A DNA stretch of 64,000 nt from Perna viridis (taxonomy: Eukaryota). The first letter of the stretch is position 1, and the number at the start of each line of letters is the position of its first letter. The stretch spans positions 23,357,171 to 23,421,170 of the forward strand of contig CM074511.1 in the NCBI GenBank assembly GCA_037379345.1, given 5' to 3'. Below the pieces are notes generated by a model, which saw nothing but the letters and a program-made list of their open reading frames with translations, was not told the DNA's origin and did no database searches. Of the stretch, positions 1 to 64,000 are shown piece by piece. The translations under genes were made by a program, and so were the position numbers.

Positions 1-80
1 CTTACAGTCCATCCATTTCTAAACAACTTAAGATTTTCTTAACAGTTCTGTTGAGCTCGGAAATAAAGATGTTTTGTGCG

Positions 81-140
81 AGATTAACTACGATTGCATG
101 AAATTACCAAAGATTAACTACGATTGCATGAAATTACCAA
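81..140. repeat. Perfect 30-bp tandem duplication
   Basis: AGATTAACTACGATTGCATGAAATTACCAA at 81-110 and 111-140. Confidence 0.95.
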
Positions 141-837
141 GTACCCCAAAAGACCTTAGATCTAGAAAAAAATCCTCTTTTTAAGTTTCCTATCGTAATC
201 TCATAGGTGTCTACTACTGATTTTGATTTCCATATAGCATGATTCTTATGTTACTTACAAAATCTGTATCTAATCTTTTATCTGGATTTTAATGCCGGTA
301 ATGTTTGTCATACATTTCGCTGTCTATTTAAATACATTTTGCACATATGCTAGTATACATTGTATTGACAGTGCTTTCATGGAATAAGTCATCCATTTTC
401 GATTTGTCAGACTAAATGCAAAGTCTTCAATTTTATGCGACGACTGTTTATGTTTTTATTGGGTGTTTCTTGTCTCAGTGTGAACAATTTCTTTCAAAAG
501 GCTTATCAAAATAGAAAAGTAAAAATACATAATTGGTTGTCCATTGTGCTGAACAGGGTTGCAACTGAGATTGTTTAAAGCCAAGATAGCCCGAAATTTA
601 TGAACAACGAACAATTTGATTTAAAAAAGATTCTGTTTGTTGTCTTAATTTAATAATTCAATAATCATCTATGATAAATTTAACACATGTAAAACGAGAG
701 AGATAGACAACCTTTAAACATTATTCATTTATCATTAATAAAAAGTATTTCATTTAAGCTGTTGTTACATCACAAGTCAGATAGTTCGTGCACTTCAGGA
801 GCGAGAACGTTTGACCGATCGAACAGACACGGTTACA

Positions 838-1277
838 CATCGCATCTACCCCAAAGAACTTGAGATAAAGAATGCTACAGACACTGTGAAGTTATCATAT
901 CTTGACCTACATTTAGAGATCGATGGTAAAGAAAAATTATTGACCAAACTATAGGACAAATGCGATGACTTTTCATTCTGTATTGTCAACTTTCCTTTCA
1001 TCTGTGGCAATATCCCTTCAACACCCGCGTATGGAGTTTCATATCACAACTCATACGTTATGCCAGAGCTTGCCGTAAACACGCAGACTTTTTGTATCGC
1101 GCTAGACTACTTACAATTAGGTTTCTGGAACAGGGTTAGGATGCTACAAGATTAAAGGCATCACAACAAAAGTTTTATGGTCGTCATCATGAACTTGTGG
1201 ATCGTTACGGTGTATCCATTTACACCATGAAAACTGAGCTGTTCAACTTTGTCATAGTTTTCGTTTCCTCTTTTGTC
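838..1277 (+). mobile_element. Decayed reverse transcriptase C-terminal fragment of a Penelope-like retroelement (probably Naiad-type)
   Basis: Translates as HRIYPKELEIKNATDTVKLSYLDLHLEIDGKEKLLTKL*DKCDDFSFCIVNFPFICGNIPSTPAYGV/ISQLIRYARACRKHADFLYRARLLTIRFLEQG*DATRLKASQQKFYGRHHELVDRYG. The YLDL, LYDKRDDF, IVNFPF and AYGVxISQLIRYARAC motifs match Penelope-like RT palm/thumb from memory. TAG stops at 952-954 and 1137-1139; frameshift near 1039. Confidence 0.8.
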
Positions 1278-1280
1278 AAG

Positions 1281-1432
1281 TGAGCAGGTCATCCTACCCG
1301 AATAAATTGTTATAACTCAAAACCAGCCTATAGTTACTCTACCTCCAACATTTCACATACTCTCTGGAAAATCCGTGGCTATGCATTCTAAAGTCATTGG
1401 TTTGACTCGGACGTGGATCGAGCCGAGGTTTG
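1281..1432 (-). mobile_element. Degenerate tRNA-derived SINE fragment
   Basis: Resembles 30473-30700 and continues into AAAGTCATTGGTTTGACTCGGACGTGGATCGAGCC, whose reverse complement contains a B-box-like GGCTCGATCC. Confidence 0.5.
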
Positions 1433-3626
1433 TCGGTCCTGGAGGCTTATTAAAATTGTAGATAGTGCTAAAACTGTGATGTATCTCTTTATCTGTCCTC
1501 ATTAACGAATTTTATCGTTAATGCTTAAGTTAATTTTTTTCTCATAGCCGTGTGTGACTTGATAATTGACACGAGTTAAAAGCAATTTCCCTTATAAACA
1601 AAATACTACATAATTTATTGAAAATAACATAATAAAACTCAACCATCGCCCTAAAAGGAAATACAGGAAATATCTTTTCATGACTATAACAAATAAAAGT
1701 GTTACTTAATTAACTGAAAACATAATGTTCATTTATGTAATAAACATCTTCCTGACTCCAACAAGGAACAAGTCAAAACACTTCTTAGAAATTGGCGAAT
1801 TTGAAAAAAATAGTGTTATCTAATTATTAACAATAATACTTATCTACATGACATTGTTGATTTTTCTACATGACATTGTTAAATGTACTATATCAAATGC
1901 ACTGTTTTCTTGGTAAAGCTAAAAAAGAAATATCTATACAAATTGACGATTTTTAATTCCACAGAAAAACCTAGTATATCAGTCTTAAAGATATATTAAA
2001 TGTAAGAGGAATACACATGGTGAATATGTCAAAGAGACGAAATGATTTATAAATACACATCAAAATATGGACAAATGAATATAAAAATCATCATTTTATG
2101 CATTCAGCACATAACTAGTATCCACCTGTATCAGTTATATTTTGGTTTAAGAAAAGAATTTTATGTAAACATGTGCAATTACACAATACATAATAAATAT
2201 TAGGAAATTCAGCCTTATTTGGCATTCCGTTATACTAGTAATTTTGCTGATGATTTTTTTGCTGATTACTATCAAAATTGTTTATTTAATATCCGATTCA
2301 TCTATTTTTCGGTCACCTGAAGGTCGCAACGTCGTCTTTAAATACCTGCAGATAATTGAAAGACATTACTTCAAAATTCTATCCAAGATGATGATATAAG
2401 CTTGAAAAAAAATAACTGAAATATAACCATAGAAAAAAGTACCAATGGTCAAAAGTTTCAAAACCGGAAAGTCAAGGTTGGGTTTGATAATATTAAAAAA
2501 AATAGATAAACCAATAATGTCTACAAAAATCATTTGAATTAAAGTAATTTTGTCTCCCGTAGAGAAAAAAAAAGATGATAGAACGAGTGATTGGAAAGCA
2601 CAATGTTGCATATGAAATAATCATCTATTGAATTATTTCAGTCCGTCAACTGAAATAAACATTTTAATGCCAAAGTGATTGGTTTCTTTGCAATCTAAGA
2701 TACAATCAGCTATAATTGATACAAATCTATTTTCCTATGCAATGATCCATGAGAAATTCTATTTTCAATGTATTTTCAGCGTAATTTGACCTTATTAAGT
2801 TTTCGTAAATTAGTTTTTAAAATTATTCTAATCAACCAATCACTCGTCAGATGCATTGTATATATCATTACAGAGATTGAGTTGATAAATGAACTAATTT
2901 CCTCGTGTCCTAATCTGATTTCTTTTCTGTTTAACAGGCAATTCTTCAAAAAATGGATTCTGAAGTGGTATTTAATGAAAAGCGGATATTGAATTAATCT
3001 AAGGTAATTGGAAGGGCAACGCGATCAATAAATCTATCGAATTGAATGAATACTCAAAATTTCATGAATTCGCAAAGATATTTTAGAAAATCGAAGCCAT
3101 CAAAAGATCATGAATTATATTTGTCTACTGAATTACATTAAAATCCTTAAATGCACCTATTTTGTTTTCTTTTCAAGAAGGTCATCTTTGAACCGGATGA
3201 GGGTTCGTTTTAAGAAAATAAGTGGAACCACGATAATGAAAATATCTTTATCTCAAATTTTAAGGGTAATATGACAAAGTAAAGAAAAAAATGGATAAAT
3301 ATAACGAATTTCAATTGAAATACTAACGAAAAATGAGCCTGAATGTTGTGGAACGGAAGATCGATTAGTATTGGCTTTTGTAGATCGGTTTGTAGAAATA
3401 CTAATGCATTGCTCATGATATATTCGGCATAAAACAGCAACTGCAAAGTGATTCCAAAAAAGGAAATACATTGGCATTGATAAAATAGCCAAATGGTCAA
3501 CAAAATTTTGGCGATAGAAGGCTTGTTTTGTGATAACTTATTATAATCTTGAGATGATAACATAACCTATAAAGTTTATACATAGATGATAAATGGGAAG
3601 ATGTGAAGAAAAATATGATACATCCC

Positions 3627-3770
3627 CACAATGTCAGGGCTCTTGTGTCTACTTGTGTCCTTGGGTGATCACAAGTGGACACAGGGGCACTTACATTGTG
3701 AGTCCAAGTAGACACCGAAGCCCTGATATTGTGAGTTACAAGTGGACATAGGATCCCTGACATTGTGAGA
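3627..3770. repeat. 33-34-bp unit array: one inverted copy followed by three direct copies
   Basis: Consensus CACAAGTRGACACAGGAGCCCTGACATTGTGAGT. Direct copies at 3670-3703, 3704-3736 and 3737-3770; reverse-complement copy at 3627-3657. Confidence 0.9.
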
Positions 3771-5068
3771 ATGAATATGATGCGGAAATATGAGTGAGAG
3801 ATTGCTCACGATCCTTTTTCATGAAAATTTCTATAAGTAAAGACACGAAACATGCACAGAGGAGTTTGTTATGTCTTTCAGTTCTACCAGTAAAAGATAA
3901 GATGATAATGCTAACTATTACTGTTATATTATCTAGAAAAGTTAAGCTTCAGACTAAACACAAATAAAGTACATGTTCAACTTTGCTGCTGTTTCTGTAA
4001 CAAAAACTTTTTTTACAATGCAGGAATGTTAGCCTTAAGCTTAACCTGCTATCTGCAGGATCGGCTTTTCTGTTGGGGTTTTTTCATCCTTTAGAGACGA
4101 TTGCTGCTGCTAACGAGTTCCGTTTATTATTTGTTTTCCTTCTTGATTTACTTCTTTAAATTTGTTTCAATAATCTTTTAATAAGGCAGTGATGCTATGT
4201 GACCCATAGCTGGGTAGCGGGTATAAAGAGCAGAATTGATATGAAGTCGTCGATCCAACTACTATTTTTAAACTGTTACGAATTTACAAGGTCTACTTAC
4301 TTATTTCTAAAAGTGCTTTAGACTTGTTGACGTAATGAGAAATGTGACGAATTATCAGGAAGGACTATGATGAATTTTTTTATTTTAATTTTCAGTATTA
4401 GAAGAAGATAGATGAGCCGCAAACTTTTATATACTCCTTGAGCAATAAACTGTTCATTTATTTCTCCACTCGAAATGGTTAAATAAAGTCTTTCATCATG
4501 CCAACTTTATTGAGCATGTTAGACTCTCAAATTTGCCATAGAGAGTGGAGAAGTAGCTTAAATCAAGAAGAGTTGATTAAGAACTTGGATAAATGTTGAA
4601 AGACGAGAAATCTCTCCCACGAATTTAATCACCCCCCCCCCCCCCGGTGGTTAAAAGTTACTTGTATTTTAAATCATTGGCACAGAATGTGTAAAAACAA
4701 AAATTCTCTACAAATGACAAATTACTAATTATTCTTTTATATTAAGATTGTTGCCATATGCGTTCTTGTTGGAGTGGAATGAACAAACGCATCAGAATAA
4801 GAGGCTATTAATTTGACCTGTCACGGAAATTTATTAGCCTTTATACTTGAGTTCATAATTATCTTGAAGGAACAGTACATTCAATGATTGTTTTTCCTTC
4901 CAGTTCTTATCCATGTGTTTGTCATATACCACGATTCTAATATAAGAGTGTCAATTGACATGTAGTTTGTAAAAGACTGTTTTCTTTATTCTGACAGACA
5001 CGTTGTCTTCATGATGAATGTAGTACTTGTCTTCGTTGTAGATTAAATCAATTATATGGCAAGTTTCA

Positions 5069-5350
5069 GCTCTAAACATGTGATTTCACTTTCATACATA
5101 AAAATATTTATCTCAGAAATGAGACGGTTGAAAAAAGAAAAAAAATAGCCACACACTAATGTGTCATTTTAATTTTGAAAAATAAATTATTAACCGGCAT
5201 CGTAGAATTCAATCAATCATATAGCATCACTCCGCTCTAAACATGTCTTACACTACACTTTCATTTATATAAATTTATCTGAGAAATGAGACGGTTTAAA
5301 AAAGCAAACCACTAATTTATGTATCTTTTTCAATTATGAAAAAATTAAAT
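5069..5350. repeat. Diverged direct repeat with about 165-bp period
   Basis: GCTCTAAACATGT...CACTTTCAT...TTTATCTnAGAAATGAGACGGTTnAAAAAAG starts at 5069 and 5234. Confidence 0.75.
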
Positions 5351-8300
5351 AGTTCCAAAAAAGCGAGATTTACTATCCATTCTGGAGCACTTGAGTTAAT
5401 CAAGTGAATATTTCAGTTTTATGTGATCCATTATGACTTATTAGTAGTCCGAAGTAACGCTTGTCCGTTTGGTGCATCCAATTGTGCATGCCCAATGTAA
5501 ACATTGTAGAAAATACTCATACTTTTTTTCTTAATAAGAAGTACAGTCTCAAAGTCACATATACATCTTAGCCTTCAATAAATGTATAATTAAATAATAT
5601 TGAGCTTAAGCCAAAAAAACAAATAGTGGTGGATTTCAATAAAATAAAATCATACGTCGTAACTATGACGTCACAATACTATTTTTTCTTATCATGGTGC
5701 CATAACTTACGACACGTATTCAACTCTACATGTATGGTTTTTGTGAAATCGATCGCAAAGATTAATAGTAGTGATTCATTGTGAATTCGTATCCAGGATA
5801 TACTTATCAAATAGCAATTCATGATTCTCCTTTAGGGTGCCATTTCACTCTATTCCGAATAATTGTGTGTTCATACATGTTTGGTCGGCCTTCCCTGTTA
5901 AAGAAAACCAAATAAAAAGCAAAATGTGTTTTAATTCTGAATCGTTTTAACAAAATATCAGTATTTTGCTTATGTTAGATAGGATAATTACACAGAGTAA
6001 ACTTATTTTTATAGAAGTTAAGTTTCAACGCTGAAGATGACAAAGTTTACTCACCCAACGTCTTAATCTATTATAAATCGTAAGGACTGTAATCTCTTGT
6101 AAAAATAACTATTTCCCGTGTGTAAATATGAAAATACTTTAGGAGTAAATTGCATGAAACATAGCTGTTTGTTTTCAAATATGCCAACTTAGGGAACTAT
6201 AAACAAGATAGAAATCTTAATTATAAAGATCTTTCTTGATTCAATGCATTTAAGTGGTCTATTTACCACCAAAAAGTCATAGTTGATTAATCTCTTTAAC
6301 GTCAGTTGATTCCATTGTGTATTGGTTATATTGAAGAGATAGTAATTTCAGCAGCAAAGACGGGCTCTGTTTAACCTTAAACATAAAGACGGTTCATATA
6401 AATGATAGAAATCTCTAAACATATTGATTGAATGTACTAAGACAAGGCAATTCTCAAATCAATGCAAGGAAATAGACGTCCCACGGGGCAATACGGAGAA
6501 AAGTGAATTCAACTTAAAATATACTTTGTTTGTGATTGTTGTAGTAAATCATATTCGTAACTGGCTAGTTTCAAGTGACTACACATATGCTAATTTACAA
6601 TATATCAGATGTGAAGAATGCAAACCAAACGTCTCTTTGTGTAGTAAATGTCCATATAAATATTTTTTGTCTTTTTAAGGAGATAGGGTTTTGATATGAT
6701 TTTTCCCTCACCGTTAAATTTCGAGATATAAATATTCTTCAAATCACATATTTCATTGACTTTTTTTGCGGCTAAAAGCTTTTTTTTTATAATGCCCAGA
6801 CTATAAATTGGAGTTAATTCAACTTCTCAGAGTTGTCAAAGCATGGCCAATCATTGTATTGAATATGACCACCTCAATTCCTATCATTAAAATGTCCTTA
6901 ACTGGGAGCTGAAAACAGAAGATGGAACGTTTAAGGGGTAAGCTCTATTCATCGGCAGACGTTTGTTTTCTACCTTGTTGGCCACTCAAGACTTAAGAAA
7001 TTCTCAGACAACTTTGTTTACAATCAGTCATTTTTCCTGACCTTGCATGGTTTACTGAGAGTTATGTCTGTAGCACATAGAGTGAATTTCGAACGTCAGA
7101 CGCTGTTAGCGAATTGATTGTAAGTTTTTTCTTCAACTCAAATTTCAACCGATCTAACTGCTTGAAGTTGAAGATTATTTTCATGAAACCGATCTTAATA
7201 AATAATAACAAATAAAGACTTCGCACAGCCGGAATGAATGTGGTAAAGATTAATTTGATATATTTATCAAATTGGTTTAAATATACAATCATAGAAAATA
7301 CCGACAATCAAGTCATTGACTACTCTTAAACTTTGAAGCTGTAATGGAAAACTTAAAGATTCTTTCTTTACTTAACAACATTTCGATTTTCTGTGTCAGT
7401 TTATTTTCTTTTGTATAATAATTTACTCAAAAGGGGATAATTATATATAAGAACAAGTTTTACAGCTAAACATTTTAAAATGAGTTAATATGGCATTTCA
7501 TGCAGTATTTTGTGTATGCAACGTAATTATTCTTATCTTTTTTAAAAGTATATACTAAGGTTCAAAATATTATGTACACATGTTTGTTAAAAGTAAGAAT
7601 TTCAAAACATCTAAAACAAAAAAACACAATAACGTGTGATATAAAAATTATACATAGTAAACAAGTACTATCTTTAATTAAAAAAAGATACCCGACGCAG
7701 TAAAGTTCCGTTCTTTTCATTTGTAATTTTCTACTGTAACATTTCATTCAAGAAAATAACGCATGCCATGTAATTTCGATTTTCGGTACAGTTTTTTCAT
7801 ACGCCACTTAGATGTTAGTTTTTTCGGCCAATCGGGAAAAAAGAATTTTGATCGTGTGACCTTCGTTTCCATAGAGAGCGTCATAGGGTAAAAAAGCGAA
7901 ACTATACCGACTTCGTCGGAAAAAGAGAGCGTAGACAAATAGCTCGGAGTGTGCTGAGTTCTTTAATTTGCCAATTAGGAATAAACACATCTGTTTCTAT
8001 TGTTTCATGTTCATTATATCAGCTACAGTTGATACCATTTATGACAGACAACAAATGAACTAACCAAACAAATTAGAAAATATGATACAATAACAGATGT
8101 GTTCAATTAATTGTATATGTATAAAGGGAAATTTATTCAGTTATATTTTAAAACGTTTATAAGAATCTCTGTTTTGTTTGTTTTTGCCTTTTTGTTTGTT
8201 TGTTTGTTTTTATTCTTAAACAAAAAGTCTTTATTACTACAAGAAACCATTAGTTATATTCGTTTGTGGTTACTGATTATGCAAATTTTGTTCAAACTGT

Positions 8301-9483
8301 CTTATTTTGTTTGTTTTTGAAATGTATTAAAGCTAAAAATAAAGACTTTGTCTGATGTATAAAGCATTTAATCTTTGACCATTTATTGTTTGTTCCATAA
8401 TTTATTTAGCGGTTTACTCATTTATAATCATGTTGTTAACATTTTTTCGGCGTGATTACGAATATCAGAGTGTAGGATTTACAAGTATCTGGCATAATTT
8501 TATTCTTGATATAAATACAAAACTCAGTAACAGCAATATCCACATCAAAGATTTGAAATAGTGAGTTACACCTTTATCCACTATCAATGTATTCAAATGA
8601 GCACCGATGCTTGTTTTACTCTGACGTGAAAATGACAGAAACAAATTAAGTTGATTGGAAAAAGACAAATAAATTGCGTTTTAAATTTCATTTGAAAAAA
8701 TCTAATCAGCACATGATTGAAAATAACATTTCGTCTGATTGCCACAAGAACATGAAAAAGATATATAGATCACGTTCTGCTATTCCACTGTCAATGGAAT
8801 GTCAATTCTACATCGCCGCTGCGTTTAAGAAAGTAGTTTTTCTTGTATAGTTTATACAGATCCATCACGAAATTGAATCAGTCTCGTTGTGGAATGGAGT
8901 AAATAATCAATCTGAAAACGAGATTAATCTCCACTGCAAAACTTGTGTTAGGTCTTTCAAAATGTCAGCCATCTTATAGGTTTGGTTGTTTCGCTTTCAA
9001 TAATGAAATTGTATTCTGTCGCCAACTCAATCTCATTCGATTTCTTGAGTTAATGGAGATGAATGCTTAGGTATCGAGACAAACAAACTTGCAGGCAAAA
9101 TTAAATGTCAAATATCCTGATTACTTCTGTGTATAGTGTTTGCTTCTGGAAGGAGAAGCCTTAAAAGTTCAAGTTTCTAATAAAGCTCAGATAGTTTGCG
9201 TTGCATTTCTAGTTCTTGGAGAAAATTAAAATAATGAAATTGAAACCATGCTTTTCGGAATCTAATTGCTTTGAAAATTAAATATCGAAATAAGCATTCC
9301 CGTATTTCTAACAGAGCATCTTATTGACATTGTAAAGTAAAAATTGATCCAAGAACGTACGATACCTCAACAAATAGCAATTGGTTAATTTTCAGTCAAC
9401 ACAAAAAGTGGTTTTGTTAAAAAAATAAGTGTGAAAACATATCCCAGAATATACATGAAGTTCATTTAAGATAATCTATTTAA

Positions 9484-9688
9484 GGTGGTAGACCTAGGGT
9501 AAGGGACACAACTCTTACAAATCAATGGAACGTTTGTATTCAACATTTTACATCATTCTGATGTAAGCTTCAAAGCAACTTGGACTGATTTCATTCTGTT
9601 TCTAATGAAAGCTTGATAGGCGAAATTGAAATGATACGAATATGTCACTGATTTCAAGAGTTATGTCCCTTACCCTAGGTCTGCCTCC
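9484..9688. mobile_element. MITE with long TIRs and TTAA target-site duplication (Kolobok-like or piggyBac-like)
   Basis: TTAA|GGTGGTAGACCTAGGGTAAGGGACACAACTCTT ... AAGAGTTATGTCCCTTACCCTAGGTCTGCCTCC|TTAA. Confidence 0.85.
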
Positions 9689-10180
9689 TTAATAATATGT
9701 AACAAAAAATTTAATTCGTAAATTATTGGCAACATACACCTATAATTAATTGTTTTTTCTATAGAGTACTGACGTTGTGTCCCATGCACAAGCACTTCAT
9801 TTTTAAAGTTTTGTCTATATAAGTGGCCTTGTTTTTTTTTAACTGGAGGCCAGCATAATGTAAAAAATCCGTAGGCATGATAGTATCACGAGATTCTATT
9901 GTAGTTTTGTGTACAGATTTCTGACATGTCACGAAGATATTTTGGCGGGAATTATTCATGTACAACGACAAGTGAACACAAAACTTTCATTTCTATCATG
10001 ACGGTGTCTTACAGTAAGAATGAAGCATAACTTACGTGTTCTTGTTCATTATTTAAATGTGTTTAAGTGCTTCAATTATTCCGTTGATTTTGTCCATCTT
10101 TTTCAAGTTTCATTCCTCACAGCGAGCTTTTCCGTGTAAAAAATTATCACATTTCAATGCCGTCATTGTTCAAATAATGT

Positions 10181-10243
10181 CTTACATTAGATTACCATTA
10201 ATACCATGACAATTACGTTAGATTGCCATTAATACCATGACAA
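10181..10243. repeat. 31-bp tandem duplication
   Basis: TTACRTTAGATTRCCATTAATACCATGACAA twice. Confidence 0.85.
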
Positions 10244-13200
10244 AAAAAAACCACTGGTTTCCGGTGAGTCGGTATCGTTTTGATGTTTGTTTTTGTTGCC
10301 GTATATCTACGTTTTTTTCCTCCAAGATTTCACATGAACTTAATATTTATGATAAACTTTTATTATCTTGCAAAATATGCAATATTGATAAATATTTTGT
10401 ACTTCAAATTTGTATTTAGGAACCACATGATCAATGCCACTGCTGCTGGATCAAAGTTCTTTGGGGGTGTTCACCCAGTAGTATGACTTGTTTGGTTAGA
10501 ATTTCGTAAGAGGTTACTTACTGAAATGATTTACAAATTTTTTATCAATACAGTAGAACTTCTCGGTGCTCGATTTGGCTTCCTATTACAATATTGTTGG
10601 TTTTGAGTACTTTTTGTATACAATTATTGTTTTGGATCTCTATCTTCCAACCTATTTGGTTATTATGCTGCAAATTAAAGGTTACTCCTCGACATACAAG
10701 GTCAGCAGAGCGAAATATGGCGATATGATTGGTATTGCTTGTTATTCAGTGTTAATGTCAGTACAACAATATAGCACTATAATAGCACATAACAGTTAAT
10801 AAAAATCATTTAAAGTCACATATTTTTAAGATTCTATTCCACTGAATATCGTTTATACCACAAGTGCACCGCTTAACATGAAACATTTTTACAAAATTTT
10901 GCAGAAACTGGAAAGTACTTTGAAGAAAGTAATATCTCAATTCAGTGAAGAACGCTTATGCTTTCAGAAATTAGGCAGTTACAACATTTTTGTAGAACCT
11001 ATTTCAATTTTGGGTTTCATAAATGGGTTAAATGTTCACTCACGTTAATGCATCTCAAACGTTATTGGCATCCGACTAATAATGTATTTAAGCAAGAGAA
11101 GGAACATTGTTTTGAGAGGTAGTTGGTTCGGTTTCATGCGTTTTAGTCATTTAAACGAAAAACGATATAGTCCTACAAAAAAACCTAAAACAGAACAATG
11201 TATTATAGTTTATAAAATCAGGAATATTAGAAAAAATCACAGAGTAGACGGAATCCTATAATTTCTTGCTTTCTAGTTTTCTAACGCTTCAAAATGATCT
11301 ATGAAAATATTTTTTCTAATTTCCAGACTTAAAAATACGAAATGTGTCATAGATACATCATCTTGTAACATTGGTTTTAACAATTATAACTATTGTGGTT
11401 AATTGTTTCACAAGCCAATCTTTGTTATTCAATAACTCTGTATTAGGCCGATGAAAATTTCCATGTTTTTTGCATAAAGCCGTAATATTTCAGATAACAC
11501 ATCAATAAGGCCATTAATAATTAACATTGACAACAAACCAAATGACATTCTCACATGTTATTATTTGTAAAGGATCAAATCGATGTTGAATCTTATTGGA
11601 AGCGTTTGATTCCAAAACCAACCCACTTCCTTAGAGCTACTCAGAAACTTTCATCGATCCTTAAGTTGTGATTAAACTCATGCTTGATTGAAAAGAAAAT
11701 ATTTCTTCCATGTGATGTCAAACGGTATGGGACGTCGTGAATAGTGGTCAAAGCAAACGGTATCTTGGGATTCTCATCGTGAAGTTTAAGTTTCATCGGG
11801 GTTAATAATTCATAGTTTTTAGGATTATCTTTCAATATAGGAATAGTTCATGATATCCATGAATTTAACTTTAACTGTTACAGAAGGTAAGCAAGATAAC
11901 CAAGTTCAGTGTAAGTTAAAATCCGTTTACTCTTTTAAATCATACAAATATTGTATGCATCTAAAAGTAATAACATATTAGCATGTTTCTAAAGACGCTT
12001 ACGCTTGTAAAATTCCTGGTTCGTGTTTCCAGTATATTTCAGTGGCCAAACTTACAATTGATATGCTCTCTTCACATTTTTTTTTGTGAAAAGAGTTTGT
12101 CATCTTGGTGTCAATAAGTCCCCTGACACAGATTATAATCTAAATGTAGTTCCCCATGATTTCACAAACCATTATAATATGGTGTCATTGCATTAATGCA
12201 GGTCTGTCGGTGCCTCATCTTGTACCTACCCAGGTATTAACAAAATAGGAATTAGAGACAGATGAATATGATAACAATAATTGATTTCAAAAGAAAGAAT
12301 TACAAATAACCTTAATACAGTGGAGAATATCGCTAACATAAAGAACGCTTATTATAACGTTGTAGCACTAGAAGGTGTATTACGCCATAGAAATACAAAA
12401 ATGCTGCTAAACAAATTTAATGTAAATTAACTGATATTCAACGAATTTTTAATTTCCCACCTAAAAGAATATTTAATGAAAATTTTCTTTGAAGTCAATT
12501 TAATTTTTAACAACCATCATACTTGTATGCAGGTGAGATGAGACTTTAATAAACTATTGTCTTGCCGTGTCTTGTCTGCTTTTATGCATGATGTATTTAG
12601 TTTTTTTCTTTCTTTTAAATATGATCCTGATTTCCTAAATGAAGAGAGTAACAAAAACAAAAACAACAACTAAACTAAACAAAAACAATACAAAAACAAA
12701 TATCGTCGAAATGCGACTGATTTGAACAAGAACGAAAACCACAAAGATCTAAAACATACAAGGACAAAGTAATAAATAAGGCACAAATACAAATGACCAT
12801 GAACCCTGACCTTTTTCGTCCACATGCTATAACTCACGCGTTAAGTATCACTAACACGAATTATTAGCACGATATTAATATAACCCACTACATCATCGAT
12901 GTCAATTAAGTAATACTCTTAGCCATTAACACGGTGGCAAACTTTGTTAAGTTAGCTTTAATCATATTTAGAAGTATTGCTATATCGACCACCATATTGC
13001 GCTTCTGAACATAACTCTGGTGTAAAATTAAGATTAAAAATAAGATCACCAGTAGCATTATAAACAGCATATTATTTTAACTATATAATCTATACTGTTT
13101 TCTTGTGAGGAACCAATATAAAGTGAAACAAGGCAATGTTAGAAGAGGGCAAAATACATTAATAACATTTTAAGAGAATTGCATACATTAATGCTGCTCT

Positions 13201-14796
13201 ACTAAACACTTATAAGTCGCTATTAGTAAAGTAATATTATTTCTACAAATTAGAACATTATGAATAGGCATAAATTTGGCACTATTTTATTTTTTTTTTT
13301 CATATAACTTCTCATTAGTAATGTCAATGAAAGACCAATAAGCTGTCCAACTATATTTCAAATGCCTTAAGAACATTTCAGAAAATTTGAATTCCTAAGT
13401 TAAGCAAAAAATCTATACTTGCACAGAAATATCGACAACACATGAGCTTATACTGAATAAGGGCATGTATCATTTTACATTTTTCTTAAAAATCTGAATG
13501 GTTTTCTACTGTTGAAAAAATCATTGAATTCCAGCATAAACAGCTATTAATACAACAAAAAAAAACCATAATATATTATTTTTTAATTCAATGGTCAAAG
13601 GTGAAAAAAAATAAAGTATCAGATCGTAAAACATATGTAATAAAGTATTATGGTCTCTGTGGTATATTAAAAAAAAATGGTAAAAAACAAATTTTGTGAT
13701 AAATTCTAATCACTGAAAACAAGTCAACATTTTTTTTTGCTTTTGTAGCATAAAATACTATCAAACAAGATAAAAACAATTATTTTCTCAACTTTCAACG
13801 TTATATATCAACGCTTGTTTAGAAAACTACATTTATTATTGTGATTACCTTTTTTTGTATTAGAAATATATCATTTACCACGATGGAAAGAAGAAATGTA
13901 ACATCTAAACATCTTGTGGGGGCCATTTCTTAAAATATACATAAAAGTCTGAATGAGTCTGTAAATACCCATTTTTTTCAAAGAAAATGAATCTGGTAAA
14001 TATTAGAAAAATTAAAGTCAAATATCTCGACATTGGTAAAAATATGCATGTACACTTAAAATAAATTTTGTAGTTTAGTGAATGAATTGTAGGTAAGAAT
14101 AGTAATATACCCCGCTTAATTTCTTGCCACCCCTTGTAATGATTTCTAAAAAAAAAAAACAGATTTGGGCAGTTTCTTCTGGTCGCTCAAAACTAGTTTT
14201 CGAGTTGTATATAAATGAATCAATTTTTATATGAAACTTCAACGATACATTTGAAATATAAAAAGGCAACACGTTTCTGATCTGTGAAAATGAAAGGTGA
14301 AACCATGGATTGGGTGCAATTTGTATCGATTTAACTTCCCAGGCGTGTAATAATTCTACAGGTTTATTGCTAAATAAATCATAACAATTGCAATCATCAT
14401 GAAATGATAGAATAAAACCAAATTGGTTGAAAATGCTTTTATCAAAAATGTGCAAAAAGCATGAACGTCATAACTATTATTTGTTTTGTTTTGTTTTGTT
14501 TTTTGTTAATTTGACTTTAAGTATAGCCAGATCAAACATAACTTTCACTCCGACCTGTGGAAGGAGCGTGATAAAAAATCACTTATCATTAATATACTAG
14601 TTGCAAATTTCCGTTTTCGTGACGAAAAAAGAAAATAACGTCACACGACTTTGATCATTGTAATTGTCATTTTCCTGTTATCCAGTGGTGTCACATGGAG
14701 TTAGACAGCAAATCAATAGATATCAAATTAAGGTACTTAAAGCAATGCTGGATCATATTCTTGACGAGAAATACGAAAACACTAGTCTTCTAAATT

Positions 14797-14937
14797 GGTG
14801 GCGGATCCAGAGGTGGATGCAGGGGGTTACAAAATGTCATTTTCATGTGTAAAATTGACAAAAAAATGGAAAATAGTGACCTGGTACCCCCTTTTTCCTG
14901 GGGAACCACACTTTCAAAGTGTCTGGGTCCGCCCCTG
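14797..14937. mobile_element. Short MITE with GGCGGATCCAG-type TIR, probable 8-bp TSD (hAT-like)
   Basis: GGTGGCGGATCCAG ... CTGGGTCCGCCCCTG; flanks TCTAAATT and TCTAAAGT (7/8 match). Related single ends near 19244-19258 and 61716-61730. Confidence 0.65.
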
Positions 14938-16142
14938 TCTAAAGTAATGATACTTTGTCAGAAATTATTTATTTTCATTCAAAATTAAATCAAGAGAATT
15001 TAACTGAAGTTATAAAATATTCATAACTCGATATCAACCAGCCATTATAACTAATCTTAAGTAGAAGAAAAAAAAACACAAAAACAGAATAATTGAATTT
15101 GAAGAGCATCTCAAGGAAGCACACTTTATTAAAAAAAAATATAGCTTCAAAGCAACAAACATTCTATTGTAGATCGTTGGAAGGACATTGAATAAAGATA
15201 ACACCTGAAACTTAAATTTCTATATATGGTGTTATGCAATCAAATGTAATCATTAATTATATAATCACAGATAGTTAGATGTTAACCAAAAAACATGAAA
15301 ATCTTATCTTACACTTACGTAATACATTTCGGAAATGCATTTTGAATGAGAAGAAAATTATCAAAAGAAGCCCGATATGAGCGGATAACATTTCTCTGCT
15401 ACAAGGAATAAGTCGAAATGTCTCATGCAAGGAATTATAAAGTCAATAGCTCCATCAGGTTTATTTTCAATAAATCCTGGTTTATAACACTTGAACCAGT
15501 CTATTTACAACTTCATCAGCAATGTGATAATTAAATCACGAGATCTCAACATAAAATTTACATTAAATTCTAAATAATCACCAGAAACACGAATAAAATA
15601 CCGTACAAGTGTAACACTGGGACTGGTTAAGGTGCTCCGACGTCTGTTGTCAGCTTAAATCTATTTAATCTTCATAGCCATGTCAATTTATGATAATGTG
15701 CGTCTTCTTCAATACATTTAGCAACCAATTCTGATATAATAATTTTTCTACTTCATGGTATCTCAAATACATATAATAATCATCCAGTTTTCGCAATAAT
15801 GAATCAACTTGAGTAAATGGAAGTTATATCTTTATATTAGAAAGAAAATTACTAAGAATCATTTACAGATCAGAAAATATAATAAAACATATTGTCTGTT
15901 GTTCTTGTCGCCTCTTCTAAAGCCACAATGTCTGAACGACTTTCAAACTGCCAAGTTGAAAAAGGCGTCGAAACAATCATCATTTTTCTTAATATTCTAA
16001 TGGTTTTATGGTTGTCATAATAATTTCAAATTCTTTTCCATATGTCTATTTTTTGTGGATTTTTCCTTCCTTTTCTCATGTTTTCAAATAACGGTAATCT
16101 AACATCATATATTAACAGGTGTGAAAGATCCTATACCACTTA

Positions 16143-16431
16143 CAGCGAGTGATATCGTTAACTTCATGGAACAGAATAGGTCTTTCCTTGATTAATTGAT
16201 CACATAATGGCACGTGTTAGGTAGATAACTGGACACTTAACAAGGAGATTTAGCCATTCATTTCATAAGTGTTTTTCTCTTCTAAGTTTGATAGAAAGTT
16301 AACGACATTTTATCAATTGTACTGTTAACTACCCAAGAAAGTTCATCAGGTAATTAAAGTTCATCAGGTAATTGTCATTTAATCAAGGGAAGACCAACTA
16401 TATCCACTGAAGTAAACTATTTTACACGCAG
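16143..16431. mobile_element. TA-flanked hairpin MITE family, copy 1
   Basis: TA|CAGCGAGTGATATCGTTAACTTCA ... TGAAGTAAACTATTTTACACGCAG|TA. Confidence 0.8.
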
Positions 16432-16843
16432 TAAGACTGACAGCACATGCTTGTCTTAAAGGTGTACCAAATCTGACCTTTCATCGATAGAAGCTAGATA
16501 CATTATTTTACCTGCCTTCCAGATGTACGAAATATTTCTAATGAGTCGTTTACCAAACAAACATTAATTATTGCTAATGCGCATGCATTATAGTTGCAAC
16601 TGAATCTCTTTTGCTACGCTCTTTACATCTAAAATCGAATTACAAATGATCTCAAATTAAATTATCTTTACATTAGAAAAGAACTTATAATGCTAAGTGT
16701 TGATTTAAAACTGACTACGTCTTTGATCTATTGAATCCTCATCAGAAACAAGATGCTTTACAGCCTTGTAATGCGATTTGGTCATGCATTGTTCGAAACA
16801 GGCAATTATTAACTGAAAATTGCATTTTAGTGTGTGCTTGAGG

Positions 16844-16858
16844 GTGTTACTTTAATTA
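16844..16858 (+). promoter_or_regulatory. Conserved upstream motif GTGTTACWTTAATTA of paralog A
   Basis: The same 15-mer starts 112-117 nt upstream of the homologous ATG in all three paralogs. Confidence 0.6.
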
Positions 16859-16960
16859 AGAAGAAGCTGGTAGAAATTATAGTGCAGTACATCGGTTTGT
16901 TGTCTATTTTGACAGGGTTCTCTTCTCTAATGTTGGTGTGTTACAATTGGACTTAGGACC

Positions 16961-16985
16961 ATGGTAGTTCTGCCGTACCATATTA
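16961..16985 (+). CDS. Paralog A coding exon 1
   Basis: accATGG context, MVVLPYHI, phase-1 donor A|GTAAGT as in B and C. Confidence 0.75.
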
Positions 16986-19900
16986 GTAAGTAATATTTTC
17001 AAAATCATTTTCTCTTTTAGAAAAGATTTGACATATTTATACAGTTGTTATACATTGGTCTAAACTTTTTTGGATTAAAGTGCATCCGAATGCTTTTGAC
17101 AATTTTTGTTGACAAAAATACTTAAAACTACACTGAAGTAAAATTTTTAAATTGTAGACGTGGATCTATATTTATCAAACGCTGTACGAAACTTGAAGTT
17201 AAAAATAAACCTTTTGCAACTCAACAACTTGAAAACGAAAATCCATAAATTTAAGTGACGAATGCGTGTATATCATATTTAGTCATTTTTGTCAGATCTA
17301 ACACATTTTCCTGTTAAATTATCACTTATATAAATAAATAAACACATGCTATACGCTTATTACTAACAGAAACTTCCTATGAACCTGTTGCATAGTAAAT
17401 AATTTTGTATTGAAATTTTGAATTTATTTTTGAATAGATTTATTTTCCACAATGATGATGCTACTATGGATAATTAACCTGACTTGTTCAAGCAGGACGT
17501 GTCCTAAGGATTTATTTAGTGAAGTTTTCAGCTGTTTAAGAAATCTTACAAATGGAACAAATCAGAGTTCTTTAGTGTCTGGAATAGATACAGTATTGAT
17601 GAAGAGAAACTGCGGGTAAGTACCTAAACAATCTCCCTGTATGATTACAACCCTCTTCTTATATTAATTATTTTTGCAAGCCGCTCAGAATGTTCAGTGT
17701 TGTATTTATTTGTCATCATGTGAAAATTATATGCGGTTAGAAATTTTCTTTGTCTTAAATTATTACAATTTACTGTTTATAATAGACACAATATTCTTAT
17801 TGGTATACTAAGACACACAAATTAAAAGGATGTTCAATGAACGAATTTTCAAATGGCATGGTACTTTATTCTACGCAGAAATGGTGCTTTTGACGGTAGT
17901 GTCCAGTGCCTTAGAAAATTATATTCCCGTTATGAAGATCCAGTTTCTAGAGAATGGCTGCATAAATTAGCCAGACCAAGACGGTGGCAGTCAGGATTTG
18001 ACAGATTTTGTCAACATGTCAATTGTAAGTGTATGAAATTTGCATGAAAAAGAAAAAAAAGAGTTGAAAGCCTCCTGATTATTCTGATTATTGTGAAAAT
18101 TTACATTTTGAAAAATGTATATTTAGTCCTGGAGTTGATTTGGTTCTGCTACATGTATATATGATTTCGCTTACCGATAGGAGCATAATTATCAGAATCC
18201 GAAAGTTATGCTTTTTGATTTTTATTATCATAACTCTATGTGTTAAGGATTTTTGTAGTGTATTAACTCATAATTATTGTAACCCTGTCCGGAATCTGGT
18301 TGATTTACATGTATGATTATACTTCCTATACTTCATACAAATGTTTAACGTCAACAAGTTGTCAAATGGATAGATGATCATGGGCTATAATGGGTTTGTG
18401 ACGACTTGTACACTTGCTTTAAATATGTCATTTCGTAACACTCGTACTTGTTCGTCTAATACTACAAAATATTTTACAGTCAGCAGTACATTTACAAAAC
18501 GACCTGCGATTAAGTACAATAGTAACATGCAGGAGAAGTTGAAAGTTTTCCAAGAACTTTAGAACTTTGAATATTCAAATTGTACCCCATTTCCCCCTCC
18601 CAAAAATAAACAAAAGATAAAACAAATACCCAAAATACCAGAAAAGATTGTATAGGAAGTTTTTGAACATTGTACATGTAAATGTTATTTCTTTTAGATT
18701 ATATGAATGAAAGACAGTGTATTCAACAACAAAATACAAAGTTTGAAGCATGTGTGAGACTTAACAACGAAGATTTTGTAAATCCGAAACAGTTTATTTT
18801 ACACACAGGAGGAGGTTACACTGTAGATGAAGATACACTAAAGTCTATGTGCAGGTAAGAAAAATTGATTTTAAGAACATTACTTGTTTTAAATACAGTG
18901 AAACCTGTGTAAATCGGTACTTGGAAAAGTGAAATCTTGTCTTAACCAGACAATTTAGAAGTCCTTTAGTATAAGCTTAAGTATATTTCCAACCTGAACA
19001 AACCGGACACCTGTCTTAACAGATGAAATTTTACAGATTTCACTGTAATTTCATTTCATTTCAGAACCAGTTTAAAAACAAAAGGTCAAAAGACAAGCGT
19101 GTCGGGCGTACGCCTCTCTAAAATTTTGAGTTTAAACAAATTGTATAAAATGTTGATTTTATACAAATTTTACCCAAAACAGTTTGCATGTCTCGCTTGA
19201 CTCGGCATTCAATTCTATTAACGCCCAATATTAACCTGAAATCCTGGACCCGACACTGAACCCGCCCCCCCCTTTATAATCTGAAACTGAATCACTTTCA
19301 ACAAGAAAAGCGATAAAACGATATTTCATTACATAAAGTGTTCCTTACTAGAACAAGTTCTAGTTTTATAATTGGTTAAGAAAATAAAAGTCCTTGTCGT
19401 CTAATTCAATTTCCCACCGTCTCCATTATTTCAGAATGTTACCACATTAAGGTTTAGATGATTAAATTTCTTTTGGTCGTTGTCTGGTTTACTTCTTCCT
19501 AAAAAAACTTGGAATGAGTTCTGGTTAGAAACTATTAACCATTCTCCAACAGTGTATTAAATATTGCAAAAAAATGCTACATAATTTTTCGTAAGCCATT
19601 TATAACAGAAACGCCTCTAAAACATATGTCGCAACTGAACGTTCATATTCCTTTTAAGATATCATTTTTTACAAATTTAATCAAATCGTTTCCCGATTGG
19701 TAATGCATCAGTGTGGTATTTCTCTCAATAAAAAAACTCTTTCAATCATGTTAGGATATTAATAATCTCATTTTCTACATATTGAAATAAGTAAAAAAAT
19801 AATAAATGAAATTGCAATCTTACGGATAAGTCGACAGCTGTTTTAATGGTTTAGATTAAACTTGCTTACTCGGCTGCAGCCAATATGAGCCATCGAGCTA

Positions 19901-21209
19901 ATAATCCATGAAAACAATTTCCAGGATAATGTTAGTTGAAAATGATCATTTCTGTTTCAAGTATACGCTTTTCATAAAGCAAACTGAAGAAACGACCTCA
20001 TGGACTGAGTGAAATTACAGCGAATAATATAGTTAACTTCAGGGAATATCGTTAGTCTTCTCTTGATTGGCAAACACCTGATGAAACGGGAAGTAGATAG
20101 TTAACTGGACAATTGTCATGGAGATTTAAAAATTCTATCATTTAAGAAATATTATAATAAATTGTCCAGAAGAAAGTTCACGAGATGATTGTGATTAATC
20201 AAAAGAGTACCAACAAATTTCCCTGAAGTTAACTATATTAACTATATTACTCGCTGTAAGTGTTCACTATTAAAGGCGATAAAACAAAGAACAAAACCAT
20301 ATAAAATGCATCGCTTTGGCTCTCAAAAAGGAAAGCAGTTAATAGCCGCCCTTACACACTTGAAGATAGCGATCTCGAGGGGACTTTCTTTCGTACACTT
20401 TACCTATGGCTTTTTGAGATTTTATACTGACGAATTCTTAACATCACGGTTAAAGCAAAGAAAACAGTACAAAAGAGTTAACCATAAATTTGAAATTACA
20501 CTACATACAATGTTGACGTTCAGGGGATGTAGTTTGTTTTTCGTTGATTGAATTACTATCACATAATCAACTTCCTTACATATATAGTTAACTGGGCATT
20601 TAAACGAATTATACGTTCTATTAGACATAGATTCAAATACCTATGAGTCTGGTCTAGTTACTCACTTTAAAGAGGTTTATCAGGTGATGGACATTCAATC
20701 AAGGGAATATAAATTCTATCCCCTAAAGTTTACTGTTTTACTTGCAGTAAAACAAGTGAATGGACTACCCGATCTTCGACAAAAAAAAAGGGTACACAAG
20801 TAAAAGTAAGCATCTATAAGGAAACACCGGCTTGTCTTGTTATTGTTAACGAATGGTAAACATTTTTTTTTCTCTTCCGCTACTTTAACAAATGATTTTT
20901 CTTTGTCCCCCACTTTTGCAATGGGTATACTGTCTTTAATGTTATCAAATTGTTTTTTTTTTCAGTGTATTTGATCGAACCGATAAATGTTTAAGTGGTC
21001 CATTTAGGAATTCATGTGGTCGAGAAGTAGGCGCCATTTTGTTAGACTTTCATGGTGGAATTACTCCACCGATGTGCAGTAATTATTTATTTAGCTCAAA
21101 AGGACTTTCGATTCATCCGTCCAAGTTTCATGTGATAATATTTGCAATTTTTGCTGGAGTTTTGACACATACTATCACATGTGCTCATCGGTTGTGTTTT
21201 TGGAGTTAA
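16961..21209 (+). CDS. Paralog A: uncharacterised cysteine-rich cell-surface glycoprotein with signal peptide and C-terminal GPI-like/TM anchor, 249 aa, 5 coding exons
   Basis: Exons 16961-16985, 17438-17615, 17879-18024, 18698-18854, 20966-21209; all GT-AG, phases 1,2,1,2, 750 nt open. MVVLPYHINLFSTMMMLLWIINLTCSSRTCPKDLFSEVFSCLRNLTNGTNQSSLVSGIDTVLMKRNCGNGAFDGSVQCLRKLYSRYEDPVSREWLHKLARPRRWQSGFDRFCQHVNYYMNERQCIQQQNTKFEACVRLNNEDFVNPKQFILHTGGGYTVDEDTLKSMCSVFDRTDKCLSGPFRNSCGREVGAILLDFHGGITPPMCSNYLFSSKGLSIHPSKFHVIIFAIFAGVLTHTITCAHRLCFWS. Colinear with B and C. Confidence 0.9.
17438..17615 (+). CDS. Paralog A coding exon 2
   Basis: TAG| ... GG|GTAAGT; signal h-region and Cys1-3. Confidence 0.9.
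17879..18024 (+). CDS. Paralog A coding exon 3
   Basis: CAG| ... T|GTAAGT; 146 nt as in B and C. Confidence 0.92.
18698..18854 (+). CDS. Paralog A coding exon 4
   Basis: TAG| ... AG|GTAAGA; 157 nt as in B and C. Confidence 0.92.
18896..19045. mobile_element. Tc1/mariner-pogo-type MITE in intron 4 of paralog A
   Basis: TA|CAGTGAAACCTGTGTAAA ... TTTACAGATTTCACTG|TA. Confidence 0.75.
20018..20256. mobile_element. TA-flanked hairpin MITE family, copy 2 (intron 4 of A)
   Basis: TA|CAGCGAATAATATAGTTAACTTCAGGGAA ... TTCCCTGAAGTTAACTATATTA(ACTATATTA)CTCGCTG|TA. Confidence 0.85.
20966..21209 (+). CDS. Paralog A coding exon 5
   Basis: T-rich TTCAG| acceptor; SCGREVGA...GGITPPMC motif; TAA at 21207-21209. 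Confidence 0.92.
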
Positions 21210-23223
21210 CAATACGATCTATGTTGAGCGGGACACACTCAGGGATAATGTTTGTTACAGATATTTTCAGTTATCATTTTTTAACTTGCATGTGCTTTTG
21301 TGCTTAATGTATCAAACATTTCTTTAAAATGATATTTCCGGAGACATCACATGATAACAATAATGTATTATAGAGTGCGCTCGAATAATAAACATGTGGA
21401 TAAAGGTACATGTACAGTCAAATAAAGAATGAATATGCTTTGTCGAAAATATACGGTCCAAGTCCGCAGTTAGAGGATAAACATTTCATGAGGATGAGAA
21501 CTAGAACCGTTTAGACCGAAATATACGTACCTGATGAGGAATCGAGTAGACCTCAGAATGATGTAGGTATTATGAATTCTTTAATCGAAAGTTTTAGACA
21601 ATTTAAAAACATATTTTCAATATTTCTTATATAAAACATTTTTAAGTTCATGACCATACACGATTGTATTTGCTTTTCCTATAAGTAGTTTTTCATATGC
21701 ACCATTTCTGGTTTCATGATATCAAAAGGTTTGCCTAATTGTTATGTAAAAGATTCAATTCGCATCAGTATGTTTTGTTTTAAGGTGTTGTGTAAAATGT
21801 AAGAAGGATTATTACAGTTATTAAGTGCACTCGCCTGTGCGTTTTTTTTTCAATGTTAATTGACATGAAACATTTTACCAACATTGTTTTATGCATATGT
21901 TTCAGAATGATAACGACTTAAGTTCACGTTGTACAGTATGTGACGAGATAAATAGGTCCATCATGTTTCATGGTATGTTTTACATATCTCTATTGGGCGA
22001 AAGTGTGGTTGAAATCGGGTAACAAAACTTTGTATAACATGAAGCATGAAGATGTGATAACGGCATATATTAAGTAGTATTCGATCTAAGAGTCATGCAA
22101 AATGTGATTCATGGTAGGAAAGCCTACATATTTTTATTTTTGATATTTTGTCTAAAGTTCTTAAGTAAACAGATTGTAACATGCGGCTTTTCCTATAATC
22201 ATTATTCATAAGAGGTTTAAATTATGTAAACTGTACCGTAGAATTCAAAATTAAGGGAGATAACTCTGTAAATGACACTAAAATACAAGGGAAACTGTTG
22301 GATTTGTAATGTGAATTATCTCCATACGGCAGACAGATTGAAATGAATAATTATACATTTCATCATAAAGATCTATAAAGCAACTTATTTACAAAAATAA
22401 GAACATGTAGTCTGTTAGGGGGTGTATCACATATAACAGGAATTTGCATGATTCTCACTAAGACTTCTACTTAAGTTTTAAGATTTTGTTTAAGCAGAAA
22501 AACCGGGACCAGTACAATATAACAGAAATCGGGGAAACACAAAAACTCTCAAGAACACAAACAAAATTATATTTTCAACAAAATTCTGCTTACCCTGCTT
22601 AGGTATATTTCAACTTTTTTATTGCATAACTCTACAATTTCAGATTCAAGCACTAGTATTTCATTTTTTTTGCAGAGTGGAACACAACAGAAGATAAAAC
22701 AGCGCTCGGTAGAGTGGACTCATCTGAGGCAACGTTATTTATTTTAGACTATGACACTCTGAAAGATGCCTGTATGCATTTGTACCACTTTTTAAGCTTT
22801 AAGTTTGCTAATACAGTATACGGAAAACCATTTTGAAATAGAAATGTTAAAAATGATTCAATTGACCTTGAACTACATGTACCCATACTTTTTCGTTAAT
22901 CATTCATATATCAATCATTAAAAAAACAGTCGTATTATGGTTTAGTCAAAGATCAATAAACCTATGTTTTGTAAATTGCCTTATTGTTTCTTTTTTCTGT
23001 AACGACGTTAGTTCTAGAAATGTCATTTCCAAGGCCGGTATTAGTGATTTGTTGTGATCATATAGACCAAGGAACCTTTTGCTTTTATCCGACTGTGGGA
23101 TAGTTTATGGATATAGACAACGCGAGATATTCCACGCTATTATTATTTTATCTACAGCAACATTTATTCAACCAGACCGTTTATTTGAATGTTAGATGTT
23201 TAAGTAAATAGAATTGTCATTTA

Positions 23224-23426
23224 TAGCGAATAATATAGTTAACTTCAGTAGGTAATCACCTGATAAAATGACTTAGAATCAACAAAGATATTTCAATGGT
23301 ATTTAAATCTAAGATTGCTGGAAAGTTTTAATCATTTTGTCATTCTAACTGTCCATCTACTAAGGCTTGTAATTTAATTGAAGGAAGTCCAAGTCTTTAC
23401 TCTGAAGTTAGCTTAATTTCTTGCCG
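23224..23426. mobile_element. TA-flanked hairpin MITE family, copy 3
   Basis: TAGCGAATAATATAGTTAACTTCAG ... CTGAAGTTAGCTTAATTTCTTGCCG|TA. Confidence 0.7.
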
Positions 23427-24591
23427 TAAGTTAAAATAATTTAGTTTTAGTACTGAAACACATGTTTCCATAGAGATATTATCACTGACTTGAGCGATTA
23501 AAGTCGGGACAAGCACTATATTACAATATTATCAAGGAATATTGATATTTGAATGCCAACTTAAAGGTACTGTTTAATGCGTTGTCTAGGTTTGTAGAAT
23601 AACTGTAATAAATGCTGTTTCTATGGTGATGATTGCCACCTCTGTCAACCTGTCAAATAGAACTAGTTTTCAAACCAATGTTATATTTTGAAAGTAGTAG
23701 ATGACTCAAAACACCACTATTTAATGTTACATGCTTGGTTAAAAGTGAAATCCATCTAAAGCGAACTTAATTGGCTTAGTACAGACACGTGATCGGTTTA
23801 TTTCAAGGTTCGAAGTGCATTTAAATCTAAATAGAGGGACTTTCAGATGTTACGGTTCGGTCGGGATTTCGGACTATTTAGGGATCAGTTACGATAGGTT
23901 AAAGCCTAAACTGCTTGCATCTTTATGTTCAGTTATAATAGCATTATGAGTTGCACTTTTGCATTTATCCAGTATGCATCTTGTTCTTTTCTTTACGGTA
24001 TTTCCAAAACTGCAACATGATAGGGTTATGACATTTATATTTGGATTTACTGATGACAAGCAAAGTATCACTGTTTTCTATAGTAAAGAAAAAACAATAT
24101 ATACACTCATAAAGAAATCGCATTGTCAAAGAATTTCCTTTATGCAATTAAACCTGTCGTGTAATTCTTCTGTGTATTTATTCTAAATCACTTCTTCCAT
24201 TATTCTAAAATGTCTAATTTGATTTCATTAGTAGAAACCAAACAAAAATGACACCTTGGAAACCTAGGCATAGCGATAACAGGTCCCCGGGGTCCATACA
24301 GTAAGAAGAGCTATGGACCTAGAATGATACATTGGCCCCGATAGGGACCGAACGATATTATTACAATTCTATTAACGTCGCCAGTAACTTTTTTTTATAG
24401 TAGTTTATCACTATTTCTAGAAAACGCTAATGGAAGAGTTTCAATCACAATTATAACCACAATAGTTCTACGATCGATAGGGGAAAATACAGACGGATTA
24501 ACTGTAAGAAACGTTAATTTTCAAACAATATTTAACAATGTCGAAGTTGAAAAGAAACCTATATGTAATTATTTAAATAAAATTCAAGCTT

Positions 24592-24771
24592 TTTGTTCTG
24601 AAAAGGAGATCACGAACAAGGAGAAGATATAATACGTTTGTTCTGAAAAGGAGATCACGAGCAAGGAGAGGATATGATACGTTTGTTATGAAAAGGAGAT
24701 CATGAACAAGGAGAGGATATGATACGTTTGTTATGAAAAGGAGATCATGAACAAGGAGAGGGTATGATACG
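24592..24771. repeat. 45-bp minisatellite, 4 copies
   Basis: Unit TTTGTTMTGAAAAGGAGATCAYGARCAAGGAGAGGATATGATACG. Confidence 0.95.
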
Positions 24772-25782
24772 TTTTGTAGTTGCCACAGAAACTCATCGTT
24801 CATTTAAAAAAAAAATAACAAAAATGCATTTATCGTAAACAGACGTCTACAATAAAACTGAAGAGGATGCCGGATATGAACATGAAAAATCAAAGTTATA
24901 ATAAAGAAAAAAACAGATGACAAGATTTTAGGAAGCAGATTACAATGAAAAATATCGCAAGCGTAATACAAATAACACCAAACAAGCGGATTCTGTTTAA
25001 ATATGTTGTAGATCAAAATCAGATCAGATTTCAATGAATACACGAAACTGTGACTTTTATAAAGGTAAATGACCTTTCAATATCAGGCGAGTTGTTCATT
25101 TTTTGTCTGGAAAGACACGTCATGGTATAAAAGTAAGGATATACGGTTCCTATGATTAACGATCATAATTTCTACATGACCAAATTTTCGTTATTGATAT
25201 TTTTTAACACAGGAGAAAAGTAAGGCAGATATTGGCTTTCTTTTATAATTTTGTCTGTACTAGCTTAATAAGGAACTTCTAGTAAGCGCTATCTATCAAT
25301 GTCAACTACACAAGACATGAAGTAATAGAATATGGCCTTAACAAGAAAACGGAAATTAATTGTATCACCAACAACCATATTTTAGAACAGCGAGTCTTAT
25401 CAGATAAATTCCCCACTTTAATGGTCTTGCTATTGTTGAAATTCATGTATGCAAACAAAAATTATTGATTAACAAGCCAAGAAAGCAGTCTTGATTAAGT
25501 TTCTGTCATATGAAGCGCGGTTAATCAGGCAGTGTGGATCAGGAAATAATAATCAAACTTCCCTTGGTGCGGCAAATCGGAGTAAGTCAATTTCAGATTT
25601 GTCATAACTTGTTAGGGTATCCGTTGCTAGGATTTTCCAAGCCGATGACTTTGGCCTATTGCTGTTGGGCAACCACGTGGAATGGGAGATATGACAATGT
25701 CTAAGGACTGTGCCAGAATATTCATGAAAATGTTTATTGAAAGAAAATTCAGCAAAATTGTTCTACGGATTAAAAATTTGAA

Positions 25783-25930
25783 CGAGTAATCAAGGGAACC
25801 AAGATTCCAGCGGAAATCAAAAGAATGAAATCCATGGACAAAGACCAGGCATGGAAAACAGACACACAATAAAGGACATCAAATAACCAAAATGACACAT
25901 ACTAAGTAACAAAAGTAAATGAGCGACTGA
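25783..25930 (-). mobile_element. 5'-truncated 3' end of the Penelope-like element family
   Basis: GAGTAATCAAGGGAACCAAGATTCCAGCGGAAATCAAAAGAATG..., reverse complement of the 3' part of 55652-56040. Confidence 0.8.
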
Positions 25931-26859
25931 AAGAAGTCAAAATCTCATGTTCGGAATTGGCGTTGGGGTTATGGGGGAATGGAAGGTAGAAGGTTGTAAA
26001 ACATATCTTAAATAAAAAATTAAACTATGCAGACTTAAACTTATGAATAAAGCTATTAAAACTATACGAGCAAAATGTAACCAACAGCAAACAGAAACAA
26101 ACAAAAAAAATCACGTGATCTAAAAATGATTCTCCTTGACCTCACAATTTTTCGAAATTAATGGTATAAAAAAAGGTACGGCTCGAATTTTTATTTAAGC
26201 AAAGACAAGTTCATTAATCGACAAGTGGCTGTCTTATTCAAGATGAACAAACTGAACTATGTATTTTTCGAACTTAATAACATTTACGCCTTGTTTCTTG
26301 AGGAAAATTCGATTTGAACTCAGACATTTTATTCCCTTTTTAAGTGGTTCTTTTGTTCAGAATATAAAATTGGAATTCTGAAATGTCGATTTGATTTAAA
26401 TTGAAAGAGTATTACTGTTATAACTTATGTATGCAGGTTTTCACTTTAAGTATTGAAAATTCGTAAAGATAATTAGAAATAAATTGTAAGCGTGATGTCA
26501 AACAAGTTCGGAATCATTTATATAGTCGATGAATTTTGCACAGGTTCTTGTGACCCGAAATGTGGTAAACCACATAATGTAAATAACTTAAAAAAAATAA
26601 ATTTAAGACATTTCGATTTTTCTACTGTTTAATTTTAACACGTTTTAACGAGTTAAGCAATTTAAGACTCAAGAAGGAAGAAGAGTATTATCTGGCGACT
26701 ATACACCAAAAAATATATTAAAATATTATTAAATATTATTATATTAAAAGCCAACATCACAAAAATCAGTGATCATATTACTCTCATTCTGATATATAAT
26801 TTGTGTTCTAAAATATCTGATGAGTATAACGAAGGCAATTCACTTAGCATTTAAATTTT

Positions 26860-27375
26860 GTGTAGAAAGTAATTAGGATCAAACTTGGTATGAATGTTTT
26901 ATTGGGGTATACTGCATAGAACTGATGTGGGGATTTTTGATTCGTCGAAAAACATGGCCGCCGTTAATAAAAATAGGACATAGGGGTCAGACAGTAGTTT
27001 TTCACATATATCTCCTAAACTGTTAGATTTAGCTGAATTCTGACAGGATAAAAGTGTTCAGCATGATGAGATCTATCTCTGGTCAAATTTCGGTTTTAAT
27101 CCGTAAAACCATGTTGGAGGTATTGCCCCTTTTCAACGATTTTTGATATTTTTAATGTTATTTTTTCAAAAATCTTCTCTGACACTACTTGACCATTTGA
27201 TTCCAAACTTTCAATATCTTGAAAACTATGATAGATTAAAAGAAACTTTCAATTGTTGAAAAGATCTTGTAACAAGTCCTACCAAAGACTTCTTGAGTCA
27301 AAATTGTTGGACAGCTTCTTGTTTAATTTATTGCCTTTGAAAGGCAAAATTCAACTCCTGGGAGCCTCTTATTTA
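26860..27375 (+). mobile_element. Helentron-associated non-autonomous element (HINE/DINE-1-like) remnant
   Basis: Contains AAACTTGGTATGAATG, AAAAACATGGCCGCC, AATCTTCTCTGACACTACT...CCAAACTT and a 3' short hairpin CTCCTGGGAGCCTCTT; recognised from memory of bivalve repeats. Confidence 0.5.
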
Positions 27376-28388
27376 GAGATAGCCTTTCGTTTCTTCTTCA
27401 ACGAAACTCCATGAACATGAATACACGTAATTTAAAAAAAACCTTTATCCAGATTTGGTGGATTAACCGACTTTTTATAGTCTAAGTTTGCATCTTATTC
27501 ACTGAAAAATAGCCTTGTAAGGCATCTCTCATTCATCGAATACGGATATTAAAAACGTGTTTTAAAGCCTCGATCGTAAAACATAGGACAGAAGCCTACA
27601 TCAAATGTATCTGTAACAGAAATCAATACGTCAAACGCAAAAACGAAAACCTGTTTTTAGAAACCATGTATCTCCTTGTGTGATTTGTATCGACTACATG
27701 GTAATTACAGCACATATACTCCGTTATATTTGTTACAGAATAGTATACCCTTTACCAAAAATTGTGTATAAAGTCCTCCTGAATATCCGTTTTGGTCATA
27801 CTGTTAGTTGTTTTTTTCTCATATCATATACAGTATATATATTGAGAGAAAGTCCGAGTTGATCGGGGTTAATCTAATCGTCGACTTTCTCACAGTATTT
27901 CTAATTGTAGCTGTGAAGAAAAATGGTTTTAACCACTTGATAGAAATTCCTGGGAATGATTAAGGGACCGGTCAAAATTTATCGGCACCTAGGACCAGTG
28001 CAAATAACAATAGGACAGACACTTTTTTGATGTAATGCTTTTGTTGGGACACCATTTTTTAACGATAATATCCACGTTTTTTTTACGAACAAATACTTGG
28101 AACTAAATTTGTTATTAACTTAAAAAAAAAAAATTATTTTAACAAAAATGGCCTACAACATATAAATACAGTAGAATATACAACTATTTAACATAATTCA
28201 TTGTAATTGGAATAACTATATGTATTAAAATAGAAATAGCTTTATATCAATACTTCATTTGTAAGATCTTTAATACACTGTATGTGTTAATATAATATTT
28301 TCAGACAAAAACTTTATAAGAAAACCATGATAGGACACCATTTTTATTCTTATTAAGTTGGCATAGAAAATGTCTGGAAGTGAATAGA

Positions 28389-28412
28389 GATTATCAGCCC
28401 GGGCTGATAATC
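28389..28412. repeat. Perfect 24-bp palindrome
   Basis: GATTATCAGCCCGGGCTGATAATC. Confidence 0.95.
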
Positions 28413-30472
28413 CACACCAATCTCTAGGTTGTAAATATTGCCTTTCGTGTGCAAACCCACGGAATTACGAATGACATCGTTTCTTAAAATGAAAAAGAAT
28501 AATATTTCTGTAAGGTTTATTCAAATGGAAAAGTTTCTGATTCTGTCAAAGTAAAGCCAATACATATGGAAATTTCAGAAACGTAAACTTTGATTTTTTG
28601 AAAAGGTAGAATTAACATTTCTTTTAAATTCCTGGAACCGTTACACACCCATCATAAACATTATTACTGTTACAAGTGAATTTTAGACGATACAATACTG
28701 ACAATGCTGTTGCTTTCGAACTTGAAAAAAGTTTTCCCAACAATCAGGAACATGAGGCGGTAGGGGAAATTATAAGAACACAATGATATAACCCTAATCA
28801 AGTTAACCAGTATCAGTTAACTTAATAATAGGTTATTAATCAATGGTTTCGGGAATTGAAAACGAATGAAAAACCATCTGCATGGTGCCTTACTCTTATA
28901 CAATGGACTGGGGCAGGTTAATAGTGGCGTGTAAGTTTATCTGATAAAATCACAGAACAATAAAACGAATTTCGCTTTCTCATAATTGCTGCTATTATTT
29001 TCAGATGCAATGTTTGATTTTATTAAGTGGCAATTGAGTTAGAATGTCACTATAGAAACCCAGCAATTTGGATAAAAGGTCTTCGTAATTGATAAAAGAA
29101 AGAAAACCACCCATACGATAACAATGATAAATAGGTCCTATTTAAAACTAGTCATTTATAGTTCGTGCTCCGTGGTTCCAATAAGTATTTTCCCCTGATT
29201 TACTAAGATGAGATAACAGCAATGTGCCAATTATTTCAATCTAATAAAGTCTGTTTCGTTTGTCAAAGGTCTCAAGGCGTGTCGTGTAATAGTTTAATTT
29301 CATTTGTTACAATCCTTCTGATTGGTTTTCTCTGTAGACAACCGATATTATTTTAAATAATCTGTTTTTACCGTACACGTGCGTCAAGGAGCAACCTTTC
29401 ATCATCAGCACTAGATACAATACTCAGCAAAATTTAAATCTCAAAATGAAATGTATGCAAGAAGTGTTCAAAATAAAAAAAAAACATCGAAAAGGGAGCC
29501 CATTCCAGCACCGAACGAGAATGTTCATCAAGTGTAATATAAGGAATTACGTCTAAGTGATTTAGCGTTAATTTCATAACACTGAAAATTTCGGTATATA
29601 ATCTTTCACAAAAATTGGAGCAGACAAGTCTGATTACTGGCTTAATTTAAATTTAACTCAAATGAGCCAAAAATAAAGAACATTTTGATTAAGTAGCAAT
29701 TCGTAATTTGGGTTTGAATTCATTATGTATCAATTCATTAGGATCGTTTCAAATTTTTAAGTAAGTAATGCGTGCATAACCAAATTTAGGACATGACGCG
29801 TTAACTGCCTCGAAGATAGTTACATCGCATTAGTTCAAAATATAAAAACTAATTGAATACAAGATTTCCCTATTTTGAAAAAAAAAATGCCGGATATAAT
29901 TGTTTCCTTATAAGCTCGTCTCCTTCGTTTCTTATTATTTTAGCGTCCATTTTAATCCCTTCAGCAGAAAAATTAAATTATTTTAACATTGTCCATTTGC
30001 CACTATTGCAGTTTTTTTGCACATTAGAAGGCTCTTACTTCCATGTTTTGGGATTCTTACTAAGTCATTGTGAAGGACAACACATCATCAAGGTAAACAC
30101 GACTCATTCAAGGAGCATTCAAATAAAGTCTTCTGATGTTAAAAACTTGCTTGATTTTTAATCACACAAATCCGTTTTAGATAAACTTGATAGTATGCTG
30201 CATGATTTATTTATTTATATACTCACGCATTTCAGTGACTTTGTACGGTATAATTATACCTGAGATAATAAATAACAATTTTTCGATATGCAAACGCTAA
30301 AATTTTAAGGGTTTTGATAATCTGATGAGATATGCGTAATGGTTTGATCCATGATATCATGAAAAAAATCTCCGAAAGAAAATTAAAATACAGATTCATT
30401 CAACTGATAAACAACTGCTATAGTTGACAACGTACAGGACTCCAATAATACATAATGAGTAATATGCTAAAT

Positions 30473-30700
30473 GGTTGATTGATTGATGAGTTATGGTTTA
30501 ACGTCATATGGCAGATACTTCATGCAACACACTGAGTCGGATCTTAAATATGCTAGCTCTCAGAAGCAACGATCCGCAGGTAGGCATGCTACCTTATTCG
30601 GACACATTATTCTGACTCCGAGCCAACCAGTCGTTATTTTATCTCCTTAAGTACCGCATACTTCGTGGAGAAGCAGTTACTATCAATTTTACAGTATTTG
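30473..30700 (-). mobile_element. tRNA-derived SINE body and tail (bivalve Meta-SINE-like), head missing
   Basis: (GATT)n tail, then CGGACACATTATTCTGACTCCGAGCCAACCAGTC...GGAGAAGCAG...CAATTTT; family recognised from memory. Confidence 0.65.
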
Positions 30701-31159
30701 CTGTTAAACGGTGCTTCTATAACTTATGCTAATGTATATGAATTTCTTCCTTAGCCTCGGTCCTCGACTGGTGTGATCGAGGTCATTGCTTACTTCTTTG
30801 CTTACTCAAATCAAATCGCTTCTTTAAAATTGGGCGCTGTTACTCATTCAAGTGGAAGACGCATGAGGGAAGCGACTTGAGTATCTTTACCGAAACAACA
30901 ACGCTACACCTAACCTATAAAGCATAAAATTGAATAACATTTAAGGGATACTTTAGAAAAATGTGAAACAGGTAACAGACACTATCTACATACACAATGT
31001 ACAAAAAATAATTACATGTAAAATACTGAAGATAAGACAGCACACAAATAATTAAGGCACTTTCAATATGCACATGCTTCGGACGGGTAAGCATTTCCGC
31101 TCCCGACGAGCAAAATCTAGTAAGTGTCAAGTTCGATGGGTTGTTAATACTGCAAAACG

Positions 31160-31335
31160 TGAAATCAAAAGAATATAGACCAAAGATAAAGACCAGACAG
31201 GAAAAATAGACACAAAGAACAAAGAACGTGAAATAACCAAAGAACACGTACAAAGAAACAAATGCAAATAAGCAACTCGAACTCCACCAAAAATTTGGAG
31301 CATTGCCAAGGTGCACCGGTAGGGTAAGTGTCCTA
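31160..31335 (-). mobile_element. 3'-region copy of the Penelope-like element family
   Basis: GAAATCAAAAGAAT...GCAACTCGAACTCCACCAAAAA...GGTGCACCGGTAGGGTAAG matches the reverse complement of 55850-56010. Confidence 0.8.
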
Positions 31336-34011
31336 TGTATTTTTTTAAACTTATTGAACATAACTTGTCTCGTTTAAGTGCCTAAAGTTAAGATGAACCC
31401 ATATCTATTTCACCTACCCAACAATTGAAATGCTAGTGTAGTAATATATATAATGGATATTTTTTGTATTTATTAGATATAAAACTCCAAAGCTTTTTTG
31501 TTCTTTGCAATTGGACTCAACCTTCAAATTTCCGGCCATAATAATGATCTAGTATTAAACTTATTCTTAGAAATCAATCGAAAGTTGATAGGATGTTAAT
31601 TAACGAACTAAGATATTTAATTGAGTTTATCAAGTGCAGATTACAGGCGATTATTAAAACAGTAAAGCTGGTAATTTTTAGAAACATGTAAACAGGAAGT
31701 ACACCTGTAGTTAAACAAATGAAACGCCATTGGTCTGTCGCTGAATTACAAAGGGAGACAATCGATGAATGCGGATTGTACTCAGTAACATAACATTGAA
31801 TGGTCTTTTTGAAGAAAAAAAAGAATGACTGAGCATTAATATTTGAGCAATCTAAACACGATAAAGACTTACAATGGATTGTAAAACGAAAATGCTAGTT
31901 TTGGGAAACCATACAACACGAGAATAATGATTCACATTAGAAAAAAGATAAATCTTCAGTTTATATTACTGTAACAGTAGAAAAAACTCTAACTCTAAAT
32001 ACTCTGACAAATATGAGGAAAATATATCTAATCAAAGTAATTTAAATCCATTTTAAGTATAAGAAACTTCCATTCCAAAGTGGATTGCGAATCGTTTGAA
32101 AGAGGTAGACGTCTGAATAGGTTTCCTTTCCCAAAGATCATCATTTTGGGTTTATATTAGTGCTATATGAGGAACCAATAATGTATGATTCTGTTAAAAA
32201 AAAGAGATATCTAGACTGATGTATTGGGTTTTTCCGAACACAATTTGAATTTGGAGATTAAATGACGTCAGAGTGAATATCCGCTCCTAGTAAGAAATGA
32301 CCATGACTGATGATGAAAATTCTAAATAATAACACAATCAACGTACCAACATTGTCGCCTTCAAACGGTCACTATTTGCATAAGTTGACATTTTCTTGTT
32401 TTATCTTTATTTATAATTGTCAGAAGAAATTGCTTCGAAAAACGGTAACCATGTAATCACCAGCAATTATTTGTGTGTTCTCTTTTTAATGTCATCATAG
32501 TCTGGGTGTCCTGTATGATTAAACCATCTTACATTACGATCTATAGGTTATCTAGGTGGCCGACATTGTCATTAGTTTGACCACGTTATTGTACCTTAAG
32601 GAAATTGAAGAAGAAAATGACAAAAAAAAACTGTTGTTTGATTTGGGTGTTATTATCAAGCCGCTATCAGAGTGAACTACATCCTACTCGTCATTACTTT
32701 TGTGTTCAGAATAGCATTTGACTCGAACGGTATACAAATTATTGCAAATTATTGCAAATCAAACGAATTCTTAATAAGTACCAGTCCACATAAAATTCAG
32801 ACACTGATAATAGTAGAGTGATTACTGAAGTAGAGAAAACCCATCGAACAAATTACGTTTTTTTTCAATCTACATATGCCTTATATTTCCATAACGATAT
32901 TCATTTCTGTTTTCAGATCTGCACTTTTGAGAAAATCATACATTTACCTCCCACTAAAATCAGCCAAATCAAACAAATCAAGAACGATAACTCTTGCAAA
33001 GTGCCAATTCCTTGTACAATCTATGTAATTTTTGCCTAAAAAGCGTAACCTCCAAATGAAAAACTAACATTGGTTATATGATCAGTAACTGTTACTGTAC
33101 AAGGAACAAAACTGAATTTGGTGGGTTTTTGACATGCATGAATCACCTCCTGTCTGATTTTTATAAAGACTGCTACTTAAAATGATGACTTTAGTATGGT
33201 CCTTTTTCTATTCCATACTACACTGAATCATTGCTAACCGAATCCTTCTTAGGCTTTTAGACAGGATTTTTCAGGGATCAGTTAGGACAGGTTTCAACAT
33301 ACATATTTACATTACTTGATGTTATTAATTCTTTTTTATACAAATTCACTGGTTTTTTTTCAGATTTTAAATGGCTGGTTTGAAGTTAAAGTTTCTTTCG
33401 GTTAACCCTAAGATAGCCTCACCTTCTTGTACCATAAAAAAATCCTGCCTACCCTTTCTATTAGTTTTTACGTTTGACCTTATTGCATCTTGTTATTATT
33501 TAGTTATTAATGATCAGTATATTATTTTGACACCAGTTTCCTCCACCTTGTTCTTATTTTAAGTACGCGTTTTATTTCCTGTCTTCTCTCAAGTCATATG
33601 TAAAATATCAGATGCTCGTTGTCAAAACTATTTCAGGAAAAACTTCAAAAAAGAACAAAAACGATTAATTATTATATAAAAATGTTATATTATTAGATTG
33701 TCTCTTTCAGAAGTCTTCTGATGTCAAATCCCATAAAACATTAACATGTAATGATATTACATTGTAAGCATTCTGTACGGAGCATTTGATGCAATGATTG
33801 ATATCAATCAATGTTCCTGTCCTCAGCGATTTCTTTGCCAGTATCATTATGAAACATAATTTTACAATTAACAACATGTCTTGCTTGCTATCGTTTCTTC
33901 TCTACAAGCAAATTGAATTATAATTATCAGCTCTTACTAATAGACCACAACCGGTTCTGCCAATTTTGTCCTCGATTAAACCCCCTTGTTCAAATTATAC
34001 GTCTCGTATTA

Positions 34012-34255
34012 CAGCAAGTAAAATAGTTAACTTCAGGTTTTATAGTTGGTCTTCTTGCAACTGAATTCCTATTAAAATAACTTCCTATGATAGTTAGCAG
34101 GACAATCGGGGAGGCGATTTAAACTTTCTATCAGATTTCAATGGAATATCCATGGAATAAAGTATTTATCCTTGTTAATGAATTGTAACTACCTAAGACA
34201 AGTAATCAGGTAATGGCCACAGTCTTTCCCCTGAAGTTAACTATTTTACTCGCTA
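34012..34255. mobile_element. TA-flanked hairpin MITE family, copy 4
   Basis: TA|CAGCAAGTAAAATAGTTAACTTCAGG ... CCTGAAGTTAACTATTTTACTCGCTA|TA. Confidence 0.85.
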
Positions 34256-34687
34256 TAAGTCATTTTCATTTGATTTCAAAGTCTATTCTTCTTAAAGACG
34301 ATACGATAAGTTTCGCAATTTTTGTTTTTATACAAGTTTAACAAAGAATGTGATAACGAATAAACCTGCAGTTGTTATACTCGGATTGAATAACTTTTAC
34401 TTATATACAAATTGATGGAGGATATACCAAAAAAAAGTCCAAGTTCTCAATGTGTAACTATGTAATTGATTCAAGTACCTTTTATTCAACTCAATACTTT
34501 TTAAACATGATCGATGTTTTTTCCCCATTCCATATATCATTTATTTTATAAAATCGTGTTTGTCCAATAACAGTTAAACACTACTGTAACGGACAAGATA
34601 CTCTGCCTAAAACACGGTATGAAAATAATCATCTTTACCGGTGATTGTTTTTTAAGATTAATGGAAAAAAATGCACAATGTGTCATA

Positions 34688-34984
34688 TGAAAACTTGCCC
34701 GTTTGTTCACCATAGTCATAGTTTTCCTTTCCTCTTTCGGTGACCCCGGACATAATATTTTATGAGCAATTGGGTGGGTTTTCTAAATAAAAAAGTAGAA
34801 GACTCTTCCCTACCGCTGCACCGAGTCCACACTTTCAGTTTTTAGTGGAGTTCGCGTTGTTCATTTACTTTTGTTTCTTTGAACGTGTTGCTTTGGTTAA
34901 TGTTTTGTTGCGTGTGTTTGTTTTCTCTGTGTAGTATTTATCATTAGATTATCGCTCGAATCTAATTCCCCTTAATTATTCTTG
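34688..34984 (+). mobile_element. Diverged 3' end of the Penelope-like element family
   Basis: ATGAAAACT...GTCATAGTTTTCCTTTCCTC...CCCTACCGCTGCACC...TTTTAGTGGAGTTCGCGTTG, colinear with 55737-56040. Confidence 0.75.
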
Positions 34985-37900
34985 AAAACAATTTTAGTTT
35001 GAAGATAATTTACGAGAAGAAATCTAGAATTAGTGTGTATTTTGGCAAAGTAGTTACTAATTTTCTGAAACAATTTCAAACTAAAACAAAACAAGAGAGA
35101 TAACATATAACGTAAATAAGTTCTTAACTCTAAATTCCAAATCTTATTTGTCTCTTTTATTGGTTATTTTGTGATTGTAATACAAGAAACATAGAATAAC
35201 CTCTCTATTCACTGACAGTAAATCTAAAAATTGGTTTATATCGACAGACTTGGTAACATTGATTTTTGGGGGATAACCAAGATAACTAAAAAACTAAATC
35301 GAATTAACTGGGAACGATTTTGAAATGTGTCTTAAATGCGAACAACTGTATTTTAGGACAAATTTGGGGAAGTACGATATATAGCCAAACGAAACAGTCA
35401 TTGTCAGTACTCGAACTGGGACATTTTCCCATCCTTTTCCATATTTTTAAAACATTTGTCGGCTGTATAATACATCGTATTTTAATGATGGCTTAACCAG
35501 TTGTGATATGTTGCTAATGCAGGTGTCAGACATGCTCTTTTTTACTTAAATTTATGAAATTGCTTCAAGAACATTTCCAAGTCAACGTGTATTTGTAGAA
35601 ATGCGTGAATCGTATATTAAAGTCTTTGCACTATATGCATGTTGAAAATATTAGAAATATGTGCTCTGTACGCGAAGTGCATATTGAACACCAACTAAGT
35701 TTAAACCTTTGCATAGTTGCTAGATTTAACATGTACTCGAACATATTGATTAGTTCAAACCTACAGATGTCACACATCTTTAATATATGAATTTAAATGC
35801 CTTTACAAACTTCGCAGAAATTGTGACTACAGCTTGCATTTTTGTAATCGTTTTACTGTCTACGCTTTTACATTCTGTATTAAAGAAATTCAACATCTGT
35901 TCACGTAACACTGAAACCTTTGAAACCGTCTGCACAAATTTCAACGCTTTTGACCACTTAAATTATGTCAAGACTTACGGAAGTGTCAAGTTTATCATTT
36001 AAAGAAATTGTTTTAACAGATACTTATAAAATTATCTTTTGTAATCGAAGGAGTTGCATTTTGAATTCGAAAACGGCTTTAAAACAGTATAAGGTGTATA
36101 TATAACGCATTTCGCTTACGTTAACGATTCTTTAAACCAAACAGATACTTTAATCTCAAAGTGTCAGTATTGCTTACAATTTTGGTCCGTTCAATGAGTC
36201 AAATTGTCTGCCAATGAAGTGCAAGAAATGTCAATAAACAAAAATCTCGAAAGAATCAACCAATATGCCGCATCTACAAAAAAAAGACAGCACCAATGAC
36301 TTCAAAAGATACAATGTTTTAGCTTGTCTTCATTAAACATGTCTGGATGCTTAGTTATCTTTCCTTCCTGTCTCTTAAAAACGAAAATTAATCAAAAGGA
36401 GATTAAACTATATCAACAGAAGCTGTTCAATTCAACGACTTGTTATTTAAAAGTATACACAATCTTCTCTCATCAAAAGTCTACAATCAACCTTTGAAGT
36501 TCATATTTTACTGGAATAAAATCGATATATCATTTCTAACTTTGGTAGATAAATCTCATAGAGTTAATGAAATAATCTTGTTAGACACTCATAGTGTACA
36601 AGACACTAACATGCGATTCAAAGATCTGCTTTGCCCCTAGAGACGGCTGCTCAAAGACCTTTTTCAGCCTGCAATAATTTATAACATGTTTTATTACTCA
36701 TTATTTTTTAGTGGAATCGAAAAATAAAACAGCAGCTGATCATTTGACTTCCTTTAACAAGACAAATTGATAAGACATTCGTCTATAGTCTAAACACCAA
36801 TGTTTACTATTGGGAAACAAACATTTTACTGAAAATAATTGACTTTTTAGGTCTTTATCTGATACAAACACTCTCTTGCTAATTATTTTGTGTACAATAT
36901 TCATGATAAAACACGTATTATGTATAGTTTAGCACCATTAAAAAACAAAATTATAATTGAGTCAGACAATAACTTCGTGAAAATGAGCATATTTAATTAA
37001 CAGTTGTCAGAACTAGTTAGATTCTGCAGACTAACTGTTGCTAAAGTGAAAAAGGAAATGAGTTGTTTGTAATATTTGGTTTTCTCTCCTTGATGTTTAT
37101 TTTTGATGTTTATTTAGAAACAAGATATAATGTTGATGCGCATTCCATGCAAGTGCAGGTGCTATACATGTATTATTCCCACCTTTACTATGCTTTGATT
37201 GTAGAACCCATTGCATAACAAAACAGGCATGTATGTTGCCTGACAGTAACGATAGCGGTTCTTGTTCAATAAAGCGATAAAGTCTAGAATATGCAATGGA
37301 ATCTAAAGGAATCTTTCCGGCAATGGTTTCGTTAAATGTTTTTTTTTAAGATTTGTTAAGCTAGTCAAACATGTGGAATACCTAAGTGTCAAACAAAGGA
37401 AGGGAAAAATCCCTTTGACAATAATTTGTGGAATGTAAAAATAGGAAATATTAACAAGTACACACTAAAAGTAGTACACACCTATTAAAACCCTAAGATC
37501 TTTAAGGACTAATACTTGTTCAAAGGGACTTTGTAATTTATTACTTGAAAATATAGAAAATGCAAAACTTCGAAAGTTAAAATGCATGATGAATTATTCA
37601 GCGATTTTGCTATTAGAATCGAAAATTAAGTTTTCAGAACGTTTTCATTGCCAAGAAATTTATTTCATAAGAGTCAAAGTACACCTTATTAAATTGCATC
37701 ATAAAAACGCAAATTAATCTCCTTCTTGTTAAATTTCAGTTTTGCAAACAACGCTAATTGATTTCTGCATAGGAATCAAACTGGATTAATTTGACTGATA
37801 ACTGAAACATAGTTAATCAAGCAGCTGTGATTAGATAGAAATAATCAAAACTTCCTTTGACGCGAGAAATTTGCAGTAAGTTAATTTTAACTTTGTCATA

Positions 37901-38084
37901 AAATGTAAAGAGATCCATCAGAGGATTTTTCCATAACAGTAGGCAAATTATGACTGAAGTAAACATAAAGAGAACAAGAGAGTGGACGTGTAGTCATACA
38001 GACAAAGTACGAATAAACAGAAATGCACTTGTATCATATCAATACAAACCCAACTGAATATTTATAGGCTCAAAATTTAGATGG

Positions 38085-38189
38085 GATGTTTTAGTTGAAT
38101 GTGTGTTTGTGTGCTTTTCCTGTCTCGTCTTTATCCTTGGATTATATTCTTTTGATTTCTGTTCCCTTCTTGGTTCTTTAATTACTCTT
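38085..38189 (+). mobile_element. Short 3' end of the Penelope-like element family
   Basis: ...GGATTATATTCTTTTGATTTC...TCTTGGTTCTTTAATTACTCTT. Confidence 0.7.
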
Positions 38190-38254
38190 ATGTCTTCCTT
38201 TCCATATGGGTTAAGACGTGTGTGTTTTACTCTTAAAACCGTTTTTACTTTCGA

Positions 38255-38420
38255 AAGAGTAATCAAGGGAACCAAGGTTATAGCGGTAATCAAAAGAATG
38301 TAATCCGGGGACAAATACCAGACATGGAAATCAGATATACACAACAAAGAACATAAAGTAACTAAAACCATACATACAAAGTAACAAAAGCAAATGATCA
38401 CCTCGGACTCAACTAAAAAA
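38255..38420 (-). mobile_element. 3' end of the Penelope-like element family
   Basis: AAGAGTAATCAAGGGAACCAAGG...CTCGGACTCAACTAAAAA. Confidence 0.85.
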
Positions 38421-39807
38421 ATATTAATCATATTTGGGTTCCTTACTCCTTACTTATACAAATGTTTTGTATTTATTTCGATACTCCAGCGTATTCACCT
38501 TGTCGGAAACTTTTTTTTTCTTTTTAGGGAAAAAAATACTTATATAACTCCAAAAGCACCAAATTTCTTAGAAATATGATATAGTTGGTTTAAATATTTA
38601 TGCTTTTTCTAAACCCTCTTTGAATTTGTTCAACATTTTGGGCCAACATTTATTTGTATCAAGGTAATATGTTTCTTATTCGTTGTTTTAACATTTATCA
38701 ACCATGGTGAATGTGAAATCCAGTCTTTCCACACACTATAAGAGCACCAGAGCATACTTAAAAATCAACTCTGAATGAGTTGTGAAACTGTAAATACCAA
38801 CTAATAACAAAAGAATGAACCCGACAGAAGCATGTTGCTTTTGATATTTTGTGTGGACGTTCTTTTTTTTTAAAAATTTTCCTTTGTTGTAAATGATCGA
38901 TATGATTGATTTTTTTAATAAACGGTGGTTGAAATAATATCTTAAACACATGTAGTCGATAAGTTCTTCTGAAGAACCAATAATATAGTAGTATGTTTTG
39001 TGTAGCATTGAAGCCGAATAAACCAATATTTGCTAGAAGCTCAGATGAAATGAGTAACGGGTAACCTTACATTTAAAGATCGAATTTTGTTCAATGCAAC
39101 GTAAATAATGATCACTTACAACATTCAATAATGAACTCACAGCTGCTACAGTCTCAAGAATTCTTTTTCAACTAATCATTTAATTATGGTCTTTTATGCT
39201 TAAATAATGTATTCGTATGGCCAACCCTCGAGTCTCTTAGAAATTTCATCGATCCTGATCCACTATCTTTCATTAAACAACAAATATTATCCGAGAGACA
39301 TTAAGGTGTAAACGGAGCTATTTCTTTAACACTTGAAACAGTTTTAATCATGATTTAATTATTACTACAAAGAAGGAACTTACAATTGGGGTTTTCTGTA
39401 ATTTCAATCTTAATATCTAGGAGATATAATGGAAGAATGACTTCAATTAATATGACTGGTAAGTCACGTTTTTGTTCACATTAATTGTATTTTATCAGAA
39501 GTGATTTGCAGAACTGATGTCGGCCTCTGTAATACTTTCTGCTGACCCTAATTCCTTCATTTTCTTATATCAGTTACCAATATTAAAATATGTACATCAT
39601 ATCTTTGTAATATGTATTTTAGCTTACTATAAAGTAGAGAGCCTACACATAGAACTTAATTTCGTGACTTTATATGAGGCTGTGAAACCAGACATTTATA
39701 TGTCAAATGAGACATTAACATGAAATAAACAAAAACAATTGGTCAAAGGAAAACATTGTCTTAAAACTCAAAAAACATCCATTTAACAACAAAATGTACT
39801 AAAGAAA

Positions 39808-39958
39808 TAAATCAGGGAAACTCCATGTTATCTTTGTTTTGCCACATGCTGGCCATTTATGTCGCATTGTTTTACCCCGAGCGATAGCAAATGGTTAAAT
39901 AACGACATAATGGCCAGGCCATGGTAAAACAATTATAGAATGGAGTATCCGTGATTTA
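39808..39958. repeat. Imperfect palindrome of about 150 bp (fold-back element)
   Basis: TAAATCAGGGAAACTCCAT..TTGTTTTGCCA..CTGGCCATTTATGTCG / CGACATAATGGCCAG..TGGTAAAACAA..ATGGAGTATCCGTGATTTA around a CGAGCGATAGC centre. Confidence 0.8.
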
Positions 39959-40686
39959 CTTTGATTCTAATAGGACTAGTTTCTTCATATTTTTTGATAC
40001 AGACAGGCAGCCCATGTGTTGCACGAAAATTTTGGTCATGTGTTTATCACTTTTTTTACCATGGCAGGGGTCTAAAGAGCTTTGAAACATGCCATGTTAG
40101 AACTGTACTTTTACCATGACAGTTTTCATAATAAAATGCCTGTACTCTTTGGAAAACAAATACTTGTTCATTTATGCAAATACTCGTTTGATATGTCACA
40201 ATATCCTAACATGTAATTGGCATATTATGTCAATGTGGTTGATCATGTTCTCATCTTCTATCTCCGTTTATTGAGTATTGGATGAATTGCATCCTGTATT
40301 TTAAAGTTGCGTTTCAAAGAACAATTTCCTACTATATTCTTACTTCATAAAAGGGTTATTGCTCCAACTCCATAAAAAGACCTCATAAATGCAAGTGGGA
40401 AAAGTCTGAAGCAGCAAAGTTAATGGTGCAATCAAGTTATCGGCTTTAATTTTGCGTTCCAAATAATCATTGGTGTAATTAATTACAAGCACTTTCATAA
40501 ATCACCGTTATAAAGAGCAGGAAATGGCCACTTTAAAACATGGAAAGAAAATGTGCATTTTGCGTGATAAAGATAAGAAATGAAAGATGATCCATTTTCA
40601 TGAAAAATATAAACCCTTCCATTCTTAAGGTTTCACTTACAAATGATCAACACCTTTTATTACGAGCAGGATAAAAGTGTTTTACA

Positions 40687-40862
40687 AAAGTAATCAAGGG
40701 AACCAAGGTTATAATGGTAATCAAAAGAATGTAATCCAGGGACAAAGATCAGACGTGGAAAACAGACATACACAACAAAGAACATGAAAGAAACTAAAAT
40801 CATACATACATAGTAACAAAAGCAAATGAGCAACTCCACTAAAAACTGGGAGCATGCACCTG
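40687..40862 (-). mobile_element. 3' end of the Penelope-like element family
   Basis: AAAGTAATCAAGGGAACCAAGG...CCACTAAAAACTGGGAGCATG. Confidence 0.85.
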
Positions 40863-41130
40863 AAGCCATATTATATTTGTATTGTTAATGGTACAAGAAA
40901 AACATATATTTTACTTTCCTTTTTAACTTATAAGCTTACCTTTTTTTTCATTTTAAAATTGTATGCGCTACACATTTTATTCTATATGTGACATCGAAGC
41001 CCATGACATTTTTTTTTTAATTTCAAGTAACTTTAAACCGTTAAAGACTTGTCACAGAATACAATTTCTGGAACTTGATGCGTCAACATTTAGCATATAT
41101 CTTTTTTCCTTTTCCCTGTTAAATACTGTT

Positions 41131-41137
41131 AATAATA

Positions 41138-41185
<48 letters not shown>
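41131..41185. repeat. (AAT)n microsatellite
   Basis: About 18 units with one interruption. Confidence 0.95.
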
Positions 41186-41187
<2 letters not shown>

Positions 41188-43757
41188 GTATAACAGTTAA
41201 CACTTTAAAATACATTGTGTATAAGAATTACTATGCAAATGTACTAAGATTCTGCCACAGATCCTCAGTCTAAACGCTTTTTACTTATTGATATAACCTT
41301 ACATTTAACATACCATGATTTGTTTGGATTTCTTGATTTATGCATATGTTACCAGCACAGTCAGATTATATTAGTAAGAAAATTTAATGAAAACCACACA
41401 ATAAATCAAGGATTTGTCAAATGATGACCTTGGATATAATTTTCTATTTCATAAATCAGCAACAAGACGCAGTGTTGTAACTAATACATTCTTTATTTTT
41501 ATATATTAAAAAATAACGACATAGCAAAAATAATAATAATAATAACGCAATATATCGATGTTGGAGTTCATAAATGTTTGTCATTAAATGGCAGAAACTA
41601 GTTATAAATTTCAATATATAGAGCCGAAAATTTCTTTCTTAAAGCTTTGAAGAATATTTCAGTACGTTTTTAGCGTTAAGTCACTTTGAAATACATATAT
41701 TCTTTAAATTCGTAAGAAAAACATAAAAGCGTTTTAATAAAGTCCATTTCTCCACCTGCCTTAAATCTATTGCATCCTTTGATGTTTCAAACCTAATTTA
41801 TAAAAACAACTGGTTGATACATCTGTGCTATATGCCACTATGCAGACAGGATGGTTAATTAATGGAAGGAAAATCCAATATTGATTCATGTAATGTTCGG
41901 TGGAGAATACCAAGAAGAATAACTTCTCGATAAATGTAAAATGGGCTATATCTTTTGAATTTGAAGTGAAACGTAAATTCAGATAATATTGCAAATACAA
42001 TGTAAATTTTATTTGTAAACCATAAAGCTTTTAAAGAATAGCCGGACGTATAGACCGCATTTTTTTTCGTCATAATTTTAGAAGAATCAAATTCGCTTAT
42101 GCGGAACTCGAAACAAGCAATTGGCCTGAAACCTCAATCATGCTGATCATAGTAGGTTTTGTCTGTACATTTATAAATAGTCCCCTATAGGATGTATATT
42201 AAAAACCCTTTTTCCTTCAAAACTTGCATTACCCCCGGATTAATGGTTACATACTACAATAAATACACAATGTTATGGCGATTGTTTCTCTCTCGCCAGA
42301 CTATATGTGTATTAAATAAAATTCCGATTAAATGCATTAGAGACTGAATAAAACTTGATCCGAATGAAAAAGTCAATATGATTTTCATTTGATCCCAATA
42401 AATCTGATATTTATTGCATGGGAACCGTCTATTTACAACGTAATTATCCTGGTGATAATTAAATCACGAAAACTTTACATAAAATACATAATCTGATTGG
42501 GAAACAATCCATTTCAGACAAGTCTATTATGGGAACTCGCTTGAGATGCTTCATCAGAACTCTATGGACCAAAACTTTTATAAAACGTTGAAGATAAATC
42601 CTACTGATTAAATACATCGTCGTGATTTAAGATGACGTGTAAATGAAAAGAAATGGAAAGATTGTTGAAACTGTTCCGAGGTTCTTAAATGCCTTTTTTT
42701 AATTCTCAGAAAATCTATTTCCTCACGTCAGGAAACAAGAGAACATCGATCAGTCCAAGACAATATGTAACTACTCATAGGAGATTAAATCGAACGCCTC
42801 TTCTTTTCTTGGCATTGATTAGCCTTCATAGTGGTCTAGGTTTTTTATTCCGTATTATGGCGTCCTATTGTAAATGGCGTCTAAAATTTATCCACCAACT
42901 TCCGGTTGCAGGAAGGTAAGACATGTCATACTTGTGTCACTATTGTCATTAAGTGTAATACCTCCAATGAATACTTGACTCAGTATCAATACATACCTAT
43001 AGAAATGCATCAAGAATGTCTAATTGATTCACGATTTACTTGTATGAGAAATCTAGAGCATGCATAAAAAATGGCATATCTCTTCTTAAACTACCTGTTC
43101 TTTTATTTTAATTGTTACATCAAAATTGAACGTAATGACAACTTCGAAACATACTACTGGTTTAACGGTAAATCCAGACTTCAACGCAATCAATTTTTTT
43201 TAAGTTTAGTGATGAATTTCCAATGATAGGAACAATAAAAAAAAACAAATTAAACTGAAGGTTCTTATAATATGCTCCTACGTCCTTTATGAGACTGAAT
43301 ATTAGATTAAAATCGATATTTGAGAAAGGAACTGTTATAAAATATGAGAACATTAACAAATTATTGTTGAATATTTGAATCCGACCACAAACAATTTATT
43401 GTTCATGTTTAATTAGGACAATAAATTGGTGGTATGGGTACGAATTGGTATATATTTTTTTCGTATATATTTAACCTGTACTGTGGCTAATTCAGTTAAA
43501 CCTTTTGGTCCCGTCTTGCTTTAATTTTGCTACATGACTGTCAATTAAGAAATACAATGGTTCCACAATGTCGCGCTTATTATTTACTGCGCGATAGTTC
43601 TTGGCATCAAAAGAAATTATTTCAAATTAAAAAGCTTTTCGTAATTAATGATGATTAATAGAACATAGGAAAGTTTGCGATACGCACAAATTTATCTTGT
43701 ACAAAATTAATTTTAAGGCTATATTTTATTGTTTGTCGATGTATGATTTAAACTTAA

Positions 43758-43840
43758 TAACGAGAATTGATATAGTAAATATGTCAAAGAGACAACAACC
43801 TCCACTGGGTTGAAAATGTCAGCAGAGGGCCACCAATATG
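43758..43840. repeat. Fragment of another interspersed repeat
   Basis: AATATGTCAAAGAGAC core shared with 2003-2040. Confidence 0.4.
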
Positions 43841-44902
43841 TGCGTTTCATATAATTAGTGTCTGAAATAGAGGTTAGTCCTATTCATATTTATAGAGTTT
43901 TTTTTTATTTTCACTGAACTAAATATAAAATTAAATTCTGCTATAATCATCATAAAGTTTATTGTCGTCGCCGTGTTAACGGACCTATCTGTCCGACGAT
44001 TAGTGTTATTTCAACTTGAAGAACGGCGTCCATCCGTCATAGGCATGCGTCATCCTTTATCGGAGTGCACCTAGGCTCGGCGAGCGTATTGCAAGGATCA
44101 ATGCTTCTTCAACACTCTAGATCACCTGAGTTCATTTCTTATTTTAAGTTTGGTTTGATTTTGTCTATTTCTGTATGTATTTTTCAGTTTCTGTGTGAGA
44201 TGAGACTTGTTATTTGTACATTATTTTTTAATGTTCCCGCCTTCAACTTGCCCAATAATTTCATTTCACCTCATTTAAACCGTTTGGTTTTCTTGTTACT
44301 TTTATTCAGATAAAACATAAAATGTAAACCTATAAATTTCATTTCTACATTTGTACTGACATCTTTTTTCTAAGATCGCTTTTAGAACATTTTTATTACA
44401 ATACGTTATGTTTGTTAATTAAATTGACATCGGATCGATTGGAGGGAAACCAAAATTAGATTCCTTCAAACAAACATTGTCTGGCATATCAATTAGGTTA
44501 TTGTTATCCAATTTAACTGTTTGTGTAAAAGTGAAATGTTCCTTTATTTTATAGCATACAAAAAACAGTAATGTCGAGAAAAAATAGAATTCCTATATAT
44601 TATCATTTCCCATGATAGCAGTAGGGAATTGGTAATGAGGTACGCAAAACATTACAAGCCTATATCATGGTTTGACATGAAACCATGTTTTGGTCAAAGT
44701 GGATTTAATTGGTTATTATTCGATTGTTTTCTTGGTATGCTATCTCTTAGGGTTAGTGTGTACGACCATGTGTTATGTGTAAGTTATTAGATAGTTCAGA
44801 ATAGATGATGATCTCTATTCTATGGAAAAATAGTTTAAACTGCTAGAGTAGATAAGATTACTGAATGCCTTAGTTCAATAATTAGCAAGTGCGTACAAAA
44901 GT

Positions 44903-44917
44903 GTGTTACTTTAATTA
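44903..44917 (+). promoter_or_regulatory. Conserved upstream motif GTGTTACWTTAATTA of paralog B
   Basis: Identical 15-mer to the one upstream of A, at an equivalent distance. Confidence 0.6.
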
Positions 44918-44998
44918 TCAAGATGGTAGTGGAGGTTATAGTTTTATTGTATGTTTGTTTATAGAATTTGATGGTTACAGCTGTGATGTGAGGGTGGT

Positions 44999-45041
44999 AT
45001 GGTGTCATCGTGGACCATGGTAGTGTGGGAATGCCAAATCA
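44999..45041 (+). CDS. Paralog B coding exon 1
   Basis: In-frame ATGs at 44999 and 45017; phase-1 donor A|GTAAGT. Confidence 0.75.
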
Positions 45042-48000
45042 GTAAGTACATTTTAATTGCTATTCTCTATGCTGTTATATTGATTCTATTCTGTGTAGTT
45101 ATCAAATTTTCATGAGTTCTTTAACCTGGCACATTGTTGACGCTCTTGTTCAATGCGTAATCAATAATGCAACATATATGTCACAATAATTTATTATAAA
45201 GTGCTGCATGTTCCATTGCAGTTTATAAATTAAATGTTGTTAATGATGTAATTGAATAATGCTACTTATAGTAGAATGTGTCGCATCAACAAAGGTGTAT
45301 TTTAGAACCCTGGCATATGTGGCTCTTTTTGGTGATCCAAAATTGTCATTGTTTTTATCTTGTTTTTTTTTTTCTGCTACAGTCCGGTACGCTACCGGGC
45401 TATCTCTGGGGAAGCTTCCCGACTGAAGCTGCAGTCTAACAGCAATAACAGTTTGTGTCAATTAACTGTAGTTATGAGTGTATAAAATATTGTACTTGTG
45501 CTACTCTTATTCTTATGAAAAGTTCTAAATGATAAAGTAACAACAATGATGTTATTATTAGGTGCCAATTTTATAGACTTTGAATATGCGAAGATTTTCG
45601 TTGTCAAATTGATCAAATTGATTCCGATATGCTTAAATATGCATACTGAATTCTGTAATCGAAAATCAAACGATCAGATAAGACTGAATTAACAGAATCA
45701 TACATTGTATCGCTAGAATGAAAAACACCTGTTCATTCGAATTTTGGTTCGTCTTTTTGATAACTTTTTAGCTACTCTACAACCTGCTGTGATGCATAGG
45801 TTCTTCGAGAGTTATATTTATATTGTTTGTGAAATTGTCCCCGTTTTAGTAAACTATTTTTCCGAATGATTTATTTGAATTTGTTTTCATTTTCAATAAT
45901 AAATGCTTAGTTTTAATTGTTGGTCAATAAGAGAATCGGAAAGTACCATGATAGATGGTCTCAAAACACGGATAATAGTTGAAATAGAGATACCAGCTGT
46001 CAGAAATGAGGTATTATTACCGTCATCTGAGATAAACATGAAATTTCTTCTTGTTGTAGTTAGCTATCCATCAACGCGACAAAAAGTTATTATAAACAAT
46101 AGGGAAACCAAGTAAAGCTAATTACAGAGCCAGTTCGTTTTTTTCATTTCCTCCTGAATAGTTGTTTAGACTTAAGTTTGTTAATAGCATTTTCTACTCA
46201 GATGTAAACGTCTTGGAAAGACGAAACAAGAGTCAAAGAGATTCAACCAGCAAAACGTGTAGCACTCCCCGTTTTTAATCTAGTTTTAACCTTGTACTTT
46301 TCTATACATCTTTGAAGAAAATCAAATCCCACATTCTTTCGTTGAAGTAATCTTTTCGAAGATATTGAATCTGTTTCAATATCCCATTTGAAGCATAGAA
46401 AAGTGCTGTAAAAACACTTAAAATAAACACCTTTTGATCTTAAAACACTTCTAAAACATACGCAGCGTTTCTAATCTTCAGAGAATATTTGGCTATATTC
46501 GATTGATTAGAATTGCTTAAGTGATTACCTTCCCTGATTTATTCTTTTCTTGTGCATATGTTATGACTATCATTTTTACATAAGATCCTGAAATCACAAG
46601 TTACTATGTTGCACATTGTTTGTAATTACTGATCATGGCTGTTTCGGTACAAGAGGTTTGTTTGTTTTTGGTACTTAGCTGTTCCAAGCAATTGGCGCTG
46701 AAATATACGCCAGTCATTATCAAATTCCCAGAGAGTGTATTTTCATCTTGTTAGCGCTAAGTCCGAACGTATAAAATTCGATTAAAGCATTAGAAATTAA
46801 GTATAAGATATAACTATTGGTAAAGCTATAAACCACTTAAGCTCTGTATGGCATTTGTGTTGTATGTATAACAAAGGTTTTAATTATCATGAATTTCATA
46901 AAAGACCAAGGTAAGAAGACAATTACCGCTGTTCTTTCAGTTCTGTAAACAGGTAGAATCCTATACCATTTTGAACATATCCTAAGTTGTTTTTTGTGAA
47001 GTGACAGGTTACGCTATATTAACTGTTGTTGAACAGTACGAAATGACATATGTGCATTATAGACTGAATACAGTGTGATTATGCCTCATTCCATTTTATT
47101 TGTTAACGGATGTCAACAACAACAAATTCATTCTATTGATAAAAACAGATGTCCTTATCTGTACTACCTTCTGTAGCAATAAAGAAAAGGATTTGCAGTC
47201 TATGAATGTTCATGGTGGATGAAAATGAAAATAAAACATCGTGAAATTACACAATCAAATTGTAATGAATTTAACATGCAAAGCATTTTATCTAATTGAA
47301 GTTCAGATAATAAAAGAAACATGCGAATTTTATCAGTCTGTAGATTTCTGTCAGAAACGGTGATTGATTCCACCTGGAATTTTCAATCTGTTCTCCATAA
47401 TTAAATTAATTACTGCACTTTTTAGAAACCCGTAATCTTTTTAGGCAATACCGGAGATTGTGCTTCGTGATAGAAAAGTTTCTATCATCAAATTATACTA
47501 TCCAGGGTGTTACCTTATTCACGTCTTGCAAGCAATTTCCGATCAAATTCACTTTCATAAACTTCTTCATTTTTTCCTCAGTATTCAAACTGCCAGTTCT
47601 TGACTAAATTTAGATTTCATTTAAGAATTGGCAATAATAAAAATTTTGTCTATTGAAAAATAACATAAATTTATTATCGCCAATTGTTATAATTTAATTT
47701 TAAAACATAGTTTTATCTATAAACATCAGAAAAGTAGCTCTCAATTTAACTGAATAGGAGCGTGCCAATATTTTTTATCCATTGAGATATAACAAAATTG
47801 TTTTAAACAATCAGATTACAGTTTTTACCTCAAATTAATTTATTTAGTTTAGTTGTTGCTGCTGATTTTGTTTGTTTTTTGTTTGTTTGTTTGTTTGTTT
47901 TCTTTCTTCAAGAATATATTTTACAGCGAGTAATATACTCAACTTCAGAATATGTAGTTGGTATTTCTATTCCAAGTTTGATAAATAATTAACATTTCTT

Positions 48001-51000
48001 TGTTAATTGCCCAGTTGACTACCAAAGGAATTCATCAAGTGATTATTCCTTAAAGTTATTACTTGCTGTTATAGCTGATTTTCGTTTAAAAGATATCTTT
48101 TAAAAGATTTATATAAACTATTCGTAACCTGTAATAAAAAATTCTGTTTCGGAAAATCAATTGTTTTTCATAAACATATTGGTTGTTGTTTCACAAGTGT
48201 ATATTTGGATTAAACACTGATATATAAATAAATGCTGTTAACAAAAATATTTTGTCATAGATATAACCATGATGGTCTTACTTTGGTTAATCAACCTGAC
48301 CTGCTCCGGCCATACATGCCCAAAGAACTTACTGAGTGAGGTATTTAGTTGTTTAAAGAATTTGACACACGGAAGCAACCAGAGCGCACTTCTATCAGAT
48401 GTAGATGCCGAGTTGATGCGGAAAAACTGTCGGTAAGTTAAACAGTTAATATATTTATATAGTATGGAAAATATTATGGGGAGGGATAGACTTTTTTAAA
48501 ATGCAATTTTAAATTAGATTTGAAAACATGTGTATCATAATTCGTATGTTACATTTCATATCAATATTAATTAAATCTGTCTTTTTAATATTTTGAATTG
48601 CGGATTTATTAAAGTTTTCATACATGTTGTACATTTTGTTCAACGCTTGTTTGCCCATTTTGACATACGAAATTAACATAAACTTGAAATATACATGTTA
48701 CAAAAGAAAACGTATTATGAATGAAAATATAGCATTCCTGAACATTTTCCATTGATTGATTTACATTTATGCAGCACTGGTGCATTCAGTGACAGCGTAC
48801 AATGTCTTGAAAGATTATATAAACATTGCGATAGCCCGGAAGCCAAGGAATGGCTTTATAAGCTGGCAAGACCAAGACGTTGGCAATCTGGATTTGACCG
48901 ATTTTGTGAACATGTGAAATGTAAGTTATATAAAAAAAAAGAAAGACTGTAGGTTTTTCATGTCATTTCAAAACATCTCATTATATTTGTAAAAAAAAAC
49001 GGGTTTTACCCATTAACAGAAAAAAATGGTTAGCACAAAATCATAGATGGCATTTCGCTAAAAATAACCGTGTTTAGTAGCAGAATGGCTTTTAAACGTT
49101 GTAAGAACATTGTAATATTAAATTATGATGTCATTAATCTTTCAATTGAAGCTCAATTGAGCTCTACCAGAACGTGAAAAAGATGTTCTCAGTAGGAAAT
49201 ATTGACCTCTTTACTTCAACTTATAATTATCTAGTCAAATATGTACCATTTAATTCCCAATCATGTAACTTAGAACACCCATCCCAAATAAGGATTATGT
49301 TGTCCTGTACATTAGCGAATTAATTGGCAATTATTTCTAGCTTATCGGAAAATCTAAACTTGTTCCAATTATCACAAAAACATTTATTTTCAGTATATAC
49401 TAACCAAAACCGTTGTATTCAGGAGCAAAACATGCAAATAGAAGAATGTGTCAACAAAAATAAGGAACAATTTGAAAACTCCAATAGATATATTTATCAT
49501 ACGAAAGAAGGGTATCAAGTAGATGAAAATGTTGTCAGATCAACATGCAGGTAAATATGTCGTCTGATCAAACCGTCGTCAGATCTACATGCAGGTAAAT
49601 ATGTCGTCTGATCTACTTGTCGTCCGATCTACATGCGGGTAAATATGTCGTTTGATCTACTTGTCGTCCGATCTACATGCAGAAAAAATATGTCGTTTAA
49701 TCTACATGTCGTCCGATCTACATGCAGGTAAATATGTCCTCTGATCTATATGTCTTCAGATTTACAATAGTTAAATATGACTGACGTGAGATTTGTACTG
49801 CTCAAAGTCAAAAGACGTTTAGATAAAGTACTTGCATATTTAATAAGACATTGAAGCAGCATAAAATTATTCTATTTTACCTGATTAGTTCGTTGAATTG
49901 AGAATGCGAATAAAATTGAAATAAAAAATGAATAGAAGTAAACATTCAAAAAACGGAATAGACAACGACAAAACATATATGCAGACAGACGTCCAGTTAT
50001 GAGCCAATCATCTTGAATCAGCTACTTTTTGTGATCATTCAGTAAAATATTACCATCGAAGTCAGATCCATTTACTACATAAAGGACGGATAATATATAC
50101 CAGATGAAAAATAATACATGTTGTGAAGAGGCTAAATTAAGCCTGAATGAAAAATAATAAATATGTGAACAACAGCCACTTTTAAAAGGTAAAAGGGAAC
50201 TAAATACAAATAAAATGCATTGCAATACAGAAAGTGAGGCCCAAATGGGCGGCCTTACGGCCTTCGTCAGGGGCAAAAATTCTAAAAGTGAAAACTCAGT
50301 CTGAGTCGACAGTGTGTCTGTGTCAGTCTTCACTTTTAGAATTTTTTACCCCTGACGAAGGCCGTAAGACTGAATATTTGAGCTTCACTTACTTAACAAA
50401 GTCGAAAACAGAGAATCTAAATATTTTTTTCTGTACGAATATTATTACTCGTTCGATTAGATGAATAAACTAGAGCGTAAATTTCAAGATATATTCTAGA
50501 ATTTACATGAACTAAGATCGCAAAAATTCTGCGAAGGACGATAACATTAAAAAATACAAAAATACCAATCGTATATATTGCAAATTTCGATATGCTGTTC
50601 TCGTGTTCCAAGGAGTAACCTCTCATCAGAAGCACTAGAATCAAATACATAGGAAGATATAAATTCAAAACTTTATTGTGTACAAAAAGTACTCAAAACC
50701 AAAACTACCAAAATAGAAAGCTTAATCCATAACCGAAGGGTTCTAATATGTGCAACGCAAGGAATGAAGCCTTAGTGTTTTAGGTATTTTGAAATTTGTA
50801 ATCATCAAATATTTCGGTGCAATGAAATATTTTTTCTTGACAGTAATTAGTTAAACACAGCTAATTATCAAGTACTGTATATTTTAAAGGGTTTTCCTAG
50901 CAAAAGTATACAGCGAAACTTGGTAAATAAAAGGTGATTGGTTTTAGTTTTATCGTTTTGAAATAGCTGATGCTCAAAAAGCTACAAGCATTTCGACAAT

Positions 51001-51348
51001 CATGGGAGTTGTGTAGGGAACAACATGTAAAAATGGCAATAACGCATAATTGACAATATAAACACCAATATCATTTGTACAAATGTATCCAAATTTAAGT
51101 ATTAGTGAAGTAATTCAATTCCAAATTTCATTTACAGTGTATTTCATTGGACTGAAAAATGTTTGAGTGGACCTTTAAGAACTTCATGTGGCCGTGAAGT
51201 TGGAGCAGTTTTGGCAGACTTTCAAGGAGGAATAACTCCGCCTATGTGTAAAAATTATACTTCATCGGCTCTGTCGTATCATACGCAGAAATATGGAGTG
51301 ATGACATTGACTATTTTGATATATTTATTTAACCTGTGTCAGCGATGA
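44999..51348 (+). CDS. Paralog B: uncharacterised cysteine-rich, probably GPI-anchored glycoprotein, 242 aa (236 aa from ATG 45017), 5 coding exons
   Basis: Exons 44999-45041, 48261-48432, 48775-48920, 49394-49550, 51138-51348; GT-AG, phases 1,2,1,2. MVSSWTMVVWECQINITMMVLLWLINLTCSGHTCPKNLLSEVFSCLKNLTHGSNQSALLSDVDAELMRKNCRTGAFSDSVQCLERLYKHCDSPEAKEWLYKLARPRRWQSGFDRFCEHVKLYTNQNRCIQEQNMQIEECVNKNKEQFENSNRYIYHTKEGYQVDENVVRSTCSVFHWTEKCLSGPLRTSCGREVGAVLADFQGGITPPMCKNYTSSALSYHTQKYGVMTLTILIYLFNLCQR. Confidence 0.9.
47924..48068. mobile_element. TA-flanked hairpin MITE family, copy 5 (internally deleted, intron 1 of B)
   Basis: TA|CAGCGAGTAATATACTCAACTTCAG ... TTATTACTTGCTG. Confidence 0.7.
48261..48432 (+). 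CDS. Paralog B coding exon 2
   Basis: TAG| ... CG|GTAAGT; 172 nt. Confidence 0.92.
48775..48920 (+). CDS. Paralog B coding exon 3
   Basis: CAG| ... T|GTAAGT; 146 nt. Confidence 0.92.
49394..49550 (+). CDS. Paralog B coding exon 4
   Basis: CAG| ... AG|GTAAAT; 157 nt. Confidence 0.92.
49531..49781 (+). repeat. 44-bp tandem repeat spanning the exon 4/intron 4 junction of paralog B, about 5.5 copies
   Basis: Unit GTCGTCMGATCTACATGCAGGTAAATATGTCGTCTGATCTACTT, built from a 16+16+12 substructure. Confidence 0.95.
50232..50390. mobile_element. Inverted repeat carrying two degenerate minimal hammerhead ribozyme motifs (Penelope pLTR-like remnant)
   Basis: Arms 50254-50296 and 50325-50368 are near-perfect reverse complements; each reads outward CCCCTGACGAAGGCCGTAAG. 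Confidence 0.65.
51138..51348 (+). CDS. Paralog B coding exon 5
   Basis: TTTACAG| acceptor; TGA at 51346-51348. Confidence 0.92.
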
Positions 51349-54023
51349 GATATTCGTTAGTACTAAGGTAATGTCTCAAGCTTAAGGTTTCATTTGAGAA
51401 TTCCTAAATAGTCATGTGCCATAAAAAATGGACGGTAATAGCTATCCACTGATCTCAAATAAGTGATTCATCAACATAGAGGATGTCAATGTGGTTTTAT
51501 TGATACAGAAGTCTAGCGGCCCACCTGATTATTTGTGTACATATGCTTTCGATTTCAATATTATTGAGTAAAAAATCAGATTATGACTGTGTTACTCTAA
51601 AGCATGTGCCATTTAATGAACTGAGACAAAAATAAAAATATTAGTATATGTCATATTCAACATTATAGGATATACTATTTTACCGACCATTCGTAATAAC
51701 TCCCTTTTGAGATCAACAATACCGGATAATTTGCATTACACGTACAATTAATAACTATATGTTACATATCTGGTACCAATACTAGTACTTACGTATAACC
51801 TAAAAGAAGTTTCTTTTTAACGAAGCTCTTCAGAACCATAAACCGCATATGCAGGGCAAGGCTAGTGATCTAACGTATGTTTAACAGGTGAAAAGGATAC
51901 ATATATATTTTTTACATGACAAAAACTTTTGTGATGATAATTGGACGAGTGATTCACATCATTTAGTCATGTTTTGTATGCGAGAAAAAGATGTTCAATT
52001 GAATATTTGCCATTCAATGGCTTGTTTTGAGTGTTTGAGCAGATTTGATGTTCATGATATACAAACGTTTACACCACTTTGATGACCCAGAATCAATCCA
52101 GTCTCTTATACACGTGTACTGCATACCCTTTTGTTACAAGCAGTTGCCAAATTTTGGCGAAGTGCTGTAATATTGTTTCTCCATTTATTCTAAGATAGTA
52201 ATTTGTATTTCAAGTATAGAATTAATAGGATTTGCAATTTTGCCTAGAGATTTGAAGGGTTTTAAGAACTTTTATCAAAGTACTGTGCATAAGAACCCTA
52301 ATGCAAATGTTCTTTTTGATAAAAACACCCTTCAAAAGCGACATTGGCTATTGAAAATCTTTTCCGAAGATAACGTTTTAGATTGAACAGTTTGAAACTC
52401 ATACCTTGAAGCCAGCTTCTTACATAATTATTAGTAATCAGGGAGACTGACTTTGCTTAAAATATCTGAATTAATTTTACATAATATTATATGATTAAAA
52501 GGTTTTATGCGCTACTGTAATTATCAAAGAAAATTACAGTGTCTTGCGTCAATTTATTCTTAATTTCAGAACTGATTAAAGAAATTACTTCCCAGATATT
52601 TAACAACAGACAATAAATGTGAGTTCGGGTGTTTTTAATTCATCCCTGTTTTGTTTTTGTATCAATTGCTATATGTATTATATTTTATTTGAATTCGAAT
52701 TAGAAATAATGATGATTAAATCATAGTAGAAGTTAACATTTATATGAAAATACCAAAATAATTCAAAAATAATGTAAGGTGTAAGAGACTGGATTGGAAT
52801 ATATATCTAATGTTGTTGTTCGCTTGTAGTGTGTGTATTTACGTATATTTTTACGTAGAACAGTTTCTACCAACCAATGACAAGTTTAACTCATTAATTC
52901 AACATTTAATTATAAATATTTAAATTAAAACATCACGACCTTTTAACATATGCCAGGCATTCGGCTTAGTTGCTTTGGTTTCTCGTTTCCCTTGTAAAGG
53001 CAACAGTTTTTAAAAATTAAGAAATTTTGGCATAACATTTTGAATATTTCATGAAGAGGTTTATCCTTTTACTCAAGGGTATATATAACTTGTACTGAAA
53101 TATCATATGTAGAAACTGGTAATGAAAATGTATTTGTAATTTGAATGCACTTCGGAAAGAACGTTTATCGTTAATGCTTTCATGAACGTTCTTTTGATGA
53201 TTGGCTTCTGGCTATAAAAGTGAAAAGTAAGAATTTTCATCCAAAGACTAAGAAAATGAATGAATTTGTACAAAGTTTATGAAATAGAATGATATTGTTT
53301 TTATTTTGTGAATGAAACTACTCTAGTAAAAAAAGTCATCATTGTCATCTGCATATCAAGCCATTCGTTTCTTGTTTAAAAAAACAAACATGCTGAAATG
53401 TGTGATATATATTACGTGTAAGTTTATATAAGAATCCGGCAAAATGGAACATCCAGAAACATGCATTTAAAAAAAACAACCGATCTGACAATTTAATTTC
53501 ACTCAATGATGCATTCTCTATCTGAAAAGACTATTATTTGATCTGAGCATCATTGGATTTGCTCAGACATTTTTTTTAAACGAACGTTAGAAAAATGAGG
53601 TTTTTTTTGGAAGAGTTAACTGCCCTTGAAATGTTATTTTTGGTGCATTTCAGTGGAATCATCACTCAATTTCCCAAATTGATTTGGAAAATCTTGTCTC
53701 TATTTCATGATTCTCATGGTACAAGTAGTCAAATTAAACTTTCAAAGGGAAGTTTTTTTTATACCATGTTTCACCTACTGCCTGATTCTTACAGAGACTG
53801 ATACTTAATAATTTGGTGGTCATGCACAGACGGGAGAGAAGAGTTTCGATGATATTTCACAATAATGTATAAGTTGTAGATATTGTAAATTGTATTTATG
53901 TTTGTTGAAATTGATTTGGATGAAGATAATGAGGATATTGTAGTGTTGAGACAATGCTTGATCTATCACTATTGAAAACGTAATTGTTTTTATAAGTATC
54001 GATATAAAAAATATGTTTTGTTA

Positions 54024-54230
54024 AAGAGTAATCAAGGGAACAAAGATTCTAGCAGGAATCAAAAGTTTGTAATCCAGGAACAAAGACCAGACATGGAAAA
54101 CAGACAAACACAACAAAGAACATAAAGTAACTAAAATAATACATACAAAGTAACAAAAGTAAATGAGCAACTCGGACTTCACTAAAAACTGTAAGCATGG
54201 ACCAGGTGCACCGGTACGTTAAGCGTCTTA
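54024..54230 (-). mobile_element. 3' end of the Penelope-like element family
   Basis: AAGAGTAATCAAGGGAAC...GCATGGACCAGGTGCACCGGTA. Confidence 0.85.
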
Positions 54231-55651
54231 ATAACTGCTCGCATCAAACTGTGACCTATTAACTCTCCCAATCAAATGTATTTCAGATATGAACACCATT
54301 TAAAAGCATTATTTGTACTAATGTCTTGCACTCAACATCAAAAGATAAACAAATAATTCAAAATTCGGTTTGGGTAACTTTACACCAAACGAAACCAATC
54401 GCCGTTTAAGATGGTGGTTATCTAGATTTTTATATCAGAATTTAAACGAGGACATCGTGATAAACATTCTCTGCTTTTCTAGAAGCACCCATTTATGATA
54501 TCGGATCTGGATGGAAACGAAAGAATTGGGAACAAATCTGAAATTGTAATATCTACAGAAATGGAAATACATTTAGTGTGGTCATTCAATATACCTATAA
54601 CTCTAAGAAATTCTTAAAAAATATCATCTTCAAATATTCAAAAGGATATATTATCAATATATACGTAATATACCTGAATGTGGACATAATCATGGTAGTA
54701 GTGATCGTGTACGTGTGTGCGCGCGCGTTTGTACGTGTGTTTTTTTAGTCTGCTTGCTAAGAAATCAGTAAAATGATTAGTAGTATGCAAATCAATTTTG
54801 CAATTTTTGTAAGGCATCTGGTATTTGCCTTGGGTGGTGCAAATGATAATATGTGAAAATGGTAAGAAAAAATATTTAGATTATGTGAATGTTATTTGAA
54901 ATTATGAATTATATTTATTGTCAGTTATTTTATTGAATAAAAGCATTGTTTTGTATAAGAAGTGTTTTCTTTCTTGCATAATTCCAGACACAACATATAG
55001 ACAAGAAAGCAACGTTTTTTATACTTTGAACAACTGATCTGTTGTTCCTTTAAGAATTGCAATTAAATCATTGACACAGTATGTAATACTCTATTTAACA
55101 TAACCTTGACAGAAGAAAAAAAAATGTTCGATTGTTATTTTTCAAACTAATCAAACTTCTTGCTAGGAAGAAATTCTTACTGAGAACCATTCAATTTATT
55201 TGTTGCATTTGAGGCAGGTGTAACCTGTAAATGGACTGAGTTGAATATATAAATATATTTCCTAGACTTCTTGACGGTTCTTGTCACTTCCTGACGCTAC
55301 TTGACACCTCTTGTCGCTAATATGTGAGACCGGTACTTCAAACTTTCTGACTTAAGCCAAAAAGGCTCTTATGGCATGTTGGAAACGAAAAAAGTATCTG
55401 AACTCAAATAATTATTGAAGTTCGTATAATAAACGCTTTTTAGTAAAAAAACATACGAAAATATCGAACTTTATAAGGGAAGTTCGAAAGGCGCAGCTTA
55501 CTCTCAGATTGAAATCAGACTGTCAGTGCGTCCAAGCTATGCCTTTATTTTACAATACTTACTGTTATGAAGACTTAGTCCTTTATCATGTATTTCTTCA
55601 CGAATACGTACCATCGTTCAATTATTTAAGTTGAATATCTTTCACAGACTT

Positions 55652-56040
55652 CTTACAATTAGGCTACTAGAGCAGGTTTTTGTTGCTACAAGATTGAAGT
55701 CATCACTACCGTCGTTACGGTGTATCTATCTGCACCATGAAAACTAATTTGTTCAATGTGTCATACTTTTCCTTTCCTCTTTCTTCTACCCCAGACTTGA
55801 CTTTCTATGAGCAACTCGGCAAGTGTTTCTAGAAAAGCAAAGGACACATACCCTACCGGCGCACCTGGTCCATGCTCCCAGGTTTTAGTGGAGTCCGAGT
55901 TGCTCATTTACTTTTGTTACTGTGTATGTATTATTTTATTTATTATATGTTCTTTGTTGTGTTTGTCTGTTTTCCATATCTAGTCTTTCTCCCATTCTTT
56001 TCATTTCCGCTAGAATCTTGGTTCCGTTGATTACTCTTTC
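55652..56040 (+). mobile_element. 3' portion of the Penelope-like element: RT C-terminus plus complete 3' UTR
   Basis: CTTACAATTAGG...GCTACAAGATT...TCGTTACGGTGTATC...CACCATGAAAACT matches 1110-1270 (with an internal deletion) and runs on to TGATTACTCTT, the shared 3' terminus. Confidence 0.85.
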
Positions 56041-56904
56041 ATGTGACTATGAATTATCAATTATTTTTCTCATGTCTGTCTTTTCCATATAATACCATTT
56101 ATTTCCTGTGGTTTCCAATAATTATCATTTGTTTGTTTCTTTATACTTACCCCATGATATACGAAACCCTTCTCGTGAAAATAAAGATGGTCATATATTC
56201 GTATTCGTCTGTATACAATTACTAGTAATACAGTTTACTTGAAATCGAAGTCAGGCTTAAATTTGGTATTTCAGTATTTATATTGTATGGTATCAAATCT
56301 TCGTCTCCTAGGCAACCAGTCCAATATTTCAGAGATTATTGCCAACCCTGACATCTCTTGTTTGCTAACGTGATTCAGCGGCCACTTTTAAGGATTTCTC
56401 TCAGATGAACAATCATTATAAAACTAGAAACGGTCCTTATAAACAGCTTGAGCAGGTGCGCGTAGCTTTTAACAACTGTAATATTGGATATTAATTGACA
56501 AGTACAACGTTTGATCAAATAAAATGTTTAAAGATTTTTCTTAGAAAACAGAATCAATGTCTTTAACATGATCTGATACGTTTGGAACTAAAATCTTGTA
56601 TCACTTATTCAAACATCATAGTCATGCACTGATCTGTCAGGTGAACTACTAGATAATGTCACACGATCTTTACGTCAATTGTGATCCATTGCTTATGAGT
56701 AGAAAGTCATGCAAAACAAAGTAAAATAATAAAAATCAAATCTGTATATAATTTTTATTTCAATATTTTTGTGAAAGATTTCATTTCTGAGAAAAGCGAC
56801 ATGACATAATCATGATATGAGCAATTCTATATGGTTAATATCTGTAAAATGAAATAACAGCTGTTACAAGCCTGTTATTTGTTTCAAGTTAAATGTATAT
56901 TTTA

Positions 56905-57150
56905 TAACGATTGAGATAATTAACTTCATGGAAAAGAGTTGGTTTTCCTGACAATCGCCGGATGAGATTTTTTAGGTAATTATTTGGACAATTAACAAGT
57001 AGATTTTTTAACTTTATCAAACTTAGATAAAGAATACACATAAAATGGTAGAAAGTTAAAATCTCCTTGTTAATTGTACAGTTCAGTATGTAAAGCATTT
57101 CATCGGGTAATGTTCATTCAATCAAGGGAAGTTAACTATTTAACTCGCTC
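56905..57150. mobile_element. TA-flanked hairpin MITE family, copy 6
   Basis: TTAACTTCATGGAA ... GAAGTTAACTATTTAACTCGCTC|TA; internal GGACAATTAACAAG / CTTGTTAATTGTAC arms as in other copies. Confidence 0.7.
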
Positions 57151-58304
57151 TACAGGTTTTTTTATGAAGATGGATTAGTTTGTCTTTTCACCGCGAACAA
57201 ACTTACAGTAGGGTTAACTTTGATCAAGAAATAGTTTTTCACGAAGCACATTCAGATAACACACTACTGTAAAATATTGCATTACTAACTGAAAAAAAGA
57301 CCCTCTAAAATATTTCATTTTCATTTCTTTTTTTTACTGTAAATTTTACGCTGAAACATATTACATAATGGGGTGTGTTTGATTCCACAACATAACAAAG
57401 TACAATTAAGGATTTGACATAATACAGCATAAAATAAATAAAAGTATTAACTTAAACTCCATTCAGACAACTCGACGTACAATGCTGTCTAAATAATTGA
57501 TTTGCAAAATAAATCTTTTTACTACATAAATCGTGTTACGTAGTGAAAATAAGACCTTTTGTTGCTCTAGGAAGCTATGAAATCCAGTTTTGCAACAGCA
57601 ATGAGCGTAACGTTTTATGGCAAGGTAGCCCATTGTGGTAAACAAATGTTATTGAATATTAGAAACATATTGACAGATAAAAATCTCATTTCTCAGCTCT
57701 TAAAGCCATCTGTAGCCACAGAAACTATCCAATTTTGAATTGGTCCTAGAAAAGTAAATGATAGGTGAGATAACTGTATTATTATAAACATGTATTTACT
57801 TACAACGCCAAAATGAAATGGTATTTAGACTTTATAAATATCGCTGTTGATCACTATTTCTTGAATTACATGTACAATACAATTCTGGAATGTATGAGCC
57901 ATTTACATACTGTTTACATATACATGTAAATCTAGATTCTTGTTCACATAATTTGTATGATTCATATGATAACAAAAATGACTAAATAAATAACATAACG
58001 CACCAGATATTAATAAAACTAATCTCATTAAAGATCTTCAAATTAAAACATAAAACCTCAATATTTATCAAAACTGATCAAATAATATCGATATAATTAC
58101 CAGAGTAAATGTGGATAAAATAAACATCTTACAATCATCTCAAAATGTAATCTAATACAATATGTTCATGACAGCACATACTTTTTAAGTATTGACTCGC
58201 AGAGGACTCGAATATTCTTTAAAAAAATGTTTTCTCGCTAACACTGACATAACCAATGTATGAACAATGTCATAATAATACTAGTTTTATCTTACATATC
58301 TCTC

Positions 58305-58309
<5 letters not shown>

Positions 58310-58345
<36 letters not shown>
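58310..58345. repeat. (CA)n microsatellite
   Basis: 18 units, preceded by a short (TC)n. Confidence 0.95.
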
Positions 58346-58348
<3 letters not shown>

Positions 58349-58947
58349 GTACGTGCAAACATAATTATAACTGTAACATAATATGGAATACGAAACACAG
58401 TCATTCTGACGTAACATTCATACAGTACAATACAAAATGATTGTTTGTTCAAGGATTTTTTTCCGATATCAAATTATATATGTACCATGATTTATTTAAC
58501 ACTTAATTCAAAACACTTGGGCATTGTATGCAATAATTTTCTATTTTAAGTATCAATAATTTGATAACACAAGAGTCCACTAATTAAATCGTAAGTACAT
58601 GGAATCAGCACTGACCATTTAATGGCGAACACATATACAAAATAAAGTTAAGGGTAAAATGTATCATTCTGAAAACACTGCCAGTAACAGGTTACAGATG
58701 AGTCGAACTGTCTTCATTTTGCACATTACAGAAATACTGTTCTGTTCATATTAAAAACTTGCATTTTTAATGCATCTGTGTAATATGACAACATGATATT
58801 ACATGGATTGACTTAAAATATCCTGTTCCATGTGTTAGACAAACCTTCGTCATCATTACCTATTTAGGTGGTGTGTGCTAGCCTGTTTAGATCCTTTCCT
58901 TAACAAGCTTTGTACTTTAAAGTTCCTTTTGTGACGACAACTTGTTC

Positions 58948-59155
58948 TTATTGCAGAAGCTGTACTATAAAACTAATCGATGTCGTCACTAATATCGCAA
59001 TGAAAGTTGATACGTGTGAAGTAACTGCCGAAGTAATATAATTTGCACATATAGGGGGAGTTAACCCCCCTTCAAAGTCAGCTAACACTGCTCCCACTTC
59101 TTTACCACATGAAGTCTTTAATGATTTAAGGCATGTATTTGACCAATGAAATAAA
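58948..59155 (-). CDS. Paralog C coding exon 5
   Basis: TTTTTCAG| acceptor; TAA stop at 58950-58948. Confidence 0.92.
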
Positions 59156-62100
59156 CTGAAAAACAAATAAAGAGAAAAATAAATATCACTGTTTCTGTTT
59201 AGATTGTACCAAAAATGTATTTCAAATCACTAATCAATTACAAAATATATTTGCGATATTATATTTTTATTATCCTTACTAAAAAAAAATGACCTCACTT
59301 TCAAAAACATTCCGAAAATTTAGACTTATTCTAAAATTATCAGTTCTTCAAGAATTGCAATGGACTTAAAATTTAGTACATTGCAATCATTTCTTAAAAA
59401 AAACCGATTATTTTTGTTTGTCAATAGTTTGTTTTCTTGCTTGTATAGTTGTTTCACGATGAATCTCCCGATACCCTGCGAATAAGTTCTTTGACACCTA
59501 TGTAATCCCTCGGTGATTAACATGCCTCATTGTGTGTACTACTAATGTACTAATACAGTTAGATGTTCTATTATATTTCTCACACCTTGTTGAATTTTTG
59601 TTCAAGATTATTTCAGACAAGTGATACATAGTATAACATCAGAGTGGTAATTAAGTCTGCAAAGGAGAAAGTATAACAACAAAGAAAATTCATGACGAAA
59701 CTAATACATACCTGCACATTGCTCTCATAACATTCTCATCAACATGATACCCATCTCTGGTGCGGACGGTATATTTTGGAGTATTTTTGAACTGTTCGTG
59801 GTTTCTTTTAACACAGGCATCAACTTGTGCATTTTGTTTATCTATACAGACCTTTTGACTGGCATACACTGTAAAAATGAATATATTTCAATTTTTCATT
59901 TTCGGGACCTTCAGAAGTTTGTGACATGAATGAATGGCTTCAACGATTTTTTCCTCAAAGTTTGCCTTAAAACAATGATATTCAGTCGTGTATTTTCAGT
60001 CATACTGTTGTGGTATTTATTATTTATTATTTGGTAATATAGTAATAGTATCTTATTACCTGTATGTGTGCTATGTGAAAGGAGAAGGTTCGGTTATGGC
60101 CAATTTTGGCCTCAAAATTTGAATTTGTATCGTTTTTGTACACATAAGTATTTACACCAGCTAGTTCGATAAGATTTAGGTCAAAACAGAAAAGCATCTC
60201 GACATTGTAGCACCAACAAAATTGTCTAAATGATGAAAATCCAAAAAATCTCAATATTTCGGCATATTTTTGATGATTTTTGTGGAAAACAAATGTTGCC
60301 GCGTGCGTGTTCATTCTCGATTATTATATATATTGTGTAGTATTATAAAAAATTGTAAGATACAACATACATGTCAATATTTTGGATAAACGCGGATGCG
60401 GCCATTTCCGTTTTAGGCAAAAACCATCGAAAAATATGTGCAAAAATGCAACAAAATTGAAGATTTCGCTAATGTTGTGTTAATTGTGACCGCTATTAGG
60501 TCAAAAACATTCATGATATGAGATGTATTTACTACAACCATTATCCTTTCAAATAAACCAACCAGTATAGACCAAAACAAATCTTCCCAATACGTTGAAT
60601 ACTGGGGGCCAAAATAGAGCCTTACCTAATCTGCTCCTTTATCGTTTATAAAAACAATTATCAAACGAATACATAGACAATAAAAAAGTTACCATGATAG
60701 ATAACTTTCACATTCACTTTCATTCCGGAAAAGTTTTTTTTCAATTATATCGAGGTCAAAAGGCGTAAGATCGGATGACATTGCAATGGATGCCAATTAA
60801 GGGAACAGAAACTGGATTCGATCACTACCAGGAATTTTAAATGATACATATATAATAGAACCATTTCAGATATGGCGTATTTTCACTATTACTGTTCTTG
60901 CAGCCTTCAAATGCGACATCCTTTCTCCGTTTAGTATAAAACCGTTAACCAGTTTCCACCAGATTCGACGTAAACGGCGGATCTGAAAGTCATCTATTGA
61001 ACACTTCAGATTATACTTACAATTAACGTGCTGACAAAATCTGTCAAAACCAGATTGCCATCGTACTGGTCTAGCTATTTTTTGTAGCCATTCAATTGCT
61101 TCTGGATCAACACAGCTGTCGTATATTCTACGAAGGCACTGTACACTATCATCGAATGCGCCAGTCCTTTTTAATAAGACATACGATTATTACGATCCTT
61201 TTAGAGTTGAGCATGTTTTCAATTGTAAATTGAATTCATTTTATTTAAATTGTGTCTACTTAGATATATATACATTCCCAACTAATTGATTCTTATTGAT
61301 TCATATTGATTTAAATGATATCGTAACAAGGCAATTACGGTTTGGTACTTCGAAATGATGATACCTATTCAAACTTACCTACAGTTCTTCTTCATAATTT
61401 CAACATTGGTTGCTGATACTAGGGGTGTACCTTTACTTTGCTGCGTGAGGTTCAGGAGACAACTCAATGTTTCCTGCAGTAAATCTTTTGGGCATGTTTG
61501 ACCAGAACATGTCAAGTTAATTAACCAGAGTAAGATCATCATGGTTACATCTGAAGAAATAGAAATTCCAATTAGTTTGCGAAATGATAAGTGACGTATA
61601 TGTAACTACGAAATGATAGATGATGTAAATATTTTGTTATATAATAGTTTATCCGTCTGTTGCACATTTCTACCTTCTATCACTTCAAGTGATTCAGCTT
61701 CTCAATATTCATATTCAGTGGCGGATTCGGGGAAGGTATTGAAGGAGTTGGACCCCCACCCCTATAAAGTGAAATGGTCAATCCTTAACTTGACATATCA
61801 AGTTAAACACATCCATACAAGTACACCTTCAAGAAAGAAGCATTGTTATATGTATATGACTTGTCTTATGGTTATGGCAAGCCATTGTGGAATTTGTTCC
61901 CCATTTACTGATGTCAGCAGATAAGTAACATATGTTAATGGATATTTACCAACATATGCATAATTCAACTGTTGATATCAATAAATGGAGGAGTTCTCTA
62001 GAAAATGCATACACATTAAAGACAAAACGTATGTATGTTCAAATTTGCTCTTCGGGCAATACCAGTCTGCGTCTATACTTGTCCCTCGGGCAATGCCAGT

Positions 62101-63145
62101 CTGTGTCCAAACTAGTTCATTTAGATTAAAATATACGTTTTTGTATATGTGTATATGTATTATAAGTGCTTGTTTAAACCCTATATCTTTTACCGTATAT
62201 CACAACCCTAATTGGAACACACTAGAAGTATAGTAAGAATATCTTAAATAACGAACGTGACAGGTCAAGACGTATCAAGCCTCGACTCATTTCACTCCTC
62301 TTGCCGGAACCTTGGGTGATACACATGTATAGGAGACTCGGGTTGATATGGCATATGAAGCAGGTTTTGGCATTAAATATTTATTATATGCTAAACAAAT
62401 TTCTGACCTTGCATATGCTTCTTCAAGTTATTGTTTACTTTTTGTCTAGACAAAAATAAACATACAGCAATACACAAAAGCTGATGTTTGTGTGTTTGTG
62501 TGTTTGTGTGTTTGTTTTTTAATATATAAACCCCAGTAAACTATGAAGACATTTTAAATAAAACGGTTAACTTAAATCTAAAACATTAAAAACAGTTTAC
62601 ATAAAGAACAGGTGATAAATAGGAATAGAATCATCAATTCCATAGATTTGATATCTTCATATCTAAAATCTTCTCCCATTATATAATCAGCAGACAGTAA
62701 TAAATAAAGTCAACCAGCGATATTTCACGCTAAGAATAGTTGAAAGATTCTGTAATGCAAGATATGATCAAGAATGCTTCGCACGAATTTCCAACTATGA
62801 CTCTAATTATCATAAATACAAATTTAAGAATATTTGTAAAAGAACGAGTATTTCCGTTGAAGTGCATGTGTAGGCATTAGATTGCAGCTTAATATGGTTT
62901 TATGATCATATTTTTCATTACCACATGTAGAAGTGTGCCATAAATAGCACACAGATAAAAATAAAGAATTTTTACACGCATATTAGAATGAATTTTAGGT
63001 ATAGGTAATTAGTAAGCTGATAAATTCTAAATACGAAATCATAATCCGGAATGTTAGTTGTTTTAATTAATGTGCTATAAGAAAAACAAAAAATGCACTT
63101 ACTTATTTGACATGACCAGGTTAGCATGTTTTCAAAAGATACCAT
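58948..63145 (-). CDS. Paralog C: uncharacterised cysteine-rich, probably GPI-anchored glycoprotein, 241 aa (235 aa from ATG 63127), 5 coding exons
   Basis: Exons 63145-63103, 61550-61379, 61166-61021, 59868-59712, 59155-58948; GT-AG, phases 1,2,1,2. MVSFENMLTWSCQINVTMMILLWLINLTCSGQTCPKDLLQETLSCLLNLTQQSKGTPLVSATNVEIMKKNCRTGAFDDSVQCLRRIYDSCVDPEAIEWLQKIARPVRWQSGFDRFCQHVNLYASQKVCIDKQNAQVDACVKRNHEQFKNTPKYTVRTRDGYHVDENVMRAMCSLFHWSNTCLKSLKTSCGKEVGAVLADFEGGLTPPICANYITSAVTSHVSTFIAILVTTSISFIVQLLQ. Confidence 0.9.
59712..59868 (-). CDS. Paralog C coding exon 4
   Basis: TTTTTACAG| ... AG|GTATGT; 157 nt. Confidence 0.92.
60080..60638. mobile_element. Non-autonomous DNA transposon of about 560 bp with TIRs, in intron 3 of paralog C
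   Basis: AGGAGAAGGTTCGGTTATGGCCAATTTTGGCC ... GGCCAAAATAGAGCCTTACCTAATCTGCTCCT; degenerate TTAA-like flanks (TGAA, TTAT). Confidence 0.7.
61021..61166 (-). CDS. Paralog C coding exon 3
   Basis: AAG| ... T|GTAAGT; 146 nt. Confidence 0.9.
61379..61550 (-). CDS. Paralog C coding exon 2
   Basis: TTCAG| ... AG|GTAAGT; 172 nt. Confidence 0.92.
63103..63145 (-). CDS. Paralog C coding exon 1
   Basis: In-frame ATGs at 63145 and 63127; phase-1 donor A|GTAAGT. Confidence 0.75.
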
Positions 63146-63224
63146 TCCATCCTCACATCACAGCTGTATCTTCCTAAAGCTGAAAATAAACAATGTAAAA
63201 ACTTCACTTCCGCCATGATCAAGG

Positions 63225-63239
63225 TAATTAATGTAACAC
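63225..63239 (-). promoter_or_regulatory. Conserved upstream motif GTGTTACATTAATTA of paralog C
   Basis: 14/15 match to the motif upstream of A and B, at an equivalent distance. Confidence 0.6.
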
Positions 63240-64000
63240 ACTTAATCGGAATTTTAGTTAATTACTGCACAGCTATCGGCAGTCACCTCTCCGCTCTGTA
63301 AGTATGATTAAAGCACGGTATCTTTTCGAAAAGGTATGCTCAAAAGACGGTTTCTGCACTCTATTAGGGTTCATTTCTTAAGAGCGAGAACTTCGGGATC
63401 ATTATCCGCTATCAATGAAAACAAGAGTGAAAAGTACTAGAAACCTTCGGAAGCAAATTGTCCGTACATTGTACACTGACGCCAATATGTGCCGCATTAA
63501 AACAATGGTATTTGAGTTACACACACAGGCACACCTTTTCTAATGTGTTAAAACAACGTCTATATTAGAAAATGCTTTTAGTTCCATTCATAGAATATTA
63601 CTCATGCAAATGAGTATCAAGGGAAAATTTGTAGAAATAGAATTTCGTTTTTACACGCAATAATTGTCTCGCAAAGTAGTTATATGCGAGAATGTTTTAG
63701 TTGGACGCAAAGGGATGAAATTGAATAACAATAAATTAATTATACGCCATGCTTTATTTGCCCAGTGAAATTTACTTCTGTTGTGTGTTTTATCGACTCG
63801 GTGTCAATCTAATTAACCCCGGAAAACGTCAATGTAGTCGCTTGCTAACGCAATTTACAATCCTCGATAAAACCGCTATGGAGAAAATATGTTTTCTACA
63901 AATTAAATAACAGCTTAAAACTTTGTTTTATTGTGAAAATGTTTAAATGATGAAACATGAAACTGAGAATGAATTTATTAATTTGCAATTTATCTCATAC

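What the first reader, a model, noticed from the sequence alone, without database searches (positions are those of the whole stretch)
16961..63145. Hidden three-gene family of uncharacterised twin six-Cys-domain, GPI-type cell-surface proteins
Seen: three intact five-exon genes (A +, B +, C -) with identical intron phases, conserved exon lengths, and introns I cannot align. Each encodes a signal peptide, 12 conserved cysteines (11 in A), a conserved N-glycosylation sequon (NLT after Cys2) and a hydrophobic C-terminus. Preserved reading frames and many synonymous differences imply purifying selection. I recognise no named gene. Inference: Cys spacing, amphipathic segments and the SCG motif recall helical disulfide-rich families (DUF19/T20D4.11-like, CPG4, insect 27-kDa haemolymph DUF1397; possibly neuritin/RGM-N-like folds). 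This would be a lineage-expanded surface receptor, co-receptor or adhesion family of unknown ligand.
Basis: partly seen in the sequence, partly recalled or inferred. Interest (0 to 1): 0.8.

Follow-up and report, generated by a model that had tools for sequence, protein, structure and literature searches.

The report
Mussel GPI-type 12-cysteine surface protein genes
Three real, expressed mussel genes encode small cysteine-rich proteins that are probably tethered to the cell surface by a lipid (GPI) anchor. They belong to an unstudied bivalve branch of the invertebrate DUF19/DUF1397 protein group, so they are ordinary new members of a function-unknown family, not a new kind of molecule.

Summary
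Genes A (+, 16961-21209), B (+, 44999-51348) and C (-, 63145-58948) each have five GT-AG exons, intron phases 1,2,1,2 and identical inner exon lengths (146 and 157 nt). They encode 249, 242 and 241 aa.

RNA contigs from four studies splice B exactly as modelled. Spliced mRNAs of another mytilid carry one-to-one orthologues of A, B and C, with dN/dS of 0.12-0.19.

Each protein has a signal peptide, an NLT sequon and 12 family-invariant cysteines; the A lineage has 11. Each ends in a Ser/Ala-rich stretch, a spacer and a hydrophobic tail, which is a GPI-type signal.

Relatives were found only in pteriomorph bivalves (mussels, scallops, oysters, pearl oyster), all labelled "uncharacterized". Pfam DUF19 and DUF1397 match the orthologues at or just under threshold. 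Neuritin (NRN1) and CPG4 do not match. The AlphaFold model is all-helical and no solved structure matches it.

The triplication arose within mussels. The scan met this superfamily before on other DNA: s1-765235 describes two distant paralogues 7.1 Mb away. I confirmed they are kin, so this genome has five such genes, not three.

The receptor or adhesion role remains untested. Interest is modest.

The parts
16961..16985 (+). Gene A exon 1 (start codon, first 8 codons + 1 nt)
   Evidence: donor GT, phase 1. The same N-terminus lies in frame upstream in the A-type orthologue mRNA L008.
17438..17615 (+). Gene A exon 2 (signal peptide core, Cys1-Cys3, NLT sequon)
   Evidence: Gap-free across the junctions against the mRNA-derived orthologue P0032.
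17879..18024 (+). Gene A exon 3 (Cys4, Tyr in place of Cys5, Cys6)
18698..18854 (+). Gene A exon 4 (Cys7-Cys9)
20966..21209 (+). Gene A exon 5, coding part with stop (Cys10-Cys12, C-terminal GPI-type signal)
44999..45041 (+). Gene B exon 1, coding part
   Evidence: The loose letters before 48261 in an RNA contig (X2) are the last 30 bases of this exon.
48261..48432 (+). Gene B exon 2
   Evidence: contigs of 4 runs lie on 48261-48431 and join to 48774/5 (GT..AG).
48775..48920 (+). Gene B exon 3
   Evidence: joint 48920 to 49394 in 4 runs.
49394..49550 (+). Gene B exon 4
   Evidence: joint 49547(+3) to 51135(+3) in 4 runs.
51138..51348 (+). Gene B exon 5, coding part with stop. The 3' UTR runs on beyond 52399.
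   Evidence: contigs are continuous from 51135 to 52399 or further.
63103..63145 (-). Gene C exon 1, coding part
   Evidence: N-terminus is collinear with the orthologue P0001.
61379..61550 (-). Gene C exon 2
61021..61166 (-). Gene C exon 3
59712..59868 (-). Gene C exon 4
58948..59155 (-). Gene C exon 5, coding part with stop

Best explanation
A, B and C are three functional paralogues produced by a triplication within the mussel lineage. They belong to a small protein family found so far only in pteriomorph bivalves, which is itself a divergent branch of the invertebrate DUF19/DUF1397 group of secreted 12-cysteine proteins.

Shown here: the genes are transcribed and spliced as modelled, and they are under strong purifying selection. 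The 12 cysteines, the NLT sequon and two motifs (W..GF.R.C, and CG....A.L.DF..G..PP.C) are conserved across the 23 family members examined.

Inferred route: the N-terminal signal peptide, probably cleaved after the conserved C-S-G, takes the protein into the ER. Six disulfides lock an all-helical bundle of about 180 residues, and the sequon after Cys2 is glycosylated. The C-terminal signal is exchanged for a GPI anchor. That signal consists of small Ser/Ala residues 5-12 residues after Cys12, a polar spacer of about 8 residues, and 13-20 hydrophobic residues that end the protein. The bundle then sits on the outer face of the plasma membrane.

The protein has no catalytic signature. Its most likely job is therefore to bind something (a ligand, a partner receptor or a matrix component), with the conserved motifs as the likely contact surface. 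It could also be shed by cleavage of the anchor.

The A lineage has kept an odd number of cysteines (11) since before the two mussel genera split. This suggests a free thiol or a changed pairing, and some divergence of function.
For: - Gene models.
- RNA: contigs of four runs from four studies join 48432|48775, 48920|49394 and 49550|51138, and one carries exon 1 letters in front of 48261.
- Orthologue mRNAs L007-L010 and L012 are intronless and collinear, with no gaps at any junction. Mytilus coruscus has the same exon boundaries.
- Selection: dN/dS is 0.115, 0.122 and 0.189 against the orthologues at dS of about 1.3, and about 0.16-0.17 for the paralogue pairs where dS could be computed, at saturated synonymous sites.
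- Cysteines: 11 are present in 23/23 members and Cys5 in 21/23.
- A GPI-type tail is present in all 23 members despite poor sequence conservation.
- Pfam: DUF19 matches 10/20 orthologues, best 23.3 bits against a cut-off of 23.2. DUF1397 matches 6/20, best 24.4 against 25.7. Both map to the same part of the protein.
- Atlas: the nearest feature neighbours are arthropod clusters, including DUF1397 at 0.91.
- AlphaFold model: all-helical, core pLDDT about 85.
- Tree: the mussel clade has 98/98 support, with A, B and C each paired with an orthologue.
Against: - No GPI or signal-peptide predictor could be run. The anchor is inferred by inspection only.
- The hydrophobic tail of A is followed by 14 more residues, which is less typical of a GPI signal.
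- No ligand, tissue or phenotype is known for this family, or for DUF19 or DUF1397. Literature: more than 80 C. elegans DUF19 genes show no RNAi phenotype (PMC8410859).
- Expression in this species was shown only for B. A and C rest on orthologue transcripts.
- The window's own exons give no Pfam hit when searched singly.
- Only one orthologue reaches a Pfam cut-off, and by 0.1 bit.
Confidence: 0.7

Rival explanations
1. Same proteins, but not GPI-anchored. The C-terminal hydrophobic stretch would be a single-pass membrane anchor with almost no cytoplasmic tail, or the proteins would be simply secreted, as the insect 27-kDa haemolymph proteins (DUF1397) and nematode DUF19 proteins are described.
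For: A has 14 residues after its most hydrophobic 13-residue window, and some orthologues end with basic residues. Named relatives are known as soluble secreted proteins (PMC3534327; haemolymph proteomes found).
Against: In most of the 23 members the hydrophobic end is only 13-20 residues long and finishes within 2-14 residues of the C-terminus. It is preceded by a Ser/Ala/Gly-rich stretch at a fixed distance from Cys12. That is the classic GPI signal and is short for a membrane helix. '27 kDa glycoprotein-like' proteins also turn up in insect gut plasma-membrane proteomes (PMC12858984).
Confidence: 0.2
2. The proteins are invertebrate counterparts of vertebrate neuritin (or of the RGM N-terminal domain), duplicated in tandem, and act as GPI-anchored growth or guidance signals.
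For: Both are GPI-type and helical. Each half has six cysteines, with a spacing that I recall as similar to neuritin (from memory, not tested). Neuritin clusters appear among the Atlas look-alikes at 0.75-0.76.
Against: The Pfam NRN1 profile matches none of 20 family members at E<=1 and nothing in this genome. Atlas scores under 0.9 are leads only. No RGM, neuritin or GFR-alpha structure appears among the fold matches. The two halves are not significantly similar to each other.
Confidence: 0.08
3. The loci are decaying or non-functional duplicates, or mis-joined open frames that do not make protein.
For: None beyond the lack of direct RNA evidence for A and C in this species.
Against: All 12 introns are GT-AG and the frames are intact. 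dN/dS is 0.12-0.19 for every paralogue. B is spliced in RNA contigs of four studies. All three types are expressed as mRNA in another mussel.
Confidence: 0.02

Closest known systems
Pfam DUF19 (PF01579; nematode 'T20D4.11-like' secreted cysteine-rich proteins)
   Same: Signal peptide and about 12 conserved cysteines in roughly 140-160 residues, with no known activity. The profile aligns to residues 34-195 of a mussel orthologue and reaches the cut-off in one scallop orthologue. UniRef names the Mizuhopecten orthologue 'DUF19 domain-containing protein'.
   Different: Most members score well below the cut-off, and the window's exons give no hit when searched singly. The bivalve proteins carry a GPI-type tail and a conserved five-exon structure. 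DUF19 is a large nematode expansion (51 to more than 80 genes: PMC3534327, PMC8410859), whereas this is a family of 1-3 genes.
Pfam DUF1397 (PF07165; insect 27-kDa haemolymph glycoprotein family)
   Same: Similar size and all-helical prediction. Sub-threshold but significant matches occur in 6/20 orthologues, best E 2.2e-5. An Atlas DUF1397 cluster scores 0.91. Glycoprotein-like members are found in insect gut membrane proteomes (PMC12858984).
   Different: No member reaches the cut-off (24.4 against 25.7 bits). The match covers only the region from Cys6 to Cys11. The insect proteins are described as soluble haemolymph, peritrophic or venom components.
Distant paralogue pair on the same chromosome (earlier finding s1-765235)
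   Same: Same exon layout, with introns right after Cys3 and Cys9, and the same cysteine pattern. The family HMM hits its exon-2-like piece at E 2.6e-6, with collinear weaker hits to the other exons.
   Different: Only about 24-37% identity in exon 2. The SCG/DF..G..PP motifs are not kept. The pair lies 7.1 Mb away.
Neuritin (NRN1, PF15056)
   Same: Small, helical, six cysteines, GPI-anchored.
   Different: No profile match. It has a single six-cysteine module and is a vertebrate family. The resemblance is a lead from memory plus weak Atlas scores only.

Membership tests
DUF19 (PF01579) | Match to the Pfam profile at or above the gathering score (23.2 bits) | tested here: inconclusive
   Window exons searched singly give no hit. 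Among the orthologues, P0005 scores 23.3 bits, P0016 22.9, P0032 15.7 and P0001 13.6; 10 of 20 match at E<=1. The joined A/B/C proteins were not scanned.
DUF19 (PF01579) | About 12 conserved cysteines in one extracellular module behind a signal peptide | tested here: met
   Twelve cysteine columns: 11 are invariant in 23/23 members and one is present in 21/23. A hydrophobic N-terminus is conserved.
DUF1397 (PF07165) | Match to the Pfam profile at or above the gathering score (25.7 bits) | tested here: not met
   The best is 24.4 bits (E 2.2e-5) in P0030. Six of 20 match at E<=1, always on profile positions of about 127-194.
Neuritin (PF15056 NRN1) | Match to the NRN1 profile | tested here: not met
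   No member of A4 matches at E<=1. There is no match in the whole genome at E<=10.
CPG4 (PF15481) | Match to the CPG4 profile | tested here: not met
   CPG4 is not among the families matched by any of 20 members at E<=1.
GPI-anchored proteins | N-terminal signal peptide, plus a C-terminal signal of small omega-site residues, a polar spacer and a terminal hydrophobic stretch without a cytoplasmic tail | tested here: met
   Tested by inspection and hydropathy only: all 23 members fit. No dedicated predictor was available.
GPI-anchored proteins | Release from the membrane by PI-PLC, or lipid anchor seen on the mature protein | not testable with these tools
   This needs an experiment.

The most novel reading that the evidence does not exclude
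The bivalve genes are the membrane-anchored, low-copy, slowly evolving representatives of one ancient protostome superfamily (possibly bilaterian, if neuritin belongs). That superfamily would also include nematode DUF19, insect DUF1397 and many unnamed arthropod proteins. Being single to triple copy and GPI-anchored, they would offer the first tractable handle on what this large orphan superfamily binds, for example as a surface co-receptor.
Probability: 0.15. Interest if true: 0.55.

Novelty: new member of a known kind. Interest (0 to 1): 0.3.

Why it matters
The finding gives exact, RNA-supported models for three mussel genes and places them in a family. It shows that an orphan family of probable GPI-anchored proteins has been kept under strong constraint across mussels, scallops and oysters. 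It also links that family to two large invertebrate 'domains of unknown function' that have no solved structure and no known ligand. That helps annotation and could help anyone trying to work out what DUF19/DUF1397 proteins do. It reveals no new mechanism.

Tried and rejected
- Pfam on single exons of A and B found nothing.
- The profile of the family against PDB sequences gave only insignificant hits, best E 0.086, to the cytochrome bc1 hinge protein.
- Foldseek against PDB had a best E of 0.4. VIA-align against 48,161 chains had a best Z of 5.6, all generic helical bundles. No known fold can be named.
- An internal-duplication test by hhalign of half 1 against half 2 was not significant with 3 sequences (E 0.089, probability under 1%) or with 23 sequences (E 0.32). 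The alignment does put Cys1-5 on Cys7-11.
- Pfam DUF19, DUF1397 and NRN1 profiles run on the whole genome exon by exon hit nothing at these loci.
- Two word-index protein searches with family alignments gave no relative outside bivalves, even at E<=10.
- A search of papers for the orthologues' LOC numbers found none.
- I first fetched the wrong side of the earlier finding's position and found nothing there. The right region was found afterwards.
- The joined (spliced) A, B and C proteins were built only inside scripts. They were not sent to Pfam, HMMER, Atlas or structure tools. Those searches used exon references or full-length orthologues with database ids.
Full report
What is there

The window is AT-rich animal DNA (GC about 31%). 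Earlier notes of this scan call the genome a mussel, and my closest named hit is Mytilus coruscus.

I compared every stop-to-stop reading frame of the window with every other. This finds four blocks of protein similarity repeated at three loci. E-values run from 1e-14 to 5e-27. Between the blocks there is no similarity apart from dispersed repeats.

Reading the splice sites gives three five-exon genes:
- A (+) 16961-21209
- B (+) 44999-51348
- C (-) 63145-58948

All 12 introns are GT-AG, and intron phases are 1,2,1,2 in each gene. Exons 3 and 4 are 146 and 157 nt in all three. The products are 249, 242 and 241 aa.

Are the genes real?

Many runs that are probably RNA, from several studies, hold 16-27% of the sampled words of the B locus, about the share its exons and UTRs make up.

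I laid the contigs of four such runs, from four studies, on 46500-52399. They join 48432|48775, 48920|49394 and 49550|51138, exactly as modelled. One contig carries the last 30 bases of exon 1 in front of 48261. The 3' UTR runs on for more than 1.2 kb.

However, spliced mRNA contigs from another mytilid (loci L007-L010) encode proteins that pair one-to-one with A (P0032, 74-78% identity), B (P0029, 75-80%) and C (P0001, 63-64%). These are collinear, without a gap, across every predicted junction, including exon 1/2. The Mytilus coruscus gene has the same exon boundaries.

Against these orthologues, dS is about 1.3 for all three pairs. dN/dS is 0.115 for A, 0.122 for B and 0.189 for C. Between the paralogues, synonymous sites are saturated.

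The genes are therefore functional and old.

The protein

An alignment of A, B and C with 20 relatives shows these features:
- A conserved hydrophobic N-terminus ending in C-S-G, which looks like a signal peptide.
- Twelve cysteine columns: 11 are invariant in 23/23 members and Cys5 is present in 21/23.
- An invariant L-T (NLT in nearly all members) two residues after Cys2.
- Two conserved motifs: W..GF.R.C before Cys6, and CG....A.L.DF..G..PP.C from Cys11 to Cys12.
- A poorly conserved tail with constant architecture after Cys12. It has a Ser/Ala/Gly-rich stretch, a spacer of about 8 residues, and 13-20 hydrophobic residues finishing within 2-14 residues of the end.

That tail is the textbook GPI-attachment signal (established knowledge of GPI signals). 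I could not run a predictor, so this is inference by inspection.

The A lineage (A and its orthologue) has Tyr instead of Cys5. This leaves 11 cysteines, and the change is fixed since before the two genera split.

AlphaFold2 on the B orthologue with the 20-sequence alignment gives an all-helical model. Mean pLDDT is 71, pTM is 0.62, and residues 60-215 have pLDDT of about 85. There is one small hairpin.

The 'twin six-Cys' idea

The two halves have parallel cysteine spacing: C-x10-C-x25/32-C-x8/10-C-x7/8-C-x19/25-C. In both halves a phase-2 intron falls directly after the third cysteine, and a phase-1 intron separates the halves.

This suggests an internal duplication. However, profile-profile comparison of the halves is not significant (E 0.32). 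I rate the idea as plausible, not shown.

Relatives

I ran a profile of exon 3 from the three genes against 1.84 billion representative proteins with HMMER. It gave 12 hits at E<=0.001, of which the first eight are family members; P0009 and P0012 are clearly repetitive low-complexity sequences, and P0010 and P0011 were not examined.

Two word-index searches with full-length family alignments added about a dozen more.

All named hits are pteriomorph bivalves: Pecten, Ylistrum, Argopecten, Mizuhopecten, Crassostrea, Ostrea, Pinctada and Mytilus. All are 'uncharacterized' or 'hypothetical', except that UniRef calls the Mizuhopecten protein 'DUF19 domain-containing'. No paper mentions their locus numbers.

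In the tree the mussel sequences form one clade (98/98). Inside it, A, B and C each sit with an orthologue, with support 100/100, 83/86 and 99/99. The triplication therefore happened within the mussel lineage, after it separated from scallops and oysters and before the two mussel genera split.

Family placement

Single exons give no Pfam hit. Full-length orthologues do:
- DUF19 (PF01579) matches 10 of 20. The best is 23.3 bits against a cut-off of 23.2 (E 6e-5).
- DUF1397 (PF07165) matches 6 of 20. The best is 24.4 bits against 25.7 (E 2e-5).

Both always map to the same stretch, from Cys6 to Cys11. NRN1 (neuritin) and CPG4 match nothing.

The protein-language-model atlas puts unnamed arthropod clusters (0.94-0.95) and a DUF1397 cluster (0.91) nearest. 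Neuritin scores only 0.76.

No solved structure resembles the model beyond generic helical bundles. The best Foldseek E is 0.4 and the best VIA Z is 5.6. The PDB sequence profile search is also empty.

The family is thus a divergent, unclassified bivalve branch of the DUF19/DUF1397 group. Little is known of either named family:
- DUF19 has 51 to more than 80 secreted C. elegans genes. Some are induced by infection or stress, none has an RNAi phenotype, and overexpression of one stunts growth (PMC3534327, PMC8410859).
- DUF1397 covers the 27-kDa haemolymph glycoproteins, which are also seen in gut membrane proteomes (PMC12858984).

More copies in this genome

Exon-level searches with B's exons 3 and 5 find only A, B and C.

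The scan had already recorded a 'tandem pair of double 6-Cys, GPI-type' genes 7.1 Mb upstream. Its follow-up also filed these under DUF19/DUF1397 (s1-765235).

I fetched that region. My family HMM hits its exon-2-like piece at E 2.6e-6, with collinear weaker hits to the exon 3-, 4- and 5-like pieces. The intron positions and cysteine pattern are the same.

A profile of exon 2 from all five genes finds exactly these five in the 723-Mb genome. So the 'three-gene family' is one subfamily of a five-gene set on one chromosome.

How it most likely works

Shown: transcription, splicing, constraint, and conserved cysteines and motifs.

Inferred: ER entry, six disulfides locking a helical bundle, one N-glycan, exchange of the C-terminal peptide for a GPI anchor, and display on the outer membrane leaflet.

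There are no catalytic motifs. The conserved surface motifs point to a binding role, possibly with shedding of the ectodomain. What it binds is unknown.

I put about 0.85 on the identity and placement, about 0.7 on the GPI anchor, and no more than 0.4 on a receptor or co-receptor role.

Verdict

The novelty is low: these are new members of a function-unknown family that is already present in databases, and the same scan had already met the superfamily in this genome.

Procedure note

The joined A, B and C proteins were handled only inside scripts. All database, family, atlas and structure searches used exon references or orthologues with ids.

Noticed in passing
window:49530-49766: A 44-bp tandem array (5.4 copies) starts inside exon 4 of B and repeats its splice donor. 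The spliced RNA contigs of all four runs use only the first donor, at 49550. One low-depth unspliced contig (49524-49778) runs through the array. Contigs drop rare variants, so occasional use of the other donors is not excluded.
   Followed up: partly
window:47620-47845: A dispersed repeat of about 230 bp lies in intron 1 of B. It has at least 1252 first-look candidates across all chromosomes at 79-92% identity. It explains the very high contig depth there in the RNA runs.
   Followed up: partly
window:25630-25936, 30918-31381, 34722-34944, 38042-38449, 40647-40884, 53976-54243, 55689-56089: A second interspersed repeat family, in both orientations, shows up as translated similarity between these stretches. 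It is not part of the genes.
   Followed up: no
window:17923-17925 (gene A codon 82) and the orthologue P0032: The A-type lineage has Tyr where all other family members have Cys5. This leaves an odd number (11) of ectodomain cysteines in both mussel species. It could mean a free thiol or an intermolecular disulfide.
   Followed up: partly
G000:C1:16193900-16224300 (-), loci L019-L022: Two distant paralogues have the same exon layout and cysteine pattern. They correspond to earlier finding s1-765235 and are the only other genes in the genome found with the five-gene exon-2 profile.
   Followed up: yes
window:50232-50390: Another first-stage note proposes hammerhead ribozymes here. No Rfam family, hammerheads included, reaches its gathering score anywhere in the window. 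I did not run the more permissive E-value scan.
   Followed up: partly
window:24592-24774: A 45-bp tandem repeat with 4.1 copies at 94% match lies between genes A and B.
   Followed up: no
window:51638: In the 3' UTR of B, all four RNA-type runs read G where the assembly has A. This is probably an allele or an assembly difference.
   Followed up: no
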